Below are positions 1 through 64,000 of a stretch of DNA of 64,000 nucleotides, piece after piece. Source of the DNA: Candidatus Kaelpia aquatica (GTDB taxonomy: Bacteria > Omnitrophota > Gorgyraeia > Kaelpiales > Kaelpiaceae); assembly GCA_030765335.1 (NCBI GenBank), contig JAVCCU010000025.1:6784-70783 (forward strand), read 5' to 3'. Numbering within the stretch: the first letter of the stretch is position 1; the number at the start of each line of letters is the position of its first letter. The notes beneath the pieces are model-generated. The model was not told where the DNA came from. It ran no database searches and saw nothing but the letters and a program-made list of their open reading frames with translations. The translations under genes were made by a program, and so were the position numbers.

Positions 1-66
1 TACAATATAATCCTTATTTGTAGGTTTATGGTGATTTAATTTTATTAAAAAAGGAAGGATAGATAG

Positions 67-1740
67 ATGGAATATAAGGATGTTTTTAAAGGAAGTAAGG
101 TTGCATATTTTTCTATGGAGATAGGTGTAAAGCCTGAGTTTTCAACTTATAGCGGTGGTCTTGGTATCTTGGCCGGTGATACTGTTCGCTCCAGTGCGGA
201 TTTAAATATACCTCTTGTCGCTACCACTCTTGTTTCACGCAAAGGTTATTTTAAGCAAGAGTTCAATCGAGATAATTGGCAGATAGAGAAACCAGATCAT
301 TGGGAGCCCAAAGAGTATCTCACATTATTACCTCAGCAGGTTGAAGTTGAGATAGAGAGAAGAGCTGTAAAAGTTCAAGCCTGGTTGTATGTAGTACGAA
401 GTACTACTGGGGGCAGGGTGCCGGTGCTGTTCCTTGATACAGATATAGAAGGCAATAGTGAAGAAGATAGAGATATTACTGCACATCTTTACGGCGGCGA
501 TAAGCGCTATAGAATGAAGCAAGAGATTGTTCTTGGAATAGGCGGTATGAGGATGCTTAAAGCTCTTGAAGTTGAAGTCTCAAAATATCATTTAAATGAA
601 GGTCATGCAAGCTTTCTTACTCTTGAGGTTTTTAAGGAGTTTGAAGGCAATGTTGAAAAGGTGCAAAAAAAATGCATCTTTACTACTCATACTCCTGTTG
701 AAGCCGGACATGATAAGTTCTCTTATCAGCTTGTAGAAGAAGTATTGTCCGACATTGTTCCGCTAGATGTTATTAAAAGTTTTGCCGGCAAGGACTCTTT
801 GAATATGACGCTCCTGGCTTTAAATTTAAGCGGCTTTGTTAATGGTGTTGCAAAGAGTCACGGTGAGACAACAAAAAAGATGTTTCCTGGTTACGTCATA
901 AGTTCGGTTACAAATGGAGTACATCCTTATACTTGGACGGAAGACAATTTTAAAAAACTATATGATAAATATCTTCCCGGTTGGGCTAAGGAGCCTGGGC
1001 TTTTGGGTAGAGTTGAGATTATACCCCATGAGGAAGTTTGGGAGGCGCATTATGCAGCAAAGCAGAGTCTCATTGAGCTTATAAACAGTAAGTCGAAGAT
1101 AAAATTCTCTGAGGATGTTTTTACAATAGGATTTGCAAGACGTGCAACAACATATAAAAGACATGCGCTTTTATTTCAGGATTTGGAGCGGCTTAAGGAT
1201 ATCAGCTCTAAGTTTCCTATTCAAATTATATTTGCCGGTAAAGCGCATCCTTATGATGATCCTGGCAAGAAGATGATTCAAGAGATCTTCTCTTATGCTG
1301 AGAAACTTAAGAATGAGATAAAGATTGCCTATATCGAAAATTATAATATGGAAAAAGCTCAAAAAATGATTCCCGGAGTTGATCTTTGGCTTAATACACC
1401 TAAGCGTCCGATGGAGGCATCAGGCACTAGCGGTATGAAAGCAGCTTTAAATGGAGGTGTAAATTTCTCTATACCTGATGGCTGGTGGATTGAAGGCTGT
1501 ATTGAAGGAGTCACGGGTTGGACCATAGGTCCTATCGAAGAAGATTTTACCAAAAAGGACTTAGAGCTTGAGGAGAAGCATGATCTCTATGGTAAACTTG
1601 AATATGCGATATTACCGATGTTCTATGAACAGAGAGATAATTGGATTGATATAATGAAGAATTCAATCGGTAAGGTTGCAAATTATTTTAATAGTCATCG
1701 TATGATGCATCGTTATATAACAGATGCATATTTTGGCTAA
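67..1740 (+). CDS. alpha-glucan (glycogen/maltodextrin) phosphorylase, GT35 family
   Basis: 557 aa ORF. N-terminal MEIGVKPEFSTYSGGLGILAGD and PLP-lysine region EASGTSGMKAALNGG are typical of GT35 alpha-glucan phosphorylases. AGGA-rich region upstream of the ATG. Confidence 0.8.
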   Translation: MEYKDVFKGSKVAYFSMEIGVKPEFSTYSGGLGILAGDTVRSSADLNIPLVATTLVSRKGYFKQEFNRDNWQIEKPDHWEPKEYLTLLPQQVEVEIERRAVKVQAWLYVVRSTTGGRVPVLFLDTDIEGNSEEDRDITAHLYGGDKRYRMKQEIVLGIGGMRMLKALEVEVSKYHLNEGHASFLTLEVFKEFEGNVEKVQKKCIFTTHTPVEAGHDKFSYQLVEEVLSDIVPLDVIKSFAGKDSLNMTLLALNLSGFVNGVAKSHGETTKKMFPGYVISSVTNGVHPYTWTEDNFKKLYDKYLPGWAKEPGLLGRVEIIPHEEVWEAHYAAKQSLIELINSKSKIKFSEDVFTIGFARRATTYKRHALLFQDLERLKDISSKFPIQIIFAGKAHPYDDPGKKMIQEIFSYAEKLKNEIKIAYIENYNMEKAQKMIPGVDLWLNTPKRPMEASGTSGMKAALNGGVNFSIPDGWWIEGCIEGVTGWTIGPIEEDFTKKDLELEEKHDLYGKLEYAILPMFYEQRDNWIDIMKNSIGKVANYFNSHRMMHRYITDAYFG

Positions 1741-1767
1741 GAGAAGTTAGCATTAAACTTTCTAGGT

Positions 1768-2364
1768 ATGGATGTTAAAAAGGCCCTCTTTATTGTAGAT
1801 GTTCAGAACGATTTCTGTTTAAGGGGGACGTTAGCTGTGAAAGATGCCGATAGAATCATTCCAGTACTAAATAAATATATTGCTCTCTTCCAGAAGAAAA
1901 AATATCCAACGGTTGCTTCTAGAGATTGGCATCCAAATAATTCACAGCATTTTAAAGACTTTGGTGGTCTTTGGCCGCTGCACTGTATACAGGGAACAGC
2001 AGGAGCTGAGTTCCATTCAGAGTTAGAATTACCTCAAAATACAATTATTATTTCATCTGGGGTAGGCGTTAAAGAGGATGGGTATTCTGCTTTTGAGGGA
2101 AGAGACCCTAGAGATGTAGCTTTAGAAGATATTTTAAAAAATTTAAGCATTGAAGAGCTTTATATTGGCGGGATTGCTACTGATTACTGTGTTAAGGCTA
2201 CAGCTTTAGATGCTTTAAAGTTGGGCTTTAAAGTTGTGATTTTAACTGATGGGGTGAAAGGGGTTAATATAGAGAGAGATGATTCCAATAAGGCATTGGA
2301 TCAGATGGTCTCTAAAGGTGCTTCTCTGATAGATTTTAAGGAGCTAGAGGCAGGATGGGTATAG
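1768..2364 (+). CDS. isochorismatase-family hydrolase, nicotinamidase/pyrazinamidase-like
   Basis: 198 aa. IVDVQNDFC, DWHPNNSQHF and HCIQGTAGAEF motifs resemble PncA-type nicotinamidases. Confidence 0.7.
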   Translation: MDVKKALFIVDVQNDFCLRGTLAVKDADRIIPVLNKYIALFQKKKYPTVASRDWHPNNSQHFKDFGGLWPLHCIQGTAGAEFHSELELPQNTIIISSGVGVKEDGYSAFEGRDPRDVALEDILKNLSIEELYIGGIATDYCVKATALDALKLGFKVVILTDGVKGVNIERDDSNKALDQMVSKGASLIDFKELEAGWV

Positions 2365-2870
2365 TCTCAAAGAGAGGAGATAAGGGCAGAACATCGCTTC
2401 TTTATTCAAAGAGGGTAGATAAGGATAATCTCTTAATTGAGGCTGTTGGTGTCTTAGATGAGCTCAATGCTTTTTTAGGTTTATCGAAGTCGTGTATAAG
2501 ATGCAGGAGAAGAAAGAAGATTATAGCGGATATTCAAAAAGATTTATCCCTGATAGCTGCTGAGCTGGTTATAGATGAATCCAAGTATAAAAGTTTAAAG
2601 GAAAAGATAACTTTAGAGAGGATATCTTATCTTGAAAAATTGATAGAGAGTTTTGAGAAAAAAAATAGCGTCAACTCTTTTATTAGTCTAGACTCCAATG
2701 GCTGTTCAGCTTCCATAAATGTTGCCCGGGCTATATCGAGAAAATTAGAGAGAAGAGCAGTGAGCTTAAAAAAGAGAAAGCTTCTTTTAAATGATGCAAT
2801 ATTGGTCTACCTGAACAGGCTGTCTGATTTGTTGTTTCTTTTAGCTATCTCTTTTCAGAAACATGAATGA
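2355..2870 (+). CDS. PduO-type ATP:cob(I)alamin adenosyltransferase
   Basis: 171 aa. N-terminus KGDKGRTSLLYSKRVDKDNLLIEAVGVLDELNAFLG matches the PduO/MMAB family. Overlaps the upstream stop codon. Confidence 0.75.
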   Translation: MGIVSKRGDKGRTSLLYSKRVDKDNLLIEAVGVLDELNAFLGLSKSCIRCRRRKKIIADIQKDLSLIAAELVIDESKYKSLKEKITLERISYLEKLIESFEKKNSVNSFISLDSNGCSASINVARAISRKLERRAVSLKKRKLLLNDAILVYLNRLSDLLFLLAISFQKHE

Positions 2871-3501
2871 TAGCAAGAGGGCTATTAAGATAATAGAGGT
2901 TTTAGGCAAGAAGTATCCTGGGAGCAAAACAGCTTTATTCTATAAAAATCCTTTTCAGCTTCTTGTCGCGACAATTCTATCTGCTCAGTGTACTGATAAA
3001 AAAGTTAACGAGATAACTCCCGGGATTTTCAATAAATATAAAGATGTTTATGGTTTTTCAGCTGCTGAAGAAAAAGAACTAGAAGAGAATATCTACTCTA
3101 GTGGTTTTTATAAAAATAAGACTAAAAACATAATAGCTTCCTCCAAGATAATAGTCAGAGATTTCAATGGCAAGGTGCCAGACAGTATGGCCTCTCTTCT
3201 TAAATTGCCTGGAGTTGCAAGAAAGACAGCCAATATAGTTCTATCTTCTGGATTTCAAAAGATAGAGGGAGTAGCTGTCGATACGCATGTCAAGAGACTC
3301 TCTACTCGGTTCGGTTTTAGCAGCAATAGTAATCCTGATAAGATAGAGAAGGATTTGATCTCTATTTTCCCTAAGAGCTATTGGCTGAAATTAAATCATA
3401 TTTTGGTGAACCATGGTAGGGAGACCTGTAAAGCGCGCAATCCGTTATGCCTTAAGTGTGCTGTTGGTTATCTCTGTAAATCAGAAGATAAGAGAAGATG
3501 A
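2863..3501 (+). CDS. nth: endonuclease III (DNA glycosylase/AP lyase)
   Basis: 212 aa. HhH-GPD fold (LPGVARKTANIVL) and C-terminal 4Fe-4S Cys cluster CKARNPLCLKCAVGYLC. Confidence 0.8.
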   Translation: MNDSKRAIKIIEVLGKKYPGSKTALFYKNPFQLLVATILSAQCTDKKVNEITPGIFNKYKDVYGFSAAEEKELEENIYSSGFYKNKTKNIIASSKIIVRDFNGKVPDSMASLLKLPGVARKTANIVLSSGFQKIEGVAVDTHVKRLSTRFGFSSNSNPDKIEKDLISIFPKSYWLKLNHILVNHGRETCKARNPLCLKCAVGYLCKSEDKRR

Positions 3502-4499
3502 AGAGAGAGGCTTACTTATATCATAAGATTGAAGATAGTAAGGTTAGGTGCTTTCTATGTAATCATAATTGTGTAATCATTGATTCTGAATATGGATTTT
3601 GCGGTGTTAGAAAGAATGAGAAAGGAATTCTTTATAGCGATGTTTATGCAGAGCCGGCGGCATTGCATGTAGACCCCATTGAAAAAAAACCACTCTACCA
3701 CTTTTATCCTGGAAGCTTATCTTATTCTATGGCAACCATCGGGTGCAATTTTAGATGCGAATTTTGTCAAAACTGGCAGATATCACAGAGATCGAAAAGC
3801 GATTTTAAGCCGGAAAGAATAGTTCTTCCTGAAGATATTGCCTATTATGCTAAAGAAAATAATTGCTCCAGTATAAGCTATACTTATACAGAGCCGACTG
3901 TCTTTTTTGAGTATGCTTACGATATAGCTAAAATAGCTCATAAAGAAGGTCTGCATAATATCTTTGTTACCAATGGTTATATGAGTACCGAAGCTATAGA
4001 TAAGATAGCGCCGTACTTAAATGCTGCTAATGTCGACTTGAAAAGTTTTAACGATGGTTTCTATGTTAAAAATTGTAAGGCACATCTAAAGCCGGTTTTA
4101 GATTCAATTAAATATATGAAAGAGAGAGGCATATGGATTGAAATCACGACTTTAATTATTCCCGGGGAAAATGACTCTGGTCAGGAGTTGATGCAGTTAG
4201 CCGATTTTGTTGCTTCTGTTGGGGTAGAGATCCCTTGGCATATAAGTAGGTTTCATCCGGATTATAAATATTTGAAATCTGAGTCTACACCTATTGAAAC
4301 TTTGAAAATGGCAAAAGAGATAGCTAGGAGCAGGGGGTTAAGGTATGTCTATCTTGGCAACGTATTTGAGGGCAATGATAGTCTCTGCTATAATTGCGCT
4401 AAGCTGCTTATAAAAAGATCTGGCCTTAATCTTAGCGCTAATAATTTAGATAGCGGCAGCTGTCCTTACTGCGGGGTTTCAATAGACGGCCTGTTCTAA
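3498..4499 (+). CDS. radical SAM enzyme, AmmeMemoRadiSam-system type (PFL-activase-like)
   Basis: 333 aa. CNFRCEFCQNW CX3CX2C motif plus N-terminal Cys pair (CFLCNHNC), characteristic of this radical SAM subfamily. No AMMECR1 or Memo partner in the window. Confidence 0.65.
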   Translation: MKREAYLYHKIEDSKVRCFLCNHNCVIIDSEYGFCGVRKNEKGILYSDVYAEPAALHVDPIEKKPLYHFYPGSLSYSMATIGCNFRCEFCQNWQISQRSKSDFKPERIVLPEDIAYYAKENNCSSISYTYTEPTVFFEYAYDIAKIAHKEGLHNIFVTNGYMSTEAIDKIAPYLNAANVDLKSFNDGFYVKNCKAHLKPVLDSIKYMKERGIWIEITTLIIPGENDSGQELMQLADFVASVGVEIPWHISRFHPDYKYLKSESTPIETLKMAKEIARSRGLRYVYLGNVFEGNDSLCYNCAKLLIKRSGLNLSANNLDSGSCPYCGVSIDGLF

Positions 4500-4508
4500 T
4501 TTTCATAT

Positions 4509-4538
4509 TTGACAATAGTATAAGTCTATGGTATAAAT
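4509..4538 (+). promoter_or_regulatory. sigma70-type promoter TTGACA-N17-TGGTATAAAT upstream of the LacI-family gene
   Basis: TTGACA at 4509-4514 and extended -10 TGGTATAAAT at 4529-4538. The same architecture recurs elsewhere in the window. Confidence 0.6.
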
Positions 4539-4542
4539 CTTA

Positions 4543-4569
4543 TGTAAACGATTACAGCAAACGTTTACA
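4543..4569 (+). promoter_or_regulatory. LacI-family type palindromic operator (probable autoregulation)
   Basis: TGTAAACG half-site at 4543-4550 and AGCAAACGTTTACA at 4556-4569, 12/14 to the ideal LacI-family palindrome TGTAAACGTTTACA. Lies between the promoter and the LacI gene start. Confidence 0.5.
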
Positions 4570-4582
4570 TGGGAGATAAGAT

Positions 4583-5593
4583 ATGAAAAGAATAACTATA
4601 AAAGAGGTAGCAGAGAGAGCCGGAGTATCAATTGCTACAGTCTCAAGGGCTTTAAACTCTAGAACAGAGAAATCTGTTAAGCAGGATACTCTAGAGAAGA
4701 TAAAGGATATTATTAGAGAATTAAAATATTTTCCCAATAGATCGGCGAGCTCCCTAAGGCATGGTTTTTCACGAACAATAGGTTTGCCTATGAATTTTAA
4801 GACAGATACTACCTCAGGCTATGTTGGCGAGATAATGAAAGGTGTATTAAGAGGTTTAGACGAGATAGGGTACGACTTAAAGCTTATATCTCAAGAAGAG
4901 TTTGTTTCACTTCAAACGCTGCTTGATAGTGCCGGTGTAGATGGATTAATTATTACCCATGCTTACCATATAGCATACCCTCATCTAGAGGAAGAGTTGA
5001 AAAATAAAAAGTCTTTTCCTCTTGTTGTTATGAATGATTATAATCCTGACTTAGATATCAATCAGGTTTATATAGATACTTATCAGGCAACATGCGATAT
5101 GACGGAGTATGTTATTAAAAAAAACAATTCTGATCTCTATCTTTTAGGCGGAGAGGTATATTCTCAAGATGCTCAAAGAAGAGAGAAAGCTTTTTTAGAT
5201 ACGCTGGCTAAGCATAATATTGATTTTGGCGAAAGTAGAATTTTAAATGGTCATTTTAATGAAACTGGCGGATACGAGATGACCAAACAAATATTTATTA
5301 AAAATCCTGATTTTAAAGGATTGATATATTCTCTTAACGATGCTATGGCGATAGGTGCTTTGCGTGCATTAGGTGAACTCTGCCTCAATTGTCCTAGAGA
5401 TGTTAAAGTTGTTGGCTTTGATGATATAGCTATTTCAGAGCATATGAATCCGCCGTTGACAACTATCCATGTTCCTTTATCTGAGATGGGTTATGAGGCA
5501 ATTAAAATAATATATGGTATTTTCACTGGAGAGATTATAGGTGCTCAAAAGCCCCAGTTTGATTATAGATTGATTCAAAGAGAATCTTGTTAA
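4583..5593 (+). CDS. LacI family transcriptional regulator
   Basis: 336 aa. N-terminal HTH ITIKEVAERAGVSIATVSRALN followed by a periplasmic-binding-protein-like sugar-binding domain. Confidence 0.85.
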   Translation: MKRITIKEVAERAGVSIATVSRALNSRTEKSVKQDTLEKIKDIIRELKYFPNRSASSLRHGFSRTIGLPMNFKTDTTSGYVGEIMKGVLRGLDEIGYDLKLISQEEFVSLQTLLDSAGVDGLIITHAYHIAYPHLEEELKNKKSFPLVVMNDYNPDLDINQVYIDTYQATCDMTEYVIKKNNSDLYLLGGEVYSQDAQRREKAFLDTLAKHNIDFGESRILNGHFNETGGYEMTKQIFIKNPDFKGLIYSLNDAMAIGALRALGELCLNCPRDVKVVGFDDIAISEHMNPPLTTIHVPLSEMGYEAIKIIYGIFTGEIIGAQKPQFDYRLIQRESC

Positions 5594-5641
5594 TTTAAAA
5601 AAGGGGTGCTATTTGTTTAGAATGAAAAGTCAAATGGTAGC

Positions 5642-7543
5642 TTAAATTTTAAGCTGCCATTCAGCATTAACAATATCACGATTTAAAACGCTAGATGCTT
5701 TATTTATCTTTTCTCTTAGATTTTCAGATATTATTCTTTGATTCATATCTCTCAATACTTGATTTGTCATGCGAAAGTTTCTTACAATTGCACCTTCATC
5801 TAAAGATGTCAGGTTAATTATTTTATTGAATTCACTGCCTCTGAGCCAAGCTTGCAATGTTTGCGCGAGTTGAAAATGAGGTTTTAATATTCGTGGATAG
5901 ATTCTGTGTGTTTTTTCTATTTTTTGTATCTTAGCTACGGTATTAGTGATTTTTAATCTCAGTTTTCTCAATCCTTTGTCTAGCTTTATCTCTGTATCTT
6001 TAGCTCTTGATTCTGTAATTATCGCGCATATTACTATTGTTAATTCTATCCAGGATATATTTTCAAAAAATCCTGCTTCATATAGCTCGCCCACTATGAG
6101 CTCATAACCAAATACATTAGACGAGAATTTGCCTTTTAATGTTAGTTCTTGATTTTTTATATAACCTAAGTTTTTCAATAGCTTTAACTTAGAACTAAGC
6201 ATCTTTGCTTCTCTTGACTTCCTATGTCTATTTTGAAAATAGTGGAAACTTTTAGGGTAGATGGTTATTATCTCATCTTGGATATCATTATATAGGTTTA
6301 AGATTGTTGCATAGGATGCGTTAAATTGACTCTTTATAAGTTCGGGTCTATTTCTGGCAATGATCTCCATCTTCTCAATATCGTCTTTAAACGGTTTAAG
6401 TTTTACAAAGACGTAGCCTTCTTCATCTATTCCGCGTCTGCCTGCGCGCCCTGCCATTTGATAAAAATCTCTGGTACTTAGATAATGCGCTCTTCTTTTG
6501 TAATGTTTTGCTATTTCATCGAAACAGACAGTACGTGATGGCATATTGATGCCTAATGCAAATGTCTCCGTTGTAAATATTACCTTAATCATTTTTTTGG
6601 TAAATATTCTTTCAATAATCTCCTTTAGAGGCGGCAATAATCCTGCATGATGGTAGGCGATGCCCCTCTCCAGCAGGTGCAGCATGTCATGGGTAGATGT
6701 ATGCTGTTCTATTTTGAATTTTTTTACCAGCTCTTTATAGAGGTTCTTAATATCTCTCTTTTCTTCTTCGGTTAAAAAATTGAACTGGGAGAGATCTTTT
6801 GCATAATTTTCACATTTTTTTCTTGAGAAACAGAAATATATACAAGGCAAGAAACCATTGGTTTTTAGATGTTTAATTAAAGAGTCTATTCTATTATTTA
6901 AGAAGAATTTACCTCTCTCTCTGGAGCTATATTTTTTTAAATCTTTAAGATTTGAGAAAATCTGATTATCTGCCTGAAAATAGAAATGCAAAGGCACTGG
7001 TCTGACGGCCTCTTCTATCTCTATTATGTTTTGATTATGAACTTTTTTGATCCAATTTTTAAACTCACCCACGTTAGGCAGTGTTGCAGATAGCGCTAAT
7101 ATTCTCATTTCTGGAGGCAGGAATATAATAGATTCTTCCCAGACGGTGCCTCTCTCTGGGTCATCAAGATAATGTACTTCATCAAATATCACCCATTTTT
7201 TATCTTTTAGTTTTTCTGGTTCCTGGAGGAGGTAGTTTCTAAATATCTCTGTTGTCATGATTAAAATAGGGGCTCTGGGATTTATTCTGACATCACCTGT
7301 TATTATTCCGACTTTTTGAGGAAAGTTTTTAGAGAAATCTCTGAACTTCTGATTGCTCAAAGCTTTTATTGGTGCTGTGTATATAAGCCCCTTATTCTCC
7401 TTGAGGCATTTCTCGATTGCATATTCAGCAATGAGAGTCTTGCCAGCGCCTGTTGGTGCTGCCACAATAACGGAATTATTTTTATCAATATGCTCAATGG
7501 CATCTTTTTGGAAGTTATCAAGTATGATATTTTCTGTTAGCAT
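5642..7543 (-). CDS. DEAD/DEAH-box (Ski2-like) superfamily II helicase
   Basis: 633 aa. Walker A APTGAGKT, DEVH box FDEVHYLDD, SAT motif LSATLPN and motif VI QMAGRAGRRG. Confidence 0.75.
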   Translation of the reverse strand: MLTENIILDNFQKDAIEHIDKNNSVIVAAPTGAGKTLIAEYAIEKCLKENKGLIYTAPIKALSNQKFRDFSKNFPQKVGIITGDVRINPRAPILIMTTEIFRNYLLQEPEKLKDKKWVIFDEVHYLDDPERGTVWEESIIFLPPEMRILALSATLPNVGEFKNWIKKVHNQNIIEIEEAVRPVPLHFYFQADNQIFSNLKDLKKYSSRERGKFFLNNRIDSLIKHLKTNGFLPCIYFCFSRKKCENYAKDLSQFNFLTEEEKRDIKNLYKELVKKFKIEQHTSTHDMLHLLERGIAYHHAGLLPPLKEIIERIFTKKMIKVIFTTETFALGINMPSRTVCFDEIAKHYKRRAHYLSTRDFYQMAGRAGRRGIDEEGYVFVKLKPFKDDIEKMEIIARNRPELIKSQFNASYATILNLYNDIQDEIITIYPKSFHYFQNRHRKSREAKMLSSKLKLLKNLGYIKNQELTLKGKFSSNVFGYELIVGELYEAGFFENISWIELTIVICAIITESRAKDTEIKLDKGLRKLRLKITNTVAKIQKIEKTHRIYPRILKPHFQLAQTLQAWLRGSEFNKIINLTSLDEGAIVRNFRMTNQVLRDMNQRIISENLREKINKASSVLNRDIVNAEWQLKI

Positions 7544-7587
7544 TAGTATATATAATATATAATAAATTGAATTCTTTCAAGGTAAAG

Positions 7588-7611
7588 TAGTCTAATTGAC
7601 AAAATAGACTA
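7588..7611 (+). promoter_or_regulatory. inverted repeat TAGTCTA-N10-TAGACTA overlapping a TTGACA -35 box upstream of bcd-etfBA
   Basis: TAGTCTA at 7588-7594, TTGACA at 7596-7601 and TAGACTA at 7605-7611. Operator-like palindrome embedded in a putative promoter. Confidence 0.4.
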
Positions 7612-7656
7612 TTTATATTAACATTAAAGCGCTGATTTAAATTAAGGAGGATTAAA

Positions 7657-8817
7657 ATGTTGGACTACCTGTTAACAGAAGAACAGCAGATGTTAAAAGA
7701 GTTGGCTCATAAGATCGCAGAGGAGAAGATACGCCCTGTTGCAAAAGAGTACGATGAATCGGGCGAGTTCCCCTGGGATATTATGAAGATCCTTGCTCAG
7801 AGTGACCTGTTTGGGGTCTACATAGATGAAAAATATGGCGGTTTTGGAGGAGGCGTATTTGAGTTATCCCTCGTTGCTGAAGAGCTCTCTCGTGCCTGCG
7901 GTGGTATCGCTGTAAGCTATGCAGCTTCAGCACTAGGAACTTATCCTATTATTCTTTTTGGCAACGATGAGCAGAAAGACAAGTATTTACCTGATATTGC
8001 AAGCGGTAAGAAGATAGCTGCTTTTGCAATAACAGAGCCGAATGCAGGATCTGATGCTTCTGCTATGGAGAGCAAGGCTCAAAAAGATGGCGATTCTTAT
8101 ATATTGAATGGAAGAAAGCAATGGATTACAAATGGCGGTGAAGCAGAGACTTATGTAGTTATTGCAATGACAAATAAAGCTAAAGGGGCCAGAGGTGCAA
8201 CAGCTTTTATACTTGAAAAAGGTATGGAAGGCTTTGATTTTGGCAAAAAAGAGGACAAACTTGGTATCCGTGCATCAGCGACAAGAGAGCTTATTTTTAA
8301 TAATTGCCGTGTTCCTAAAGAGAATGTTTTGGGTAAAGAAGGCCTAGGCTTTGTAGTTGCTATGAAGACTTTTGACTGTTCTCGCCCTGGAGTTGCAGCG
8401 CAGGCTCTGGGTATTGCTCAGGGAGCGCTTGAGCTGGCTACTGAGTATGCTCATCAGAGACACCAGTTTAATAAGCCGATAACAAGTTTTCAGGGAATAC
8501 AGTTTATGCTTGCCGATATGGCAATGCAGATTGAAGCAGCAAGGGCTTTAATCTATGCTACTTGCAGAATGGTGGACAGCGGTAATATGTCTGTGGCTAA
8601 AGAGTCGGCTATAACCAAGGTGTTTGCATCCGATGTTGCTATGAAGGTTACGACTGATTGCCTTCAGATATTCGGCGGGTATGGTTATATGAAAGAGTAT
8701 CCTATAGAAAAATATATGAGAGATGCAAAGATCACTCAAATATATGAAGGTACAAATCAGATATTAAGGGGTGTAATTGCATCTCATCTTATCAAGGAGC
8801 AGACTAAGAAAAAGTGA
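7657..8817 (+). CDS. acyl-CoA dehydrogenase (short-chain/butyryl-CoA dehydrogenase-like)
   Basis: 386 aa with full ACAD signature (ITEPNAGSDASAMESKA, C-terminal YEGTNQI). Strong RBS AAGGAGG upstream. Confidence 0.85.
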   Translation: MLDYLLTEEQQMLKELAHKIAEEKIRPVAKEYDESGEFPWDIMKILAQSDLFGVYIDEKYGGFGGGVFELSLVAEELSRACGGIAVSYAASALGTYPIILFGNDEQKDKYLPDIASGKKIAAFAITEPNAGSDASAMESKAQKDGDSYILNGRKQWITNGGEAETYVVIAMTNKAKGARGATAFILEKGMEGFDFGKKEDKLGIRASATRELIFNNCRVPKENVLGKEGLGFVVAMKTFDCSRPGVAAQALGIAQGALELATEYAHQRHQFNKPITSFQGIQFMLADMAMQIEAARALIYATCRMVDSGNMSVAKESAITKVFASDVAMKVTTDCLQIFGGYGYMKEYPIEKYMRDAKITQIYEGTNQILRGVIASHLIKEQTKKK

Positions 8818-9602
8818 AAGTCATAGTCTGCATAAAACAGGTACCTGACACAACGAATGTCAAGATAGATCCAGAGACCAATACTTTAATTCGTGAAGGC
8901 GTTGAATCTATCATTAATCCTTTTGATACTTATGCTATTGAAGAAGGCTTGCGTATTAAGGAGAGGCTGGATGGGGTAGAGGTGATCGCTTTAACTATGG
9001 GCCCTCCTCAAGCAGAAGAGGCATTAAGAGAAGCGATATCTTTAGGTGTAGATAGAGCGGTGCTCTTATCAGATAGAAAGTTTGCAGGCTCAGATACCTG
9101 GGCTACAAGTTATGCCTTATCAAAAGCTATAGAGAAGATAGGAGATTATGGTTTAATTATATGTGGTAAGCAGGCAATAGATGGTGATACTGCCCAAGTT
9201 GGGCCTGGGATATCATCCTGGCTCGATCTTCCCCAGGCAGCATATGTTAGGCATATAGAAAAGCTGTCTAGAGATAAGGCGACTGTTGAGCGGATGACAG
9301 AAGAGGGCTATGATGTTATAGAGATACCGTTTCCTGCTGTATTTACTGTAGTAAAAGAGATCAATGAGCCTCGGTTCCCTTCACTTAAAGGCAAGATGCG
9401 TGCAAAGAGAGCCGAGATAGAAGTATGGTCGGCAGCTGATGTAGGCTTAGATGAATCTTGCGTTGGATTAAACAATTCTCCTACAAGAGTAGTGAAGATA
9501 TTTACACCTCCAGTTAGAGAGAAAGGCATGATCTTAGAGGGAGATATATCAGAAAACGTTGATAAGTTAACAGATTTAATAAGGGATGTTTTGATAGGAT
9601 GA
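8814..9602 (+). CDS. etfB: electron transfer flavoprotein beta subunit
   Basis: 262 aa. MKVIVCIKQVPDT N-terminus typical of EtfB. GTG start overlapping the bcd stop. Confidence 0.85.
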   Translation: MKVIVCIKQVPDTTNVKIDPETNTLIREGVESIINPFDTYAIEEGLRIKERLDGVEVIALTMGPPQAEEALREAISLGVDRAVLLSDRKFAGSDTWATSYALSKAIEKIGDYGLIICGKQAIDGDTAQVGPGISSWLDLPQAAYVRHIEKLSRDKATVERMTEEGYDVIEIPFPAVFTVVKEINEPRFPSLKGKMRAKRAEIEVWSAADVGLDESCVGLNNSPTRVVKIFTPPVREKGMILEGDISENVDKLTDLIRDVLIG

Positions 9603-10795
9603 TTACAGTATTAATAGAAAAATGTAGCGGTTGCGGGGTATGCATCAAGTCTTGCCCTTTTTCGGCTATTAAGATTAAAGATAAAGAGCTGATAATAGAT
9701 TTAGAGAAGTGTAATTTTTGCGGAGCTTGCGTTGAGATCTGTCCTCTTTCGGCTATTGAGATAAAAAGAGAGGAGATAAAACGTGATCTGTCGGCCTATA
9801 AGAATGTCTGGGTCTTTGCGGAACAAAAAAAAGGAATAGTTCAGCCGGTCGTATATGAGCTGCTTGGAAAAGGCAGGGAATTGGCAGATAGTTTAGGAGT
9901 TCAACTCTGGGCGGTGTTGCTTGGAAATAATATAAAGGATGTATGTAGAGATTTAATAGCCAGCGGAGCAGACAAAGTTTTGGCAGCAGAAGATGAGCTC
10001 TTAGAGAACTACCTGGATGAGCCTTATACTCAAGTACTTGTTGATTTAATTGAAAAACATAAGCCGGAGATAGTCTTAACCGGCGCTACAACTATTGGGC
10101 GTGCACTCATATCTCGCGTTGCAGTTAAGATAGGCGCAGGCCTTACTGCAGATTGCACAGGATTAGAGATAGACCTTAAAGATAAAATTTTACTCCAGAC
10201 ACGCCCTGCTTTTGGCGGTAATATTATGGCAACTATAATTACACCTAACCATAGGCCTCAAATGTCGACTGTGCGGCATAAGGTAATGAAAGAAGCTCAG
10301 ATTGATAACACTAGAAGCGGAGAGGTTGAACTGATAAATTATAATGGTAAATTAAGTTCCAGAACAAAATTGATTGATGTTATAGATGAAGTAGGCAAAA
10401 GTGTAAATCTAACAGAGGCTGATGTTGTAGTGTCAGGCGGATATGGTTTAGGTAAGCCTGAAAATTTTAAGATTATCGAAGGGTTAGCCGAGGTCTTAGA
10501 TGCTGCTGTTGGAGCATCACGTTCGGCTGTAGATAATGGTTGGATTCCTTATGCTCATCAGGTAGGTCAGACCGGACGTACTGTCTGCCCTAAGCTATAT
10601 ATTGCCTGCGGGATATCAGGTCAGATTCAACATTTAGTAGGTATGCAATCCTCAGATGTTATTGTTGCTATAAACAGAGATTCTGAAGCTCCAATATTTA
10701 AGGTTGCAACCTATGGAATAGTAGGAGATCTTTTTGAAGTTATACCTCTTTTAACTAAGAGATTGAATGAAATATTAAAAAAAGCGAGGGTCTAA
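9599..10795 (+). CDS. etfA: electron transfer flavoprotein alpha subunit with N-terminal 2x[4Fe-4S] ferredoxin domain
   Basis: 398 aa. CSGCGVCIKSCP and CNFCGACVEICP ferredoxin motifs at the N-terminus, then the EtfA FAD-binding domain (GISGQIQHLVGM). Confidence 0.85.
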   Translation: MITVLIEKCSGCGVCIKSCPFSAIKIKDKELIIDLEKCNFCGACVEICPLSAIEIKREEIKRDLSAYKNVWVFAEQKKGIVQPVVYELLGKGRELADSLGVQLWAVLLGNNIKDVCRDLIASGADKVLAAEDELLENYLDEPYTQVLVDLIEKHKPEIVLTGATTIGRALISRVAVKIGAGLTADCTGLEIDLKDKILLQTRPAFGGNIMATIITPNHRPQMSTVRHKVMKEAQIDNTRSGEVELINYNGKLSSRTKLIDVIDEVGKSVNLTEADVVVSGGYGLGKPENFKIIEGLAEVLDAAVGASRSAVDNGWIPYAHQVGQTGRTVCPKLYIACGISGQIQHLVGMQSSDVIVAINRDSEAPIFKVATYGIVGDLFEVIPLLTKRLNEILKKARV

Positions 10796-10796
10796 A

Positions 10797-12011
10797 TTGA
10801 AAGTAGATAAAGATTATGAAAATCTTGTAAAAGAGACGTTGTACTTGCTTTCAATAACTCAGGATTTGGATGAGAAAGGTAAATATGAGCATGGGGTAAG
10901 AGTAGCCCTTATGTCTGAGAAAATAGCAGAGGAAGTATTGCCTCAAGAGAGAGATTTAATGTTCTTTGCAGGTCTTGTGCATGATATAGGAGGTTTGGGT
11001 TCTAGAAACCATATTCTACACCACCCTGATCTGCTTGCACAGATTCAAGATCCGGATATATTTGAACACCCTTATAGAGGCGTGCATTTAATAAGGATGT
11101 TTCCAGTTCTCTTCCAAGGTCAGTATAGAATGTCGGATTATATCTTTGAACACCATGAATGGTGGAAAGGGGTGGGATATCCTCGTCAGTATAAAAAGAA
11201 TGAGATTCTGCTTGGAGGTAGAATTTTAAGAGCAGCTGATGCTTTTGATATCTATTCTCGGCATGGACAGAACAAAAGTGAGATCAATCCTCAGTCAGCT
11301 ATTAATGTCCTAGAGTCCAACGAAGAGCTTGACCCTGATATTTTGAATATCTTAAAAGAGATTATAAAAGATAAAGAGTTTATGGGGTTATATCTTAAGC
11401 CTCAGGATATGATTCTAGAATATGTAAGGAGCAAGGATTTAAACATAATCCTTAACCATAGAGATGAAGATGATCTGTTCGCATTCATCGGGTATTTAAT
11501 AGATTTTAAAATAGATTCTAATGCAATGGGTCACTCAGAAGGGGATACGCATTATTCGGTACAGATTGCAAAAGCGTTAAATTTGCCAGAAGATGAAGTG
11601 ACTATGATAAGAAGGGGTGGGTATCTGCATGATATAGGTAAATTATCTATTCCGCATATGGTATTAAATAAACCAGCTTGGCTGACAGAGCAGGAGTGGC
11701 AGATAGTCAAAAAGCATTCTGCGATAACTGTTGAGCTGCTTGATTCAATCCCCTCATTTAAAAAATATGTTTTTGCAGGATATCACCATGAGCGCTGGGA
11801 TGGTAAAGGTTATCATCAGGGTTTAAAAGGCGAAGAGATACCGCTAGGAGCCAGAATTATCTCGGTTGCCGATGCTCTAGATGCTATGACATCTAAGAGG
11901 ACCTATCGTCCTGTCCTTACCTTCAAAGAGGCATTAAAAGAGCTTAAGAGTAATGCCGGGACTCAGTTTGATCCTAAGATTATTGAGGAGACAGTTAGGA
12001 TTTATAAGTGA
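10797..12011 (+). CDS. tandem HD-GYP domain protein (putative c-di-GMP phosphodiesterase)
   Basis: 404 aa. Two HD domains (HDIGGLG; HDIGKLSIPHMVLNKP). The first has GYP (KGVGYPRQ), the second has GYH (GKGYHQGL). TTG start 2 nt after the etfA stop. Confidence 0.65.
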   Translation: MKVDKDYENLVKETLYLLSITQDLDEKGKYEHGVRVALMSEKIAEEVLPQERDLMFFAGLVHDIGGLGSRNHILHHPDLLAQIQDPDIFEHPYRGVHLIRMFPVLFQGQYRMSDYIFEHHEWWKGVGYPRQYKKNEILLGGRILRAADAFDIYSRHGQNKSEINPQSAINVLESNEELDPDILNILKEIIKDKEFMGLYLKPQDMILEYVRSKDLNIILNHRDEDDLFAFIGYLIDFKIDSNAMGHSEGDTHYSVQIAKALNLPEDEVTMIRRGGYLHDIGKLSIPHMVLNKPAWLTEQEWQIVKKHSAITVELLDSIPSFKKYVFAGYHHERWDGKGYHQGLKGEEIPLGARIISVADALDAMTSKRTYRPVLTFKEALKELKSNAGTQFDPKIIEETVRIYK

Positions 12012-12766
12012 AGTTTGATCTTTTAATCCTATCCTTTATTCAAGGAATTGCGGAGTTTCTTCCTATAAGCAGTTCAGGACATCTTCTATTTTTGAGTAAT
12101 TTATTAAATTTAAATATCGATAAATTTATCTTCACCATATTCCTTCATCTAGCTGCTCTCTTAGCTATACTCTTTTACTTTTATCCCAGAATAAAAATTT
12201 TATTAAAAGATAATATATATATATTAAAGGTTCTTGCAGCTTTTTGCACGACTATCATAGTCGCTCTCTATCTTAGAAGATATGTTGTTGCAATATACAA
12301 CATGGAAGGATTAAATATTTTAGGACCATTTTTTATAATAAGCGGAGTATTGTTATTTTTGCCGAGGTTAAGAAAGAATCAAAGTCAGAGTCTAACTTTT
12401 AAATCTGCATTGTTGATAGGATTTGTGCAGGGGGTCTCAGTCTTTCCAGGGATATCGCGCTCTGGTATTACCATTGTATTAGCCCTATTGCTTGGATTAA
12501 CTAGAGAAGAAGCGTTTAGATTCTCTTTTCTTTTAGCTATTCCGACAATAATTGGAGCAGGCGTTTATGAGCTTTTAAAATCAAGCTGGAATTTCCAAGC
12601 ATTTAATGTTATTAATATTTCATATGTAGGTTATTTTGTGATAACTTTCATCGTGAGCTTAGCATCTCTTGCTATTCTAGAGAAAACGGTCTTTAGAAAG
12701 AAGCTTTCATTTTTTGGCTACTACTGTTGTATAATAGGGCTAATCGTCTTATTTATAGGAGGCTAG
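12008..12766 (+). CDS. uppP: undecaprenyl-diphosphatase
   Basis: 252 aa polytopic membrane protein. IQGIAEFLPISSSGHL and PGISRSG motifs are typical of UppP/BacA. Confidence 0.85.
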   Translation: MKFDLLILSFIQGIAEFLPISSSGHLLFLSNLLNLNIDKFIFTIFLHLAALLAILFYFYPRIKILLKDNIYILKVLAAFCTTIIVALYLRRYVVAIYNMEGLNILGPFFIISGVLLFLPRLRKNQSQSLTFKSALLIGFVQGVSVFPGISRSGITIVLALLLGLTREEAFRFSFLLAIPTIIGAGVYELLKSSWNFQAFNVINISYVGYFVITFIVSLASLAILEKTVFRKKLSFFGYYCCIIGLIVLFIGG

Positions 12767-12767
12767 A

Positions 12768-13790
12768 ATGATACATGTAGGAATAATAGGGGCATTAGGA
12801 TATACAGGTAAGGAGCTCATACATTATCTATCCAGACATCCGGTTGTTAGGATATATAAGCTCTGGGATAATGCAGTGGATAAAAAGGGAGCGAGAATAG
12901 ATTCAATATTCCCTGAGTTTAAGAATATAGTAAATACAAAGGTTGAGCATTTTAATAAGAAGGACTTAGATGTTGTTGATGTTGTTTTTCTTGCTCTCCC
13001 TCACACCGTATCTATGAAGATTGCTCCTAGTATTCTAGATAAGGTGAGCCTCTTGATAGATCTCTCTGCGGACTACAGGTTTAAGAGCCATAAGTCTTAT
13101 CAGAAGTGGTATAAGGCAGATCACTTGGATAAGAAGAATTTAAAAAAGGCTGTCTATGGTCTTCCTGAAATTAATAGAAGCGAGATTAAAGGAGCTAAGC
13201 TTATTGCCAACCCTGGCTGTTATCCAACAAGCATGATATTGGGTCTATATCCTCTTGCAAAGGAAGGACTGCTTGATAATGCTCAAGTTATAGTAGACTC
13301 TAAGACAGGCACTTCTGGCGCAGGAAGAAAGGCAGCTACAGGATTAATATTTTCTGAACTCAATGGTAATCTGCGGCCTTATAAGATAAATAAACATCAG
13401 CATATGCCCGAGGTTACAGCGTTTTTTAAAGATGAGTTAAATAAGAGCGTAGATTTAAGCTTTGTTCCTCAGCTGATACCAATTAATAGGGGCATAATCA
13501 GCATGATCTATACTGTATTTAAGAATAAAAAGAAAAAAGATCTCTATGGGTTGTATAAAAAATATTATTCCAAAGAGCCTTTTATCAGAATCTCCAAGAA
13601 GGGTGAAGTTACTGAGTTAAAGGACGTTGCCTTTACCAACTTCTGCGACCTGAGTTATTTAGATTTTATAAATGACAATACATTTTTGATAATTTCCTGC
13701 ATAGATAATCTGGGGAAAGGAGCTGCCTCTCAAGCTGTACAGAATATGAATATTGCTCTTGGTTTTGATGAAAAAGAAGGGTTAATATGA
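12768..13790 (+). CDS. argC: N-acetyl-gamma-glutamyl-phosphate reductase
   Basis: 340 aa. GALGYTGKELI NAD-binding N-terminus and catalytic NPGCYPTS. Confidence 0.9.
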   Translation: MIHVGIIGALGYTGKELIHYLSRHPVVRIYKLWDNAVDKKGARIDSIFPEFKNIVNTKVEHFNKKDLDVVDVVFLALPHTVSMKIAPSILDKVSLLIDLSADYRFKSHKSYQKWYKADHLDKKNLKKAVYGLPEINRSEIKGAKLIANPGCYPTSMILGLYPLAKEGLLDNAQVIVDSKTGTSGAGRKAATGLIFSELNGNLRPYKINKHQHMPEVTAFFKDELNKSVDLSFVPQLIPINRGIISMIYTVFKNKKKKDLYGLYKKYYSKEPFIRISKKGEVTELKDVAFTNFCDLSYLDFINDNTFLIISCIDNLGKGAASQAVQNMNIALGFDEKEGLI

Positions 13791-14941
13791 TTACACCCAA
13801 AGGTTTTGTTTTTAACGGAATAAACTCTCGCGTTAAGAAGCAAGCTAAAGACCTGGGTATTATAATAACTGAAGAAAAAGCAGATGCGGTTGGATTTTTT
13901 ACCAAAAATGAATATAAGTCTGAGTCTCTCTTGGTCTGTCAGAGAAATATAGAAGATGGTTTAGCTCAGGCTATTGTTGTAAATAGCGGTTGTGCTAATT
14001 GCGGATTGGGCAAGAAGGGAGAGGCTGCAGCATTAAAAATATGTTCTGAAGTTGCTAAGGAACTAAAAACTAAAAAGTCCGACGTGTTGATTGCTTCTAC
14101 AGGATCAATAGGTATACCTCTTGAAGAGCAGAAGATAGTCTCTAGTATTCCTAGGTTGATTAAAGGGGCTCTAAGCACTAAGGCAGAAGATTTTGCTAGA
14201 GCAATCATGACAACAGATAAATACCCTAAGGTCTCTGCTCTTAAATTGAAGAGCGGTGTTACTATATTAGGCATAGCTAAGGGTGCCGGGATGATAGAGC
14301 CTAATATGGCTACAACCCTATCGTTTCTTTTGACAGATGCAAAGATAAGAAGGAGTTCTCTGGCTAAGATTGTAAAATCAGCCCTCGATTTGACTTTTAA
14401 CAGGATATCTATAGATGCTGATCAGAGCACAAACGATACTTTTCTTGCTTTGGCCAACGGTGCTAGCTCTGTCGATGTTGAGGTTTCTAGAGATAAGAGA
14501 GATGAATTTATAAAAGGTGTTTTTAAGGTGCTGCATGATTTAGCGTATGAAATAGTCGAGAACGGTGAAGGGGCGACTAAGATAGTAAAGATAGAAGTAA
14601 AATCTGCAAAGAGTAGAATAGTAGCTGAAAAAATATGCAGGAAGCTTGCATCTTCCATGCTCTTTAAAAGCTCGCTATATGGAAATAGCGCTAACTGGGG
14701 CAGAATTCTATCCTCAGTCGGCTCTCTAAGTTTGGGTGTTGGCAAGAGTTATGATATAAATTATGGTAATATCAAAGTTGTTAAAAATGGTCTGAGTCTA
14801 TATAATAATAAAAAGAGAGCGGATGATTATTTGAAGAAGTCTAAAGAGGTAAAGATTGTTTTGGATTTCAAAAAAGGCGGAGATGATTTTTTTATGTATA
14901 CAACTGATCTCTCCCCAGATTATGTTAAGTTAAATAGCTGA
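13787..14941 (+). CDS. argJ: bifunctional glutamate N-acetyltransferase/ornithine acetyltransferase
   Basis: 384 aa. ArgJ-family autoproteolysis region (ATTLSFLLTD) with conserved synteny argC-argJ-argB. Confidence 0.85.
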   Translation: MITPKGFVFNGINSRVKKQAKDLGIIITEEKADAVGFFTKNEYKSESLLVCQRNIEDGLAQAIVVNSGCANCGLGKKGEAAALKICSEVAKELKTKKSDVLIASTGSIGIPLEEQKIVSSIPRLIKGALSTKAEDFARAIMTTDKYPKVSALKLKSGVTILGIAKGAGMIEPNMATTLSFLLTDAKIRRSSLAKIVKSALDLTFNRISIDADQSTNDTFLALANGASSVDVEVSRDKRDEFIKGVFKVLHDLAYEIVENGEGATKIVKIEVKSAKSRIVAEKICRKLASSMLFKSSLYGNSANWGRILSSVGSLSLGVGKSYDINYGNIKVVKNGLSLYNNKKRADDYLKKSKEVKIVLDFKKGGDDFFMYTTDLSPDYVKLNS

Positions 14942-15789
14942 TGGAAGATTTAATTAAAAAAGCCCATATTCTAGTTGAAGCGTTTCCTTATATTGAAGAG
15001 TTTAGAGGAAAAATTATTGTAATTAAATACGGCGGCAGGGCTTTATTGAGTGAAGATGCAAAAAATAATATATTAAAAGATATAGCTTTTATGTCTCTTG
15101 TAGGTATAAAGCCGATTATTGTTCATGGTGGCGGCTATAAGATCACAGAGTTGATAGCTCAATCAGGGGGAATATCTAAGTTCATTGAAGGAAAGAGAGT
15201 TACGAATAAAAAGACCATGCAGATGGTTTATAAGGTGCTTAAGAATATGAATGAGGATCTAGTTAGTGAGATCAAAAGTTTTAGAGGTAATGCGCAGGGT
15301 ATTAATCCTAAGATAGATAAAAATGTATCTGTAAGGCAAGAATCAAAAAATTTAGGCTACGTAGGAGTAGTTGATAAGATAAGCTCAGAGAGCATTTTAA
15401 AACTCACAGAGAGAGAGATTGTGCCTGTAATTATGCCTGTTGGGCTTGATAAAGATGGTGAGTTATACAATGTAAACGCAGATGATATGGCTGCAGAACT
15501 TGCAATAAGTTTAAATGCTGAAAAGTTAGTTCTTCTCACTGATGTAAAGGGTATTTTAAGAGATAAGAGCGATGAGGAGAGTTTGATTCCAAGCTTACAT
15601 GCCTCAGAAGTAGATGATCTTATAAGAATGGATGTTATATCAAGCGGTATGGTGCCTAAAGTAAAAGCCTGCCTTAGAGCCTTAGATAGAGGCGTCAGAA
15701 AGACTCACATTTTAGACGGTCGAGTGCCCCATGTTGTTCTTCTGGAGGTATTTACGGAAGAGGGTGTAGGCACAGAGATTATAGTCTAG
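14941..15789 (+). CDS. argB: acetylglutamate kinase
   Basis: 282 aa. VIKYGG...HGGG amino-acid kinase family motifs. Confidence 0.9.
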   Translation: MEDLIKKAHILVEAFPYIEEFRGKIIVIKYGGRALLSEDAKNNILKDIAFMSLVGIKPIIVHGGGYKITELIAQSGGISKFIEGKRVTNKKTMQMVYKVLKNMNEDLVSEIKSFRGNAQGINPKIDKNVSVRQESKNLGYVGVVDKISSESILKLTEREIVPVIMPVGLDKDGELYNVNADDMAAELAISLNAEKLVLLTDVKGILRDKSDEESLIPSLHASEVDDLIRMDVISSGMVPKVKACLRALDRGVRKTHILDGRVPHVVLLEVFTEEGVGTEIIV

Positions 15790-15837
15790 TAACCTATCTT
15801 TTCTAATTAAATAAATTTAAAAAGTTTGTTTAGCAAT

Positions 15838-15866
15838 TTGACATAGGTTTATTTTATGGTATAAAT
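15838..15866 (+). promoter_or_regulatory. sigma70-type promoter TTGACA-N16-TGGTATAAAT
   Basis: TTGACA at 15838-15843 and TGGTATAAAT at 15857-15866, about 40 nt upstream of the 15908 gene. Confidence 0.6.
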
Positions 15867-15907
15867 ATCATAGATTATAAGGGGCAGCAATTATAGAAAG
15901 ATAATTT

Positions 15908-17410
15908 ATGAAGAAACTAATTATATTATTTATTATTCCAATTCTATTCTTGTCGTTTAGTTCTTATTCTAACTCTGAGGATTTGGAGCAATGCCCACTT
16001 GTTTTGCCGAGCATTACTTCTGGTGAATATTCAAAAGTTTTTTCGGGTAACGCGTTTAACAAGAGACTAAACGAGATATTGTTAAGTCAACAATTAAATG
16101 AAATAAATTCCGAAACGCTTTATAACTCTTATCTAATTCTGGCTATTGAAGGTCTTAATGGTATGGTCGAGCAAAATACAGGCTTGCCATATGATGTAGT
16201 AAGAGTAGGAGAAGGAAATGAACTAATACCTGTAGATAAAAAAGTAAGCGGATTGGAAATTGGTTTGCAGATATTGAATTTAGTTATCCAAAGAGATTTA
16301 GAAATTATGACAGATGATCAAGTTTTATTAAAAATGGATATTGTTTTAAATTCCATAGATAAAGCAGCGAAAAAAAACGGTTTTCTTTACGATTTTGTGT
16401 CTTTACCCAGTCTTAATAAACATAAACTGAGTAACGTTTCAGATGTGTTTAACAGCGGTTATTTGGCAGCAGCTTTAATGATAGCAAATCAAGCGTTTGA
16501 AGGAACTGTAGTTAGCGATAGATGTCAGTTGATTTTAGATGAAATGGATTTTAATTTCTTTTATTCCAATAATGGCCAGTTGTACGGCGATTCTAATAAA
16601 GGATATAGCGTCGGGCAGTTTGGCAGTGAGGTGCTATTACCTGCAATAGTTGCAACGTCAACAGACAATGTGCCTGATAGTGTCATAGCGCCTAGCGACT
16701 CAATATCGATTTATCGAGAGACATATACTACTAATGAGGGGGAAGAAATTAGTGTTATTCCTGCATGGGGTGGACAGATCTGGACTATACTTATGCCGCT
16801 TCTTTTCTTGGGACCTGAGGTGGAAAATCCTGATACAGGTGAAAATGTTATTGCTGGATTTATAGAGAATGCCAGACGTTGGGTAGAAATTCAGATTGAT
16901 GTAGCAGATAAGCTTGATTTAAATATTTGGGGTTGGTCTCCTTGTGCGGCTGTTTCTTCTAAGTATATTTACGATAGTGAAAATGGAGTTCCTGGTTTAG
17001 AGCAATATGGTAATGCTGGAAATCCGCGCAATAATCCTGTTGCTATATATGTTAGTTTTTTAGCGTTAGGTGTATTGTCTGGGTATGATGTAGCAAGCCC
17101 TCAAATACAAGCTACATTAGAAAATTTAGAAGCAATGATAAGTTTAAATCCAGATGTCAATAATTCAAATTATGGATTCCTAGATTCAATAACACAAGAC
17201 GGGGAAGTTTCACCATTTATATTAGGATTGGATAAAGGCATGGAAGTTATTGGTATGTTCAATGCCTACCGAAGAAGTAGTGGTAATCAGGGAATAGAAG
17301 GTTATTTTTGGCAGTATTTGGAAGAAAACGGAATGACAGATACAGTAAGAGAACTTCTTGGTCAACGTAGTAAAGAAATTTTGACGACAATCGGCGTTGA
17401 GAATATGTAG
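15908..17410 (+). CDS. secreted hypothetical protein (signal peptide; possibly carbohydrate-active, function unknown)
   Basis: 500 aa. N-terminal signal peptide MKKLIILFIIPILFLSFSSYS. No motif I can assign. Inserted between argB and pckG with its own strong promoter. Confidence 0.5.
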   Translation: MKKLIILFIIPILFLSFSSYSNSEDLEQCPLVLPSITSGEYSKVFSGNAFNKRLNEILLSQQLNEINSETLYNSYLILAIEGLNGMVEQNTGLPYDVVRVGEGNELIPVDKKVSGLEIGLQILNLVIQRDLEIMTDDQVLLKMDIVLNSIDKAAKKNGFLYDFVSLPSLNKHKLSNVSDVFNSGYLAAALMIANQAFEGTVVSDRCQLILDEMDFNFFYSNNGQLYGDSNKGYSVGQFGSEVLLPAIVATSTDNVPDSVIAPSDSISIYRETYTTNEGEEISVIPAWGGQIWTILMPLLFLGPEVENPDTGENVIAGFIENARRWVEIQIDVADKLDLNIWGWSPCAAVSSKYIYDSENGVPGLEQYGNAGNPRNNPVAIYVSFLALGVLSGYDVASPQIQATLENLEAMISLNPDVNNSNYGFLDSITQDGEVSPFILGLDKGMEVIGMFNAYRRSSGNQGIEGYFWQYLEENGMTDTVRELLGQRSKEILTTIGVENM

Positions 17411-17461
17411 TATTTTTATATAGTTTTTTCAAATTTATCTTTTTGCAAATATAAAGTGTGC

Positions 17462-17489
17462 TTGTTTTTTAAGACCTTTCTAGTATAAT
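17462..17489 (+). promoter_or_regulatory. putative promoter TTGTTT-N16-TATAAT upstream of pckG
   Basis: TTGTTT at 17462-17467 and TATAAT at 17484-17489. RBS GGAGGA precedes the pckG ATG. Confidence 0.4.
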
Positions 17490-17519
17490 CTTATCCACTA
17501 ATTAAATGAGGAGGAAGAT

Positions 17520-19379
17520 ATGGTAGGACTAGATTTATTGAAAGAGAGATGTGATAGTGATAGTTTAGAGAAGATTTCTGGCTTGGGCCAGGAGGTTGTT
17601 GATTTTATCGTTAAGTATGTTGAGCTCTGTAATCCCGATAGCGTATTTATTAGAAACGATTCAGATCAGGATGCAGAGTATGTTAGAAGCAAGACGCTAG
17701 AGCTTGGAGAGGAGAGATCTCTTAAGAAGAGCGGTCATACCATTCATTTTGATGGTATCCGTGATCAGGCTAGAGATAAAGAGAATACTAAATTTTTGGT
17801 CACTCCAGACTCTAAACTCGAAGGCCTTAACTCTATCGATAGAGTTAAAGGATTAGATGAGATAGAAGGGCTGCTTAAAGATATTATGAAGGGTAAAGAG
17901 ATGTACGTTCTCTTTATGGGTTTAGGTCCTGTTGATTCTGAATTCTCTGTTTATGCTGTTCAAATAACAGATTCTTCTTATGTATCCCATTCCGAAGATA
18001 TTCTCTATAGGGGAGCATATGAGGTTTTTAAGAAAAACCCGGATCTTGATTTCTTTAGATATGTTCATTCAGCAGGAGAGTTAGATGAAAACAAAGCAAG
18101 TAAGAATATAGATAAGAGGCGCGTTTATGTTGATTTCTCAGAAGATACAGTATATTCGACAAATACTCAGTATGCCGGCAATACTGTAGGTTTAAAGAAG
18201 CTGGCTCTTCGCCTTGCAATAAAAAAGGCTGACCATGAAGGTTGGCTTGCTGAGCATATGTTTGTTATGGCTGTACATGATGAAGATGGCAATAAGAACT
18301 ATTTTACAGGGGCCTATCCATCGTCTTGCGGTAAGACTTCTACTTGTATGGTGGAAGGTGAAAGAATTATAGGAGATGATATTGCTTATTTAAAGAAGAG
18401 AGATGATAGAGTCTATGCTGTTAATGTTGAGAGGGGTATATTCGGTATTATGAAAGATGTTAACTCTGATGATGCTCCATTGATATGGGAGGCACTCAAT
18501 AAAGAAGGAGAGGCGATATTCTCAAATATACTGATTAAAGACAAAACTCCTTATTGGAAAAACGATGGCAGGGTTACTCCGGATGATGGAGAGAACTTTT
18601 CAGGGTCTTGGCATGTAGGCAAAAAAAATGAATCCGGCAATGAGATTCCTTTTGCTCATCCTAACGCAAGATATACAATAAGTCTTAAGAATTTAGAGAA
18701 TGTAGATAGTGAGCTAGATAATCCTAAAGGAGTATTTGTAAAAGGGGTAATCTATGGCGGCAGGGATTCTAATACCTGGGTACCTGTATTTGAAAGCTTC
18801 AATTGGATTCATGGTGTTGTCTCAATTGCAGCGTCTTTGGAGTCTGAGACAACTGCAGCAACTTTGGGCAAAACCGGAGAGCGTAAGTTTAATCTGATGG
18901 CTAATTTAGATTTTCTGTCTATTCCAATAGGAAAATATCTAAAGAACCATCTTGATTTTGTAAAAGATATTAAAGAGCCCCCGGTTATATTCGGTGTAAA
19001 TTATTTTCTACTTAATGAGCATGGCGAGTATATAAGCGGTATGCATGATAAGAGGGTGTGGCTTAAATGGATGGAACTAAGAGTAAACAAGAAGGTAGGT
19101 GCAGTCAGTACCCCTATAGGGAGCATTCCTGAATGTAAAGATTTAGAGAGGCTGTTTAAAGAATTATTGAATAAAGAGTTCTCTTTGGATGAATACAATA
19201 TGTTCTTCAGCATTAGATGTCCTCAGAACTTAGAGAAGATTGAGAGAATAAGGAATATCTATAATGGATTTAAAGATATTCCTGAAGAGATCTTCTCTAT
19301 ATTAAGTGAGCAAGAGAGCAGAGTTAAAGAGGCTCAGGATAAATTCGGCGATTTAATAATCCCAGATAAATTTATTTAA
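17520..19379 (+). CDS. pckG: phosphoenolpyruvate carboxykinase (GTP)
   Basis: 619 aa. Kinase-1a/P-loop YPSSCGKTS and overall GTP-PEPCK layout. Confidence 0.85.
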   Translation: MVGLDLLKERCDSDSLEKISGLGQEVVDFIVKYVELCNPDSVFIRNDSDQDAEYVRSKTLELGEERSLKKSGHTIHFDGIRDQARDKENTKFLVTPDSKLEGLNSIDRVKGLDEIEGLLKDIMKGKEMYVLFMGLGPVDSEFSVYAVQITDSSYVSHSEDILYRGAYEVFKKNPDLDFFRYVHSAGELDENKASKNIDKRRVYVDFSEDTVYSTNTQYAGNTVGLKKLALRLAIKKADHEGWLAEHMFVMAVHDEDGNKNYFTGAYPSSCGKTSTCMVEGERIIGDDIAYLKKRDDRVYAVNVERGIFGIMKDVNSDDAPLIWEALNKEGEAIFSNILIKDKTPYWKNDGRVTPDDGENFSGSWHVGKKNESGNEIPFAHPNARYTISLKNLENVDSELDNPKGVFVKGVIYGGRDSNTWVPVFESFNWIHGVVSIAASLESETTAATLGKTGERKFNLMANLDFLSIPIGKYLKNHLDFVKDIKEPPVIFGVNYFLLNEHGEYISGMHDKRVWLKWMELRVNKKVGAVSTPIGSIPECKDLERLFKELLNKEFSLDEYNMFFSIRCPQNLEKIERIRNIYNGFKDIPEEIFSILSEQESRVKEAQDKFGDLIIPDKFI

Positions 19380-19380
19380 A

Positions 19381-19851
19381 ATGGGAATAACGTATCTATC
19401 CAAAAAAGCTTATGAAAAATTAAGGGAAGAGCTTAAGCATCTTAAGTTTGTTAAGCGTAGGCAGATCTCTAAAGACTTAGAGCATGCTAGGTCCTTAGGA
19501 GACTTAAAAGAGAATGCCGAGTACCATGCAGCTAAAGAGTCGCAGGGGTTGAACGAGAAAAAGATCTATGAGATAGAGGCAAAGCTCTCAACAGTTGAAT
19601 TTATTGATAATCTTGATATTTCAAAAGATGAGATAAGGATAGGAGCAAAGGTCAAGCTGCTTGATCTTGGCGATAAACAGGAGTGTGAGTACCAATTGGT
19701 CGGTGCTGATGAATCTAATCCTTCAGAAGGGTTTATCTCTGTTGATTCACCTATAGGAAGGGCTCTTCTGGGGCATAAGAGAGAAGATGAGCTGGATATA
19801 AAAATTCCGGCTGGAGTCTTAAAATATAGAGTCATCGATATTTCTCGGTAA
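19381..19851 (+). CDS. greA: transcription elongation factor GreA
   Basis: 156 aa. N-terminal coiled-coil LGDLKENAEYHAAKE and C-terminal FKBP-like domain. Confidence 0.85.
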   Translation: MGITYLSKKAYEKLREELKHLKFVKRRQISKDLEHARSLGDLKENAEYHAAKESQGLNEKKIYEIEAKLSTVEFIDNLDISKDEIRIGAKVKLLDLGDKQECEYQLVGADESNPSEGFISVDSPIGRALLGHKREDELDIKIPAGVLKYRVIDISR

Positions 19852-20040
19852 GATTTACCTGTAGAGCTTGTTTGTAATAGCTAATCTTTTATCAATTTTT
19901 TATCTTCTATAGTTTTCATTAATACAGCTATATTCTATCTCTTTTCTACTGTGATATTGCTGGAAAGAGTAGTTTTTTCGTTTAATAGGTAATATAATGG
20001 ATCTCAAGTCTCTTTAAGTTTAACGTTAATATTTTATTTT

Positions 20041-20745
20041 TTGAAGACAGCTATAATAGTTCCAACCTACAATGAGAGAGAGAACATCCTTTTCCTTATA
20101 GATATATTAAGGAAGAGATATCCTGAGTTTGATCTCTTAGTTATTGACGATAACTCTCCCGATATGACTTATGAAGTGGTTAGAGAGTTCTCTATGAGGG
20201 ATGATAAAGTCAAACTGCTCTTTAGAGAAAGAAAGGAGGGTTTAGGCAGGGCGCTCTGTTCTGGCTATCGCTATAGTATGGCCAATGGTTATCAAAGGTT
20301 AATACAGCTTGATGCTGATTTCTCTCATCCTCCTGAGTATATTGATTTAATATTAAAAGGTTTGAACTCTGCAGGCCTTGTTATAGCCTCCAGAAATATA
20401 GCCGGAGGCGGGGTTGAGAATTGGTCTCTGTTTAGGATATTAGTGAGCCGTTTAGCCAATCTGGCAACTAGTATTATGCTAAGACTAGGAGTGAGAGATG
20501 CAACCTCTGGTTTTAGAGGGTTCTCAAGAGATTTTATAGAAGATTTTATAAAAAAAGGCCCTATATCTAGAGGTTATATTATCCAAGTTGAGACAACCTT
20601 CTATGCTAGAAGATTGGGTTATGGTATAAAAGAAGTACCTTTTATATATAGAGAGCGGGAAAGAGGTAAGTCAAAGTTAGATATCAAGGAAGTTTTGATT
20701 TCGGTTTTTACACTCATAAGGCTTGCTTTTAAAAGATGTAATTGA
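20041..20745 (+). CDS. GT2 family glycosyltransferase, polyprenol-phosphate mannosyl/glucosyltransferase-like
   Basis: 234 aa. IIVPTYNEREN, DDNSPD and the DAD motif of Dpm1-like GT2 enzymes. TTG start. Confidence 0.7.
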   Translation: MKTAIIVPTYNERENILFLIDILRKRYPEFDLLVIDDNSPDMTYEVVREFSMRDDKVKLLFRERKEGLGRALCSGYRYSMANGYQRLIQLDADFSHPPEYIDLILKGLNSAGLVIASRNIAGGGVENWSLFRILVSRLANLATSIMLRLGVRDATSGFRGFSRDFIEDFIKKGPISRGYIIQVETTFYARRLGYGIKEVPFIYRERERGKSKLDIKEVLISVFTLIRLAFKRCN

Positions 20746-20777
20746 ATAATTAAGCTATTACGTATAGAATTTTTAAA

Positions 20778-21857
20778 ATGAAATACAGATTTTTATTGAT
20801 ATTATTGGTGCTCTCGATGGGTTGTGCAACTATGCCTTCTGGCAGATACTCTTCTTATTATAGAGAGATAGATGAAAAAGGGCATATATCTTTAAATGAA
20901 TTTGCCAGGAAGCATGATTTTCAGATAGACTTTGATCCTTTTCTTAAGAAAGTATATCTTACCAAAGGAGATAGCATAGAGCTGATATTTGCATTGGAAT
21001 CTTCAGTAGCCTTGCTCAATGATCAGGTTCTTAGGCTGCAGGACAGTTTAAAAGTAGAGAGAGGAGATATTAGGCTCTCTTCCCAAAGTGCCAGAATGAT
21101 TATAAATCAGATCTACTATGATAAGAAGCCTCAGGAAAAGAAGCAGAAGAAGATATCGGATATCCATAGAGTGCATACTATTGTATTAGATCCCGGACAT
21201 GGTGGAAAAGATCCCGGGGCAATAGGTGTAAGCGGGGTTAAAGAGAAAGATCTGGTTTTAAGTATAGCAAAGATACTTAAATCTAAACTGGCGTCTGCAG
21301 GTTATAAGGTAAAGATGACACGTAGCGATGATAGTTATGTTTCACTCTGGAATAGAGTTGCTTTTGCTAACCGTGAGGGAGCGGATCTCTTTCTCTCGAT
21401 ACATGCTAACAGTGCCCGGGCAAAGAGCGCCTCTGGGTTTGAGGTTTTTTATCTTTCAGAGGCAAGCGATGAAAGCGCAAGGTCGCTTGCTGCAGCTGAG
21501 AACTATCCCTTGGGGTTTGAGGAGAGCCTATCTCAAGATTTAAATGTTCAGGCAACTATCTGGGACCTTCTGTATACTGAGAATAGAAAAGATGCAATAA
21601 AGCTAGGCAGAAAGATATGTTTAGCCATGGATAGCTTGGTTTCAACGAAAAATAGAGGTTTAAAGAGCGCTAATTTTTATATTTTAAGAGGAGCGCAGAT
21701 GCCGGCTGTATTAGTAGAGGTTGGATTTATCTCCAATAAATATGAGGAGTCTAATTTAAATACCTGGAGATTCAAGAGTAATATAGCAGAGGCATTAGTT
21801 AGAGGAGTTGAATCTTATGAGAAAGAGTATCTGGTGAGCCATGGATATAATAGATAG
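20778..21857 (+). CDS. N-acetylmuramoyl-L-alanine amidase (Amidase_3) lipoprotein
   Basis: 359 aa. Lipobox LSMGC and Amidase_3 domain (IVLDPGHGGKDPGAIG, SIHANS). Confidence 0.8.
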   Translation: MKYRFLLILLVLSMGCATMPSGRYSSYYREIDEKGHISLNEFARKHDFQIDFDPFLKKVYLTKGDSIELIFALESSVALLNDQVLRLQDSLKVERGDIRLSSQSARMIINQIYYDKKPQEKKQKKISDIHRVHTIVLDPGHGGKDPGAIGVSGVKEKDLVLSIAKILKSKLASAGYKVKMTRSDDSYVSLWNRVAFANREGADLFLSIHANSARAKSASGFEVFYLSEASDESARSLAAAENYPLGFEESLSQDLNVQATIWDLLYTENRKDAIKLGRKICLAMDSLVSTKNRGLKSANFYILRGAQMPAVLVEVGFISNKYEESNLNTWRFKSNIAEALVRGVESYEKEYLVSHGYNR

Positions 21858-22686
21858 AAGAGAACTGCCAATAGCTGTCTTTGATTCCGGAGTAGGGGGT
21901 CTTACAATTGTTAAGGAGATTTTAAATATCTTACCTCAGGAATCAGTGCTCTATTTAGGTGATACTGCGCGGGTACCTTATGGAGCTAAATCAGCCGAGA
22001 CAGTTAAGAGGTTTACAGAGGAGGCTATCTCTTTTTTCAAACCCAAAGGGATAAAGATGCTTCTCATTGCTTGTAATACCTCATCTAGCCTGGCTCTACC
22101 TAGTCTTAGAGAAGATTATGGTTTTAAAATACTGGGGGTAGTTGATGCCGGAGCAGAAGAGGCTGCTAAGGTGAGCAGGATTAAGAGGATTGGAGTGATA
22201 GGGACAGAGGCGACCATAAGCAGCGGGATCTATGAGAGAAAATTAAAAGAGTTAGACCCAAGCTTAGAAGTTTTCAGTAAGTCTTGCCCTCTCCTTGTTC
22301 CTCTTGTTGAAGAGGGGTGGATAGATGAACCTGAAAGCTATAAAATAGCTTCTAAATATTTAAAGAGCTTAAAGGATAAGAAGATTGATACTTTAATATT
22401 GGGTTGTACGCATTATCCTTTAATGAAGAAGATGATTCAATATGGGATAGGTGAACATGTTGCATTGATAGATTCTGCCAAAGCTTTCATAAAGAGAGTA
22501 AGAAATGTTTTATCAAGCGATGATATTCTCTCTAATAGAAAAGATAAAGAGTACAGGTTCTATGTAACAGATGAGCCGGGTAAATTCAAAGAGCTTAGTG
22601 AGGTTTTTTTAGGCGCTGCCTTAGGTACAGTTGAGAGAGTTGATTTAAAGGAGTGTAATAATGTATCAGATTTCAATAAAGTCTAG
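21841..22686 (+). CDS. murI: glutamate racemase
   Basis: 281 aa. IAVFDSGVGGLT and LIACNTSS catalytic Cys motifs. Confidence 0.85.
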   Translation: MDIIDRRELPIAVFDSGVGGLTIVKEILNILPQESVLYLGDTARVPYGAKSAETVKRFTEEAISFFKPKGIKMLLIACNTSSSLALPSLREDYGFKILGVVDAGAEEAAKVSRIKRIGVIGTEATISSGIYERKLKELDPSLEVFSKSCPLLVPLVEEGWIDEPESYKIASKYLKSLKDKKIDTLILGCTHYPLMKKMIQYGIGEHVALIDSAKAFIKRVRNVLSSDDILSNRKDKEYRFYVTDEPGKFKELSEVFLGAALGTVERVDLKECNNVSDFNKV

Positions 22687-23029
22687 TTTTTCTGCTGCCC
22701 ATAACTTAAGGGAATATAAGGGTAAGTGTGAGAACCTTCATGGCCATAACTGGAACATAGAGGTCTTTGTAGAATCAGATAGATTGAATAAGGAAGGCAT
22801 GGTTATTGACTTTATAGATTTAAAAGCAATCTTAAAAGAGGCGCTGGCTAAGTTGGATCATAACTATATAAATGAGGTTAAGCCGTTCGATAGTTTGAAT
22901 CCGACATCTGAGAATCTCTCCTGGTACATCTTTAGGGCGATGGGAGAGGCTCTCTCTGATAATGGTATTAGAGTAAAGAGAGTTGATGTTTGGGAGACTG
23001 AATCATCTAGAGCCAGCTACTATGAATAA
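22661..23029 (+). CDS. queD: 6-carboxy-5,6,7,8-tetrahydropterin synthase
   Basis: 122 aa. HGHNWNIEV Zn-binding motif of QueD/PTPS. Confidence 0.85.
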   Translation: MYQISIKSSFSAAHNLREYKGKCENLHGHNWNIEVFVESDRLNKEGMVIDFIDLKAILKEALAKLDHNYINEVKPFDSLNPTSENLSWYIFRAMGEALSDNGIRVKRVDVWETESSRASYYE

Positions 23030-23690
23030 TAAAAAGGGAATTGTTCTATTATCAGGGGGGCTTGACTCTTCAACCTCTCTTTATTATGCGCTAGATAAGG
23101 GTTATGAAATTAAAGCTCTTATTTTTGACTACGGTCAGAGAGATAAGAGAGAGATTGATTTAGCTAAGAGCATAGCTCAGGCAGCAGGAGTTGAATATGA
23201 GATTATTAATCTAGATTTTAGCTGGGGCGGCAGTGCTCTTTTAGATAAAGATATAGAATTACCTCAGGGAGATTTGGAGAGGGAAGATATACCCCTAAGT
23301 TATGTGCCTTCAAGAAATATAGTCTTTCTCTCTATTGCTTTAAGCTATGCTGAGGCAAAGTTATTTGATGAGATATTTATCGGTGCTAATGCGGTTGACT
23401 ATTCCGGGTATCCGGACTGCAGGCCTGATTTCATGGAGGCATTTCAAAGAGTTGCAGATTGCGGGACAAAATCAGGCATTGAGGGCAGACCAATAAAGAT
23501 ATCAGCTCCTTTACTTAAGTTAAAAAAATCAGAGATTATAAAGTTAGGCAATAGTTTAGGTGTCCCCTTTGATTTAACTTCCTCTTGCTATGAAGGAGAC
23601 AGTGAGCCCTGTATGAAGTGTGACTCTTGCTTAATAAGAGAGAGAGGCTTTAAAGAGGCAGGATTAGAAGATCCTATAATAAAAAGATGA
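23022..23690 (+). CDS. queC: 7-cyano-7-deazaguanine synthase
   Basis: VLLSGGLDSST PP-loop and C-terminal Zn Cys cluster (CYEGDSEPCMKCDSC). Start set at ATG 23022 (MNNKKGIVLLSGG) rather than the upstream TTG of the ORF track. Confidence 0.8.
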   Translation: MNNKKGIVLLSGGLDSSTSLYYALDKGYEIKALIFDYGQRDKREIDLAKSIAQAAGVEYEIINLDFSWGGSALLDKDIELPQGDLEREDIPLSYVPSRNIVFLSIALSYAEAKLFDEIFIGANAVDYSGYPDCRPDFMEAFQRVADCGTKSGIEGRPIKISAPLLKLKKSEIIKLGNSLGVPFDLTSSCYEGDSEPCMKCDSCLIRERGFKEAGLEDPIIKR

Positions 23691-24367
23691 AAAATTCAAA
23701 AGCTAAGATATCAGAAATTTTTTACTCTATTCAGGGTGAAGGGATATATTTGGGTTATCCTCAGGTGTTTATAAGGTTTTGGGGTTGTAATCTAGGCAGC
23801 TGCCAGTATTGCGATACCAAGCTTAATGATTTTAAAGAATATACTCTAGAGCGTATTAAAAAAGAGATCAGAGGTTTAAATAAAGGTTGCCATTCGATAT
23901 CTCTTACGGGAGGAGAGCCTTTAGTTCAGGCTGATTTTATCAAAAAATTATTAGGTTCTCTAGAAGATAGCGAGAAGGTTTATCTTGAGACTAACGGAGT
24001 ATTGTCTAAGCAGCTTGAAAAAATCATAGAAGATGTTGATATAGTTGCTATGGATATGAAGCTTCCTTCATCTTCAGGTTTAAAGCCTTTTTGGGATGAG
24101 CATAGAAAGTTCTTACTTGTTGCCTGGGAGAAGCAGGTTTTTGTTAAGATGGTTGTAGTAGAAAAGACCACCGTAAAAGATTTTAGAAGGGCTCTTGAGA
24201 TTATCCTCTCTGTTGACACTTCAATCCCTCTTGTTATCCAGCCCCACTTTGAAGATAGCTCTCCTAAACTCGTAGATAAACTGCTAAGGTTTCAGGAGGA
24301 GGCTTTTAGATCTCTGATACATGTAAGGGTAATACCCCAGCTTCATAAAGGAATGAATATAAGATGA
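23687..24367 (+). CDS. queE: 7-carboxy-7-deazaguanine synthase (radical SAM)
   Basis: 226 aa. IFYSIQGEG...FIRFWGCNLGSCQYCDT radical SAM motif typical of QueE. Confidence 0.85.
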   Translation: MKNSKAKISEIFYSIQGEGIYLGYPQVFIRFWGCNLGSCQYCDTKLNDFKEYTLERIKKEIRGLNKGCHSISLTGGEPLVQADFIKKLLGSLEDSEKVYLETNGVLSKQLEKIIEDVDIVAMDMKLPSSSGLKPFWDEHRKFLLVAWEKQVFVKMVVVEKTTVKDFRRALEIILSVDTSIPLVIQPHFEDSSPKLVDKLLRFQEEAFRSLIHVRVIPQLHKGMNIR

Positions 24368-25203
24368 GAGTAGATTTTAAAAGAATAGCCAAAGAGCTCT
24401 ACCTAGAAGCAAGTTTTAATCTAAGAAGAGATATTAGAAAGGCTTTAGTTAAAGCCTATAGTCAGGAGAGAGAGAAACTAGTTAAAGAAGCTTTAAGTGC
24501 AATCTTAAAGAATGGAGATCTTGCCAAGAAAAATAGAATGGCAATCTGCCAGGATACAGGTTATCCGGTATTATTTTTAAAAATCGGTGATATCGGAATT
24601 AAGAATTTAAACAGTATAACAGGAGATTTAACCAAAGGGATAAGAGAGGCCACTATAAGAGGTCATTTACGTTACTCGGTTGTAGTAGATCCATTAGATA
24701 GAATGAAAATAGCACCCAATATACCTCCTATATTTCATATAGAGTTTAATAACAGCAAGAGGTTAGAGATAGAACTTTTAGTTAAAGGGTTTGGCTCTGA
24801 GAATCAGACAAAGCTCTCTATGTTGAGTCCAAATACTTTAGATAGCGATATTGTAGGTATTGTAGCTGATCATATTAAGGTTGTTGGGTCTAAAGCCTGC
24901 CCGCCTTATGTAATAGGTATTGGAATCGGGGGAACTGCCGATAAGGCTATTATACTCTCAAAAGAGGCAGCATTAATTAGCTTAGATAAGAAAAATAAAA
25001 ATAAGAGACTAGCAGATTTAGAGCAGAGGATAAGAGAAGAAGTAAATAAGCTTAAGATAGGGCCTTTAGGTGTGGGCGGGGAGACGACCTGTCTAGGCGC
25101 TAAGGTGCTAACACATCCAACACATATCGCAGGGTTGCCCCTTGGAATAACGGTATCCTGTCATGCTGTGAGATCTGCCAAGAAAATTATCAAGTTTAAA
25201 TAA
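24364..25203 (+). CDS. class I (Fe-S) fumarate hydratase, alpha subunit
   Basis: 279 aa. Similar to the FumA N-terminal/TtdA family (CQDTGYPVLF). Confidence 0.8.
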   Translation: MRVDFKRIAKELYLEASFNLRRDIRKALVKAYSQEREKLVKEALSAILKNGDLAKKNRMAICQDTGYPVLFLKIGDIGIKNLNSITGDLTKGIREATIRGHLRYSVVVDPLDRMKIAPNIPPIFHIEFNNSKRLEIELLVKGFGSENQTKLSMLSPNTLDSDIVGIVADHIKVVGSKACPPYVIGIGIGGTADKAIILSKEAALISLDKKNKNKRLADLEQRIREEVNKLKIGPLGVGGETTCLGAKVLTHPTHIAGLPLGITVSCHAVRSAKKIIKFK

Positions 25204-25736
25204 TGAATATAGAGAGTCCGTTAACAGCCGGTATTATTAAAAGCCTAAAAGCGGGGGAGCTGGTTTATTTAAGCGGAGCTATTTATACAGCTCGTGATAA
25301 GGCTCATAAGAAGATATTTGATTTAATAGATAAAGGAAGAGAGCTGCCTTTTAACTTAAAAGATTCAATTATATATTACTGCGGACCTGCTCCAAAAAAG
25401 AGAGGAGAGGCTATAGGATCTTGCGGTCCTACGACAAGCTCTAGAATGGATAAGCATACCCCTTTACTCTATGAGTTAGGGCTAGGGGCAACAATAGGAA
25501 AAGGAGAGAGGGGTGAAGATGTAGTAGATGCTGTTAAAAAGTATAAAGGAGTATATTTCTTAGCCTGGGGTGGTTGCGGTGCCTATCTAAGCAGCTTTGT
25601 TAAGAGTTCAAAAATAATAGCATTTAAAGAGTTAGGTGCTGAGGCAATTAGAAGATTAGAGGTTGAGAGATTTCCTTTGGTTGTTGCAGTAGACAGCTAT
25701 GGTAATAAAATATGGGATAAAAGGGGTAAAAAATGA
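25203..25736 (+). CDS. class I (Fe-S) fumarate hydratase, beta subunit
   Basis: 177 aa. FumA C-terminal/TtdB-like ([23 protein letters not shown]). Confidence 0.8.
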
Positions 25737-26452
25737 GATTAGATAATAGAAGTAATGATCAGTTGAGAAAAGTTAAGATTACAAAAGATTATATTGAATA
25801 TGCAGAAGGTTCATGTCTTATTGAAGTGGGCAATACCAAAGTGATCTGCACCGCTTCAGTTGAAGAAAAGGTTCCGCCTTTTTTGAGAAATTCAGGAAGC
25901 GGCTGGATTACAGCAGAATACAGCATGCTACCCAGGTCTTGTAAGAGTAGAGTTGTAAGAGAGGCCAGGAAGGGTTCAGTTGGAGGAAGAACTAGTGAGA
26001 TTCAGCGCCTGATAGGAAGATCTCTAAGAGCAGTAGTAAATTTAAAGGGTTTTGGTGAGAGGACCATCTGGATAGATTGCGATGTTGTCCAGGCAGATGG
26101 AGGGACCCGCACAGCATCTATTACAGGTGGTTTTGTTGCTCTATATTTAGCATTTCAGAAACTTATAAAAGATGAGGCTATTAAAGAGAGTCCAGTTAAA
26201 ACTTTTTTAGCTGCAGTCTCTGTTGGTTTAATAGATAAAGAGGTAATGCTTGATTTGGCATACAGTGAGGATTTTAAAGCCGATGTTGATATGAATCTTG
26301 TTATGACTGAATCTAAAGATATTGTTGAGATTCAGGGAACAGCTGAAGGAGAGCCGTTCTCAAAGAGAAAGATGGATCAGCTTGTAAAGCTAGCAGAGAA
26401 AGGAATAGAAGAGTTAATAGCTATCCAGAAGAAGACTCTAAAGGTTAAATGA
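25733..26452 (+). CDS. rph: ribonuclease PH
   Basis: 239 aa. RNase PH family ([17 protein letters not shown]). Confidence 0.9.
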
Positions 26453-27042
26453 AGAGGCTCCTCCTTGCTACTTTCAATCAAAATAAAGTCAAAGAGATTA
26501 CTCAGATTGCTGGAGATTTAAATCTTGAAATTGAATTTCTATACTTAAAAGACTTTAATAATATAAAGGAAGCCGTTGAAGACGGTAAGACATTTAAAGA
26601 TAATGCTATTAAGAAGGCAAGAGATTATTATACACAAACCGGCATTGTTACACTGGCTGAAGATTCAGGGCTTGCGGTAGATGCTTTAGATGGAGAGCCC
26701 GGAGTATATTCAGCTCGCTTCGGGGGGGAAGATAAAGATGATTATAAGAACAATCTTAAATTACTCCATATCTTAGAAGGCGTAACGGATAGAGCTGCTC
26801 ATTTTGTCTGCTCCGCTGCTTTAGCTATATCTAGGGATAACATAGAGACATTTGAAGGTATATTAGATGGTAGCATATCTTGTCATATGATGGGGAATAG
26901 CGGTTTCGGCTATGACCCTCTATTTATACCTAAAGATTGCGATAAGACGCTGGCTGAACTAGGCTCAAATATAAAGAATAAGATCTCACATAGATATAGG
27001 GCAATTAGAGATGTTTTTAACTTTATAAAGGAGAATTATTAG
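26449..27042 (+). CDS. rdgB: dITP/XTP pyrophosphatase (RdgB/HAM1 family)
   Basis: 197 aa. [16 protein letters not shown] and FGYDPLF motifs. Confidence 0.85.
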
Positions 27043-27057
27043 AATTTTGGGGGTGAC

Positions 27058-27086
27058 TTGTATTTTAAGTCTAATGTGGTATAAAT
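27058..27086 (+). promoter_or_regulatory. putative promoter (weak -35 TTGTAT, extended -10 TGGTATAAAT)
   Basis: TGGTATAAAT at 27077-27086. The -35 is only 4/6. Confidence 0.35.
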
Positions 27087-27136
27087 ATTGTATGATATGT
27101 TTAAAATGAACAAATTAAAAAAATATAGCAACCGAC

Positions 27137-27165
27137 TTGACAGCAGATTATATTATGGTATAAAT
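27137..27165 (+). promoter_or_regulatory. sigma70-type promoter TTGACA-N16-TGGTATAAAT
   Basis: TTGACA at 27137-27142 and TGGTATAAAT at 27156-27165. Confidence 0.55.
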
Positions 27166-27325
27166 ATTACAGGAGGTAGAAGGGCTTGAGAAAAAGATTA
27201 TGAAGAGAACAAAACTTAACAACATTATTCTCTGTATTATCGGTGCTCAGGAGGGGCATTGTCAAGATAGATTAAGGAATTCAAATAAACGGGTGTTTAA
27301 TTTGGTAAAAAAGGAGGAAGTTAAA

Positions 27326-27805
27326 ATGAATAAAGCATTAGTAATTCTTGTGTTAGGCATGTTGTTTATAACTCAGCTTGCATCTGCAGCAATTAATCAA
27401 ACAGGTCAAATCGCAATAAGTTTAAGGTTGGGTCAGGTGATTAACGAACGAGCTGATCAGGAAATTGAAGGTGCTCGCGAAATAAATGGAATCGCTGCAG
27501 GTATTGACGCTGGTACCATAGCGGTAACCGATAGAACTGTAGCAGAAAACGAAGGAGCGGCTTTTCTTGATTTTGTAAATAAAGTAAATGGTTTAAGCGA
27601 TGAAAAAACTAATGATGCAGTTGAAATTAAGCAATGTGCAGCTATGGCATTGAATGGTTCTGAATTAAGTTTGCCAGCTGAAGCAGTCGATGTGTTGGCT
27701 GGTAAGTGGTCTGATAATCTTGATAGCATGCTTGAGGAATTACAGAAAGCAGATCAGGTGTTAGACGATGATACGATGACTGCAGTTATGAATATACAAG
27801 AATAA
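27326..27805 (+). CDS. small secreted acidic hypothetical protein
   Basis: Start placed at ATG 27326 (AAGGAGG 8 nt upstream). Signal peptide MNKALVILVLGMLFITQLASA. The ORF track's extension to 27200 has no RBS and is not signal-like. Confidence 0.5.
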   Translation: MNKALVILVLGMLFITQLASAAINQTGQIAISLRLGQVINERADQEIEGAREINGIAAGIDAGTIAVTDRTVAENEGAAFLDFVNKVNGLSDEKTNDAVEIKQCAAMALNGSELSLPAEAVDVLAGKWSDNLDSMLEELQKADQVLDDDTMTAVMNIQE

Positions 27806-27816
27806 ATATTACGGAT

Positions 27817-27846
27817 GCTGGAGGCCTAAATAGGCCTCCAGCTTAA
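27817..27846 (+). terminator. GC-rich hairpin (possible terminator/attenuator)
   Basis: GCTGGAGGCCT-AAAT-AGGCCTCCAGC perfect 11-bp stem. The downstream tail is not T-rich, so it may be only a partial terminator. Confidence 0.4.
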
Positions 27847-27860
27847 AAGGGGAGAGTATT

Positions 27861-28009
27861 ATGAATAGAAAAAAGAAGATGTTTAAAACAAGGCAGCAAG
27901 AGTCTTTTTTTTATTCAATTAATAAAATCTTAATAAAAGATTTCATTAGCATTGTTGTTGCCTGCTCAATGCTTTTTGCTAATACTATCTGTTTGGCTGG
28001 CGATGAAGC
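27861..28009 (+). repeat. direct repeat copy 1 (149 bp) encoding the shared N-terminal leader
   Basis: Near-identical to 28738-28886. The differences cluster in one ~20 nt patch. Confidence 0.8.
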
Positions 28010-28745
28010 TGAGACAGTACATGCTGATGGTGTATTCACAACTATGCCTATGGCCCCTGCGGCCAGCGATCTTATGGGTGTATCTTTGATTGACCAGACA
28101 GAAATTGTTGCAATAGAGCGGGTAGGAGTATTGCGCATAGAAGAGTTTAATGTAGGTTTTCAAGTAACATATATGCTTAACAATGGTGCCAAGATGCTAC
28201 AAAGTTTAATCGTTTATCTTCCTATTAAGCGTGATGAAAATGAAGCGATAAGTGTCCCCGATGTCTATATCGAAACTCCTGAAATATCTGAAGCTGGGTT
28301 TCGTGGTGAATCTTGGAATATAAATCCTGGAGATGATTCTATTGGTTATCTTGAGATAGTAATTGTTAATAATGGAATTAACCTTATTACAGAGTATGCT
28401 CCGATTACTGATACGGCGATGGGTATTGAATTTACATATGATGGAGCTACGCGTGGCGTTTACAACCATGACCTTGATGATATTGATATGCTTAATCAAT
28501 GTACATCGATTGTGAAAACATTAAATTTCTTTCTCAATCTCGAAGATTTTGATAGCAACAGTGCTAGCCATAGCGTTGAAAATCCTTCGATTGATAATCC
28601 TTCGGTTGATAATGAAAGTAACTCAATTTTAGATCATTTTCAAACCTTTGCGTTGCGTTTTTTTCCTGCACTTTTTCTTGGAGGCACTTTAGCTTATGAG
28701 ATATATCTCCAACAGCAGCGTTGGATTAGGAGGAGTAATGAATAG
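27861..28745 (+). CDS. hypothetical protein with conserved basic N-terminal leader (MNRKKKMFK...ICLAGDEA)
   Basis: 294 aa. Shares its first ~50 aa almost exactly with the next gene. The rest is unique, with a PSIDNPSVDN repeat near the C-terminus. Confidence 0.55.
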   Translation: MNRKKKMFKTRQQESFFYSINKILIKDFISIVVACSMLFANTICLAGDEAETVHADGVFTTMPMAPAASDLMGVSLIDQTEIVAIERVGVLRIEEFNVGFQVTYMLNNGAKMLQSLIVYLPIKRDENEAISVPDVYIETPEISEAGFRGESWNINPGDDSIGYLEIVIVNNGINLITEYAPITDTAMGIEFTYDGATRGVYNHDLDDIDMLNQCTSIVKTLNFFLNLEDFDSNSASHSVENPSIDNPSVDNESNSILDHFQTFALRFFPALFLGGTLAYEIYLQQQRWIRRSNE

Positions 28746-28886
28746 AAAAAAGAAGATGTTTAAAGCAAGGCAGCAAGCATATTTTTTGTATTTAATTAAT
28801 AAAATCTTAATAAAAGATTTCATTAGCATTGTTGTTGCCTGCTCAATGCTTTTTGCTAATACTATCTGTTTGGCTGGCGATGAAGC
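28738..28886 (+). repeat. direct repeat copy 2 (149 bp) encoding the shared N-terminal leader
   Basis: Near-identical to 27861-28009. Confidence 0.8.
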
Positions 28887-31221
28887 AGTTGCGGATGTTG
28901 GAAAAACGGTTTTGCCGGAATTACGCGGTACCCTAGAAGATATTGCGGAATGTTTTGGTCGAGCAATAACCACAGATGATGTTACTGTAATCGAAAGAGG
29001 TGGAGAACTAGGTAACTTGCCATTTTTAAGTGAATTAGATTTACCTAATTATCTTAGTGAAGGTGCTCTCGGTAATTTACCTATTGAGATAAGGGACTAT
29101 AGTCTCGGAGACCTTAGTTTAAGTTCTATAGCTGGCATTGAAAGCAATCATCAGAGTACATTAGCGTGTACGAGAAATGGTGAACCAGAGTGGGCAATTA
29201 GGCGTAGCGTTAAAGATGGAGAAGTAAGCTTTACTGTTATGTGGGAAGAAGAGGGTGAGTATACAGAGTTGGCAGTTGATGCAGACGGCACTATAAGAAG
29301 AGTAATGCATGTAAGAACTTCTGGAGATTATAGAGGAGTATATGTTTATGAAAGTGATGATCCTGAAGGTTATGGACAGATTTTAATATCTGATTGGGAT
29401 AATTCAATGGCTAACCCAGCTAACCATAATCTCCCTTATACAGAAGAGGTTCAGGATAGATTTGATAATTATTTGGATTATCTGCCTTCTGTTGAAGAAT
29501 TTTTCAGCGATACGGCGACTTACATAGCAGAGACACCAGAAGAAGATAGAGTTAATTCCGATTTAAATGTTAGGGCAATTCCATACATTGTTTGGAATGA
29601 AAATATGGTAGATGATACTCCTGCTGATGCATTTGTGCACTCAGGGGGCACAGTGGTGTTTGCTCAAGTCGACATTGATGTATCTAAAGCGGAAGCTTTT
29701 AAATCAATCATGGATGAATTTTACAGATCTCTTGAGATTCTTGCAGGAGAAGAAGGAGGAGCAGGAGGAAGCGCAGTCGACCCTACTGTAGATGCTCAGG
29801 TAGCTTCTGAGTGGATAGGAGAATTTGCACATGATGCATTAGGAGAGGCTTTTGAAATATATGGAGTTGCAGGTGCTATGATGGCAGCCGTTCTTGATAC
29901 CTGGGCAGTTGCTACGAGTAGCTTTAGATTTTGTTTTGATTTTACCAAAGCTTATGAAACGTATACACCTGTAGTAGTTGATCCTGTGACCCTAAACTAT
30001 TACTTTGATACACCAGAAATTGATGCAACTCAGCCGCTGGATTTCAGTGATCAAGATTTTGTTGCGGGTCTATTCGGAGGCCATCTAGAAGCTGGCAATA
30101 TTGATCAAAGTGAATATGATGCCATTTTAGCGCAATATGAGTATTTCCGTCTTCTATCTTTGGATTATAACGATTCAGCTTTTGGTGAAGCTTTTGGTAC
30201 TCCAGTAGCATTCGATCCAGTTAATTATGGTGAACAGGTTGAGGTATATGTTAGCGATTTTAGAGATAATGGTAATATAGGTGCGCTAGAAAATCTTGCA
30301 GAAAGAATGGGACTGTATAAGTATGCATTTCTTACTTGGCTTGAGAAACGATATCCCCAGTTCTTGGTTGATGACGGCACTGCTATAACTGCAGGTCAGA
30401 TTAGTTTTTCTCCAAAATGGGCTCAGTTTGATGTGGCCGATGCGCTTGGTCTAGTAGCTACTATCTATACTCTTAGAGTCGAGGCGCTTAGCATGCTAGG
30501 AGGTGTATTAAAAGGAGCAGGTTGGGTTGCTAATAAGGCATCTTGGGTAAAGGTGGCTCAAGCACTAAATACATATTCCGCTTCTCTTAATGGAGCAGCT
30601 CTTACATATGCTGGATTTAGTGAATACGCCGCTCTCCGGGGTATAAGCGAGCACAAGATTTTAACAGCATTAGGCTTTGCCCCAGGGACAGGAGCTGCTT
30701 ACGGGCTTATAAGCAGGGCTGTATATTTCTCATTAGTTGGGCCTGCAACACAAGCTCTCAATGGCGATCCTATGCCTGAAACATTTCAGAGTTATCTTTA
30801 TGGTATTGGCGATCAGTTTGCAACCGGTGTTATATATTCGGGTATGTTTGGCTATGTTATGCCTCTTATGCAAGGGGGAGCTGGAGGTTCTATATTGCTT
30901 GCAAACTTAAAAAACCAAGCGATGTTTTGGGTATCAGAGATATATTTAGAAGAATACTTGCTTCAAAAAGCAGCAGAAACCATACATGATAGATATGATC
31001 CTAGGGGTTGGGATACAGCTGTTTTGTGGGATAAAGAATTTTATGGCAATTTGGCTGAAATATTTAATCCTTTGGAGATAATGATGTTGATTGGGACAGA
31101 TATAAAATCAGGCACTCATGGTGGAAGAAATACTGTACTAGCTGTGGGAGGTCTGTATGCTTTAGGATTAATAGTTGAAGGTTTGGAGCGAGCAACAGGC
31201 GTAAAGCTTTTTGGAGGTTAA
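28738..31221 (+). CDS. large hypothetical protein with the same N-terminal leader; Gly/Ala-rich hydrophobic C-terminal region
   Basis: Start at ATG 28738 (AGGAGG 4 nt upstream), overlapping the upstream gene's stop. About 827 aa. The C-terminal ~250 aa are rich in G/A with GxxxG-like motifs. Confidence 0.55.
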   Translation: MNRKKKMFKARQQAYFLYLINKILIKDFISIVVACSMLFANTICLAGDEAVADVGKTVLPELRGTLEDIAECFGRAITTDDVTVIERGGELGNLPFLSELDLPNYLSEGALGNLPIEIRDYSLGDLSLSSIAGIESNHQSTLACTRNGEPEWAIRRSVKDGEVSFTVMWEEEGEYTELAVDADGTIRRVMHVRTSGDYRGVYVYESDDPEGYGQILISDWDNSMANPANHNLPYTEEVQDRFDNYLDYLPSVEEFFSDTATYIAETPEEDRVNSDLNVRAIPYIVWNENMVDDTPADAFVHSGGTVVFAQVDIDVSKAEAFKSIMDEFYRSLEILAGEEGGAGGSAVDPTVDAQVASEWIGEFAHDALGEAFEIYGVAGAMMAAVLDTWAVATSSFRFCFDFTKAYETYTPVVVDPVTLNYYFDTPEIDATQPLDFSDQDFVAGLFGGHLEAGNIDQSEYDAILAQYEYFRLLSLDYNDSAFGEAFGTPVAFDPVNYGEQVEVYVSDFRDNGNIGALENLAERMGLYKYAFLTWLEKRYPQFLVDDGTAITAGQISFSPKWAQFDVADALGLVATIYTLRVEALSMLGGVLKGAGWVANKASWVKVAQALNTYSASLNGAALTYAGFSEYAALRGISEHKILTALGFAPGTGAAYGLISRAVYFSLVGPATQALNGDPMPETFQSYLYGIGDQFATGVIYSGMFGYVMPLMQGGAGGSILLANLKNQAMFWVSEIYLEEYLLQKAAETIHDRYDPRGWDTAVLWDKEFYGNLAEIFNPLEIMMLIGTDIKSGTHGGRNTVLAVGGLYALGLIVEGLERATGVKLFGG

Positions 31222-31225
31222 TAGA

Positions 31226-33154
31226 ATGAAGATTAATATGAGATATAATACAATTTTAATAATCACTATAGGGATGTTTTATACTATGGTTGCCTTAGAG
31301 TGTTCCGGGGCGGAGAATAATTTTTTAGATACATCTTCACTTTTCCGCTCTTTTGGCTCTGTTGTTCAAGCCGAGATTATGCTTCCTTTTAGTTCAGACG
31401 GTTCTGTTGTTGCAGATAATACTGAAAACGATGTTCCAGCAGAAGATTTGCTTTTTGCTTCAAATATAATCGAAATGTTTATAGAGGGTTCATCATTAGC
31501 GGATCTTGGCCTGGATGCATCCCAAGTCGAGCTCCTACAGTTATATTTTCCTGCATCGTTTGCTCTTATGCCATTTGCGCAAGAAAGGCCATTGAGTTTT
31601 TTGAACCCCGTCGTTTTATATGATGGCTCAAGACGCATTATTATAACTGAATCTATAGAAAGAGAGCCGATGCGTATTGATGATGCATGGGAAATGGAAT
31701 CCGTTAACGCTATCTTTGTTAATGTCAGGGATGTAGATGTTGATAGCGGGGCAATCATATACAGTACGTATGCATTTAAAGCCGAAGATTTTGACTTTTA
31801 TTATGGCAACAGCGTAGATGCGATTTTATCTTCTTTGGAGGGGAGAGTACCATATGCAATGCAATCTTACATATATAACCAGGATGATGGTTTATTTGAT
31901 GTAGAGGCTGCTTATTTTTCAGAAGCAGGAATCGACATTATTCAACAGGGAAGAGTATCACTTCATGAAGATGGTTTTGTTTGGTCTGCTGCTGAAGGAT
32001 CTTTTAAATTTTATTTTGATGAATCAAACAGTACGCTTAATATAGAAAATTATTTGCTTGATGAAATGATTAGTTCTACAGCTATTCATTGTGACGAAGA
32101 TTCTGGAAGTATAATAATAAAAGAAGGTGATTATGAAATCATCATATCTGATGTTGAGTTTTCACAATCTTTATACGATGGATCTATTGTAGCATATGGA
32201 GATGATGATGGATCAATACAAGATGGTGTATTTACTTATTATGAGATTAAGCATTGGACAACTATCATGAAGAATGATGAGTTGGTTGAATCTTGGTATG
32301 ACATATCTCATACTGCAAACGATTCTTCTTATAGAATTAAGATTTATTCTCAGAGCGCTGATAGTTCCTCCCCAGAATTTTATGCTCTTCAATATCAGGA
32401 AATAGGAGACGATGCTGCTTCTATTCGTAAATATGCTATTGAGCAAGACGAAGAAGAAGGCTTGTTGTATCGTAAGGTTTTTCATGTTTGGGATAGTTCC
32501 TATGCTCCAGGCAGTAGTTCTAGAATGTATTATATTGAAGATACGCCTGAAGATTGGCAAAATGCAAGCTGGTTTTTGCAAAGCGTTATCGATGAGCATT
32601 GTCAGCTTATATGTCAATCCGATACTGTTGTTTCTGCGGGAAAGGATGGTGATATTGTTATAACAAATAATGCATTTTACAACAGCGTCACTATAACAAG
32701 TGATTATGACGAGAGTATTCCTGGAGGGTTTCTTCAGCTTATAGAGAGTTACAGAGAATATCTATCCTCTAACCATCTTTTGAGTCGACCTGAGGTTGAA
32801 GAGGTTATAAATATAACCACTACCAAGGTGTTGTATCAAGATATTCGTTTGCCATATACGAGTCAGTTTTTAGAAATGATAGATAAAAATACAGGCTCAA
32901 ATCATCTTAGTAGTTTAGAAAATAAATCCGAGATTAAGATAAATATTGTCAATGAGGTTGCACGAGCATATCTAGAAAGAGGTATAAGTTTCTTTGGTTC
33001 TGCTTGGTCTTTACCTTCAGGGTTTACTCAGTTTTCTTTCGAATTTAGAAGCCTTATTCATAATACAGTTGTTCCTGAGTTGCAGGGCATGGTCCCTTAT
33101 GAATGGGATTATGACGAGGGGATACTAATTTTGTATCCTGATAGTGATAGTTAA
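31226..33154 (+). CDS. secreted highly acidic hypothetical protein
   Basis: Start at ATG 31226 (GGAGG upstream). Signal peptide MKINMRYNTILIITIGMFYTMVALECSGA. About 642 aa, D/E/S-rich, no recognisable domain. Confidence 0.5.
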   Translation: MKINMRYNTILIITIGMFYTMVALECSGAENNFLDTSSLFRSFGSVVQAEIMLPFSSDGSVVADNTENDVPAEDLLFASNIIEMFIEGSSLADLGLDASQVELLQLYFPASFALMPFAQERPLSFLNPVVLYDGSRRIIITESIEREPMRIDDAWEMESVNAIFVNVRDVDVDSGAIIYSTYAFKAEDFDFYYGNSVDAILSSLEGRVPYAMQSYIYNQDDGLFDVEAAYFSEAGIDIIQQGRVSLHEDGFVWSAAEGSFKFYFDESNSTLNIENYLLDEMISSTAIHCDEDSGSIIIKEGDYEIIISDVEFSQSLYDGSIVAYGDDDGSIQDGVFTYYEIKHWTTIMKNDELVESWYDISHTANDSSYRIKIYSQSADSSSPEFYALQYQEIGDDAASIRKYAIEQDEEEGLLYRKVFHVWDSSYAPGSSSRMYYIEDTPEDWQNASWFLQSVIDEHCQLICQSDTVVSAGKDGDIVITNNAFYNSVTITSDYDESIPGGFLQLIESYREYLSSNHLLSRPEVEEVINITTTKVLYQDIRLPYTSQFLEMIDKNTGSNHLSSLENKSEIKINIVNEVARAYLERGISFFGSAWSLPSGFTQFSFEFRSLIHNTVVPELQGMVPYEWDYDEGILILYPDSDS

Positions 33155-33320
33155 GTTAATGAGTAAAAAGGTTTTATTTGTGTATAGCCGTGCTCAGAAT
33201 TTTAGAAGAATCATTAGTCTCTTAGTGTACTTAGTGGTACAATAATTTCAAATTTAAAAGAAAAATTGAATCTGTATTGTTTATTGAATTTTGATATTTT
33301 TTTAGAACAATGATATTGTT

Positions 33321-34709
33321 ATGAAAATAAATGCATTATTTTTTGTTGCTATAGTTTGTTTTTTTATAAATTTAAAATTTGCTCATAGCTCCCAAAATAC
33401 TCAAGAATATAAAGTGCTTTTGGAAGAGTATGGTTTGAATTCATACCTCACGACAGATAATATAGATAGGTTGCAAGATTTTTCCAAATATGCAAAGTCT
33501 AAAGGAAAATTGCTAGACCTTTATCTGTTAAATTATTCTGAATTCCTAAAATTGTGTAAGAGCAATTTCTTTTTTACCATAGATGAAGAAGAGCCTAGTC
33601 AAGTATGCTTTTATGATAAAGAGATAGATGATATTGATAAACTCTACAATGCTTGTGGTGGATATATTGTTTCTCTCCCATTGGTAAATATAGTAGCACG
33701 GCATGTTTACCAAGATAGCAAAGGTAGTCTATCCCAAAATAACATTTTTGTAATATATCTTTTGCACGAAGGTGTCAATTTTTCTTTATTGCAACATTTA
33801 TTGGATAATATTATTGAAAAAGCAGGAGGGCCTTCTGCAGTTGTTTATATAGATGAGCTTGGGTTAATACCGGAAGACTCTGTCAATAGGTATAGCCAGG
33901 CTTACAAGATAAGCGAAAAAGAATCATTCGAAAAAATAAAAAATTCTCTTAAGAACGATATAAAATCAATAAGTATGGGCCATACTATTTATGATTCAAA
34001 CAAGCTTTATGCTCAGATATATAGCTATTTCGCAAAACATAAAATCGACTCTAATATGGAAGATCTTTCTTATGATAATTGGAAAAATATAGTTGCATTT
34101 GATAAGTTGAATTTATGGAGAAAAAGTGCGCGTTTGTTTTTAATGGGTGCGGTGAGAGCATGTATAGAATCTTCTCAAGAGTTTGTGTTTGGATTCATGT
34201 TGTACAATAATATAATGCGTGATGCTAATTTTTCAAATCAACTAAAAGCATTATTGTCTGATAAAAGTGGCACTACATTAATTACTATCCGTGGTCTTGG
34301 TCATTTTGGATTTGAAAAAAAATTGATAGAGGATGCAAATGTAAGTGTTTGTATTTTAGGCGACGAAGGAGACTCTTTCTTTACGCTAACAGCGCTCCGT
34401 GAAAGGTATATGATTTATCAAGTTAATGAAGTGATTTTAAGTAATGAAGAGGAAGATAGATTGCTATTAAATAGCGTACTTAGTTTTCTTATGTTTAATT
34501 ATTTGATAAAATATGGGATAGAAGACAATTACTATGATGCAATGAAAAGTACGATAGCATTATTAACGCCTCTATCTTTAGCACAGCTATATGCACTTCA
34601 AAGCAAACTATTTTATGAGTTGCAGGCAGGAAATTTCTCTAAAAATAATATCTATGAATTTATTTACAATTGGTGTAAAAATCAAACATTTATAAAAGAA
34701 GAGAACTAA
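33321..34709 (+). CDS. secreted hypothetical protein (very AT-rich gene)
   Basis: 462 aa. Signal peptide MKINALFFVAIVCFFINLKFAHS. Composition markedly more AT-rich than its neighbours. Confidence 0.5.
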   Translation: MKINALFFVAIVCFFINLKFAHSSQNTQEYKVLLEEYGLNSYLTTDNIDRLQDFSKYAKSKGKLLDLYLLNYSEFLKLCKSNFFFTIDEEEPSQVCFYDKEIDDIDKLYNACGGYIVSLPLVNIVARHVYQDSKGSLSQNNIFVIYLLHEGVNFSLLQHLLDNIIEKAGGPSAVVYIDELGLIPEDSVNRYSQAYKISEKESFEKIKNSLKNDIKSISMGHTIYDSNKLYAQIYSYFAKHKIDSNMEDLSYDNWKNIVAFDKLNLWRKSARLFLMGAVRACIESSQEFVFGFMLYNNIMRDANFSNQLKALLSDKSGTTLITIRGLGHFGFEKKLIEDANVSVCILGDEGDSFFTLTALRERYMIYQVNEVILSNEEEDRLLLNSVLSFLMFNYLIKYGIEDNYYDAMKSTIALLTPLSLAQLYALQSKLFYELQAGNFSKNNIYEFIYNWCKNQTFIKEEN

Positions 34710-34871
34710 TCCTTTGGAATTATTTTTGCATCACTCACCAAGTTTTATTAAGCAGTTGTTGTAATTATACGAACATAGGCTGGGTTTCGTTAAAAAAACT
34801 AAATCAAGTGATTCTATTGTTTTTTTTGTTTACTTTTTTACCCCCATAACTTTAAAAAGTAGTGATAAAAT

Positions 34872-34901
34872 TTGACAGCACTTATTTTGTATGGTACAAA
34901 T
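34872..34901 (+). promoter_or_regulatory. sigma70-type promoter TTGACA-N17-TGGTACAAAT
   Basis: TTGACA at 34872-34877 and TGGTACAAAT at 34892-34901, upstream of the PilZ gene. Confidence 0.5.
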
Positions 34902-34958
34902 ATATTAGGTAAGAAAGGTGGTAAAGCAGAAATCAAGTTTATATAAGGAGCGGGCAAA

Positions 34959-35306
34959 TTGAACTACGATGGAATGGAAAGAAGGCAGTGGACTCGGGTC
35001 GATATGAATGTTCCCCTTAAATTCAGAGAAGTAGGTGAATTCAGCCGTTCTCCGCTTGATTCAGAGACAAGAGATATAAGTGAAGGTGGCATAAGATTTG
35101 CGACTGATAAGTTTCTTCCAAAAGATAGTAAGCTCGTTATAAACATAGATTTCCATGATATTCCAGCTGTTAAAGCAACTGCTAAAGTTTCTTGGTCGGT
35201 AAGAGATTCTCATACCAGCATGTATGAGATAGGTGTTGAGTTTGATACTATTCCTTCAGAAGCAAGAGTTCAACTTTCCAATATCGTCAGAAAAAACTTA
35301 AATTAA
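34959..35306 (+). CDS. PilZ domain protein (putative c-di-GMP receptor)
   Basis: 115 aa. RRQWTRV (RxxxR) and DISEGGIRF (DxSxGG) PilZ motifs. TTG start 7 nt after AAGGAG. Confidence 0.7.
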   Translation: MNYDGMERRQWTRVDMNVPLKFREVGEFSRSPLDSETRDISEGGIRFATDKFLPKDSKLVINIDFHDIPAVKATAKVSWSVRDSHTSMYEIGVEFDTIPSEARVQLSNIVRKNLN

Positions 35307-36334
35307 GATCTAGATCTATTCTTTCTCTCTAACTCTTTTTTCATCTCCAACTCTTTCAGTCTTTTTCTTCTATCCAAATCGTATTTGTCTATTTTCTTAT
35401 TCAAAGCCTGGCGAGATATTCCAAGCAGATTTGCAACCTTAGATTTATTCCACTTAAGTTCATATAGTATCTCAGTCAATATCTTCTGTTCATATATCTC
35501 AACTACGCCTTTAAGCGTCTTATCTTTTACTGCCACTAGTTTAAGGTTTACTCCTCCAGACCTTAACTTTTCAGACAGGTCGCTGGGCAGTATATGAGGC
35601 CCCTCTGATAGTATTACAGCTCTCTCTATCTCATGCTCTAATTCTCGTATATTGCCCGGCCAGTCATACTCTAGGAGATATTTTATTGCATCTGGCACCA
35701 TGTTTTTTATGGATTTCTTATCATTCTTATCGGCATATAGTCGCAGGAAATGCTCTGCTAAGACCGGGATGTCGTCTCTCTTGTCTCTTAGCGGTGGAAT
35801 TGGGATATCTATGACACAAAGCCTGTAAAAGAGGTCTCTTCTAAACCCGCCTCTCTCTACCTCTTTTTCCAGATTTCTATTTGTTGCTGCTACTATTCTT
35901 ACATCTACAGATATATCACTTGTTGCTCCGACTCTCTTTATAGTCCCTTCCTGTAAGACTCTTAAGAGCTTAGATTGCAGGCCTGGTGAAACCTCGCTTA
36001 CTTCATCTAAAAAGAAGGTTCCTTTATCGGCTGCTTCAAATAAACCTTTCTTCTCAGCTATTGCTCCGGTAAATGAGCCTCTGATATGACCGAATAGTTC
36101 TGATTCAAGTAATGTCTCAGTTAGGGCTGAGCAGTTAACAGCTATAAAAGGAGCATTTCTTCTTTTGGAGTGATAATGAAGCGCTTTAGCGATCAGCTCT
36201 TTACCTGTTCCTGTCTCACCTCTTATTAAAATCGTACTGTTTGTATTTACAACCTTTTCCATGATTCTGTAGACTTCTTTCATGTGACTGTTTGTACCTA
36301 TTATCTCTGGAAATGGATTCTGATATTCTTCCAT
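35303..36334 (-). CDS. sigma-54-dependent transcriptional activator (AAA+ and Fis-type HTH only; no N-terminal receiver/sensor domain)
   Basis: 343 aa. GETGTGKE Walker A, ESELFGH, the GAFTGA-region variant GSFTGA and a C-terminal HTH. The stop codon overlaps the PilZ gene stop convergently. Confidence 0.85.
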   Translation of the reverse strand: MEEYQNPFPEIIGTNSHMKEVYRIMEKVVNTNSTILIRGETGTGKELIAKALHYHSKRRNAPFIAVNCSALTETLLESELFGHIRGSFTGAIAEKKGLFEAADKGTFFLDEVSEVSPGLQSKLLRVLQEGTIKRVGATSDISVDVRIVAATNRNLEKEVERGGFRRDLFYRLCVIDIPIPPLRDKRDDIPVLAEHFLRLYADKNDKKSIKNMVPDAIKYLLEYDWPGNIRELEHEIERAVILSEGPHILPSDLSEKLRSGGVNLKLVAVKDKTLKGVVEIYEQKILTEILYELKWNKSKVANLLGISRQALNKKIDKYDLDRRKRLKELEMKKELERKNRSRS

Positions 36335-36336
36335 AC

Positions 36337-37683
36337 TTAACTCCTCCTTAACTTTGTAGGCAGTATTTTAAGTCTTTCTCTGTATTTAGCTACTGTCCTT
36401 CTTGCAATAGTGATTCCATCCTCTTTCAAAAGCTGCGTAATCTTATTGTCGCTAAGAGGTTTCTTGGAATCTTCCGCTACAACTATATCTTTTATCTTCT
36501 CCTTGATTAATTTACTTGAAATGCCTTTCACATTGCTTGAGAAGAAATCTCTTAATTCAAATATCCCAGAAGGTGTATCGATATATTTGCCATTTACAGT
36601 CCTTGAGATTGTGGATTCATCTAATCCAGTGCTCTCTGAAACCCTATTTAGAGTTAAGGGTTTGAGTCCGGCCTTTCCCTTTTTAAAGAACTCTTTCTGG
36701 TGATTTATAATAAAATCAGTAATTTTGATTATAGTTTTTCCTCTCTGCTCCATTGCCTGAATAAGCTCTTTCGTTGTTTTAAGCTTATCTTTAAGGTATC
36801 TCTTTGTCTCTTCAGGCGTTGAGGGATCCTTTAATATCTTAAGATACTGCTTATTTATCCTTATTTTTGGAATATCTCTCTTATTGGTTCTAATCTGATA
36901 TTTGCCGTCTGGTGCTATATCTAAAAATACTTCTGGTATTGCATAGTTGGGGAATGCGCTAGTATAATTTCTGCCTGGTTTTGGATCCAAGCTTTTCAGC
37001 ATCTTTAAGAACTCTTCCATCTTCTTATCGGTTATCTTTAGCTCTTTCTCTATCTTCTTGTAATTATGTGTGGCAAGCTCCTCCAGGAACCGCTCTATTA
37101 TCTGCTGGAATATTTTTTCTTTTAACCCTTTCCTTGCAAGCTGTATGGTTAGACATTCTTTTAGATCTCTGGCTCCGATTCCAGCAGGTTCAAAATCCTG
37201 AACTATTTTTAAAATTTGTTCACATTTTTTATTTGAAACTTTTAATTTCTCGGCTATCTCAAGCAGGGCTATTTCAAGATATCCGTTGGGGTTTAAATTT
37301 CCTATTATCTCTTCACCTATTAAAAGATTATTAACGCTTATCCTCTGCATATGGAGCTGTTTTAAGAGGTGTTCTTGGAGTGTCTCAGGTTTTGTGACTA
37401 GACTTTCAATGTGCGCTCTTTTTTTAGCGTCTTCCTGACCAAACTTTTCAGACCTCTTCTCCCAGATATTGTCTTCTTGAAATTCAAATTTCTCTTCATC
37501 GGGTATCTCGGGTACTTTCTCTTCTTCGATCTCAAGAAGCGGGTTCTCTTCGAACTCTTCTTCTAGTTTTTCTTTAAGCTCTGTGATTGGCACTTGAAGA
37601 AGGTTTAATAGCTGCCAGAATTGAGGCAACAGCTTAAGTTTTAGCGCCAAGTGCTGTTCAAGGCGGGGGATCATTCTTTCCAT
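36337..37683 (-). CDS. rpoN: RNA polymerase sigma-54 factor
   Basis: 448 aa. C-terminal RpoN box ARRTVAKYR and an acidic region I/II. Confidence 0.9.
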   Translation of the reverse strand: MERMIPRLEQHLALKLKLLPQFWQLLNLLQVPITELKEKLEEEFEENPLLEIEEEKVPEIPDEEKFEFQEDNIWEKRSEKFGQEDAKKRAHIESLVTKPETLQEHLLKQLHMQRISVNNLLIGEEIIGNLNPNGYLEIALLEIAEKLKVSNKKCEQILKIVQDFEPAGIGARDLKECLTIQLARKGLKEKIFQQIIERFLEELATHNYKKIEKELKITDKKMEEFLKMLKSLDPKPGRNYTSAFPNYAIPEVFLDIAPDGKYQIRTNKRDIPKIRINKQYLKILKDPSTPEETKRYLKDKLKTTKELIQAMEQRGKTIIKITDFIINHQKEFFKKGKAGLKPLTLNRVSESTGLDESTISRTVNGKYIDTPSGIFELRDFFSSNVKGISSKLIKEKIKDIVVAEDSKKPLSDNKITQLLKEDGITIARRTVAKYRERLKILPTKLRRS

Positions 37684-37728
37684 AATTTATTGGGTTTAAA
37701 ATACATTATCTTAAAAGTCTTTAAGTCC

Positions 37729-37905
37729 TTATTCAATAAACTCTTCATTGCTATTCTCTATTGCCTTAAGCGTCAGAGGGTTTTTTCTTGCCACTTCTGA
37801 TGAAGTATTACATTGGGAACAGGAGATTATCTCCCCGATTTCAGGTCTAAAATCAAGAATTATCTCTTCACCGCAAGCGGGACATATTGCAGTGAGCTCT
37901 TCCAT
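37729..37905 (-). CDS. LysW/ArgW-like amino-group carrier protein (zinc-ribbon; C-terminal Glu)
   Basis: Start at ATG 37905 (GGAGGA 6 nt upstream), 58 aa. CPACGEEIILDFRPEIGEIISCSQC...PLTLKAIE...EEFIE aligns with LysW along its length, including the acidic C-terminal tail ending in Glu. Confidence 0.55.
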   Translation of the reverse strand: MEELTAICPACGEEIILDFRPEIGEIISCSQCNTSSEVARKNPLTLKAIENSNEEFIE

Positions 37906-38090
37906 TCTTATTCCTCCTTTTGCTTGACTGGTTCTTATATTCAACATCCTTTAGTCTAACATAAAAATTGAGGGCTTCAAATAGAAATTAGCAGAGATTT
38001 GTTTAAATTCAGGTAAAACAGTTAAAACTTTAAGAGCACTACCCTTGATTCTCTTTACAAAATCTTAAATTAGTCTATAATTAACTCATC

Positions 38091-39383
38091 ATGCGTGACC
38101 TTAAGAGATTAATTTTAAAAAAAGATGCGCTAATTTCTATTATAGGGCTTGGCTATGTAGGTTTGCCTTTAGCTGTTGAGTTTGCAAAGAAGGGCTACAA
38201 TGTTTGCGGAATAGATATAGATAAAGAGAGAGTTAAAAGTATAAATAGAGGCAAGTCCTATTTAGTAGATGTAGATGATAAAATTCTCAAAACTTTAGTT
38301 AAAGAGAAGAGATTAAAAGCCGGGATTAGCTATAATGTTATTGCTAAGTCCGATGCTGTAATTATATCTGTACCTACCCCTTTAAGGAAGACCCAGGAGC
38401 CCGATATATCTTATGTTATAGCTGCTGCTGAGGAACTCAAAAAATATCTTAAGAAGAATACAATTGTTGTCTTAGAGAGCACAACTTATCCTGGAACAAC
38501 GGAGGAGATAATACTGCCTCTGCTCTCTAAGGGAGGCCTAAAGGTAGGGCGCGATTTCTACTTGGCTTTCTCTCCTGAGCGAATAGACCCGGCAAATAAG
38601 AGATATAATACGAAGAATATTCCAAAAGTTGTAGGGGGCTGCACCAAGAGATGTCTTGAAGTTAGTAAGGTGTTGTATGCTCAAGTTGTAGGAGAGGTTG
38701 TAGCTGTATCTTCTCCCAGAGTTGCTGAGATGGTTAAACTCCTAGAGAACTCTTTTAGGGCTGTAAATATAGCCTTAGCTAATGAGGCGGCTTTAATATG
38801 TCAAAGAATGGGAATAGATGTTTGGGAAGTTATAAAGGCAGCAGAGAGTAAGCCTTTTGGTTACATGCCTTTTTATCCCGGACCTGGTATCGGGGGCCAT
38901 TGCATACCGGCAGACCCGATGTATCTTGTCTGGAAATCACGGCTCTCTGGATATGAGCCGGATCTTATCCGCACAGCTCATAAGATAAACTCTAGTATGC
39001 CTCAGCATATTTTAAAGCTAGTCAAGGATGCACTTAAAGAAAGAAAGATAGCCCTAAAGTCTGCTAAAGTATTGATTGTAGGTGTAAGCTATAAGGCAGA
39101 TGTTAATGATATCAGGGAGTCTCCTGCTATAGAGATTATGCGGTTACTTGATAAGAGTAAGGTTAAAGTTGAATTCTATGATCCATTAGTGAAAGAGCTG
39201 AAATTAAAGAGTAAGAAACAAAAGTCCATTAATTTAAATACAAAAAAAATAGCAGAGCAAGACGCAGTAATTATTGCTACGGTTCACAGCTCGCTAGATT
39301 ATAATATTTTCAAAAAGGCAACTCTTCTTGTAGATACAAGAGGAGTGATAAAGTGGAAAGGTAAAAATCTAATTAGGATATAA
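38091..39383 (+). CDS. UDP-sugar (UDP-GlcNAc/ManNAc-type) 6-dehydrogenase
   Basis: 430 aa. N-terminal Rossmann GLGYVGLPLA and catalytic Cys region GGHCIP; WecC/WbpA-like. Confidence 0.85.
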   Translation: MRDLKRLILKKDALISIIGLGYVGLPLAVEFAKKGYNVCGIDIDKERVKSINRGKSYLVDVDDKILKTLVKEKRLKAGISYNVIAKSDAVIISVPTPLRKTQEPDISYVIAAAEELKKYLKKNTIVVLESTTYPGTTEEIILPLLSKGGLKVGRDFYLAFSPERIDPANKRYNTKNIPKVVGGCTKRCLEVSKVLYAQVVGEVVAVSSPRVAEMVKLLENSFRAVNIALANEAALICQRMGIDVWEVIKAAESKPFGYMPFYPGPGIGGHCIPADPMYLVWKSRLSGYEPDLIRTAHKINSSMPQHILKLVKDALKERKIALKSAKVLIVGVSYKADVNDIRESPAIEIMRLLDKSKVKVEFYDPLVKELKLKSKKQKSINLNTKKIAEQDAVIIATVHSSLDYNIFKKATLLVDTRGVIKWKGKNLIRI

Positions 39384-39384
39384 A

Positions 39385-40323
39385 ATGGCAAATTGGTTAG
39401 TTACAGGCGGCGCTGGATTTATAGGTTCTAGTATTGTAGAAGAGCTCTTAAAGCGGGGAGAGAGCGTTAAGGTCTTCGATAATTTTTCTACTGGAAAAAG
39501 AGAGAATCTCGTTTTCTCTAGCGATAATATCTCTGAAGTTATAGAAGGAGATATCAGGAATGTAGATTTACTTAAGAGTGCTTTTAAGGGAGTAGATTAT
39601 GTATTACACCAAGCAGCTATGCGCTCAGTGCCTAAATCTTTTCATAACCCAGGAGAGTATGACGAAGTCAATGTTAAGGGCACTATGAATGTTTTACTTA
39701 CAGCTAAAGAGACTGGTGTTAAGCGTGTTGTCTTCGCATCTTCTAGCTCTGTCTATGGAGAGAGAGAAGACTTACCCGAAAGAGAATCTGATCCACCCAA
39801 TCCACTCTCTATCTATGCTGCTACAAAGCTTAATGGAGAGTATTATTGTAATGTTTTCTCAAAGTTATATGGAGTTGAGACTGTTGTTTTAAGATATTTT
39901 AATGTTTTTGGTCCTAAACAGTCGCTAGAGAATAAATATGCGGTAGTAGTCCCTAAATTTATCAACTCTTTTATTAAAAATGAGTCTCCGCCTATATATG
40001 GAGATGGACTTCAAAGTAGAGATTTTACTTACATATCAAATGTTGTTAATGCAAATATTCTTGCAGCAACTACAGAAGGTGCGAGTGGTGTATTTAATAT
40101 TGCCGGAGGTGGAGCCAATACAGTTCTGGAGCTATTTGAGATTATAAAAGGTTATTTTAAAATTGAATTAAAACCTAAGTTTGAATCTTTGCGGATTGGT
40201 GACGTTAAACATACCCTTGCAGATATAACAAGGGCAAATAATATTTTAGGATATAGAGTAGGAGTTGATTTCAAAGATGGTGTTAAGAGAACTATAGAAT
40301 GGTTTAAGGAGAATACCGCATGA
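39385..40323 (+). CDS. NAD-dependent nucleotide-sugar epimerase/dehydratase (SDR)
   Basis: 312 aa. TGGAGFIGS and YxxxK (YAATKLNGE). Confidence 0.85.
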
Positions 40324-41261
40324 AAAGGGCTGTTGTTACTGGAGGTTGCGGTTTCTTAGCATCGTACCTATGCCAGAAACTAATTGAAGATGAATTTGAA
40401 GTAATAGCCGTTGATAATCTTATTACCGGGGATTTGAAAAATATAGAACAGATAAGCTCTAATCCTAGTTTTAAGCATATAAAACATGATGTCTCTAAGT
40501 ATATAGATATTCCAGGCGAAGTTGACTGGGTATTCCATTTTGCTTCTCCGGCATCTCCGATAGATTATTTGAATTATCCTATTCAGACTCTTAAAGTCGG
40601 AGCATTAGGTACTCATAATACTTTAGGTTTGGCTAAAGATAAGGGTGCAAAATATATGCTTGCTTCAACTTCAGAAGTTTATGGCGACCCGCTTGTAAAT
40701 CCCCAGCCTGAAGATTACTGGGGCAATGTTAATCCTATCGGGCCTAGAGGGGTCTACGATGAGGCCAAAAGGTTTGCCGAATCTATGGTTATGGCCTACA
40801 GCAGAGTGCATGGTATGGATACCAGGATTATAAGAATATTTAATACCTATGGCCCTAAGATGAGATATGATGACGGCAGGGTTGTACCTAATTTTATCGC
40901 TCAGGCATTGAGAGGGGAAGATTTGAGCATCTTTGGTGACGGAGCTCAGACTCGCTCATTTTGTTATGTGGATGATCTAATAAGAGGCATTTTAGCTCTT
41001 ATGAAAGTTAAAGAGCATGAGCCTGTTAATTTGGGAAATTCCCGGGAGCTGAAGGTCATAGAATTGGCTGACATTATTCTGGATATTACAAAGAGTAAGA
41101 GTAAGAAAATATTCTTACCCCTTCCTCAGGATGATCCTAAATTAAGAAGGCCTGATACAGCTAAAGCAAAGAGGTTACTTGATTGGAAAGCAGAAGTATC
41201 TTTAGAGGAAGGACTTGCTAAAACCATAGAATATTTTAAAGAAAGACTTTCTCTTGATTAA
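40320..41261 (+). CDS. UDP-glucuronate decarboxylase-like (UXS family) SDR
   Basis: 313 aa. [13 protein letters not shown]-terminus and YDEAKRFAE, typical of UXS/ArnA-decarboxylase-like enzymes. Confidence 0.8.
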
Positions 41262-42519
41262 CAAAATTAAAGGAGTATTCAAAAAACAGCAGCTCTATTC
41301 CCAGGCGACGATTCTATTTTTAGCTGCTTCTTTGGGCAATCTCTTTAGTCTATTGTATCATTTTTTTATGGTCCGGGCGCTTAGCCCTCAGGATTATGGT
41401 GTTATGAGCACTCTTTTTGCCTGCACCGCGTTTTTTGCTATGCCTACAGGAAATATTCAAATTACGCTTACCCGTTTTATAGCACGCTATCACGGTATGG
41501 GCTCTAAATCAGCAATAGTAAGGCTGCTTAAAGGTATCTCAGGAAGAATATTTCTTTTAGGTGCTATTGTTGCAGCGGTGATATTTATAGGTGCACAATC
41601 TATAGCTAACTATCTGCATATAGATAGTCTTATGCCAGTCTACAGTATGGCAGGTGTGGTTGTGGCCAGCTTATTATTGCCAGTTACTATGGCAGGCTTG
41701 CAAGGCTTGCAGCATTTTTTCTCTTTAGGTTTGAGTATGATCTGTATGAATCTAGGAAAACTTATATTGGCCGTTGTTTTTGTTTGGCTAGGTTTTGGTG
41801 TAACCGGAGCTTTAAGCTCTTTAACTGCAGGAGTGCTTATAGGCGCTATTATTGCTTTCGCGATTTTAAAAATCTCTATCAGAAATCTGAATTTCAAAAA
41901 AGATACTAATATAGACGTTAATTTCAGAGAGATATATCTTTATATTTTACCAGTTAGTCTTGCAACGCTATCTTTTGTGATGTTGACTCATTTAGACCTT
42001 ATCCTTGTTAAACATTTCTTTACCCCCCTTGAAGCAGGGTATTACTCTATAGCGCAGATGATAGGCAAGATGGTGCTATTTCTTCCGTCGGCGATATGTA
42101 TGGTTATGCTGCCAAAGGTTGCAAGCTCTCATGCTAAAGAAGAAGAGACGATAAGCCATCTTAAACACTCTACTATTTACATAGCAGCACTTGTTATCTT
42201 TGCGGCCTCTGTGATTATAGTATTTCCGGAACATATGGTAAAATTATTTACAGGTAAGGCTTATCCTCAGTGCTACAATTTAGTAAGACTCTTTGCTATA
42301 AGTATGGGGTTTTTTGCCATATGTTTTAATTTCCTGCTCTACTATTTATCTTTAAACAGGATAAAGCTTATGACCCCCTTCCTTATCGTATTGGTTTTAG
42401 AAGCGAGTTTAATATATTTATGGCATAATAGTCTTAGTCAGATATTGGGTATTGTTATAAGCGCTGCTGTTGTACTATTTTTAGCAAATATAATAATAAT
42501 TAAGAAAAATTTTACTTAA
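41254..42519 (+). CDS. polysaccharide biosynthesis protein / Wzx-like flippase (MOP superfamily)
   Basis: 421 aa with about 12 predicted TM helices. Sits in the context of sugar-nucleotide genes. Confidence 0.7.
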
Positions 42520-42587
42520 TTAAGTTGACTTAAAATAACTTTTCAAGTAAATTATTAACACTTAAGCAGAAATAAGGAGGTGTTTAG

Positions 42588-42881
42588 ATGGTAAAGTTTG
42601 TTGTGTTGATTTTAGGAGTTCTTTTTGCAGTATTGGGTGTCATAGGAGTAGTTGCTTGGTGGCCGAATTTTCTTATAGTATTAAAAGGTGGAGGCTGTCC
42701 TTTCTTGGCTTTCATTGGTGCTATTATGGCAATAGCTGCGGTAGGTGAAATTAGAGATGCTATAGCTAGAAAGAGAGAGGAAGAGAAAGAGCCTCAGGAA
42801 GAATCAAAGCCAGAAGCAGCTGAAACTCAAGAAGTGACAGAGCAGCAGGAAGCACCCCAAGAAGAGCCCAAACAAGAGTAG
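42588..42881 (+). CDS. small membrane protein with E/Q/P-rich acidic C-terminal tail
   Basis: 97 aa. Two N-terminal hydrophobic helices then EEKEPQEESKPEAAETQEVTEQQEAPQEEPKQE. Strong RBS AAGGAGG upstream. Confidence 0.5.
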   Translation: MVKFVVLILGVLFAVLGVIGVVAWWPNFLIVLKGGGCPFLAFIGAIMAIAAVGEIRDAIARKREEEKEPQEESKPEAAETQEVTEQQEAPQEEPKQE

Positions 42882-42902
42882 GTTAATTAAGATATGTTTT
42901 AC

Positions 42903-42936
42903 AGGGGGGTAATTTTAAACCCCCCTTTTTTATTTT
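42903..42936 (+). terminator. rho-independent terminator
   Basis: GGGGGGT-AATTTTAA-ACCCCCC stem-loop followed by TTTTTTATTTTT. Confidence 0.75.
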
Positions 42937-42942
42937 TATACT

Positions 42943-44352
42943 ATGAAAGTAGTAATCAAACACATAGAAGATCTTTATCAATTCTTAGATAACTCCGAGA
43001 TTTATCTGGTGGGTGGATTTTTGCGAGATCTAATCTTAGGCAAGAAAAGAGATTCTCTTGATTTTGATTTTGCCTCTTCAGGCGATGTTAAGTTAATATC
43101 TAAAAAGTTTGCAGAAAGTATAGGCGGGAGCTGGGTTAGCCTCGATGATTTTAATCGAATCTATAGGGTGGTAGTAAGAGAAGATCCTGTAGTTCAGTAT
43201 GACTTCTCTACCTTAAGAGGAGACGGCATAGAGGAGGATCTAAAGAGCAGAGATTATACTATCAATGCCCTAGGTCTTAAGGTAGAAAAAAAAGATCTAG
43301 ACACTAAAAATTTAATAGACCCTTGCGGGGGCTTGGATGACTTGGATAAAAAGATAGTTCGGGTTATTTCTGAAGATAATCTGCTATCTGACCCTCTAAG
43401 GATCTTGAGAGGGATGAGTATTGCTAGCTATCTTGACTTTGCTATTGAACCTCTAAGCTATGCATTGCTAAAGAAACATTCTGGTCTTATTAAAAGTATT
43501 GCCGGGGAGCGGATAAGCTTTGAGCTTTTTAGACTCTTTAAGGGCAGTTCTTCTTATAAACACGTTCAGACATTACATGAACTCGGGGTTTTAAGTATTA
43601 TATTGCCAGGTTGGGCAGGATTATCTAGTCCGGATCCCGGTCCCTACCATCATCTTCCGGTAGATCTTCACTCTATAGAGAGCTTAAAGCAGTTTGAGTC
43701 TTTGCTTGAATATTTAGCTGATAACTCAAGAGTTCAAGATTATTTAAATGAAAAGATAAGAGAGAATCGAAGAAGAGTTGAGATTTTAAAACTTGCAATC
43801 TTACTACATGATATCGGTAAAGGCCCTGCTTATTTTATAGACAGTGATGACAAGATAAGATTTACCGGCCATGAGAAGCTAGGCAGAGAGATGGTTGATG
43901 AAGTGGCTCTTAAGCTTAAGCTCTCTAAGAAAGAATCTACAATGATATCCGATATGGTTTATTATCATTTAAGGCCAGGCTGTCTTATTGAGTGTATCCA
44001 TGAATCTAAAAAAGCGAAATTCAGGTATTTTAGAGATACAGCTTCTGAAGCTGCTTCAGTTATGCTGCTCTCTATAGCAGACAAGAGTGCTACTTGCGGA
44101 GAGTTGTCCGACTTAGATGATATAGCTAACCATAAAGAGGTTTTGTTGGATCTAATTGAAGAGTATTTTGATAAAGGTGAGGAGATAATACCGCCTAAAC
44201 TGATAGACGGCAATGATGTAATGGAGGCCTTAAAAATAGAGCCGTCTAGAAAAGTAGGCCAGATTTTAAAAGAGATTCAAGAGAGACAGGCATTAGGGGA
44301 AATCAAAACCCGCGAAGATGCAATAGGGTATATAGGTAATATCAAGCCTTAA
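42943..44352 (+). CDS. cca: CCA-adding tRNA nucleotidyltransferase with HD domain
   Basis: 469 aa. Pol-beta NT head (LVGGFLRDLILG, DFDFAS) and C-terminal HD (LHDIGKG). Confidence 0.8.
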   Translation: MKVVIKHIEDLYQFLDNSEIYLVGGFLRDLILGKKRDSLDFDFASSGDVKLISKKFAESIGGSWVSLDDFNRIYRVVVREDPVVQYDFSTLRGDGIEEDLKSRDYTINALGLKVEKKDLDTKNLIDPCGGLDDLDKKIVRVISEDNLLSDPLRILRGMSIASYLDFAIEPLSYALLKKHSGLIKSIAGERISFELFRLFKGSSSYKHVQTLHELGVLSIILPGWAGLSSPDPGPYHHLPVDLHSIESLKQFESLLEYLADNSRVQDYLNEKIRENRRRVEILKLAILLHDIGKGPAYFIDSDDKIRFTGHEKLGREMVDEVALKLKLSKKESTMISDMVYYHLRPGCLIECIHESKKAKFRYFRDTASEAASVMLLSIADKSATCGELSDLDDIANHKEVLLDLIEEYFDKGEEIIPPKLIDGNDVMEALKIEPSRKVGQILKEIQERQALGEIKTREDAIGYIGNIKP

Positions 44353-44412
44353 ATTTGACGTATATCTAGACGTGTGGTATCTTTGATGTAAGGGAAGGGG
44401 CAAAAATCTATT

Positions 44413-44685
44413 ATGAAAAAGCGTATTTTATTTATTATGTTACTGCTTTTTTTATCTAGTATCTCATTGGATGAATTTCAGAATATTCCGCTGAATTGTT
44501 TCAGGAGATTGAGGGCAGATGGTAATATTAATTTTTATCAGATAGTCCAAAATATCTTAATGGATTTAGAAGGAAGAATTACAAATGTGGACAAGGTTGT
44601 TGTATTTGATGAGCTTCGTTACGGAGTCCATGGTGGTATTTCCTGGAAGACATTGCAAATATGTTTACTGATGAAAATCAAGTGA
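44413..44685 (+). CDS. hypothetical signal-peptide ORF, possibly the 5' part of a frameshifted gene continuing at 44661-45323
   Basis: 90 aa. Signal peptide MKKRILFIMLLLFLSSISL. The downstream ORF in another frame opens right after a stop at 44610-12. Confidence 0.35.
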   Translation: MKKRILFIMLLLFLSSISLDEFQNIPLNCFRRLRADGNINFYQIVQNILMDLEGRITNVDKVVVFDELRYGVHGGISWKTLQICLLMKIK

Positions 44686-45323
44686 TACGTGTAACCAATG
44701 TACCTGTAGATGAGAGTGGAATGATTGCATATCAAACGAATAGTAGTTTGGGGGTGATGTTTCCTGGTCAATTCCGAGTCTGTATAGGTGAAGAATATGC
44801 AAATAAAAGAGCAGATGTATTGTTTTCCAAAGACCAGGGTAATAGCATGGTAGTGTTGCGAGTTGAAATAGATGGACAAATTATTATTGATGAGACGATG
44901 GTTTCATATCTTGTGAATGAAAATGGAATCGAACTTTATGCCCCATCGTGCAGCAATAATGTATTTGGGGTAGAGCCTTTTCAGGATTATTTTTACTTTA
45001 GGTCTAGGAGTTCTGAAGGCGATAATGCCTTGTATATTGTAAATCAGCGTCTTTCTACCAAAGGGGGATTCATTCTTTTCAGTAGAACTTATGAGGAAAT
45101 ACTTTCAGATCAACTTGCTAATGCCGTTGTGGTTGTTAAGGTTGAGCGAGAATCGCAATCCGAGCATGATTTTATAGTTTCGGTGATCGTTGTTGAAGAT
45201 AAGGAAGGTAGGCCTATTTTTGATAAATTCGGCAAATCGATTGTATATCATTTCCGGGGTGTTTTAGAAAGAGATCGGTTTCTGAGCTACTCTCTGGAAT
45301 TAATCAAGGGGTCTGAGTTATAA
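44661..45323 (+). CDS. hypothetical protein (possible 3' part of a frameshifted secreted protein gene)
   Basis: 220 aa with no signal peptide of its own. Overlaps the preceding ORF by 25 nt in a different frame. Confidence 0.4.
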   Translation: MFTDENQVIRVTNVPVDESGMIAYQTNSSLGVMFPGQFRVCIGEEYANKRADVLFSKDQGNSMVVLRVEIDGQIIIDETMVSYLVNENGIELYAPSCSNNVFGVEPFQDYFYFRSRSSEGDNALYIVNQRLSTKGGFILFSRTYEEILSDQLANAVVVVKVERESQSEHDFIVSVIVVEDKEGRPIFDKFGKSIVYHFRGVLERDRFLSYSLELIKGSEL

Positions 45324-45395
45324 TTTTACCAATTCTCATTGTGATATTTGCCTATACTTGCAATTTATTTATATTCCTTTTACAATTGATGGTAT

Positions 45396-45487
45396 GGAGA
45401 GGTGTGAGAGCGGCCGAATCAAAACGACTGGAAATCGTTTGACTTGAGAAATTAGGTCCCTGGGTTCAAATCCCAGCCTCTCCGCCA
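45396..45487 (+). tRNA. tRNA-Ser (anticodon GGA), CCA-encoded
   Basis: Acceptor GGAGAGG...CCTCTCC-G-CCA. Anticodon stem-loop AACGA-CTGGAAA-TCGTT gives anticodon GGA. Long variable arm. T-arm CTGGGTTCAAATCCCAG. 92 nt. Confidence 0.85.
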
Positions 45488-45521
45488 TTAATCCTTCCTC
45501 AAATATAATTTTCTTATCAAT

Positions 45522-45550
45522 TTGACTAGATGTATTTGTATGGTATAAAT
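45522..45550 (+). promoter_or_regulatory. sigma70-type promoter TTGACT-N16-TGGTATAAAT
   Basis: TTGACT at 45522-45527 and TGGTATAAAT at 45541-45550, upstream of the repeat-protein gene. Confidence 0.55.
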
Positions 45551-45579
45551 ATATTATCAATTGATAAAGAGGGGGTTAA

Positions 45580-46231
45580 TATGAAATGTAATAAGCTTAG
45601 TGTTGTTTTGGTGTGTTTTATTCTCATAGGTTCTGTTGTTTTTATTCCTGGTCATGCTTATGCCAGAAGAATAAAAGACGATAGTTCAGAACTATCAACA
45701 GAAGATTTAATTCGTATTTCTAATGCTGTTGATTATTTTATTGAACAAGACAGCATGAGAGTCGAAATGTCAACAGAAAATAGAGAAAAATATATAGATT
45801 ATCTACAGAAATGTAATCTTCAAACCTCAGAAAGGAATATACAGTTGTTTGCAAGATTGAACAAGTCATCTGTTGATGCAGGTTTTAATCTTGAACATAA
45901 TGCACCTTCTTATCCTGGAAATACATTTGATGTTCTTAAATCTCTGACAGAAACAGGCATCGTAACCGAAGATAATCTACCTCAATTAATAAATTTAGGC
46001 ATAACATCTGCTGAAGCAGGTTTTCATCCTTGGCATACGTTCAGAGCTCTTGAATTTCTGGCAAAAACAGGTATCTTAATCGAAACTAATCTACCTTAGG
46101 TAATAGATTTAGGCATAGCATCTGCTAAACTACGTCTTAAGCCTTGGGATATATTCAACGTTCTTAAATCTTTGGCAGAATTAGGTGTCTTAACAGAAGA
46201 TAATCTATCTTTGATAATTCTCAAGGATTAA
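45580..46231 (+). pseudogene. secreted tandem-repeat protein interrupted by an in-frame TAG (CAG->TAG within a repeat unit)
   Basis: Signal peptide MKCNKLSVVLVCFILIGSVVFIPGHAYA. ~35-aa repeats (…NLPQLINLGITSAEAGF…). After TAG at 46097-99 the same frame continues the repeat (VIDLGIASAKLRLKPWDIFNVLKSLAELGVLTEDNLSLIILKD) to TAA at 46229-31. TAG is a genuine stop elsewhere in the window. Confidence 0.55.
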
Positions 46232-46437
46232 TAAATAATATAGCTATACCAAATGAGTATGATCAAGTTCTTATATCTACAACTGAAGTAGCTCAATCCA
46301 ATAGGCCTCAGATACGAACAGAGATAAAACGATTAATTGCTAATAAAATTATTATTACTCAGAATGTTCAAGAAGAATTTCCTACAAACAGTATTTACGA
46401 TATAACTGAAGTAGCTCTCTACTGGGAAAAATAACCT

Positions 46438-46608
46438 TGTGCCCAAACTGTGCCCATCTTACATCAAAACATCCGTATGCAAACGTAGGCAAACGTAACC
46501 ATTCGCACTCGATAAATCCTTTACAAAGCAGTGGTTTGCAGCATAGTTTGTTGATATATAAGGAGTTAAGTGATTTAGCTTGATAGAATCCCAGCCTCTC
46601 CGCCATTG
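46438..46608 (+). repeat. islet-end repeat R1 (~170 bp) ending in an exact copy of the tRNA-Ser 3' end
   Basis: About 85% identical over ~125 bp to 48694-48820. Terminates in AATCCCAGCCTCTCCGCCATT. Confidence 0.6.
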
Positions 46609-47002
46609 TTGACGCTCAGTCGAACCCTGTTCCTCAAGAAGGAGTGGAGTTCGCTGTTTTTGGGGCTCTTTCAGTGGTAAGCTATGAACCTTGATTATCT
46701 TGATAAGAGCTTTTAGAAGGCTTATTTGAGCCTCTAGTGGGGGCGGCGAGGTGCGTTCTTTCAGCGACCTTAAAATAAAAAATCGATGTCGTGGTCGTAG
46801 GGAAAAATCGAGAAATTGCTAAAATCAGCGTAATATGTTGTATTTATTGGAGTTATAGCTATTTTAAGCGTGCTCTATAGATTCAAAATAGCCCGAAAAC
46901 CGGACATTTGCCATGTCGTATTATCGTGTTTTGGTGAGTTACAGCAAGTGTGAAGAAAGTATATTCTGGGGTAATTTTCTACACACCCAATGTAATCAAA
47001 GT

Positions 47003-47131
47003 GATAATAACAAAACCTCTTATTATCATTTAACGCCATAAGTGACAATAAAAGATTTTCTTATTACCATTTGGGGCGGCTTGCCATGTTTGAAGATAGA
47101 AATAATAATAAAAATTTTCTTATTGACATTT
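47003..47131 (+). promoter_or_regulatory. three imperfect direct repeats (core TCTTATTRNCATTT) upstream of the Fic gene, the last overlapping its -35
   Basis: 47003-47031, 47044-47072 and 47101-47131. The third contains TTGACA (47123-28) of a TTGACA-N17-TAATAT promoter (-10 at 47146-51). Confidence 0.45.
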
Positions 47132-47213
47132 AAGTGTGTAAATGATAATATATGTCCATATTCAGGTTGAATATTAATAGCGTAGGTTTGTTAAGAATAA
47201 TTAGAGGTGACAT

Positions 47214-48332
47214 ATGTTTAAAGCTGGAAATTACAAGCAACAATATGAATACAAAAGTTTTTTGCCATCGTTAGTTAACGTTGATTATCAGTGGGAGGAT
47301 AGGCAAATTGTTGTTTTATTAGAAAACGCTATGCGTTATCTGGGGGAACTCAATGCCTATTCAACGCTAGTTCCGGACGTGGATTTTTTTATTCAAATGC
47401 ATGTGGCAAAAGAAGCTACGACGTCCAGTCGTATTGAAGGGACAAGAACCAATATTGACGAAGTTGTTTTGCCTGAGAATGAAATCAGTCCTGAAAAACG
47501 TGATGACTGGGCAGAGGTTCAAAATTATATCAAGGCAATGAATTTTGCTATTGATGAGCTTGATAAATTGCCTTTATCGATGAGGCTGCTCAAAGAGACG
47601 CATAAGAGATTGCTCTCAGGTGTAAGAGGTCATCATAAACTTCCGGGAGAAGTAAGAAGAAGCCAAAACTGGATTGGCGGATCAAGCTTAAAAGATGCTT
47701 TTTTCGTTCCGCCACACCATGAAGATTTACCGGATTTGTTGACCGACCTTGAAAAATTTTGGCACAGCAAGGAAATCAATCTTCCTCGTTTAATTCGGGT
47801 TGCCATCAGCCATTATCAATTTGAAACGATTCACCCTTTTCTGGACGGTAATGGCAGGGCAGGACGACTTCTTATAACTTTGCAATTAGTTGATATGGAC
47901 ATATTGAATAAGCCTTGTCTCTATCTTTCAGATTTTTTTGAAAGAAATAAGGGGTCATACTATGATTCATTGAGTGTAGCAAGAGCTTCAAATGATCTTG
48001 ACCAGTGGATAAAGTTTTTTCTTTCAGGAGTCATTGATACAGCTAAGAATGGGAAGGAAACTTTAGAAACCATTGTTAAGCTCAGAAAACAATATGATGA
48101 CAAAATTATAACTATGGGAAGAAAAGCCAAGCCAGCTCAAAAACTGCTTTTGTTCCTTTTTTCGCATCCAATTGTTTCTATCGGGCAGGTCTCTGATCAT
48201 TTAGGAGTAGGATTTTCCGCGGGCGGAAGATTAATAGCGGATTTTCAAAGAGTCGGATTTTTAAAAGAAGTGACAGGTTTTTCTAGAAATAGGTTGTTTG
48301 CGCTGTCGGAGTATTTATCGTTGTTTAAATAG
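47214..48332 (+). CDS. Fic family protein (AMPylase-type) with intramolecular inhibitory motif
   Basis: 372 aa. Fic motif [12 protein letters not shown] and N-terminal inhibitory [ST]xxxE[GN] motif SSRIEG (class II arrangement). RBS AGAGGTG upstream. Confidence 0.85.
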
Positions 48333-48693
48333 CAGGGTATAGGTGTATATGACAAAAACAAAAAGCAGAAAATCATCTGGAATAAGTGCTTGGTGGAAGA
48401 AAAGTAAAGGTATTGAGCAAAATTAACAGGGATAAAGTATATTAATTAGAAAGTGAGTTAGGAGTTTTAAAAAATAAGAATGCCAAATTAATCAGAGAGC
48501 TTATGAGTGCTGCATCTTCACGATGAGGCTGTTTTATAACGTTTGGATTAGACTAGAAACGCAAAGCGGATAAATCTATCTCTTATAACTCATTGTCTCA
48601 TTGTATGAATCTAAATGTTCTTAAAAGGTGGTTTTATCCACCAAGCAGCAGTTATAATATAACCCAATTAGCACTATGCTGGCAGGATAGTGC

Positions 48694-48862
48694 TGTGCCC
48701 CAACTGCGCCCATCTTATACAGTAACATCTGCATACAAACGTATGCAGATGTTACCATTCGCACTCGATAAATCCTTTACAAAACAGGGGTTTGTAGTAT
48801 AGTTTATCAATATATAAAGAGTTGCGGGTTTTAGTTTAACAGAACCTCAGTCTCTCTGTTAG
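48694..48862 (+). repeat. islet-end repeat R2 (degenerate copy of R1) ending in a diverged tRNA-3'-end-like sequence
   Basis: Contains the perfect palindrome ACATCTGCATACAAACGTATGCAGATGT. Ends in GAACCTCAGTCTCTCTG, ~70% identical to the att-like part of R1. Confidence 0.5.
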
Positions 48863-48892
48863 TCTCTGATAGAGTAAATTTATATTATTGTT

Positions 48893-49678
48893 ATGAATAA
48901 TGATTTTAAATATATATATGGTCCGGTATCATCTTGGAGACTAGGTTCTTCTTTGGGTATAGACCCTATATCTGGAGAGAATAAAATTTGCGGTTTTGAT
49001 TGTATCTATTGTCAGATAAAAGAACCAAGCTTATTGAGCCTAAAGAGAGAAATTTTTGTAAATACTGAATTAATTGCTGATGAATTACAATCCTTACCCT
49101 CTGGTTTAAACATTGATTGTATTACTCTCTCAGGTAGGGGTGAGCCTACTTTGGCTTTAAACATTAAAGATATAACTAGTGCTGCAAAGAGCATCTTAGG
49201 TCATCCAGTTGCGCTTCTTACTAACTCTACAATGCTTTTAAGAGAAGATGTTAGAGATGATATCTCTGACATTGATTTTGTAATAGCCAAGATAGATGCT
49301 TCTAGTAATGAATATTTAAGGGCCATAAATAAGCCGCATGAAGATTTAGATTTTTTAAGCATCTTAGATGGAATTAAGAGGTTTAGAGTTAATTATAAAG
49401 GAAAATTTGGAATTCAGATTATGTTTTTAAAGTCGAATGAGTCTGAGGCTAAAGGTATTGCAAGGCTGGTCTCTGAGTTAGCACCGGATGAGGTCCAGCT
49501 TAATACCCCCTTGCGTGATTCTGCAGTCAAGGCTTTATCAAAAGAGGAGATGGGCAGAATAACAGAATTCTTTAAGGACTTTAATGTAATTTCGGTTTAT
49601 GATAGAGAGAAGAAAATAGTAGAGTCAATAAGTGAGGAAGATACAATGAGAAGAAGGGGGAAGAACCATGATAGTTGA
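48893..49678 (+). CDS. radical SAM domain protein (small, subfamily unassigned)
   Basis: 261 aa. CGFDCIYCQ CX3CX2C motif and N-terminal YGPVSSWRLGSSLGIDP. Confidence 0.65.
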   Translation: MNNDFKYIYGPVSSWRLGSSLGIDPISGENKICGFDCIYCQIKEPSLLSLKREIFVNTELIADELQSLPSGLNIDCITLSGRGEPTLALNIKDITSAAKSILGHPVALLTNSTMLLREDVRDDISDIDFVIAKIDASSNEYLRAINKPHEDLDFLSILDGIKRFRVNYKGKFGIQIMFLKSNESEAKGIARLVSELAPDEVQLNTPLRDSAVKALSKEEMGRITEFFKDFNVISVYDREKKIVESISEEDTMRRRGKNHDS

Positions 49679-49901
49679 TATAACTCACCTAAAACCCAAG
49701 GAGAGCGGCGTGGTTGTTGAGATAAAGGGCGGCACTGGCCTTATTGACCGCCTTAAAAGCATGGGCATAAGAGTTAGCAAGCGGGTAAGTAAGGTTAGCT
49801 CTCATTTTTGGAGAGGTCCGCAGACTATTGAGATTGATAATTTTACAGTTGCTATCGGCCATGGAATGGCTAAGAAGATTATAGTAGATACAGATAAATG
49901 A
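49668..49901 (+). CDS. feoA: ferrous iron transport protein A
   Basis: 77 aa SH3-like FeoA (LKPKESGVVVEIKGG...RLKSMGI). Overlaps the feoB start. Confidence 0.75.
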   Translation: MIVDITHLKPKESGVVVEIKGGTGLIDRLKSMGIRVSKRVSKVSSHFWRGPQTIEIDNFTVAIGHGMAKKIIVDTDK

Positions 49902-51607
49902 AAAACGTTCTATTAGTTGGAAATCCCAATGTAGGTAAGAGCGCTATATTCTCTCGTCTTACAGGGGCAAGAGTTGTTATATCTAACTTTCCCGGCTCAA
50001 CCGTTGAATATACAAAAGGCCGGAGCAAGATCTTTGGAGATGTTGTAGATGTAATAGATATCCCAGGTACTTATAGTTTAAAGCCTAATTGTTGCGCTGA
50101 AGAGATTGCAGTCAAGATGCTTGATCAGGGCGATGTCATTGTAAATGTAGTTGACGCGACGAATTTAGAGAGAAATCTCTATCTTACTCTAGAATTAATA
50201 GAGAGAGGTTCTCCTGTTATAGTTGCGTTAAATATCTGGGATGAGACAAAGCATCGTGGAATCAGTATAGATATTAAGAGATTAGAAGAGCTGCTAGGGG
50301 TGCCTGTTGTAAGTACTTGCGGCTTGACGGGGGAAGGCATAAGGGAGTTAGCATTAAAGATGAAAGATCTAAAGCCAAAACATAGAGAGGATGTTTCTGA
50401 TGAGCAGCGTTGGATAGAGATAGGCAATATTACTCAAGAGGTGCAGAAGCTTCACCACAGGCATCATACGTTTCTTGAGATTTTAGAAGGTTTGAGTATT
50501 AGACCTTTTAGCGGTTTGATCATAGGGCTTCTTATTATGGCAGTCTCTTTCTTTGTGGTCAGACTTGTAGGCGAGGGCATTATTAATTATCTATTGGATC
50601 CGTTATTTGAAAATTACTGGCTTCCTATAATGGACAGCCTAAGTGCCGTTATCTCTAAGTTTAGTTTTTTGCATTATATAGTAATAGGCAGGCTAATAGA
50701 TGGAGGGATAGATTTTGGGCTCTCATTTGGGCTTTTGACTACAGGTCTCTATGTACCCATCGTTATGGTTGCTCCTTATATTTTGAGCTTCTATTTTGTT
50801 TTAGGGCTTATGGAGGATTTTGGTTATCTTCCACGTCTTGCTGTTTTAGTTGATAATGTGATGCATAAGTTGGGATTACACGGTTATGCTGCTGTGGGGA
50901 TGATCTTAGGACTAGGCTGCAATGTCTCTGGTGCTCTATCGGTACGATTACTCGAAAGTAAGAGGGAGAAGTTTATTGCTTCAACGCTTCTTAGCATTGC
51001 GGTGCCCTGCATGGCTCAGATTGCCGTTATAGTTGGACTATTAGGTGCAAGAAGTCATAAGGCGGTAATGGTTGTATTTTTAACCCTTCTTTTGCTTTGG
51101 TTCATAATAGGCTATGTTTTAAATAAGGTTTTAAAAGGGGAGAGCATCCCTTTGATGCTTGAGATTCCTCCATATAGAAGGCCTCAGTTAGGAGCGGTCT
51201 TAAAAAAACTCTGGATGCGGATATCAGGTTTTTTACTCACTGCGATACCCTATGTATTATTAGGCGTTCTTTTGGTTAATATGCTCTATGCTTTTGGGGT
51301 AGTAGATTTCTTTGCTCGCATTTTTTCACCGCTGCTTAAAAATATCTGGGGTCTGCCATCAGAGGCAATATCGGCATTATTAGTTGGATTTTTAAGAAAA
51401 GATGTTGCTGTGGGTATGTTGGGACCAATGGGTTTAACATTGAAGCAGCTTACTATAGGCTGTGTTATTCTTGCCATATACTTTCCCTGTTTTGCTACTT
51501 TCATAGTCTTATTTAAAGAGTTGGGGTTAAGAGATATGCTAAAAGCGGCAGTTATTATGATATCTGTAGCGATTATAGTAGGCGGAGCACTTAACTTCAT
51601 ACTTTAG
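49898..51607 (+). CDS. feoB: ferrous iron transport protein B
   Basis: 569 aa. N-terminal G-domain GNPNVGKS plus a polytopic membrane domain. Confidence 0.9.
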   Translation: MKNVLLVGNPNVGKSAIFSRLTGARVVISNFPGSTVEYTKGRSKIFGDVVDVIDIPGTYSLKPNCCAEEIAVKMLDQGDVIVNVVDATNLERNLYLTLELIERGSPVIVALNIWDETKHRGISIDIKRLEELLGVPVVSTCGLTGEGIRELALKMKDLKPKHREDVSDEQRWIEIGNITQEVQKLHHRHHTFLEILEGLSIRPFSGLIIGLLIMAVSFFVVRLVGEGIINYLLDPLFENYWLPIMDSLSAVISKFSFLHYIVIGRLIDGGIDFGLSFGLLTTGLYVPIVMVAPYILSFYFVLGLMEDFGYLPRLAVLVDNVMHKLGLHGYAAVGMILGLGCNVSGALSVRLLESKREKFIASTLLSIAVPCMAQIAVIVGLLGARSHKAVMVVFLTLLLLWFIIGYVLNKVLKGESIPLMLEIPPYRRPQLGAVLKKLWMRISGFLLTAIPYVLLGVLLVNMLYAFGVVDFFARIFSPLLKNIWGLPSEAISALLVGFLRKDVAVGMLGPMGLTLKQLTIGCVILAIYFPCFATFIVLFKELGLRDMLKAAVIMISVAIIVGGALNFIL

Positions 51608-51765
51608 CTACAAGTTATATAAATTTTTCTTTAAGAAATAGTATTTTAGCAGGAAATATTCAGATTTAAACAGAGAGTTAAAATATCATATATTCAAGTT
51701 CTTTTAAAATGGGCTGGGGATTTATCTATTTGACTTTTAAGTCCTTATTATTTAGAATTCTTGCT

Positions 51766-52716
51766 ATGAAAAACTTCAAAATCTTTGTTGTATTTATAGT
51801 CTTTTTTAGCTTTCTGAACAATGCGTTCTCTTTTTGGATCTGGACTCCTGAGACAGGTAAGTGGATAAACCCTGATAGCTATGTTCGGGATACGCCTGAT
51901 GAACAATTTAATCTGGGTTATAAGAAATTTCAGGAGGAAGACTTTAAAGGAGCTATTGAGGCTTTTAAAAAACTCGTCAAATATTATGAAAAGTCAAAGT
52001 ATGCTCCGGAAGCACAGTTCTACATTGGCCAGGCTCAGGAGAGGCTAGGTAAATATTATCCGGCATTTAAAGCATACCAGAAGATTATAGACACATATCC
52101 TTATACATCAAGAGTCGATGAGGTTATATCTTTGGAATATAAGATAGCCAATCTCTATTTTGTGAAAGATAACGAAGATAGGAATTTGATGGAGAAGATA
52201 TCTTTCTTAGATGATAATTCAAGAGCTATTGAGATATTTAAAAAAGTAGTTGATAACTCTCCTTACGGAGAGTATGCGCCTTTGGCCCAATTTAAATTGG
52301 GCCTGGTATATAAGCGTATAGGCGATTATTCCGGAGCAGAAGAGGCTTTTAAAAATCTTATTACAGGTTATCCAGGCTCTGAATTGGCGGATGATGCAGT
52401 TATACAGCTTGCAGAGGTTGCATCAGAGAGGGAGGTTAAGGTAGACTATTCTCAGGAAGGGACGGAGGTTGCAATTAAGAGATTAGAAGAGATGTCCCAA
52501 GTTGGTGAGATGCCTGAAGAAGGCGATAAAATATTAGCAAGGCTAAAAGCGCGTAAGGCAGAGAGCCTTTATAATACAGCCAAGTTTTATGAGAAGCAGA
52601 AGCTATATGATAGCGCCGTGATATATTATGAAGAAGTAGTTAAACAGTATCCCAATACTGATTGGGCTGTAATAGCTGCGGGGAAAGTGGCAGCATTTAA
52701 GAAGAAGGAAAATTAA
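51766..52716 (+). CDS. TPR-repeat protein, BamD/YfiO-like (signal peptide, no lipobox Cys)
   Basis: Start at ATG 51766. Signal peptide MKNFKIFVVFIVFFSFLNNAFS. Multiple TPR-like repeats with conserved Y/A/G spacing, similar to outer-membrane assembly factor BamD. Confidence 0.5.
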   Translation: MKNFKIFVVFIVFFSFLNNAFSFWIWTPETGKWINPDSYVRDTPDEQFNLGYKKFQEEDFKGAIEAFKKLVKYYEKSKYAPEAQFYIGQAQERLGKYYPAFKAYQKIIDTYPYTSRVDEVISLEYKIANLYFVKDNEDRNLMEKISFLDDNSRAIEIFKKVVDNSPYGEYAPLAQFKLGLVYKRIGDYSGAEEAFKNLITGYPGSELADDAVIQLAEVASEREVKVDYSQEGTEVAIKRLEEMSQVGEMPEEGDKILARLKARKAESLYNTAKFYEKQKLYDSAVIYYEEVVKQYPNTDWAVIAAGKVAAFKKKEN

Positions 52717-53235
52717 TTGAAAAGACCAACAGCATTACTATTGGCTGCTTTAATTGTTTCAGGTTGCGGCTACACTTTAAGAAGTGTTCAAAACTTACCT
52801 TATAAGACAATCTATATCCCGACGTTCTCTAATAGAATTTCTATAAATAGCATCTCTTCAGATTATAAGCTCTACTATCGTGGTCTTGAGATAGAGCTTG
52901 AGAATATTTTGAGAGAGAGATTTAGATATGATGGTAATGTTCTTCCTGTTTCTAACATGCAAGATGCTGATATAGCTATAGAAGGCGAGATATTAGATTA
53001 TAATAAAAGTGCTTTAAGCTATGCTAGCGATGAAGATGTTGATGAGTATAGGATTACGGTTAGCACAAATGTCCGCCTCCTAGAAAAAGAAGAAGAGCTG
53101 TGGAGTGAGAGTATATCTGGAGAGTCAACATATCTGACAACAGGAGCTAACGCTAAAAGCGAGACTCAGGCTTTAAGGGATGCTCTAGGTGATCTATCCA
53201 GAAAGATTGTAGATAGAGTAGTAGCTAACTGGTGA
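52717..53235 (+). CDS. LptE-like lipoprotein (putative LPS-assembly lipoprotein)
   Basis: 172 aa. Lipobox LIVSGC. Small lipoprotein immediately upstream of holA, the conserved lptE-holA arrangement. TTG start. Confidence 0.5.
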   Translation: MKRPTALLLAALIVSGCGYTLRSVQNLPYKTIYIPTFSNRISINSISSDYKLYYRGLEIELENILRERFRYDGNVLPVSNMQDADIAIEGEILDYNKSALSYASDEDVDEYRITVSTNVRLLEKEEELWSESISGESTYLTTGANAKSETQALRDALGDLSRKIVDRVVANW

Positions 53236-54077
53236 GTACTTTTTTAATACATTCAAAAGATAGTACCCTTGCTGAGATATTCCTAGAGTCTCAGGTCAAA
53301 AGTTTAAATCTCAAGAAAGTTCAAAGATATTCTCTTAAATCTAGAAGTTTTGAAGATATTATTGCTGAGATATTTAATTGCTCTCTTTTTGAAGATAAAA
53401 CATTATATTTCCTAGATAATGCCGAAGCTCTTAAACCTAAAAATATAGCCTTCTTAAAAGAGAAGATAGATTTTACACAACTCAAAGATAGCTATATTTT
53501 TAATCTTACAAGTAAGACTTATTGGTTGCAGCTGCCTAAATGGGAAGGTATCAAAGGGTTAAAGATTATGGAATTACGATTTAACCCGAGCGATATAAAG
53601 TTATATCTCGAGGAGTTTAGCGGTAAGAAAATCTCCCAAGAAGTTATAAGTTATATAGTAAAGATATATAACAAGAGCAGGGATTTTAAATCTATTCTTG
53701 ATGCTGTTTCAAAGGTTGAGCTGCTTTATCCCGAGAAAGATTATATAGACTTAGGTTCTCTTAGTGAATTTCTCCAGGAGAGAGAGCCGCCCGAGATGAA
53801 GTATCTTTACGAGAGTATATTGGCAAAGGATGCAAAACGTTCTCTTGAGACAGTCTTGTCTCTAAAGGAAAAAGGCTATAAGGATGAGAAAATACTGCTC
53901 TCTCTTATGCCTCGCTTTCTTGATAATGTAGATAATAAAGAGGCTGATTTTATTGTTCATCTGGAGAAGAGTTTTAAAACTGGCAAGAAAGATGCCTACT
54001 CTTTGATTTTGGATTTAATCCTGTTTTTTACACAGAGAGAGATCTTTAAAGTATCTATCGGAGTTTTTAATGATTAA
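53232..54077 (+). CDS. holA: DNA polymerase III delta subunit-like
   Basis: 281 aa. Call rests mainly on position after the lptE-like gene and AAA+-lid-like helical content; sequence motifs are weak. GTG start. Confidence 0.45.
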   Translation: MSTFLIHSKDSTLAEIFLESQVKSLNLKKVQRYSLKSRSFEDIIAEIFNCSLFEDKTLYFLDNAEALKPKNIAFLKEKIDFTQLKDSYIFNLTSKTYWLQLPKWEGIKGLKIMELRFNPSDIKLYLEEFSGKKISQEVISYIVKIYNKSRDFKSILDAVSKVELLYPEKDYIDLGSLSEFLQEREPPEMKYLYESILAKDAKRSLETVLSLKEKGYKDEKILLSLMPRFLDNVDNKEADFIVHLEKSFKTGKKDAYSLILDLILFFTQREIFKVSIGVFND

Positions 54078-54357
54078 AGAAATAATAAAAGTGGGAGACA
54101 GTTTTATAGAGGCTGTTTCAATTAAATTAGGGAATCATAATCTTATTATTCTAAGGGGTAGTCGAGGTTATATCATGTGCGGTTATCTTAATATGGATGT
54201 AGCAGATAATTTTGGAGATATTGCAATTAAGATAACAGGAGTTGGGACAATTCAGGAAGCATTGGATACAGCTGCTAAAGAGGTTAGCAGGGAGGCTAAG
54301 AATATCGGCATCTATGAGGGCCAGAGTATTAATGAGATTCTTAAGTTAATTGTATAG
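54070..54357 (+). CDS. DUF1805 (YunC-like) domain protein
   Basis: 95 aa. LIILRGSRGYIMCGYLN is characteristic of DUF1805. Confidence 0.5.
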   Translation: MIKEIIKVGDSFIEAVSIKLGNHNLIILRGSRGYIMCGYLNMDVADNFGDIAIKITGVGTIQEALDTAAKEVSREAKNIGIYEGQSINEILKLIV

Positions 54358-54369
54358 GAGGTATAAGCT

Positions 54370-54879
54370 ATGAAAAGATTAGTCTTTGTCGTTACCGGTT
54401 TAATCTTAATGTTATCTTCTTTAGGTTATGCTCAAGATAGAGTGCTTGTATTAAGAGAGGCAAAAGAACACAGGAAAGCAACAGCTGCAGTAGAGGCTTA
54501 TTTAGAAGGCAATACTTTAGAAGTAACAGTAATAGCCAGGATGGATAGGACAAAGCCCAGAATATACAATGTAATAGTGATTGGTCCTAAGATTGGCCGT
54601 TTGGTACCCAAGATGCGTGATACTCTCTATCCCACCATGGATAACGAAGAGCCTTTCCCGACAAAGAAGAGCGGTGGATTTATAAGATTCTCTAGTAAAG
54701 ATGAGGTAAAGAAAACGTCAGGGACGCTTACAAAAGAACTCTTAAAATTTGAGATTCCAGGTGAGAAAGTGATAGCTGGGAAGCGTTATCAGATTTGGGT
54801 TAAGATAGAGAGCATGCAGAGAGGCGGAGATAAAGAGTCGTTCAAGTTTGACTTAGAGGATTTTGCCTCCTATTTTTAA
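54370..54879 (+). CDS. secreted hypothetical protein
   Basis: 169 aa. Signal peptide MKRLVFVVTGLILMLSSLGYA. RBS GGAGGT upstream. Confidence 0.5.
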   Translation: MKRLVFVVTGLILMLSSLGYAQDRVLVLREAKEHRKATAAVEAYLEGNTLEVTVIARMDRTKPRIYNVIVIGPKIGRLVPKMRDTLYPTMDNEEPFPTKKSGGFIRFSSKDEVKKTSGTLTKELLKFEIPGEKVIAGKRYQIWVKIESMQRGGDKESFKFDLEDFASYF

Positions 54880-55028
54880 GAAATGTTTTTATAATTTTTT
54901 CTCTTTAAAATTTAAATTAGATATTTAATTTTTAGCTTGCTTGATGCAAATAAATTTAGTATTTTAATCCAAACTACTACGAAGTTGTTCTACCTCAAAG
55001 AAGAGTTGTGAAATTATCCAAATTGCTG

Positions 55029-55056
55029 TTGATTAGTTAGTTCTTATTGGTATAAT
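55029..55056 (+). promoter_or_regulatory. putative promoter TTGATT-N16-TATAAT upstream of carB
   Basis: TTGATT at 55029-55034 and TATAAT at 55051-55056. AAGGAGGG RBS before the carB ATG. Confidence 0.45.
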
Positions 55057-55091
55057 AGTGCTCAAATTTTAATCATTATTAAGGAGGGTTT

Positions 55092-58000
55092 ATGCCGAAG
55101 CGTTCCGATATCCACAAAGTTTTAATAATAGGATCAGGCCCGATAATTATAGGTCAGGCTTGCGAGTTTGACTATTCAGGGACTCAAGCCTGTAAGGCTC
55201 TTAAAGAAGAAGGTTATGAGGTTATCCTTGTTAATTCTAACCCGGCAACTATTATGACTGACCCTGAAATGGCTGATAAGACATACATCGAGCCTTTAAC
55301 GGTTGAGACTATAGCGAAAATTATAGAGAAGGAGAGACCTGATGCCTTGCTCCCTAATCTTGGCGGTCAAACCGGATTAAATCTATCTTCTGCTTTACAT
55401 AAAGAAGGAATACTTAATAAATATAATGTTGAGGTAATAGGAGTAAAGATTGATGCTATAGAGCGCGGTGAAGACAGGCTGGCTTTCAAAGAGACGATGA
55501 ATAAGCTTGGAATTCCGCTTGCAAAGTCTGATGTGTCTCATTCAGTTGAGGAAGCAGAGAAAATAGCTAATGAGCTAGGTTATCCGGTTGTGCTGCGTCC
55601 TGCATATACTATGGGCGGTACAGGAGGAGGCATAGCTTATAACATTGAAGAGTTAAGGACTATTGTTGCGCGTGGCCTTGCAGTAAGTATTGTAGGCCAA
55701 GTTTTAGTTGAAGAGGCTGTTGTCGGCTGGGAGGAGCTTGAGCTTGAAGTAGTCCGTGATGAAAAAGATCAAAAAATTACAGTATGTTTTATTGAAAATG
55801 TAGATGCGATGGGTGTACATACCGGAGACAGCTTCTGCGTTGCTCCTATGCTTACGGTACCTAAAGATTTACAGAAAAAATTACAGGATATTTCATATAA
55901 GATAGTTGATGCAATAGGTGTAATAGGTGGAACAAATGTTCAATTTGCCCATAATAAAAAAGATGGCAGAATCGTTGTTATTGAGATAAATCCCAGAACT
56001 TCTCGCTCATCAGCCCTTGCCTCAAAGGCAACAGGATTTCCTATTGCAAGAGTTTCAACCAAGCTTGCAGCAGGTCTAACAATGGATGAGATTCCTTACT
56101 GGAGAGACGGAACGTTAGAGAAGTATACACCCAGTGGTGATTATGTTGTAGTTAAATTTGCACGCTGGGCATTTGAAAAGTTTTCACAAGCAAAAGATAT
56201 ACTTGGTACTCAGATGAAAGCAGTGGGAGAGGCTATGAGTATTGCGAAAACCTTTAAGGAGTCTTTTCAAAAATCTATCAGGTCTCTTGAAATAAAGAGG
56301 TATGGTTTAGGAGGAGTAAAAAAGTTTAAAGACCTTTCGTTATATCAGCTAAAAAAGAAGTTAGTCCATCCTTCTAGTGAGAGAGTTTTTATTATATATG
56401 AAGCCTTAAGAAAAGGCATGACGGTAGAGGAGCTTTATGAGGTTACTCATATAGGAGAGTGGTTTTTAGGAGAGATGAAAGAGCTGGTTAATTTTGAGGA
56501 GAAGATAATTACTGAAGATTGGAAAAGTTTATCTAAGGATAACCTGAGAAAAGCTAAAGAGCTTGGCTTCTCTGACAAATATTTAGCCGCTCTCTTTAAC
56601 ATTAAAGAGATAGAAGTCAGAGAGAGGAGGATCTCTTTAGGTATAGAAGTTCGTTTTGAAGCTGTCCCTGTAAGCGGGATTGAAGATGCAGCCTACTATT
56701 ATTCGACCTATTCTCAAGGAGAAGATGAAGTCTCTGTTTCAGATAATAAGAAGATTATGATTCTTGGCGGAGGCCCTAATAGGATAGGCCAAGGTATAGA
56801 GTTTGACTATACTTGTGTCCATGCTACATTTGCTTTAAAGGACGAAGGCTTTGAAACTATCATGGTCAACTGTAATCCCGAGACCGTTTCTACTGATTAT
56901 GATACTTCTGATAAGCTGTATTTTGAGCCTTTAACAGTCGAAGATGTTTTAGCTATACACAAAAAAGAGAAGCCTCAAGGTGTTATTGTGCAATTTGGTG
57001 GTCAGACGCCGTTAAACATTGCTCAAGAATTAAAAGATTGCGGGGTTAATATATTAGGGACATCTCCTGAGAGTATCCATTTTGCAGAAGATAGAGAACG
57101 TTTTAGAAAAAAGATGATAGATTTAAATGTTCTTCAGACCGAGGGCGGCATAGCGCGTTCAGTAGATGAGGCTGTTAAGATAGCTGAAAATATCGGATAT
57201 CCCCTGATGGTTAGGCCCTCCTTTGTTTTAGGGGGACGGGGTATGGAGATCATATATGAGAAAGAGAGGCTATTAAAATATGCTGAAGAGGCGATAGATA
57301 TATCACCTGAATACCCAATGCTTATCGATAGATTTCTAGAGAATGCTGTTGAGCTTGAAGTTGATGCTTTATCTGATGGCGAAAATTCTTTCGTTGCATC
57401 TATCATGGAACATATTGAATATGCCGGAGTGCACTCTGGTGATTCTGCCTGCGTTATCCCAACCAGAACCATATCTAAAGAACATCTTGATAAAATAGAG
57501 GAGTATACAAAGGTAATAGCAAAAGAGCTTAAAGTCGTCGGGTTGATAAATATTCAGTATGCTATCTGTGATAATAAGGTCTATATCTTAGAGGCAAACC
57601 CCAGAGCGTCCCGTACAGTACCTCTAGTTTCAAAAATTACCGGAATACCTATAGCAAGGATCGCGACTCTTCTTATGTTGGGTAAAAAGATAAAAGATTT
57701 TAAGGAATTGAAAAAGTATGATCTGCCTTATTTTGGAGTCAAAGAGGCAGTATTTCCTTTTAATATGTTCCCCGAAGTTGACCCCGTATTGGGGCCTGAG
57801 ATGAAAGCAACAGGTGAGGTGATGGGAATATCCGATAGTTTCGGGCTTGCATTTTATAAGGCTCAAGAAGCTGCTGGAACCAAGCTTCCAACCTCAGGGT
57901 CTGTTCTATTGACAGTTAAAAATAAAGATAAAGAGTTGCTTCTTCCAATTGCAGAAGGGTTAGATAGATTAGGTTTTAAGATATATGCTACAGAGGGTAC

Positions 58001-58295
58001 AGCTGATTTTCTAGGAGATAATGGACTAGAAGTTTCAAAGGTAAAAAAGTTACACCAGGGCAGGCCTAATGTAGCAGATCTTATTAAAAATAAAGAGCTC
58101 CAGCTTATTATAAATACTCCTGTCGGTAAAGAGAGCAAGTATGATGATAGCTATATTAGAATTATGGCTATTCAGAATAAAATCTCTTACATGACTACTA
58201 TCTCAGCTGCATTGGCTGGAGTAGAAGGGATTGAAGCTGCTAAAGGTAAAGATCTTACAGTTAAGGCTTTGCAGGATTATTATAAAGATAAATAG
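55092..58295 (+). CDS. carB: carbamoyl-phosphate synthase large subunit
   Basis: 1067 aa. Duplicated ATP-grasp halves and a C-terminal MGS-like domain. Confidence 0.95.
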   Translation: MPKRSDIHKVLIIGSGPIIIGQACEFDYSGTQACKALKEEGYEVILVNSNPATIMTDPEMADKTYIEPLTVETIAKIIEKERPDALLPNLGGQTGLNLSSALHKEGILNKYNVEVIGVKIDAIERGEDRLAFKETMNKLGIPLAKSDVSHSVEEAEKIANELGYPVVLRPAYTMGGTGGGIAYNIEELRTIVARGLAVSIVGQVLVEEAVVGWEELELEVVRDEKDQKITVCFIENVDAMGVHTGDSFCVAPMLTVPKDLQKKLQDISYKIVDAIGVIGGTNVQFAHNKKDGRIVVIEINPRTSRSSALASKATGFPIARVSTKLAAGLTMDEIPYWRDGTLEKYTPSGDYVVVKFARWAFEKFSQAKDILGTQMKAVGEAMSIAKTFKESFQKSIRSLEIKRYGLGGVKKFKDLSLYQLKKKLVHPSSERVFIIYEALRKGMTVEELYEVTHIGEWFLGEMKELVNFEEKIITEDWKSLSKDNLRKAKELGFSDKYLAALFNIKEIEVRERRISLGIEVRFEAVPVSGIEDAAYYYSTYSQGEDEVSVSDNKKIMILGGGPNRIGQGIEFDYTCVHATFALKDEGFETIMVNCNPETVSTDYDTSDKLYFEPLTVEDVLAIHKKEKPQGVIVQFGGQTPLNIAQELKDCGVNILGTSPESIHFAEDRERFRKKMIDLNVLQTEGGIARSVDEAVKIAENIGYPLMVRPSFVLGGRGMEIIYEKERLLKYAEEAIDISPEYPMLIDRFLENAVELEVDALSDGENSFVASIMEHIEYAGVHSGDSACVIPTRTISKEHLDKIEEYTKVIAKELKVVGLINIQYAICDNKVYILEANPRASRTVPLVSKITGIPIARIATLLMLGKKIKDFKELKKYDLPYFGVKEAVFPFNMFPEVDPVLGPEMKATGEVMGISDSFGLAFYKAQEAAGTKLPTSGSVLLTVKNKDKELLLPIAEGLDRLGFKIYATEGTADFLGDNGLEVSKVKKLHQGRPNVADLIKNKELQLIINTPVGKESKYDDSYIRIMAIQNKISYMTTISAALAGVEGIEAAKGKDLTVKALQDYYKDK

Positions 58296-58321
58296 CAGTT
58301 CTTTTATCTTTTTACTCTGAT

Positions 58322-59545
58322 ATGAAGCGTTTTACTTTCCATAAACCGGAACTAGTTGTCCCTGCCGGTGACTGGCCATCTTTAATTACGGCTGCCGAGA
58401 ATGGGGCAGATAGTATTTACTTCGGTATCCAAGGATTAAATATGCGTGAACGCGCCTCCAATTTTAAGATTTCAGATTTAAAAAAGATTATGCGATTGTT
58501 GCATCAGAAGAAGGTCAAAGGGTACCTTGCTCTCAATGTTGTAGTTATGAACGATGAGCTAAAAAGAGTAGAAAGAGTTCTGCTAAAGGCTAAGGAGAGC
58601 AATGTTGATGCTGTAATAGCATGGGATATGGCCGTTATCTCCTTAGCGAAAAGAATAGGATTAAAGATCCATCTCTCAACTCAAGCCAGTATCTCTAATA
58701 TTGAAGCAATAAAATATTACAATAGATTAGGTATTAAGAGGGTTGTTTTGGCGCGGGAATGCAGTCTCTCTGATATGAGAAAGATTAAAGTTTTAATAAA
58801 AAAAGAAAATTTAGATACTCAAATAGAGACTTTTATCCATGGCGCGATGTGTGTCAGTATATCGGGCAGGTGTTTTTTATCCGAGCATTCTTATGGAGAG
58901 TCTGCAAATAGAGGCAGGTGTCTGCAGCCTTGCAGGCGTGAGTTCATTATAAAAGAGAGACAGGGTGATTTAGAGTATATCTTAGGCAAAGACTATATCT
59001 TAAGCCCAAAAGATTTATGTACGATAGATTTTATAGATAGCCTAATAAGAGCAGAGATAGATGCCTTTAAGATTGAAGGTAGGATGCGTTCTCCAGAGTA
59101 TATAAAGATTGTGGTCTCTGTCTATAGGGAGGCTATAGATGCTTTTTATGAAAATAGGCTAAGTGAATCTTTAAAGAGAAGGCTTAAGAAAGAACTTAAG
59201 AGTGTATATAATAGAGGATTTTCAGATGGATTTTATTTTAAAAGTCCTGATGGAGATATAAGCAAGCGTTTAGAGCACCTCTATGAGAAGATATACTTGG
59301 GTGAGGTTAAAAAGTTTTATCCTAAGATCTCTGTTGCAGAGATATTAGTCCAAGCTGGACCTCTGAAGAAGGATGACGAGTTATTATTTGTAGGTAAAAG
59401 TACTCCAGTTCAATTTGTAAAAGCATCTGAGATTCAGCAAGAGCATAAATATGTAACTCGAGTCAAGAAAGGCGAATTAGCTGGAATCAAGGTTCCTTTC
59501 AAGGTTAGGTTAGGTGATAAGGTTTATGCTTGGAGAAAAAAATAG
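58322..59545 (+). CDS. peptidase U32 family protein
   Basis: 407 aa. U32 signature E-x-F-x2-G-[SA]-[LIVM]-C-x4-G-x-C-x-[LIVM]-S (FIHGAMCVSISGRCFLS). Confidence 0.85.
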   Translation: MKRFTFHKPELVVPAGDWPSLITAAENGADSIYFGIQGLNMRERASNFKISDLKKIMRLLHQKKVKGYLALNVVVMNDELKRVERVLLKAKESNVDAVIAWDMAVISLAKRIGLKIHLSTQASISNIEAIKYYNRLGIKRVVLARECSLSDMRKIKVLIKKENLDTQIETFIHGAMCVSISGRCFLSEHSYGESANRGRCLQPCRREFIIKERQGDLEYILGKDYILSPKDLCTIDFIDSLIRAEIDAFKIEGRMRSPEYIKIVVSVYREAIDAFYENRLSESLKRRLKKELKSVYNRGFSDGFYFKSPDGDISKRLEHLYEKIYLGEVKKFYPKISVAEILVQAGPLKKDDELLFVGKSTPVQFVKASEIQQEHKYVTRVKKGELAGIKVPFKVRLGDKVYAWRKK

Positions 59546-59985
59546 ATATTGACAGTAAAATTGATAGACTAGAAAATATTATTTAAGATATGGAAGCCTT
59601 AAATAGTTTAGGAGTATTGCTTGGAAGACCCTGGTCTTAGGAGTCAATCTTTATCTTACCGTTGCTGGCCTGGGTATATTAAATAGGATTGGCGCGGCAA
59701 GTCTGCCTGGCTAGTCTTGGTACTCTTTCTAACCCTTATCATAGGACTTGCTGTTATTATGTATCTCGTTGAGTTTTTTGCAGAAAAAATTCCATATCTT
59801 GATTCTGATCTTATTGCTCTTAATATTTCGTATGCCTGAAATGCATTGTAGAATATTTTTATGCAAAAGGTTGTTCAAATGAGAGTTAAGTAATGATGCA
59901 AGATAAAATCTAAGTTATTATGATGGAGAAATGTAAACCATTATTACGATAAATTTGATTTATTAAATGTAGATAAGGGTGAAAT

Positions 59986-60258
59986 CTACTTTTTAACCTT
60001 TGCTTGATTCAATAAAGATTGTAGTCGAGATATATGACGTGAAGCTTTGTTCTTATGGATAATATTCTTGCTTCCAGCCTGCATTAATCTTTTCTCAAGT
60101 TCTTTAAAATATTCTTCAGCCTCTGGCAACTTATTTTTACTTACCAGTTCTCTGAATTTTTTAATCTTAGTCTTGAGCTCTGATTTTACAGTTTTGTTTC
60201 CAGCTTCTCTTTTTATGTTTTGCTTTAATCTTTTACAGGCAGACTTTAAATTCGGCAT
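59986..60258 (-). CDS. rpsT: 30S ribosomal protein S20
   Basis: Start at ATG 60258 (GGAGGT 6 nt upstream). MPNLKSACKRLKQNIKREAGNK... is a typical bS20. The ORF track's 14-aa N-terminal extension is ignored. Confidence 0.85.
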   Translation of the reverse strand: MPNLKSACKRLKQNIKREAGNKTVKSELKTKIKKFRELVSKNKLPEAEEYFKELEKRLMQAGSKNIIHKNKASRHISRLQSLLNQAKVKK

Positions 60259-60342
60259 TGTAAAACCTCCAATTTTGGAACAAAATATAGCATATATCAT
60301 TTCGGTTTGTCAAACAATTTAAATTGGTGTATAAGAATAAAC

Positions 60343-61878
60343 ATGTTTAAACAGATATTGAGGAAGTCTTTTACGATTGGAACAGCCACTTTTATCAGCA
60401 GGATATTGGGGTTTGTACGAGATGTTTTAATTGCTTTTTTCTTTGGGACTGGTTATGGGGCTCAGGCTTTTGTTGTGGCTTTTCGCCTTCCAAATATTTG
60501 GCGCAGCTTTGTTGGGGAGGAGGCGGTTAATGCTGCGGTTGTCCCGGTTTTGTCTGAATATAGAGCTAAGGAGGATTTAGATAATTTTAAGAGTCTATCC
60601 AAGTCTCTTATAAAGTCTTCTGCATTTATCTTAATTTTGATTACTGTAGGTGGGGTTTTTTTTGCTCCATTGTTAATTAAGTTAATAGCGCCTGGCTTTA
60701 TAGCTGATATCCAAAAATATGTTCTTTCCGTTAAATTGACCAGGGTAATATTCCCCTATGTGTTTCTTATAGGGTTAACGGCTATGGTGGCTGGAATTGC
60801 AATATCTCAAAGAATATTCTGGAGCTACTCCTGGGCCTCTGCTGCTTTAAATATCTCTATTATATCCAGCATTCTTTTCTTAGGCAGAAGATACGGAGTC
60901 TATGCATTAGCTTTTGGAATAATAATAGGCGGCATCATTGAGCTTTTGATGCAGTTTTTTGCTATAAGAGGGAAAGGAATATATAGAGCAAAGGCTAGGA
61001 TGTTCCATCCAGAGTACGGCAGGATTTGGAAGCTGCTGCTTCCTAGGTTTCTTGGTGCAGGAGTCTATCAAGTCAGTATATTCATAGATACTATCTTAGC
61101 CTCTCTTCAATCTATTGTAGGCTCTGGTGCTATTGCAGCTCTATATTATGCTCAGAGATTCGTGCAGCTACCTTTGGCTGTTTTTGCTACCTCTCTTGCA
61201 ACTGCGGCATTGCCTTTCTTCTCTGCCAGGAGAACAAAAAATGAAAGTGCATCTATAGGAGATAATCTAATTCTCTCTTTAAGGTTTGTAGCCTTTATTA
61301 TGATACCGGCAACGTTCGGGTTTTTTATTTTGGCAAAAGAGATAATATCTGTTGTTTTTCAACACGGAAGTTTTTCAAGCTATTCCACAGCTATAACATC
61401 TAGCGCTTTGAGGTTCTATGCTTTAGGTTTGCTATTTTATGCGGGGATAAAGATCCTCGTTGTTACTTTCTATTCTATGCAGGATACTTTGACGCCAGTT
61501 AAGATTTCGATAATATCTTTAGCTATAAATATAGTAGGTAGTGTTGCCTTAATGTTTTCAATGAAAATCTCAGGCCTATGTCTTGCTACCTCTTTTGCTG
61601 CAAGTTGCAATTTCACCTTGCTGTTTCTGGCTTTAAATAAAAAGATAAAGTTCTATAATAAAAATTTTATTATAGGCATTCTAAAGATCTTGCTCTGTTC
61701 TGTTATTATGGCCGGAACCCTGCTATTTACTAAAAAACTGTTTTTTGAAAACATCTCTTCAGATATCTTGGCTCTTATCTCTCTGATATCACTATCAATA
61801 TTTGCCTATCTACTTTCAAGCCTTTTTATAAACAACGAAGACTTACGGAAATTTATATGGTGCAGCAAGAAAGAATAG
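60343..61878 (+). CDS. murJ: lipid II flippase MurJ
   Basis: Start at ATG 60343 (MFKQILRKSF...). FISRILGFVRDVLIAFFFG N-terminus and ~14 TM helices typical of MurJ/MviN. Confidence 0.85.
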   Translation: MFKQILRKSFTIGTATFISRILGFVRDVLIAFFFGTGYGAQAFVVAFRLPNIWRSFVGEEAVNAAVVPVLSEYRAKEDLDNFKSLSKSLIKSSAFILILITVGGVFFAPLLIKLIAPGFIADIQKYVLSVKLTRVIFPYVFLIGLTAMVAGIAISQRIFWSYSWASAALNISIISSILFLGRRYGVYALAFGIIIGGIIELLMQFFAIRGKGIYRAKARMFHPEYGRIWKLLLPRFLGAGVYQVSIFIDTILASLQSIVGSGAIAALYYAQRFVQLPLAVFATSLATAALPFFSARRTKNESASIGDNLILSLRFVAFIMIPATFGFFILAKEIISVVFQHGSFSSYSTAITSSALRFYALGLLFYAGIKILVVTFYSMQDTLTPVKISIISLAINIVGSVALMFSMKISGLCLATSFAASCNFTLLFLALNKKIKFYNKNFIIGILKILLCSVIMAGTLLFTKKLFFENISSDILALISLISLSIFAYLLSSLFINNEDLRKFIWCSKKE

Positions 61879-63266
61879 CTAGGCTTCCTGATTCATCCGG
61901 AGTCTATATTTTTAAAGATAAGAAAAATGAGATTATCTATATAGGTAAGGCTAAATCAATATTAAAAAGAGTCCGCAGTCATTTTTATTCCAAAAATATT
62001 AACTCAAAGGGTGAGAAGTTAATTTCTAGAGTAAGAGATATTGATTTTATTATCACTGCTTCTGAAGCTGAAGCACTATTGCTTGAATCATATCTTATTA
62101 AAAAAGAGAAGCCTTTTTACAATATAAGCTTAAGGGATGATAAATCTTACCCTTATCTTAAGATCACGCTTAAAGATGATTTTCCGCGTATCTTGATAAC
62201 TCGCAATAAGAACAAAGATGGATCGCTTTATCTAGGTCCTTATCCAGATGCTAAGGGATTGAAAATGACTCTTAAAACATTAAGAGAGATTATCTCTTTT
62301 AGGAGCTGTAGGAAATTTAATAAGAATGGCTGCCTCTATCTACATATAGGCTTCTGTCCTGGGCCTTGCCTGGAGAAGATAAGCAAAACAGAGTATCGCA
62401 GAAATATTTTAATTGCAGTGAAGACTCTTCTTGGAGATAGAGAAGGAGTCATAAAGGATTTAACAGAAGAGATGGATGGCTATGTTAAAAAAAGAGAATA
62501 CGAGAAAGCTGCTAAATCGCGGGATAGACTGAGGTTTCTGGGGAATAGTTCAGGTATCTTTGGTCTTAGTGGAGGGATTAATGTATTAGAGAATATAAAG
62601 AGTATACTGAATCTCCCTAAAGTACCCCGTATTATTGATGCTGTGGATATTTCCAATGTATCTGGTACTTCTGCAGCCGGCGCCGTGATTAGATTTAAAG
62701 ACGGGGTTAAAGATAGAGAGCTCTATCGCAAATTTAGACTGAAAAAACAGAACTTTATAGATGATTATGAGATGATGGCTGAAGTTGTACTGAGGCGCTA
62801 TAGAGATCTTTTTAAGAAAAAAGAAGATTTACCCGATCTTATCATGCTTGATGGCGGCAAGGGTCACTTGAATAGAATTGGTGCGATTATTGATAAGGAT
62901 TTTGAAATAGATATACCTCTGATTGCCTATGCTAAAGGAAGAGATCTTATTCACTCCAGATATAGGAAAATCCCTATTGCTCTGCCTCAGAACTCTTTGG
63001 AGAAGAATTTACTTATTAGAATAAGAGATGAGGCTCATAGATTTGCTATTGGATACCATAGAAGTTTAAGAGGGAAGAGAATGAAAGAGACTGCTTTTGA
63101 AAATATACCTGGAGTCGGTATATCTAAAGTCAATGCTGTTTTAAGGTATCTCAGTGATTTAGGCTGTTATGAAAATATATCGGTTTCAGATTTAAAAAGA
63201 ATCAAAGGTATCGGCGATATGCTTGCAGAGAGGATGTATGATTACGTTAAAAAGAGAGGAGCTTAA
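61857..63266 (+). CDS. uvrC: excinuclease ABC subunit C homolog (short form)
   Basis: 469 aa. N-terminal GIY-YIG (GVYIFKDKKNEIIYIGKAKSLKKR) and C-terminal HhH (IKGIGDMLAERMYDY). Shorter than canonical ~600 aa UvrC. Confidence 0.75.
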   Translation: MVQQERIARLPDSSGVYIFKDKKNEIIYIGKAKSILKRVRSHFYSKNINSKGEKLISRVRDIDFIITASEAEALLLESYLIKKEKPFYNISLRDDKSYPYLKITLKDDFPRILITRNKNKDGSLYLGPYPDAKGLKMTLKTLREIISFRSCRKFNKNGCLYLHIGFCPGPCLEKISKTEYRRNILIAVKTLLGDREGVIKDLTEEMDGYVKKREYEKAAKSRDRLRFLGNSSGIFGLSGGINVLENIKSILNLPKVPRIIDAVDISNVSGTSAAGAVIRFKDGVKDRELYRKFRLKKQNFIDDYEMMAEVVLRRYRDLFKKKEDLPDLIMLDGGKGHLNRIGAIIDKDFEIDIPLIAYAKGRDLIHSRYRKIPIALPQNSLEKNLLIRIRDEAHRFAIGYHRSLRGKRMKETAFENIPGVGISKVNAVLRYLSDLGCYENISVSDLKRIKGIGDMLAERMYDYVKKRGA

Positions 63267-63446
63267 GAAGTCTCTTAAGAGTTACTGCTAAAGCTATGTC
63301 AGGGAATCTCTATCCTTTTAAAGAACTTTTAATCTCAAAGCGTCCAAAATATGTTACACTACTTAGAAGTTACTATGTTTGGAAAAAAGAGTAAAATCCG
63401 CTATAATAAAGAAGCGTAAATAAATATTATGATCCATTGGAGGAGA

Positions 63447-64000
63447 TATGAGAGATGAATTAATGCAAAGAGCAGCAGGGCTTAAAGAGAGATTTCAAGA
63501 ACTGCGAGGTTTTCTTTAACCTGGATAAAAAGAACAACTATATAGCAGAGATAGAAAAAAAGATGTCTCAGCCTGGATTCTGGGATCAGGGCTCCAAAAA
63601 TACCAGCATTCTTAAAGAGCTAAAAATTCTTAAAGAGAGTGTTGAGGGCTTTAAGTTCCTAGAGAGAGAATTACGAGATTTAGAGGAGTTGATTGGCATA
63701 TCGACGGATGAGGAGAGCAGCTCCTTGTCTAAAGAGCTGAATAAAGTTGAGTCAGAGATTGATAGGTTGGAGTTTAAGATTTATCTAAGTGAACCCTATG
63801 ATTCTGGTAATGCTATAATTTCAATCCATGCCGGTGCTGGTGGTACAGAGTCTTGTGATTGGGCTCAGATGTTAATTAGGATGTATTCTAGGTGGGTTGA
63901 AAAAAAAGGGTATAAGATAGAGATGCTGGATGTTTTAGAAGGTGAAGAGGCTGGTATTAAAAGGGCTACTTTTATTATAAAAGGCGATTATGTCTATGGT
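63447..64000 (+). CDS. prfB: peptide chain release factor 2 with programmed +1 frameshift site CTT-TAA-C; partial (runs off window); possible 1-nt indel in the given 5' segment
   Basis: Downstream frame encodes PGFWDQ...DSGNAIISIHAGAGGTESCDWAQML (RF2). SD-like GAGGT 3 nt before CTT TAA C at 63514-63520. The upstream frame as given is MRDELMQRAAGP* and is out of register with CTT TAA by one nucleotide. Confidence 0.7.

Follow-up and report, generated by a model that had tools for sequence, protein, structure and literature searches.

Recurrent extended -10 promoters in Candidatus Kaelpia aquatica, probably read by the housekeeping RNA polymerase

Six sites that share an extended -10 decamer in a 64,000-nt stretch of DNA from Candidatus Kaelpia aquatica (below, the window) are most likely promoters read by the housekeeping holoenzyme of this bacterium, i.e., the one carrying a group 1 sigma factor of the sigma-70/RpoD type. 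We favour this reading because the decamer is enriched, all of its copies are intergenic and co-oriented with a gene, orthologous regions of relatives bear matching footprints, and TGG-extended boxes are present at housekeeping genes as well. K. aquatica is an uncultured member of the Omnitrophota (PVC group) from the Antarctic Ace Lake; the analysis covered some 70 kb of its DNA plus some 100 kb from close relatives. Which sigma factor binds, where transcription starts, how strong the promoters are and whether their elements compensate for each other is what we infer from these sequences.

An earlier note on this DNA had pointed to a recurrent decamer, and counting confirms it. Exact copies of TGGTATAAAT occur five times in the window (4529, 15857, 27077, 27156 and 45541), and TGGTACAAAT is found once, at 34892. 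Dinucleotide-preserving shuffles of the window contained TGGTATAAAT 0.23 times on average and at most twice, which corresponds to an approximately 20-fold enrichment, and none of 100 shuffles reached five copies. When one mismatch was allowed, the number of decamers in the window was at background level (10 found, 8.7 expected); therefore, the signal resides in the exact copies and their placement. Non-coding DNA makes up 9.4% of the window and contains all six sites, each of them co-oriented with the next gene on the forward strand, 30–113 nt before its start codon. Outside the block from -35 to -10, the pairwise identity of the sites is 35% compared to 30% expected from composition. Thus, the sites are not copies of a repeat, and their surroundings are unrelated, as had been proposed. 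The sites at 34892 and 45541 have about 25 nt in common, with one indel and one mismatch, and the decamer is preceded by TA and followed by AT at five of the six sites. No match to Rfam at gathering thresholds was obtained across the whole window.

Each decamer is part of an almost complete set of the recognition elements known for sigma-70. The -35 boxes are where they had been placed before, with TTGACA at 4509, 15838, 27137 and 34872, TTGACT at 45522, and TTGTAT, the weaker one, at 27058; all of them resemble the TTGACA of sigma-70 promoters. Four sites have a spacer of 16 bp to the -10 hexamer and two have one of 17 bp, within the 16–18 bp usual for sigma-70. The hexamer reads TATAAA at five sites (matching the consensus at five of six positions) and TACAAA at one (four of six), with the A at position 2 present throughout. 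Position 6 is A in all six cases and is followed by T, so that the T usual for sigma-70 at position 6 is missing; we regard such sites as deviating members of the sigma-70 family, not as excluded from it. Reading the hexamer in the register ATAAAT was rejected, as it would put T at the key second position. A generic scan of the window for the sigma-70 consensus, which required T at position 6, was near background and listed none of the six sites, because their hexamers, TATAAA or TACAAA, lack this T. Directly upstream of the -10 box, the TRTG or "-16" motif of extended -10 promoters is present in all six (TATGG five times, TGTGG once), and position -13, which follows TG and precedes the hexamer, is invariably G. 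Upstream of the -35 boxes, where a UP element would lie at about -40 to -60, TTTAAAAAGT occurs at equal offset at two sites, an A-tract precedes the site at 27156 and the rest are A/T-rich, although the background is A/T-rich as well. In three alignments of orthologous intergenic regions (PilZ, P1/P2 and LacI, see below), the hexamers are kept and the spacers vary, as is characteristic of sigma-70 promoters. The genes behind the six sites are those described earlier, namely a LacI regulator, a PilZ protein and three signal-peptide proteins without Pfam match; no paralogs were found in a search among the proteins downstream of the sites, nor a common function.

The first promoter (4509–4538, forward strand) precedes the gene of the LacI-family regulator (4583–5593) and consists of the -35 box TTGACA (4509–4514), a 17-bp spacer, TATG (4527–4530) and the -10 box TATAAA (4532–4537), followed by T. 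Two adjacent elements, TGTAAACGATTACA and GCAAACGTTTACA, were read from the sequence at 4542–4570 on the same strand and are nearly invariant in five lineages; from their fit to the pattern TGnAAnCGnTTnCA, we take them to be LacI-type operators. Their first base coincides with the predicted transcription start, and we infer that the LacI gene may be autorepressed via these operators. In their orthologous regions, the five lineages agree in the -35 box and the TAT of the -10 box and almost fully in the operators, but the decamer drifts (TATGGTATAAAT, CATGTTATAAAT, TATGTTATACAT, TATGGTATATTT and TAAGGTATTCTT), its -10 block varying between TATAAAT, TATACAT, TATATTT and TATTCTT.

A second promoter (15838–15866, forward strand; TTGACA, 16-bp spacer, TATGG, TATAAAT) lies upstream of a variable secreted-protein gene (15908–17410), whose product has no Pfam match. 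Upstream of its -35 box, the UP-element-like A-tract TTTAAAAAGT occupies 15816–15825 of the same strand, with the identical 10-mer at equal offset at 34851–34860. At the equivalent place, the relative L114 carries TTGAAA-N14-TGGCATATAT and a gene that is 25% identical to the one at 15908–17410. The site at 15857 sits in a hypervariable gene slot.

Two tandem promoters, P1 and P2, follow rdgB on the forward strand. P1 (27058–27086), the upstream one, combines the weak -35 box TTGTAT with a 16-bp spacer, TGTGG and TATAAAT; P2 (27137–27165; TTGACA, 16-bp spacer, TATGG, TATAAAT) adjoins an operon of secreted hypothetical proteins (27200–34709). None of the five hypothetical proteins in the cluster at 27–35 kb matches Pfam. 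K. imicola (L239) and a third Kaelpia lineage (L240) have the decamer of P1 unchanged. At P2, the relatives keep TTGACA and TATAAAT without change but differ in 6 of the 13 spacer columns of the alignment; at position -13, one lineage has G (TGG) and two have A (TGA). TRTG is kept throughout the P1/P2 alignment, its purine alternating between A and G. Within the operon, a related TGG-extended -10 box, TGGTACAAT (33235–33243, forward strand), lies upstream of the gene at 33321–34709, without a good -35 box.

The promoter of the PilZ gene (34959–35306) spans 34872–34901 of the forward strand (TTGACA, 17-bp spacer, TATGG, TACAAAT), and the A-tract upstream of its -35 box (34851–34860, forward strand) is UP-element-like and conserved in L248. 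When this region was aligned between three Kaelpia lineages and Saelkia, i.e., two genera, ATAAA(A)TTTGACA and TATG[G/C]TA[C/T]AAATATA were invariant against a mean identity of 69%, and the spacer and the 5′ UTR diverged. Conservation reaches about 4 nt past the hexamer (AAATATA). The last promoter (45522–45550, forward strand; TTGACT, 16-bp spacer, TATGG, TATAAAT) belongs to the gene of a 172-aa repeat protein (45581–46099) inside a 1.1-kb islet adjoining a tRNA-Ser gene; this protein has neither a Pfam match nor a record in public assemblies. A related promoter (TTGACG, 17-bp spacer, TGTGG, TATCTT; 44355–44383, forward strand) lies ahead of gene 44413.

TGG-extended -10 boxes also precede the housekeeping genes glgP, carB and that of dCMP deaminase, reading TGGTAYAAT at glgP and carB. 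The carB promoter (55029–55056, forward strand), for example, combines TTGATT, a 16-bp spacer, TGG and TATAAT ahead of carB (55092–58295). At other Omnitrophota loci, TRTGnTATAAT is present ahead of many genes (TGTGC, TATGC, TGTGT or TATGT, followed by TATAAT), and -13 is mostly C or T in the more distant Omnitrophota; G at this position is a habit of the Kaelpia lineage. Contigs of phages and metagenomes from a wide range of environments contain the same architecture, mostly outside long ORFs. A metagenome scan for TTGAC-N12/13-TATGGTATAAATAT matched at least 118 contigs, with no K. aquatica contig among the matches listed. Raw counts in phage contigs showed no excess of the motif (92, compared to at least 120 for a scrambled motif of equal composition used as control). 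Counts are therefore uninformative, and what sets the motif apart from the control is only its location with respect to ORFs: 52% of the unique phage instances and 74% of the metagenome matches listed lie outside ORFs of at least 100 aa, compared to 7% for the scrambled control and 25% for random positions. In this respect, the architecture behaves as a promoter would.

Taken as housekeeping promoters, the six sites would work as follows. The holoenzyme would recognise an A/T-rich tract, probably a UP element, together with TTGACA, a spacer of 16–17 bp, TRTG and TAYAAA, followed by T and further A/T-rich DNA. Transcription would begin about 7 nt past the hexamer and yield 5′ leaders of approximately 25–110 nt for the LacI gene, the variable secreted-protein gene, the secreted-protein operon (from P1 and P2), the PilZ gene and the islet gene. 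The decamer presumably recurs because it is close to the extended -10 preferred in this lineage, TRTGG plus TAYAA(A)T, with selection holding each promoter near its optimum; the letter-for-letter identity of five copies in one species would then be partly coincidence. An A at position 6 goes with a consensus -35 box and a weak -35 box with a perfect TATAAT, and the ending in A and then T may most simply be understood as such compensation between promoter elements. The earlier note had offered a housekeeping sigma factor with an unusually strict extended -10 as one explanation. Its housekeeping part is supported by TRTGG and TAYAAAT following a sigma-70 -35 box at six of six sites, by TGG at glgP, carB and the dCMP deaminase gene, and by orthologous conservation; "unusually strict" does not stand, as the decamer drifts at orthologous promoters.

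The other explanation offered there, a dedicated alternative sigma factor or regulon, was not borne out: the motif equals the sigma-70 consensus but for one base, the downstream genes are unrelated, relatives show drift of the decamer at LacI, P2 and the site at 15857, and the architecture also recurs, mostly outside long ORFs, in the phage and metagenome contigs. In one form of this explanation, which we consider unlikely, G at -13 and the A-then-T ending would serve as selectivity determinants, either for an additional, group 2-like factor of the sigma-70 family or for a regulon comprising surface, secreted and c-di-GMP genes. It would account for TAYAAAT being coupled to a strong -35 box at the LacI gene, the variable secreted-protein gene, P1/P2, the PilZ gene, the islet gene and also a GGDEF gene that lies immediately ahead of the window, and TAYAAT to a weak one at glgP, carB, PEPCK and a GT2 gene. 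Further, at PilZ and P1/P2 two genera keep TAYAAAT with its A-then-T; simple drift would predict less conservation than this, which counts against the plain housekeeping reading. The base at -13 also helps to tell sigma-S from sigma-70 promoters in E. coli. However, the -35 box, spacing and TRTG are those of the housekeeping consensus and TGG stands ahead of housekeeping genes too; neither feature is obligatory, given that LacI orthologues change the form of the -10 box and -13 varies between G, T and A; the downstream genes share neither sequence nor function; and a strong -35 box with an imperfect -10 box is just what compensation between elements predicts. It is likewise doubtful, though conceivable, that Kaelpia and Saelkia possess a promoter class of their own (UP tract, TTGACA, TRTGG and TAYAAAT), based on altered -10 recognition by RNA polymerase or on a second sigma-70-family factor, which would drive genes of secreted, surface and c-di-GMP-signalling proteins apart from the TATAAT promoters of core metabolism.

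Conservation up to about 4 nt past the hexamer at PilZ and the TA and AT bordering the decamer at five of six sites could also mean that the conserved block TATGGTAYAAATAT chiefly serves as a regulator's binding site that overlaps the -10 box and fixes bases beyond it. We regard this as very unlikely, since TATGGTAYAAATAT has no dyad or direct-repeat symmetry, the TA ahead of TGG is the TRTG motif itself, the additional bases kept are A or T only, as expected in the melting region, and the block is not kept at LacI orthologues, whereas the LacI operators are almost perfectly conserved. Even less probable is that a mobile cassette carrying the promoter, or a short repeat, spread recently within the genome. 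One copy does lie in the tRNA-flanked islet and one in the hypervariable slot, and the sites at 34892 and 45541 are alike over their 25 nt; but the flanks lack the similarity such a spread would leave, the spacers differ in sequence and length, and P1, P2 and the promoters of PilZ and LacI occupy equal positions in other species and genera and are thus older than K. aquatica, which largely refutes the idea. We give hardly any credence to sigma-54 promoters, with TGG as the -24 element, or to chance recurrence of a k-mer. It is true that rpoN (36337–37683, reverse strand) and the gene of an enhancer-binding protein (35303–36334, reverse strand) adjoin the PilZ gene, and the site at 27077 reads TGGTATAAATATTGTA, weakly like TGGCAC-N5-TTGC. 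Nevertheless, sigma-54 was rejected, as none of the sites has a -12 GC at the required distance and all have a sigma-70 -35 box, and chance is excluded by the shuffles and by the placement and orientation of all six copies.

The housekeeping reading fits known systems. In the sigma-70 element set, TRTG is "commonly seen in Firmicutes", a 17-bp spacer is preferred and transcription starts about 7 bp past the -10 box (PMC12641261). The closest parallel is found in the sigma-A "-16 region" promoters of Bacillus subtilis and streptococci, which share TRTG next to the -10 box (here in six of six), TTGACA at 16–17 bp and an A/T-rich upstream tract (PMC12641261); unlike these Gram-positive promoters, the present ones belong to Omnitrophota and have G at -13 and TAYAAA followed by T instead of TATAAT. 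As in the TGn extended -10 and "mix and match" promoters of E. coli (PMC2613000), TG lies one base ahead of the hexamer and elements appear to compensate for each other, but in E. coli a good -35 box is usually missing from extended -10 promoters, whereas here UP-like tract, -35, TRTG and -10 come together. Reiterated consensus promoters of phages are similar in that near-identical copies precede unrelated genes within a few kb (phage contig L321, for example, contains TTGACA-N14-TGGTATAATA eight times within 12 kb); in contrast, the Kaelpia window is chromosomal except for the islet copy, and its promoters are kept at orthologous chromosomal positions. Position -13 is non-random in E. coli sigma-S promoters as well, where C is found. 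The G at all six sites here recalls the -13 selectivity between sigma-S and sigma-70, but -13 changes freely at the orthologues (G, T or A).

Literature searches brought up no earlier account of promoters in the uncultured phylum Omnitrophota. The general picture of bacterial transcription is unchanged by those reported here, with the A kept at the end of the hexamer as one oddity. They may be of use for annotating operons and regulator sites in Omnitrophota MAGs, such as the LacI gene with its putative autoregulation and the P1/P2 tandem ahead of the secreted-protein operon, and could help in picking promoters for heterologous expression. Judged from their motifs, these sites indicate that Omnitrophota use a Firmicute-like TRTG extended -10, of which Kaelpia would prefer the form TRTGG plus TAYAA(A)T.

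The extended −10 decamer TGGTATAAAT occurs in five exact copies in the window (at 4529, 15857, 27077, 27156 and 45541, all on the + strand), against a mean of 0.23 and a maximum of 2 in dinucleotide-preserving shuffles of the window, and the variant TGGTACAAAT at 34892 forms a sixth site. When one mismatch was permitted, 10 copies were found versus 8.7 expected, which corresponds to background; what stands out is therefore the exact matches and their positions. Each of the six sites falls within the non-coding 9.4% of the window, and all are co-oriented with the next + strand gene, 30–113 nt ahead of its start codon. The −35 boxes, found at the coordinates assigned in the earlier note, read TTGACA (four sites), TTGACT (one) and TTGTAT (one, the weak site), and the spacer to TATAAA or TACAAA measures 16 bp at four sites and 17 bp at two. 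Thus, the recurrent −35 and decamer architecture described in that note was confirmed, as were its statements that the surrounding DNA is unrelated and that the downstream genes comprise LacI, PilZ, secreted or accessory genes and the islet protein. Beyond the −35 to −10 block, pairwise identity is 35% where composition predicts 30%, so the sites are not a repeat family. Besides the LacI regulator and the PilZ protein, three signal-peptide proteins are encoded downstream, for which no Pfam matches and no paralogy among each other were detected.

The similarity extends beyond the decamer. T and a purine precede the TG at every site (TATGG at five, TGTGG at one), the same TRTG form of the extended −10 that is common in Firmicutes (PMC12641261), and AT directly follows the decamer at five of six. 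The identical A-tract TTTAAAAAGT precedes the −35 box of two sites at equal distance, and a long A-tract is present at a third. The six sites therefore combine a putative UP-like tract with a −35 box, TRTG and −10 box. They depart from consensus only in position 6 of the hexamer, which is A, with T as the next base, and this conserved ending is the only unusual detail of the six promoters. It is also the reason why a generic sigma-70 scan of the window, which demands T at position 6, listed none of them; in this A/T-rich DNA the scan was close to background (79 vs. 64 ± 8, 68 vs. 62 ± 8 and 86 vs. 64 ± 8).

Orthologous promoters were compared in three alignments. The first covers the intergenic region after rdgB in K. 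aquatica, K. imicola and a third Kaelpia lineage, containing the tandem promoters P1 (27058–27086) and P2 (27137–27165). The P1 decamer shows no variation. At P2, TTGACA and TATAAAT are invariant and the spacer differs in 6 of 13 aligned columns; TRTG is kept with A or G as the purine, and at position −13 one lineage has G and the other two have A. The intergenic region as a whole (27043–27325) is 88% identical over the three lineages, at least equal to the flanking genes, and the stretch separating P1 from P2 includes an unvarying block (AAAATGTTTAAAATGA...AAATTAA); K. aquatica has lost 11 nt directly after P1. For the first gene after P2, translation may in fact begin at the ATG at 27326: this codon, preceded by a good Shine-Dalgarno sequence, is also the one called as start in the third lineage (L240), and its use would make the 5′ leader approximately 155 nt long. 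Further downstream, the neighbouring genes of two secreted hypothetical proteins (27861–28745 and 28696–31221) encode N-terminal 50 residues that are 90% identical (27861–28010, 28738–28887), beyond which the proteins are unrelated.

In the PilZ region of three Kaelpia lineages and Candidatus Saelkia tenebricola (L246), ATAAA(A)TTTGACA and TATG[G/C]TA[C/T]AAATATA are invariant, and the spacer and 5′ UTR diverge (column identity averages 69%). The PilZ gene is followed by a sigma-54 activator gene and rpoN on the opposite strand (34959–37683), with a 4-nt overlap of the PilZ and activator gene ends. This arrangement is kept in Saelkia, which hints that c-di-GMP sensing may be functionally linked to sigma-54 control. 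At the LacI promoter, aligned over five lineages, TTGACA forms the −35 box in four, with TTAACA in its place in K. imicola. The TAT of the −10 box never varies, and the extended −10 reads TATGGTATAAAT, CATGTTATAAAT, TATGTTATACAT, TATGGTATATTT and TAAGGTATTCTT. Two LacI-type operators (4542–4570) are nearly invariant in all five.

Site 15857 corresponds to TTGAAA-N14-TGGCATATAT in the closest relative. The gene slot that holds it, bounded by argB and PEPCK (15790–17475), is hypervariable: the secreted protein is 25% identical to that of this relative (L114) and the flanks 85%. K. imicola carries a protein annotated as GH162-like in this slot, whose C-terminal 327 aa, the part compared, have no detectable similarity. 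In the 41.6 kb of synteny compared, four exact decamers in K. aquatica contrast with a single one in K. imicola; the counterpart of one of the four, 15857, lies outside the compared K. imicola sequence. As judged from the alignments, these conservation patterns are textbook promoter footprints.

A TGG-extended −10 with a canonical hexamer was found ahead of several further genes: carB (TTGATT-N16-TATAAT), dCMP deaminase (TGGTATAAT), gene 33321 (TGGTACAAT) and glgP, for which K. aquatica has TGATACAAT and two relatives have TGGTACAAT. The promoter of gene 44413 reads TTGACG-N17 with TGTGG TATCTT, and that of a GGDEF gene located shortly before the window TATGTTATAAAT; the PEPCK, GT2 and UDP-glucose dehydrogenase genes have plain TATAAT. 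In distant Omnitrophota loci, intergenic TGTGC, TATGC, TGTGT or TATGT precedes TATAAT, with weak −35 boxes. The TRTG extended −10 thus recurs across the sampled Omnitrophota loci, as does G at −13 across the sampled Kaelpia loci; the decamer sites represent the high-scoring end of a continuum. A consensus −35 box goes with TAYAAA plus T and a poor one with perfect TAYAAT. Mutual compensation of promoter elements would give this pattern; the idea is termed "mix and match" (PMC2613000), and we infer that it applies here. The acyl-CoA dehydrogenase/ETF operon has a promoter at 7596–7624 (TTGACA-N17-TAACAT), whose counterpart, TTGACAATTAnTAAATATATAGTATTTT, barely differs among several distant Omnitrophota (L100, L101, L102, L113), suggesting that a conserved regulator site may overlap it.

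The architecture is also found elsewhere: TTGACA-N13-TGGTATAAAT in 92 phage contigs and TTGAC-N12/13-TATGGTATAAATAT in at least 118 metagenome contigs (gut, marine, freshwater), none of those listed belonging to K. aquatica. Since scrambling the decamer at constant composition still gave at least 120 phage contigs, raw motif counts mean little. What separates motif from control is position, taken as the percentage of unique instances that do not fall within an ORF of ≥100 aa. In phage contigs this percentage was 52% for the decamer motif and 68% for canonical TGGTATAATA versus 7% for the scrambled control; in metagenome contigs it was 74% for the longer motif, among the matches listed, versus 25% for random positions in metagenome loci. 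The TATAAAT form is therefore mostly outside long ORFs and promoter-like in many unrelated contigs. Consensus promoters are strikingly reiterated in phage contig L321 (IMGVR_UViG_3300013426_000048; 612–7599), where 12 kb hold eight exact copies of TTGACA-N14-TGGTATAATA, distributed over both strands.

The earlier note had left open either a housekeeping sigma with an unusually strict extended −10 or a dedicated sigma or regulon. The latter appears improbable. The coexistence of two −10 forms and the conservation of the TAYAAAT ending across genera speak for it, but the motif is the housekeeping consensus, TGG serves housekeeping genes too, orthologous promoters differ at −13 and in the final bases of the hexamer, and the target genes are a mixed set. 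The housekeeping reading stood, without its strictness: as orthologous promoters vary, the exact decamer is not required. Sigma-54 promoters are likewise unlikely; rpoN and a sigma-54 activator are encoded in the window (35303–37683), but the −12 GC is absent from all six sites. The footprints mark the promoters as old and selectively maintained, hence not recent copies, and dispersal by a mobile cassette is unlikely. The same grading applies to a regulator site overlapping the −10 box and, with five exact copies against 0.23 expected, to chance recurrence.

We conclude that the six sites are probably read by the housekeeping holoenzyme. According to established sigma-70 knowledge, sigma region 4 would contact TTGACA, region 3.0 the TG and region 2 TAYAAA, and the alpha subunits would probably contact the A-tracts. 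Based on initiation roughly 7 bp after the −10 box (PMC12641261), starts are predicted near 4544, 15872, 27092, 27171, 34907 and 45556. The two LacI operators begin at the predicted start, which, together with their near-invariance, points to autorepression of the LacI gene. The promoter within the tRNA-Ser islet matches the other sites in form, as would be expected if the host's main polymerase reads inserted DNA. The last 19 nt of tRNA-Ser(GGA) (45396–45487) plus two further bases (45469–45489) are repeated exactly at 46587–46607, and these copies bound the 1,118-bp islet, whose sole gene encodes a 172-aa protein and contains three 114-nt tandem repeats (45902–46210). A second segment follows, ending at a degenerate repeat copy (48843–48863); its 163-nt end region (48694–48856) is 80% identical to 46438–46600. 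Together (45396–48863), the two look like tandem remnants of integrated elements.

The G+C content of the window is about 37%, its GC skew is strong, and 54 of its 57 genes share one strand. Its prfB (release factor 2; 63448–63530) has the usual +1 programmed frameshift layout with the shift site CTT TAA C (UAA); the canonical site is CTT TGA C, and UGA is the stop codon of 16 of the 57 genes. In NCBI, proteins identical to RdgB and LacI of the window carry the name Candidatus Kaelpia aquatica, and K. aquatica is also present in ENA, JGI and Logan assemblies. Kaelpia, a genus of Candidatus Omnitrophota (PVC group), was described from Ace Lake, Antarctica, and that description does not mention promoters or sigma factors (PMC8542988); in the literature searched, we found no description of Omnitrophota promoters. 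The six promoters are very likely functional and of an ordinary kind: they add to the sigma-70 extended −10 (TRTG) class new members from a phylum for which this literature yielded no promoter description.

Follow-up and report, generated by a model that had tools for sequence, protein, structure and literature searches.

What is encoded by five consecutive genes that share a direction and an apparent export signal, and that resemble no described family? The block in question lies in a 64,000-nucleotide stretch (the window) from Candidatus Kaelpia aquatica, an uncultivated bacterium of the phylum Omnitrophota from Ace Lake, Antarctica. Five consecutive open reading frames on the + strand, p1 to p5, are flanked by rdgB (26449-27042) and a PilZ gene (34959-35306). 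A first-pass annotation described them as five signal-peptide proteins in a row without recognisable domains, and proposed an effector or toxin-delivery locus. The descriptive part of this proposal is borne out. All five proteins (5/5) have a basic N-terminus that leads into a hydrophobic, signal-like stretch of the Sec type, as called by crude hydropathy rules rather than a trained predictor; around 7 of the 48 other open reading frames in the window are positive by the same criterion, one being a Rossmann-fold false positive. With pI values of 4.1 to 5.2, the five rank with the most acidic proteins in the window, and the two that had been singled out as acidic (the small p1 and the ~640-aa p4) both have a pI of 4.1. 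The absence of recognisable domains likewise holds, as none of the five finds a match in Pfam or NCBIfam (E ≤ 0.1), in PHROGs or PADLOC, or among PDB sequences.

Layout, control regions and composition of the block

At the head of the block, a sigma-70-type promoter-like site can be read from the sequence (27137-27164, + strand), comprising TTGACA, 16 nt and TGgTATAAA with an extended -10. Both hexamers and their spacing are kept in the sister lineage (contig L012), and we infer a promoter function for this conserved site, which would give the operon a promoter of its own. The ~160-nt 5' leader of p1 contains a 33-nt block (27243-27275, + strand) that is 100% identical in both Kaelpia lineages, compared to 81% identity for the intergenic DNA around it (positions 27034-27330 aligned with L012). 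It has no match in Rfam, and a hairpin is predicted in it, for which covariation is uninformative as the comparison comprises two sequences; possibly, it is a regulatory element. p1 itself (27326-27805, + strand; named hypothetical protein P9X27_04390 at NCBI) encodes a precursor of 159 aa, whose classic Sec signal peptide (…LASA/A) precedes an acidic mature part; it is 67% identical to its sister ortholog (dN/dS 0.42). Its start is most likely at 27326, with AAGGAGG 8 nt upstream. An alternative start at ATG 27200 was dropped: sister-lineage differences within 27200-27325 have no codon-position pattern (6/10/10). Between p1 and p2, a stable 11-bp RNA hairpin without a U-tract (27817-27842, + strand; dG -23.4 kcal/mol, z -4.5 versus shuffles) is kept in the sister lineage with one compensatory change (G-C to U-A) and may serve as an attenuator or as a stabiliser of the mRNA 3' end.

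Further downstream, p2, p3 and p4 have translationally coupled starts: the ATG of p3 overlaps the stop of p2 by 8 nt and the ATG of p4 lies 4 nt beyond the stop of p3. Both starts are preceded by a GGAGG-type ribosome-binding site. Together, the five genes make up a self-contained operon, all oriented in one direction, for exported proteins that fall outside every described family. All five proteins are under purifying but relaxed selection, with dN/dS values of 0.28-0.63 at a dS of ~0.5 for the four genes that are testable against the sister lineage. Such fast evolution is as expected of outward-facing proteins. The very acidic p4 (31226-33154, + strand; 642 aa, exported) is found in Kaelpia only and is 76% identical to its sister ortholog (dN/dS 0.28).

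The block had also been called accessory and mosaic in its codon composition, and both descriptions apply in part. Gene content and order do differ between K. aquatica and the sister lineage, where no p5 is found, and the families are nearly absent elsewhere. Within K. aquatica, however, the block is fixed, being 100% identical in all 11 further contigs retrieved (L001-L004 and L015-L021, from several Ace Lake samples), and p1 of the sister lineage likewise adjoins the end of rdgB. As to composition, p5 is truly AT-rich (GC 0.304, ~3 sd below the mean), but GC3 is uniform at 0.25-0.28 in all five genes (window mean 0.317, sd 0.037), p1 and p2, at 0.37-0.38, are not rich in GC, and the GC content of p3 (0.40) is due to codon positions 1 and 2, i.e., to its Gly/Ala-rich amino-acid content. 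The apparent mosaic is not a matter of codon usage. The compositional argument for a foreign origin thus fails in four out of five genes.

A leader common to p2 and p3

In p2 (27861-28745, + strand; 294 aa), the leader precedes an acidic body, and the C-terminal tail is weakly hydrophobic with basic residues after it. The sister ortholog of p2 is 50% identical, and its dN/dS (0.63) is the highest among the four measured genes. The first-pass claim that two of the proteins share a leader is confirmed: codons 1-50 of p2 (27861-28009, + strand) and of p3 (28738-28886, + strand) encode an extended signal sequence whose basic n-region takes up 27 aa. The two copies agree in 90% of their amino acids and in 96% of 149 nt, and the repeat begins precisely at the ATG. 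Paralogous leaders within each genome are 96.0% and 99.3% identical, versus 82-85% for orthologous leaders between the genomes. By this measure the two leaders are evolving in concert, their near-identity apparently kept by gene conversion. With their leaders homogenised in this way, p2 and p3 are presumably exported by a common route and at the same time. The differences in gene order between the lineages could partly reflect assembly ambiguity across a 169-nt repeat.

Extended signal peptides (ESPR) are known from large exoproteins of type V secretion (autotransporters and TpsA proteins). The p2/p3 leader resembles them in its length (~46-50 residues), in having a long n-region that is basic and conserved, in the ordinary hydrophobic core that comes next, in its A-x-A-like cleavage site and in its attachment to a large exoprotein. 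It departs from them in that its sequence is not similar to the ESPR motif, its cluster contains no beta-barrel or TpsB partner in Pfam and NCBIfam searches, and it is carried by two neighbouring genes that are otherwise unrelated and between which gene conversion homogenises it. Loci such as the 'orphan' modules of polymorphic toxins and surface-antigen cassettes also undergo cassette shuffling or gene conversion at a 5' segment that their genes share. Similarly, p2 and p3 are adjacent, carry a near-identical 5' segment that evolves in concert and are unrelated past it, and the gene order around the leader differs between close lineages. In contrast to such loci, the shared part is an export leader only, both genes are complete with their own ribosome-binding sites, and no silent cassettes or recombinase are seen at p2/p3.

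The p3 family and its link to p5

p3 (28738-31221, + strand) is an 827-aa exported protein and the founder of a very small family. A search of 1.84 billion representative proteins (E ≤ 1e-3) yields four true relatives, counting p2 proteins that are matched through the leader alone, and a search among 185,579 species genomes gives a single hit, in another Omnitrophota genus. The relatives comprise the protein of the sister lineage (70% identity), one from Ca. Saelkia tenebricola (E 7e-30) and those on two unbinned contigs (E 2e-42 pairwise and E 8.5e-10). Judged by these matches, the family is so far confined to Omnitrophota or nearby. Across five members, the N-terminal half is variable and the C-terminus conserved. 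The conserved module (approximately residues 520-827; 30295-31218, + strand) comprises ~300 residues with an abundance of Gly, Ala and aromatic side chains, and is predicted to be helical. Its motifs are LYKxAFxTWLxxYPQ, YGxxSRAxxF, GxQFxxGxxY(S/A)G, SE(I/V)xxEExxL and EFxxNxxExxNPxEI, with seven invariant Glu residues in the five-member alignment. Both distant HMMER hits also score best in the distal part of the module (profile positions 644-807).

A Gly/Ala-rich hydrophobic C-terminus had been noticed in the first-pass annotation. Its richness in Gly and Ala is real (13% each in residues 560-827), but a membrane-integrating reading of 'hydrophobic' is not borne out, as no transmembrane helices are predicted: every 19-residue window of the module stays at or above 4 kcal/mol in apparent insertion free energy. 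By this calculation, the module is too weakly hydrophobic to be inserted by the Sec translocon as transmembrane helices. The AF2 model of p3 is unusable (pLDDT 29). Alpha-helical toxin domains that insert into membranes include those of the pore-forming colicins, the diphtheria toxin T domain and the Bcl-2 family. The p3 module is like these in being C-terminal, all-helical by prediction, Gly/Ala-rich and attached to a variable N-terminal part, and in having a moderately hydrophobic helix-turn-helix below the threshold for co-translational insertion. It differs in matching none of them in sequence, in its many invariant acidic residues, in the lack of a membrane immunity protein in the cluster, and in that four out of five family members have no segment with the hydrophobicity of the colicin hairpin.

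A p3 homolog (E 2e-42) also occurs on contig L007, with 31 nt and no p4 between it and the p5 homolog (31% identity) that comes next. The direct succession of both homologs on an unrelated contig links p3 and p5, and this pair appears to form the conserved core of the cluster, the linkage being seen on one further contig. A comparable layout recurs on contig L009, where a p3-family protein comes after a small helical exported protein and before a large exported one; the latter is not p5-like.

p5 (33321-34709, + strand; 462 aa, exported, encoded by an AT-rich gene) finds no match against Pfam or PDB profiles even at E ≤ 10. Its AF2 model is poor (pLDDT 45), and Foldseek against the PDB returns insignificant generic alpha/beta matches only. 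Four candidate residues (H149, E179, R300 and H328) are identical in p5 and P0004, each just past a predicted beta strand. The spacings of 30 (His-Glu) and 28 residues (Arg-His) compare to H3902-E3930 (28) and R4001-H4030 (29) in RRSP and to H85-E113 (28) in Bcr135 (PMC6254334). The nearest known comparison is the superfamily of TIKI, EreA/B/C with Bcr135/136, ChaN, TraB-PrgY and RRSP, and p5 is a candidate for a very divergent hydrolase of this TIKI/erythromycin-esterase/ChaN type. Like members of the superfamily, it has His…Glu and Arg…His after predicted strands of an alpha/beta core and is exported, many members being extracytoplasmic or toxin-borne hydrolases. Unlike them, its first motif is H-[ED] rather than E-x-H, its Glu-to-Arg segment is ~50 residues longer, and its core is flanked by helical regions of ~130 and ~110 residues.

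Competing readings of the cluster

An origin of these reading frames as assembly or annotation artefacts is effectively refuted. Orphan frames in a metagenome-assembled genome and frequent contig breaks at the leader repeat would invite such suspicion, but the frames are long and come with ribosome-binding sites, all four testable genes have dN/dS values below 1, independent assemblies from several samples give identical sequence, and homologs in other genera conserve the motifs. A horizontally acquired genomic island, as mobile-element cargo inserted between rdgB and the PilZ gene, would explain why the block breaks a run of housekeeping genes, why GC3 is low in the window's range in all five genes and GC of p5 so low, why the families are extremely patchy and why the sister lineage has another gene order. 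We nonetheless consider it improbable: no integrase, transposase, adjacent tRNA or flanking direct repeats are present, a search of plasmid and viral contigs gives no relatives, the high GC of p3 is accounted for by amino-acid content, and all identified relatives belong to one phylum. The sister p1 beside rdgB (~80% nt identity) and the similar dS across four genes favour vertical inheritance since the split.

A toxin with partners seems somewhat less improbable, yet still unlikely. Here, the helical module of p3 would attack a target membrane in a colicin- or Bcl-2-like manner, p5 would serve to activate p3 or to shield the producing cell, and the parts of chaperone, anchor or adaptor would fall to p1, p2 and p4. 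The Gly/Ala-rich, moderately hydrophobic helix-GGAGGS-helix segments, a hydrophobicity below the translocon threshold as expected of a soluble late-inserting protein, a variable N-terminal half that fits a receptor-binding part and the high dN/dS agree with it, as do the TIKI-fold domains of the bacterial toxins RRSP, PMT and HopBA1 (PMC6254334) and the suspicion that Omnitrophota are predators or parasites (PMC10066038). Against it, and against the effector or toxin-delivery locus proposed at first, no secretion-machine component, toxin or immunity domain or mobile-element hallmark is detected (Pfam, NCBIfam, PHROGs, PADLOC), and a conserved C-terminus with a variable N-terminus reverses the polarity of polymorphic toxins. 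Moreover, the seven invariant Glu speak for a binding or catalytic site more than for a pore, p5 is an exported protein rather than a membrane immunity protein, and the evidence for export reaches no further than the periplasm. The most serious rival, albeit one we hold to be rather unlikely, is a structural envelope: an S-layer-like coat or outer-membrane-associated lattice that serves as lineage-specific housekeeping rather than interaction or attack. S-layer proteins are typically acidic, exported, domain-less, lineage-restricted and fast-evolving, and so are p1 to p5. The block is invariant across all K. aquatica contigs retrieved, has its own strong promoter-like site and a conserved hairpin after p1 that could raise the yield of one component, and shows no mobile-element features. 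On the other hand, Pfam and NCBIfam reveal neither an SLH domain nor any other that is known from S-layers or anchoring, the cluster encodes five distinct proteins instead of a single dominant one, p5 (if the candidate assignment holds) would bring a hydrolase-like partner that is unexpected in a coat, and, as a weaker point, GC3 is slightly under the window mean instead of shifted as in highly expressed genes.

Our preferred reading, which we put forward tentatively, is an Omnitrophota-restricted chromosomal operon for a set of extracytoplasmic proteins with a TIKI-like p5 and a role at the surface or in cell contact. The first-pass interpretation is supported in part: the operon of exported proteins outside described families stands, while nothing found marks it as delivering a toxin. 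In this operon, p3 would be exported whole by Sec via its unusually long, basic leader, and the common leader would send out p2 and p3 by one route and timing. p5 would act outside the cytoplasm on p3, by processing or maturation, or on the target of p3, while p1, set apart by the conserved hairpin, and p4 would be lineage-specific accessory parts. In a phylum suspected of living in dependence on hosts, the likeliest role of the set would be on the surface of the cell or in its contacts with others, i.e., in adhesion, envelope remodelling or attack.

Organization and regulation of the operon

The 827-aa protein encoded in the middle of the block (p3) is identical to the hypothetical protein P9X27_04400 of a metagenome-assembled Candidatus Kaelpia aquatica genome. 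This organism belongs to the phylum Omnitrophota within the PVC group and was described from Ace Lake, Antarctica (anoxic; PMC8542988). In the window, which has a GC content of ~37%, the block is bordered by ordinary genes, upstream by queDCE, fumarase, RNase PH and RdgB, and downstream by PilZ, a sigma-54 activator, RpoN and sugar-nucleotide enzymes. The block itself comprises five consecutive genes on the + strand: p1 (27326-27805; 159 aa), p2 (27861-28745; 294 aa), p3 (28738-31221), p4 (31226-33154; 642 aa) and p5 (33321-34709; 462 aa), an order that is backed by contigs spanning the repeat discussed below (L002 and L017). The coupled starts proposed in the first-pass annotation are borne out, as the ATG of p3 lies in an 8-nt overlap with the end of p2 and that of p4 is located 4 nt past the p3 stop, both being preceded by a GGAGG-type ribosome-binding site. 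For p1, the start at 27326 is most likely, judging from an AAGGAGG 8 nt upstream. The longer form of 201 aa chosen by the annotators (ATG at 27200) was rejected because the extension differs from a sister lineage at 6/10/10 sites in codon positions 1/2/3, a non-coding pattern. This second Kaelpia lineage, ~80% identical at the nucleotide level, is represented by short contigs from Ace Lake.

Upstream of p1, a promoter-like element (TTGACA, 16 nt, TGgTATAAA; 27137-27164) is conserved in the sister lineage. The long 5' leader of p1 moreover contains a block of 33 nt (GTGCTCAGGAGGGGCATTGTCAAGATAGATTAA; 27243-27275) that is 100% identical between both lineages, compared to 81% identity for the surrounding non-coding DNA; it may act as an RNA regulator or be bound by a protein. 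Between p1 and p2, a hairpin of 11 bp (dG -23.4, z -4.5, no U-tract) is kept in the sister lineage with one compensatory change. An Rfam scan of 26.4-35.4 kb, which includes both elements, gave no match, and an intrinsic-terminator scan returned nothing meaningful. Promoter-like boxes of the TGGTATAAATATT type occur twice upstream of p1, 79 nt apart (27072-27089 and 27151-27168), and the similar TTGACA-N17-TGGTACAAAT is found upstream of PilZ (34874-34905), which points to a common promoter type with an extended -10 in the Kaelpia genome.

Regulation of the block by the adjacent rpoN and activator genes is unsupported, because sigma-54 promoter matches occur in the window at chance frequency (24 found, 20 expected). 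A sigma-54-like -24/-12 element of chance-level quality (TGGAAT-N5-TTGCA; 34715-34730) is situated right past the p5 stop, ~230 nt upstream of PilZ. The activator (35303-36334, minus strand), located between a stand-alone PilZ gene and rpoN (34959-37683), counts only 343 aa; as its AAA+ domain starts at residue 11, it lacks an N-terminal sensor or receiver domain and is PspF-like.

Predicted exported proteins without known domains

The first-pass annotation had described five secreted or membrane-anchored proteins that belong to no known family, with a mosaic codon composition. The former description holds. By a crude hydropathy rule, all five proteins carry a basic stretch and then a hydrophobic core at their N-terminus, while the same rule is positive in approximately seven of 48 other ORFs of the window, including one Rossmann-fold false positive. 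Their pI ranges from 4.1 to 5.2. NCBI annotates all of them as hypothetical; there are no matches in Pfam or NCBIfam (E<=0.1), nor in PHROGs or PADLOC, and PDB sequence searches with p4 and with the p3 and p5 profiles gave chance matches only. Homologs of the five proteins are equally devoid of matches in Pfam, NCBIfam, PHROGs and PADLOC, apart from the only p5 homolog found (P0004), which has a weak match to the PADLOC candidate family PDC-M72B (E 2e-4). The mosaic composition stands for p5 alone, which is AT-rich and the sole GC outlier (GC 0.304). GC3 is uniform across the block (0.25-0.28), approximately 1-1.8 sd under the window mean of 0.317 (sd 0.037); p1 and p2 have an average GC content, and the GC of 0.40 in p3 stems from codon positions 1 and 2, owing to its Gly and Ala content.

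The other exported orphans of the window (starting at 15908, 45530, 51709 and 54370) are unrelated to p1-p5. One is an acidic protein of 500 aa (15908-17410; pI 4.2) without Pfam match. Another (ORF 45530-46099; 189 aa) directly follows a tRNA-Ser(GGA) gene (45396-45487). Its GC3 (0.19) is lower than that of any other gene in the window, and a Fic/DOC-family gene (47214-48332) comes next. The region 45396-48332 resembles an insertion hot spot more closely than the p1-p5 block does.

The second observation of the first-pass annotation, a leader common to two of the proteins, applies to p2 and p3, whose first 50 residues are identical at 45 positions; in profile-profile tests among p2, p3 and p4, this leader alone was detected. 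At the DNA level, the repeat measures 149 nt and begins exactly at the ATG of both genes. The two copies share 96.0% identity in K. aquatica and 99.3% in the sister lineage, while orthologous leaders share 82-85% between lineages, and substitutions specific to one lineage are present in both copies of that genome. This pattern is the signature of concerted evolution by gene conversion. The leader is far longer than those of p1, p4 and p5; its n-region spans 27 residues, eight of them basic (MNRKKKMFKARQQ…), and precedes an ordinary hydrophobic core and a site of the form …CLA↓G. For p2, a confident membrane anchor at the C-terminus was discarded, as the tail is only marginally hydrophobic (Kyte-Doolittle peak of 1.26 compared to 1.98 in the sister ortholog).

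Assemblies frequently terminate inside the leader repeat. In the sister lineage, four junctions were observed: p1 to leader-p3 (L012), p4 to leader-p2 (L013), p2 to p3 (L005 and L006) and p4 to leader-p3 (L011), from which it follows that at least one leader-bearing gene lies 3' of p4. Together, these contigs close into a cycle (p3-p4-p2-p3, with p1-p3 and p4-p3 in addition) around a leader repeat of 169 nt with 99.4% identity. The junctions may reflect tandem copies of a 5.3-kb unit, recombinant strains or chimeric assembly across the 169-nt repeat. No p5 was seen in the sister lineage.

In an alignment of five members, the N-terminal half of p3 is poorly conserved, while a C-terminal module (approximately residues 520-827) is sharply conserved, with seven invariant glutamates and the motifs LYKxAFxTWLxxYPQ, GQL, YGxxSRAxxF, GxQFxxGxxY(S/A)G, SE(I/V)xxEExxL and EFxxNxxExxNPxEI. 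At the sequence level, p3 represents a new protein family with a conserved C-terminal module. GGAGGS occurs twice (residues 340-345 and 713-718), and most other members are Gly-rich at the equivalent positions. Gly and Ala each make up 13% of the module, which displays several moderately hydrophobic stretches (Kyte-Doolittle 1.0-1.5). Past the leader, no 19-residue window of p3 reaches a Kyte-Doolittle mean of 1.6 or higher, and on a summed Hessa-type scale no such window falls below 4 kcal/mol in four of the five members. The leader itself, by contrast, scores 0.1 on this scale. From these values, p3 is read as a protein that is translocated in full and has an amphipathic helical domain. A polytopic membrane protein was rejected for want of an insertion-grade segment in these four members, as was an FtsX/MacB-like or YhgE/Pip/EsaA-like membrane protein with a large ectodomain, which would call for several C-terminal segments of insertion-grade hydrophobicity. 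The C-terminus is predicted with low confidence to be helical; the AF2 model of p3 from a two-sequence alignment (pLDDT 29) was unusable and was left out of the fold search.

A conserved p3-p5 pair and a candidate hydrolase

On the unbinned contig L007, P0004 lies 31 nt downstream of a p3 homolog, with no p4 in between. Given this adjacency, p3 and p5 are the conserved pair in the sequences at hand, and p4 is a Kaelpia-specific insert. The alignment of p5 and P0004 (31% identity) reveals the blocks FxIYxxH149, YIDE179LGLIPE, GFMLxNxxR300DxNF and TIR324GLxH328xGFE, on the basis of which kinship to TIKI, TraB, ChaN and erythromycin esterase was guessed ahead of any fold search. H149, E179 (with E150/D and D178), R300 and H328 are invariant in both proteins. 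In the AF2 model of p5 (pLDDT 45), these residues come after the predicted strands 142-147, 172-177 and 318-325.

In the TIKI superfamily, the published catalytic set comprises two His, Glu(s) and a conserved Arg, located where core strands end (PMC6254334), and p5 likewise has a pair of His, Glu(s) and a basic residue that is conserved, at predicted strand ends. The distances in p5 (30 residues from H149 to E179 and 28 from R300 to H328) match the spacing in RRSP (E3900, H3902, E3930, R4001 and H4030) and Bcr135 (H85 and E113; PMC6254334). The first motif has another order, H-E in p5 as opposed to E-x-H. Searches of p5, its core fragment and P0004 against Pfam, with family models such as Erythro_esteras, Cofac_haem_bdg, TraB_PrgY_gumN and TIKI, yielded no match (E<=10), PDB sequences gave no relevant match to the p5/P0004 profile, and Foldseek with the p5 model against PDB and BFVD found nothing significant. 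The evidence on the fold is mixed; on balance, we slightly favor p5 as a candidate TIKI-type hydrolase.

Distribution, origin and possible role

Relatives of the block proteins are scarce. In a word-indexed search of 5.8 billion proteins, p3 retrieved itself and its sister ortholog, p5 retrieved itself and P0004, and p4 retrieved only itself; the index is non-exhaustive, since the sister p4 was missed. A HMMER scan of 1.84 billion representatives with the p3 profile gave four real relatives: the p2 proteins of both lineages, which match via the leader, a partial protein (P0006) of Ca. Saelkia tenebricola, another Ace Lake genus of the Omnitrophota, and P0009 on an unbinned contig. The partial gene on L007 is an additional family member (E 2e-42). 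Pattern searches across 185,579 species genomes and JGI metagenomes only added the Saelkia contig and further sister-lineage contigs. The species collection yielded neither K. aquatica nor the sister lineage, though the K. aquatica p3 fits the search pattern; apparently, the species is absent from the collection or its representative there does not include this contig.

Between K. aquatica and the sister lineage (dS ~0.5), amino-acid identity and dN/dS amount to 67% and 0.42 for p1, about 51% and 0.63 for p2, about 71% and 0.34 for p3, and 76% and 0.28 for p4, values that stand without a housekeeping baseline for this lineage pair and indicate purifying but relaxed or partly diversifying selection. 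Such selection is common in exposed proteins. On contig L009, a p3-family gene has a gene for a 218-aa exported helical protein upstream and one for an exported protein of >450 aa downstream. These neighbours show no detectable kinship to p1, p2, p4 or p5, and profile tests with p1 and p4 against them detected nothing. The layout of the operon is found again, with turnover of the partner genes.

A mobile-element origin, with the block as a genomic island, is unlikely because there is no integrase, transposase or adjacent tRNA and no att-like or direct repeats flanking the block were found. Scans of viral contigs and plasmid tblastn with p3 and p5 returned nothing either. The codon composition deviates little and uniformly, the sister lineage holds the block at the same site, and all identified relatives fall within one phylum. 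The proposal of an effector or toxin-delivery locus in the first-pass annotation finds no support in the searches either: p1-p5 contain no toxin, immunity, Rhs, LXG, PAAR or similar domains, and the p3 family, with its variable N-terminus and conserved C-terminus, has the reverse polarity of polymorphic toxins, so that membership of the polymorphic toxin or toxin-immunity systems does not follow. Toxin delivery by the block is a possible but rather improbable function. Signs of type V secretion (C-terminal beta-barrel, TpsB/Omp85, TPS/beta-helix passenger) are absent from p1-p5 and their neighbours, and the C-terminus of p3 is, at low confidence, predicted to be helical. The main rival is a structural, S-layer-like role of p1-p5 at the surface, against which counts that no SLH or other described S-layer or anchoring domain is present in the five proteins.

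Taken at the sequence level, the comparisons establish a discrete operon with a conserved promoter-like site, coding for predicted exported, acidic, fast-evolving orphan proteins, together with the positional link between p3 and p5 and the homogenization of the leaders. p3 and p5 may act jointly outside the cytoplasm, and the most likely role of the block would lie on the cell surface or in cell-to-cell contact. A more far-reaching and rather improbable scenario is that p3 and p5 form the core of an undescribed, Omnitrophota-specific contact or attack module, in which p3 would be exported by Sec and act through its conserved C-terminal helical module on the envelope of a host or prey cell, p5 would be a divergent TIKI-type hydrolase maturing or assisting p3, and the shared gene-converted leader would allow reshuffling of specificity-determining neighbour genes.

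Omnitrophota are uncultivated, ultra-small bacteria suspected of dependence or predation on other cells; Tad/type IV pili and giant ORFs aside, little is known of the proteins that would mediate such interactions (PMC10066038). We regard the block as a real feature made of undescribed families and, with moderate interest, as a tractable surface or interaction candidate. As it stands, it is a well-delimited operon to which no function is assigned, a frequent case in candidate-phylum genomes. The locus nevertheless offers a compact testable set, consisting of the p3 family module, a candidate hydrolase with four mutable residues and an unusual gene-converted leader. Should p1-p5 prove to be abundant surface components, they would define the surface of Kaelpia cells; should they act on other cells, they would constitute a new kind of interaction module.

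What the first reader, a model, noticed from the sequence alone, without database searches (positions are those of the whole stretch)
27861..28886. Two adjacent genes share a near-identical 149 bp 5' segment encoding a ~50 aa basic leader (MNRKKKMFK-RQQ...INKILIKDFISIVVACSMLFANTICLAGDEA)
Nucleotides 27861-28009 and 28738-28886 are almost identical. Their differences sit in one ~20 nt patch. The proteins diverge completely after this segment. The repeat begins exactly at each ATG, and the upstream regions are unrelated, so the conserved unit is the leader itself rather than a promoter.

A shared N-terminal trafficking or anchoring module with variable C-terminal cargo is the hallmark of polymorphic effector families and of dedicated secretion leaders. 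The leader has a long basic N-region and the hydrophobic core sits ~30 aa in. That makes it an extended signal peptide or signal anchor, not a standard Sec signal. It bears a tenuous resemblance (FFYSINKIL) to YSIRK-type extended signals.

The direct repeats could also drive recombination and cassette switching.
Basis: seen in the sequence. Interest (0 to 1): 0.8.

Follow-up and report, generated by a model that had tools for sequence, protein, structure and literature searches.

The report
Shared signal peptide, kept identical by gene conversion
Two neighbouring genes of unknown function in an uncultured Antarctic-lake bacterium start with the same long export signal, which is kept nearly identical by copying between the genes; it is not the tag of a larger effector family, so this is a tidy but fairly ordinary case.

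Summary
Window 27861-28009 and 28738-28886 are a 149-nt direct repeat (143/149 identical). Each copy starts exactly at the ATG of gene A (294 aa) or gene B (827 aa). Five independent assemblies reproduce both copies.

The window comes from a 'Candidatus Kaelpia aquatica' MAG (Omnitrophota, Ace Lake). The repeat encodes a long Sec-type signal peptide: a 27-aa basic n-region, a 16-20-aa hydrophobic core and a CLA|G site. It matches no YSIRK, ESPR, Tat or lipoprotein model.

An exhaustive HMM search of 1.84 billion representative proteins finds the leader only on A, B and their orthologues.

The new result is concerted evolution. In a second Kaelpia population the A' and B' leaders are 149/150 identical to each other but only 122-127/150 identical to those in this window. 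Synonymous codon differences are 0-1 within a genome and 9 between genomes. Gene conversion therefore homogenises a signal-peptide module on two otherwise unrelated proteins.

In the second population the assembly graphs also contain closed cycles, with and without A'. This suggests tandem duplication or deletion through the repeat, but reads were not available to verify it.

The parts
27861..28009 (+). Leader repeat, copy 1: codons 1-50 of gene A (MNRKKKMFKTRQQESFFYSINKILIKDFISIVVACSMLFANTICLAGDEA)
28738..28886 (+). Leader repeat, copy 2: codons 1-50 of gene B. Its first 8 nt (ATGAATAG) also encode the last codons and the stop of gene A.
27861..28745 (+). Gene A (P9X27_04395, 294 aa). It has the leader, an acidic mature part with no known family, a moderately hydrophobic C-terminal helix and a basic tail. 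Its orthologue A' is only 43% identical.
28738..31221 (+). Gene B (P9X27_04400, 827 aa). It has the leader and a large acidic protein with no known family. Its conserved C-terminal region (about aa 520-810) has distant homologues in Ca. Saelkia tenebricola and in one other metagenome.
27323..27805 (+). Gene X, the first gene of the operon. It is a small helical acidic protein with an ordinary Sec signal peptide (MNKALVILVLGMLFITQLASA|A). The start is taken at the internal ATG, which has an AGGAGG Shine-Dalgarno sequence.
31226..33154 (+). Gene C, 642 aa, with an ordinary N-terminal signal peptide and no known family. It is syntenic in the second Kaelpia population.
33321..34709 (+). Gene D, 462 aa, with an ordinary signal peptide (…NLKFAHS|SQ) and no known family. 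Membership of the operon is inferred only from strand and proximity.
27136..27165 (+). Promoter-like CTTGACA-N17-TATAAAT upstream of X. It is conserved in the second population and is the probable operon promoter. This is my own reading; it was not listed by the consensus scan.
27817..27842 (+). Conserved GC-rich hairpin between X and A (GCTGGAGGCC-TAAATA-GGCCTCCAGC). A compensatory change keeps it paired in the second population.

Best explanation
The 149-nt repeat is the 5' coding module for a long Sec-type signal peptide. It runs from the start codon to just past the signal-peptidase site. The peptide has a 27-aa strongly basic n-region, a 16-20-aa hydrophobic core and a probable cleavage site after C-L-A.

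The module probably belonged first to gene B, a large envelope or secreted protein restricted to a few Omnitrophota. It was duplicated onto gene A, a small, fast-evolving, lineage-specific gene that sits immediately upstream and is translationally coupled to B.

Since then, intragenomic gene conversion has repeatedly overwritten one copy with the other. The tract is bounded upstream by the ATG. Beyond that point lie A's RBS on one side and A's C-terminal codons on the other. It is bounded downstream by the point where the mature proteins lose all homology.

Functionally, the leader sends A and B across the inner membrane with the three other signal-peptide proteins of the operon (X, C, D). The long direct repeat is also a substrate for unequal recombination.

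Shown: the repeat, its restriction to two genes, the concerted evolution and the signal-peptide-like physical features. Inferred: Sec dependence, the cleavage site, the direction of the original transfer (B to A) and recombination in vivo.
For: Repeat and boundaries.

Signal-peptide features: the n-region has 8 K/R against 1-2 D/E. The h-region FISIVVACSMLFANTICLAG has a mean Kyte-Doolittle value of 2.06 and is the only strongly hydrophobic segment in A and B. The mature parts are acidic (D+E 15%, K+R 5%). X, C and D all have N-terminal signal peptides.

Concerted evolution: A and B leaders are 143/150 identical in this genome and 149/150 in the second Kaelpia population, but only 122-127/150 in all four cross-genome pairs. 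Codons differing synonymously number 1 and 0 within genomes and 9 between genomes. In the second population the repeat again starts exactly at the ATG in three different upstream contexts, and it is longer there (169 nt, one mismatch).

Unrelated cargo: BLASTP and hhalign are both negative.

Restriction to two genes: a search of 1.84e9 representatives gives leader hits only to A (102.9 bits), A' (100 bits) and B.

Leader native to B: the Saelkia B homologue has a weakly similar N-terminus ending in AWA|NGD (BLASTP E = 0.005; 3 of 2000 shuffles reach the observed score). The only other distant B locus (L013) has a signal-peptide gene followed directly by B, with no A.

No RNA-level explanation: fold z-scores are -1.9, -0.55, -1.5 and +0.86.
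Against: No trained signal-peptide predictor was available and no experiment was possible, so cleavage and Sec dependence are unproven. A 20-aa hydrophobic stretch would also suit an uncleaved signal anchor.

The leader is 46-47 aa long, about twice the usual length, and the other three operon proteins do not need one like it. A special role for the long basic n-region therefore cannot be excluded.

Only two genomes carry both genes, so the phylogenetic evidence for conversion rests on one species pair.

The similarity to the Saelkia leader is weak, and that contig is truncated inside the leader. The L013 flanking genes are not detectably homologous to X and C, so 'A is a later insertion' is an inference.

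The profile used had 842 positions. Leader-only hits therefore paid several extra bits, and very divergent leaders could have been missed.
Confidence: 0.7

Rival explanations
1. The leader is a dedicated targeting tag: a recognition signal for a specialised, still unknown Omnitrophota export or sorting route, or for co-assembly of A and B. Selection rather than neutral conversion keeps the two copies identical.
For: The leader is unusually long and basic, while X, C and D in the same operon use ordinary short signals. Several positions are invariant across both Kaelpia populations (MNRKKKMFK, RQQ, INK, LIKD, ISIVV, SMLF, CLAG). A and B are translationally coupled by the ATGAATAG overlap.
Against: The leader occurs on only two genes in 1.84e9 representatives. 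No transporter or secretion gene lies in the operon or in the parts of the window that were annotated. No known leader family matches. Between species the leader changes at 13 of 50 codons non-synonymously, about as fast as mature B. Within-genome identity extends to synonymous sites, which selection on the protein does not explain.
Confidence: 0.12
2. The leader is an uncleaved N-terminal signal anchor (type II topology). A and B would be tethered to the inner membrane by the same helix, and A would also be held by its C-terminal helix.
For: The hydrophobic stretch is 20 aa with a mean Kyte-Doolittle value above 2 and is preceded by a strongly positive segment, which fits the positive-inside rule. 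AlphaFold draws one continuous helix through residues 2-49, although at very low confidence.
Against: A small-x-small motif sits at the end of the hydrophobic core in all versions: CLA|G in Kaelpia, followed by GNA|D in the second population, and AWA|N in Saelkia. The models have pLDDT below 50 and carry no weight.
Confidence: 0.15
3. The repeats make a programmed cassette or copy-number switch. Recombination between leader copies deletes or amplifies A, or the whole A-B-C unit, to vary surface composition.
For: In the second population, contigs show X'->R->B' without A' (L009). They also show a closed 5,380-nt cycle R-B',C',R-A' (L010, whose closing junction is bridged by L001 and L002 at 100% identity). 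Finally, they show a closed 4,488-nt cycle lacking exactly the 892-nt A' unit, in two independent assemblies (L008; L014 with a 141-nt terminal overlap). The C'->R spacer combines sequence homologous to this window's C->D spacer (23/28) with the RBS stretch found upstream of copy 1, as a tandem-duplication junction would.
Against: A 169-nt repeat is longer than the assembly k-mer and probably longer than the reads, so which gene follows which copy cannot be trusted from contigs alone. No read or coverage data were available. In K. aquatica every assembly shows the simple order X, A, B, C, D. No recombinase gene is nearby. Nothing indicates regulation.
Confidence: 0.15
4. The repeat is an assembly or binning artefact: a chimeric join that places one gene's 5' end on another.
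For: Several contigs break at the repeat.
Against: Both copies, with the same six diagnostic differences, occur in the 74-kb NCBI contig and in five further contigs from ENA and JGI assemblies of different samples. The orthologues in a second population show the same architecture.
Confidence: 0.01

Closest known systems
Mycoplasma variable surface lipoprotein families (vlp, vsp, vsa) and Borrelia paralogous lipoprotein families
   Same: A highly conserved 5' segment encoding the signal peptide is joined to divergent mature regions in neighbouring genes. Intragenomic recombination keeps the 5' ends alike.
   Different: Those are multigene families with lipoprotein (SPase II) signals, phase-variable promoters or invertases, and related or repetitive mature parts. 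Here there are only two genes, no lipobox, one operon, and cargo with no detectable homology.
Gene conversion among Helicobacter pylori outer-membrane protein paralogues (babA/babB and relatives) (from my own knowledge)
   Same: Concerted evolution of gene ends: paralogues are more alike within a strain than orthologues are between strains, driven by RecA-type conversion.
   Different: The bab genes are full-length paralogues at distant loci. Here the converted tract is only the signal-peptide module of two adjacent, otherwise unrelated genes.
Extended signal peptides: ESPR of type V autotransporters (PF13018) and YSIRK-G/S of Gram-positive surface proteins (PF04650 / TIGR01168)
   Same: A total length of about 45-55 aa, with extra N-terminal sequence ahead of an otherwise Sec-like hydrophobic core.
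   Different: No HMM match at E <= 10. The motif positions are not conserved. There is no autotransporter beta-domain or LPXTG cargo. The basic cluster comes first here, not between two hydrophobic parts.
Polymorphic toxin and effector families with a shared N-terminal trafficking domain (CDI/Rhs/T6SS/T7SS-type)
   Same: An identical N-terminus with different C-termini in adjacent genes.
   Different: There are only two members. No toxin or immunity domains are present, no cognate secretion system is nearby, and no further members were found in 1.84e9 representative proteins.

Membership tests
Sec-type (signal peptidase I) signal peptide | Positively charged n-region followed by a hydrophobic h-region | tested here: met
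   The n-region has 8 K/R against 1-2 D/E. The h-region has a mean Kyte-Doolittle value of 2.06 over 20 aa and is the only segment of A or B with a 19-aa Kyte-Doolittle mean of 1.6 or more.
Sec-type (signal peptidase I) signal peptide | Small, uncharged residues at -3 and -1 of a c-region directly after the h-region | tested here: inconclusive
   By reading: C-L-A|G in Kaelpia, G-N-A|D also possible in the second population, A-W-A|N in the Saelkia homologue. No trained predictor was available.
Sec-type (signal peptidase I) signal peptide | Typical length of about 18-30 aa | tested here: not met
   There are 46-47 aa up to the putative site and the n-region is 27 aa. This makes it an extended variant.
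Sec-type (signal peptidase I) signal peptide | Actual export and cleavage | not testable with these tools
   Needs reporter fusions or proteomics.
YSIRK-G/S signal peptide | Match to the family model and the motif [YF]SIRKxxxGxxS | tested here: not met
   No Pfam or NCBIfam hit at E <= 10 for any of the three leader versions. The sequence reads YSINKILIKDFIS: there is no G at +9 and the S is out of register. In copy B and in the second population even the YS is lost (LYLINK, LYPINK).
ESPR (autotransporter extended signal peptide region) | Match to PF13018 and type V cargo | tested here: not met
   No hit at E <= 10. No autotransporter or TPS domains in A or B.
Tat signal peptide | Twin-arginine motif (S/T-R-R-x-F-L-K) before the h-region | tested here: not met
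   No RR is present in the leader (sequence). No TAT_signal model hit.
Lipoprotein (SPase II) signal peptide | Lipobox L-[AS]-[GA]-C with Cys at +1 | tested here: not met
   L-A-G is followed by D (or N), not C.
Polymorphic effector or toxin family with a shared trafficking N-terminus | Many members sharing the N-terminus with diverse C-terminal cargo | tested here: not met
   hmmsearch of 1.84e9 representatives finds the leader only on A, A' and B/B'. There is no further copy in the window, in GTDB representative genomes or in IMG/VR.
Polymorphic effector or toxin family with a shared trafficking N-terminus | Toxin and immunity modules, and a linked secretion system | tested here: not met
   No Pfam or NCBIfam domain in X, A, B, C or D. 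The neighbours that were annotated are housekeeping or envelope-biogenesis genes. The rest of the genome was not available.
Concerted evolution by gene conversion | Paralogous segments are more similar within a genome than orthologous segments are between genomes, including at synonymous sites | tested here: met
   143/150 and 149/150 within genomes against 122-127/150 between. Synonymous codon differences are 1 and 0 against 9.
Concerted evolution by gene conversion | A sharply bounded tract with unrelated flanks | tested here: met
   Identity starts at the ATG in all contexts and ends 4-10 codons after the putative cleavage site.

The most novel reading that the evidence does not exclude
The long basic leader is a specific address tag for a so far unrecognised Omnitrophota envelope-sorting or A-B co-assembly route. 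The leader repeats also act as recombination sites. Through them, natural populations amplify the A-B-C unit or drop A (the closed 5,380-nt and 4,488-nt cycles in the second Kaelpia population), giving copy-number or composition variation of a surface system in a possibly host-dependent nanobacterium.
Probability: 0.1. Interest if true: 0.6.

Novelty: new member of a known kind. Interest (0 to 1): 0.3.

Why it matters
The finding gives a clean, well-bounded example of gene conversion acting on a signal-peptide module alone, joined to two unrelated proteins, in a phylum with no cultured members and almost no characterised envelope proteins.

It has two practical consequences. The repeat breaks short-read assemblies exactly at these genes, which helps explain fragmented or missing copies in MAGs. 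It also shows that a shared N-terminus is not enough on its own to infer an effector family.

It flags a five-gene, Omnitrophota-restricted operon of exported acidic proteins (X, A, B, C, D) as a candidate cell-surface system. It also flags a possible tandem amplification of that operon in a sister population. Both deserve read-level follow-up. Neither overturns current understanding.

Tried and rejected
1. A leader-only search of the word-indexed protein database found nothing. This is a false negative of the index, because P0001 in that database carries the leader. I do not use it as evidence.

2. Leader and B-profile scans of GTDB representative genomes and of IMG/VR found nothing. Even the source locus was not recovered, so these collections evidently lack the locus or have it masked. 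The negatives are weak.

4. AlphaFold2 models of A (single sequence, pLDDT 35.3) and of B (two-sequence alignment, pLDDT 28.8) are unusable. No fold search was run on them.

5. A as a diverged partial duplicate of B: rejected at the sensitivity available (BLASTP E = 0.05, hhalign probability 0.14%). A short IERxGxL similarity at the same offset after the leader is not significant.

6. An RNA structure as the reason for the nucleotide identity: no consistent stability, and no structure in the second population's copy. Rfam found nothing in the window.

7. An N-terminal 'extension' of X as a second extended signal peptide: rejected in favour of a 5'UTR, because the strong Shine-Dalgarno sequence precedes the internal ATG and the upstream ATG has none at a proper distance.

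8. Synteny of L013 with X and C: the flanking genes there are not detectably homologous, so only the architecture is comparable.

9. A literature search for direct bacterial precedents returned mostly eukaryotic cases. The bacterial comparisons are therefore from my own knowledge.

Full report
**1. The observation**

Window 27861-28009 and 28738-28886 form a 149-nt direct repeat at 96% identity. blastn of copy 1 against the whole window gives E = 1.6e-68 for copy 2, and nothing else exceeds 15 nt. tblastn with the 50-aa peptide likewise finds only these two places.

The six mismatches are at repeat positions 28, 41, 42, 44, 51 and 56, and positions 57-149 are identical.

Each copy starts at the ATG of an ORF: gene A (27861-28745, 294 aa) and gene B (28738-31221, 827 aa). 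Each ATG is preceded by a good Shine-Dalgarno sequence. The 100 nt upstream of the two copies are unrelated.

Gene A's stop codon lies inside copy 2. The sequence ATGAATAG serves both as the start of B and as the final ...N-E-stop of A. The two genes are therefore translationally coupled.

The repeat is real. Exact-sequence look-up of protein A found five further contigs from four ENA and JGI assemblies. All carry both copies with the same six differences. Three of them stop inside or at the end of copy 2, which is the expected effect of a 149-nt repeat on k = 141 assemblies.

**2. Source and context**

Proteins A and B are P9X27_04395 and P9X27_04400 of a MAG named Candidatus Kaelpia aquatica, on a 74,431-nt contig. 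Kaelpia is an Omnitrophota genus described from Ace Lake, Antarctica, with two species, K. aquatica and K. imicola (PMC8542988).

The two genes sit in a same-strand cluster:
- X: 27323-27805
- A: 27861-28745
- B: 28738-31221
- C: 31226-33154
- D: 33321-34709

None of the five has a Pfam or NCBIfam hit.

Upstream are QueE, fumarase, RNase PH and RdgB. Downstream are a PilZ protein, a sigma-54 activator and RpoN. The other genes I annotated in the window are housekeeping or envelope-biogenesis genes: PEPCK, GreA, an amidase, sugar-nucleotide enzymes, FeoB, CarB, MurJ and UvrC. No secretion system is among them.

X, C and D each begin with an ordinary short signal peptide. All five mature proteins are acidic (D+E 13-19%).

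A conserved TTGACA-N17-TATAAAT element lies upstream of X at 27136-27165.

**3. What the leader looks like**

The leader has three parts:
- Residues 1-27 carry 8 K/R and 1-2 D/E.
- Residues 28-47 (FISIVVACSMLFANTICLAG) have a mean Kyte-Doolittle value of 2.06. This is the only strongly hydrophobic segment in either protein.
- The core ends in C-L-A|G-D, a small-x-small arrangement.

This is the architecture of a Sec signal peptide with an exceptionally long n-region. An uncleaved signal anchor cannot be excluded.

The three known versions of the leader match no Pfam or NCBIfam model at E <= 10. It is therefore not a member of the YSIRK, ESPR or Tat families. It has no twin arginine and no lipobox cysteine. 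The 'FFYSINKIL' resemblance to YSIRK is not maintained even in copy B (FLYLINKIL) or in the sister population (FLYPINKNL).

**4. Is it the tag of a family?**

The word-indexed protein search with the leader alone returned nothing. That is a false negative, because the same database holds B with its leader.

The decisive test was an exhaustive hmmsearch of 1.84 billion cluster representatives, using a profile containing the leader. Leader matches were found only on:
- A (P0003, 102.9 bits)
- P0005 (100 bits), a 293-aa protein that is the A orthologue of a second population
- B itself

Two more hits, P0004 and P0006, match only B's C-terminal region.

No further copy was found in the window, in GTDB representative genomes or in IMG/VR. 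The last two negatives are weak, because even the source locus was not recovered there.

**5. Concerted evolution**

B has a 70%-identical orthologue, P0002, in other Ace Lake assemblies. It may be K. imicola, but I did not verify this.

There the leader again heads both A' and B'. Over the first 150 nt the identities are as follows:

| Comparison | Identity | Codons differing synonymously |
|---|---|---|
| A vs B (this genome) | 143/150 | 1 |
| A' vs B' (second population) | 149/150 | 0 |
| All four cross-genome pairs | 122-127/150 | 9 |

The cross-genome values are the same whichever genes are compared.

In the second population the repeat is longer (169 nt, one mismatch). It again starts exactly at the ATG, in three different upstream contexts.

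Between the two populations the leader is 74-78% identical at protein level, mature B is 70% identical and mature A only 43%. The peptide sequence itself is therefore not under unusually strong constraint.

Mature A and mature B share no detectable homology (BLASTP best E = 0.05; hhalign probability 0.14%).

Together these results mean the duplication predates the split of the two populations. Since then the copies have been homogenised within each genome by gene conversion. Selection on the protein would not erase synonymous differences.

RNA folding gives no consistent structure that could explain the nucleotide identity instead (z = -1.9, -0.55, -1.5, +0.86).

**6. Whose leader was it?**

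P0004 is a partial protein of Candidatus Saelkia tenebricola. It shares B's C-terminal region (32% identity over 307 aa). Its N-terminus...INKNFYKVICKKFINIIIVYIFLFNQFAWA|NGD, is weakly but non-randomly similar to the Kaelpia leader (BLASTP E = 0.005 for the single comparison; 3 of 2000 shuffles reach the score).

P0006 is more distant. It lies on a contig where duplicated sigma-70-like promoters are followed by a 218-aa signal-peptide protein, then the B homologue with a short ordinary signal, then a large signal-peptide protein. No A gene sits in between. Those flanking genes are not detectably homologous to X and C, so only the layout is comparable.

I infer, with moderate confidence, that the leader is B's own. 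A would then be a fast-evolving Kaelpia-lineage gene that acquired a copy of it.

**7. Recombination through the repeat**

In K. aquatica every assembly shows the order X, A, B, C, D.

In the second population the contigs disagree:
- L009 reads X'->R->B'->C', with no A'.
- L001 and L002 read A'->R->B'->C'.
- L010 reads R-B'->C'->R-A'->R and closes on itself with a 1-nt gap, giving a cycle of 5,380 nt. L001 and L002 bridge the closing junction at 100% identity.
- L008 closes with a 5-nt gap on a cycle of 4,488 nt.
- L014 is a MEGAHIT contig with a 141-nt terminal overlap that closes on the same 4,488-nt cycle.

The 4,488-nt cycle is the 5,380-nt cycle minus exactly the 892-nt A' unit.

The C'->R junction occurs in three independent assemblies. 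Its 47-nt spacer starts with a stretch homologous to this window's C->D spacer (23/28 nt). It ends with the roughly 14-nt RBS stretch that precedes copy 1. A tandem duplication of the whole [R-A, R-B, C] unit would create exactly that junction.

A third leader context therefore exists in that population. Which gene follows each copy cannot be trusted for a repeat longer than the k-mer, and no read data were available. I treat tandem amplification, and loss of A' by repeat-by-repeat recombination, as plausible but unverified.

**8. Structure and function of the cargo**

AlphaFold2 gave unusable models for A (pLDDT 35.3) and B (pLDDT 28.8), so no fold search was run. The function of the operon remains unknown beyond 'exported acidic proteins restricted to a few Omnitrophota'.

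**9. Verdict**

The YSIRK link and the polymorphic-effector or dedicated-secretion reading are not supported.

What is there is a signal-peptide-coding module shared by two adjacent, otherwise unrelated genes and kept nearly identical by gene conversion. This is a known kind of phenomenon, comparable (from my own knowledge) to conserved signal-peptide 5' ends in Mycoplasma and Borrelia surface-protein families and to bab gene conversion in Helicobacter. It is seen here in a new phylum and in an unusually minimal form.

Interest is modest. The possible tandem amplification of the operon in the sister population is the most worthwhile lead.

Noticed in passing
L010 (JGI Ga0075120_10010363), L008 (Ga0207996_1008034), L014 (ENA ERZ27315522 k141_294611), L009, L001, L002: In the second Kaelpia population the operon assembles as closed cycles of 5,380 nt (R-B', C', R-A') and 4,488 nt (the same without the 892-nt A' unit). 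One contig joins X' directly to R-B'. The C'->R spacer looks like a tandem-duplication junction. This could be real amplification or deletion through the leader repeat, or mis-threading by the assembler.
   Followed up: partly
window 27817-27842: A GC-rich hairpin lies between X and A (GCTGGAGGCC-TAAATA-GGCCTCCAGC) with no T-run after it. It is conserved in the second population with a compensatory change (CTGGAGTC...GACTCCAG). It may be an mRNA-stabilising or attenuating element that sets the X:A/B expression ratio.
   Followed up: no
window 27136-27322: A conserved promoter-like CTTGACA-N17-TATAAAT lies at 27136-27165, followed by a leader of about 150 nt that is conserved between the two populations. 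Gene callers translate this as a 42-aa N-terminal extension of X (the 201-aa ORF). The strong Shine-Dalgarno sequence is at the internal ATG (27323), so the extension is more likely a conserved 5'UTR. Rfam has no match. The distant locus L013 also has two tandem copies of a TTGACA...TATACT promoter upstream of its first gene.
   Followed up: partly
window 28738-28745: The last codons and the stop of gene A (AAT GAA TAG) lie inside the first 8 nt of leader copy 2 (ATGAATAG). The leader sequence therefore fixes A's C-terminal residues, and A and B are translationally coupled. The same overlap is kept in the second population.
   Followed up: yes
L004, L006, L007 (same species); L011 (Ca. Saelkia tenebricola JAVCDA010000079.1); L014, L015: Contigs repeatedly begin or end at or inside the leader. 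L011 is a 3,066-nt contig that consists only of the B homologue and starts inside its leader. This hints that the leader may be repeated in Saelkia too, and that the locus is systematically fragmented in short-read MAGs.
   Followed up: no
The word-indexed protein search returned 'no candidate' for the 50-aa leader, although the database holds P0001 with a 90%-identical leader. Short or low-complexity queries can give false negatives with this tool.
   Followed up: yes
window 44661-48332: Two ORFs without any Pfam family (44661-45323 and 45530-46099) flank a tRNA-Ser(GGA) at 45396-45487 and are followed by a Fic/DOC protein (47214-48332). This may be a small integrated island next to the tRNA.
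   Followed up: no
window 27323-34709: All five mature proteins of the operon are markedly acidic (D+E 13-19%; K+R about 5% in X, A, B and C). This may reflect the saline lake habitat or an extracellular location.
   Followed up: no
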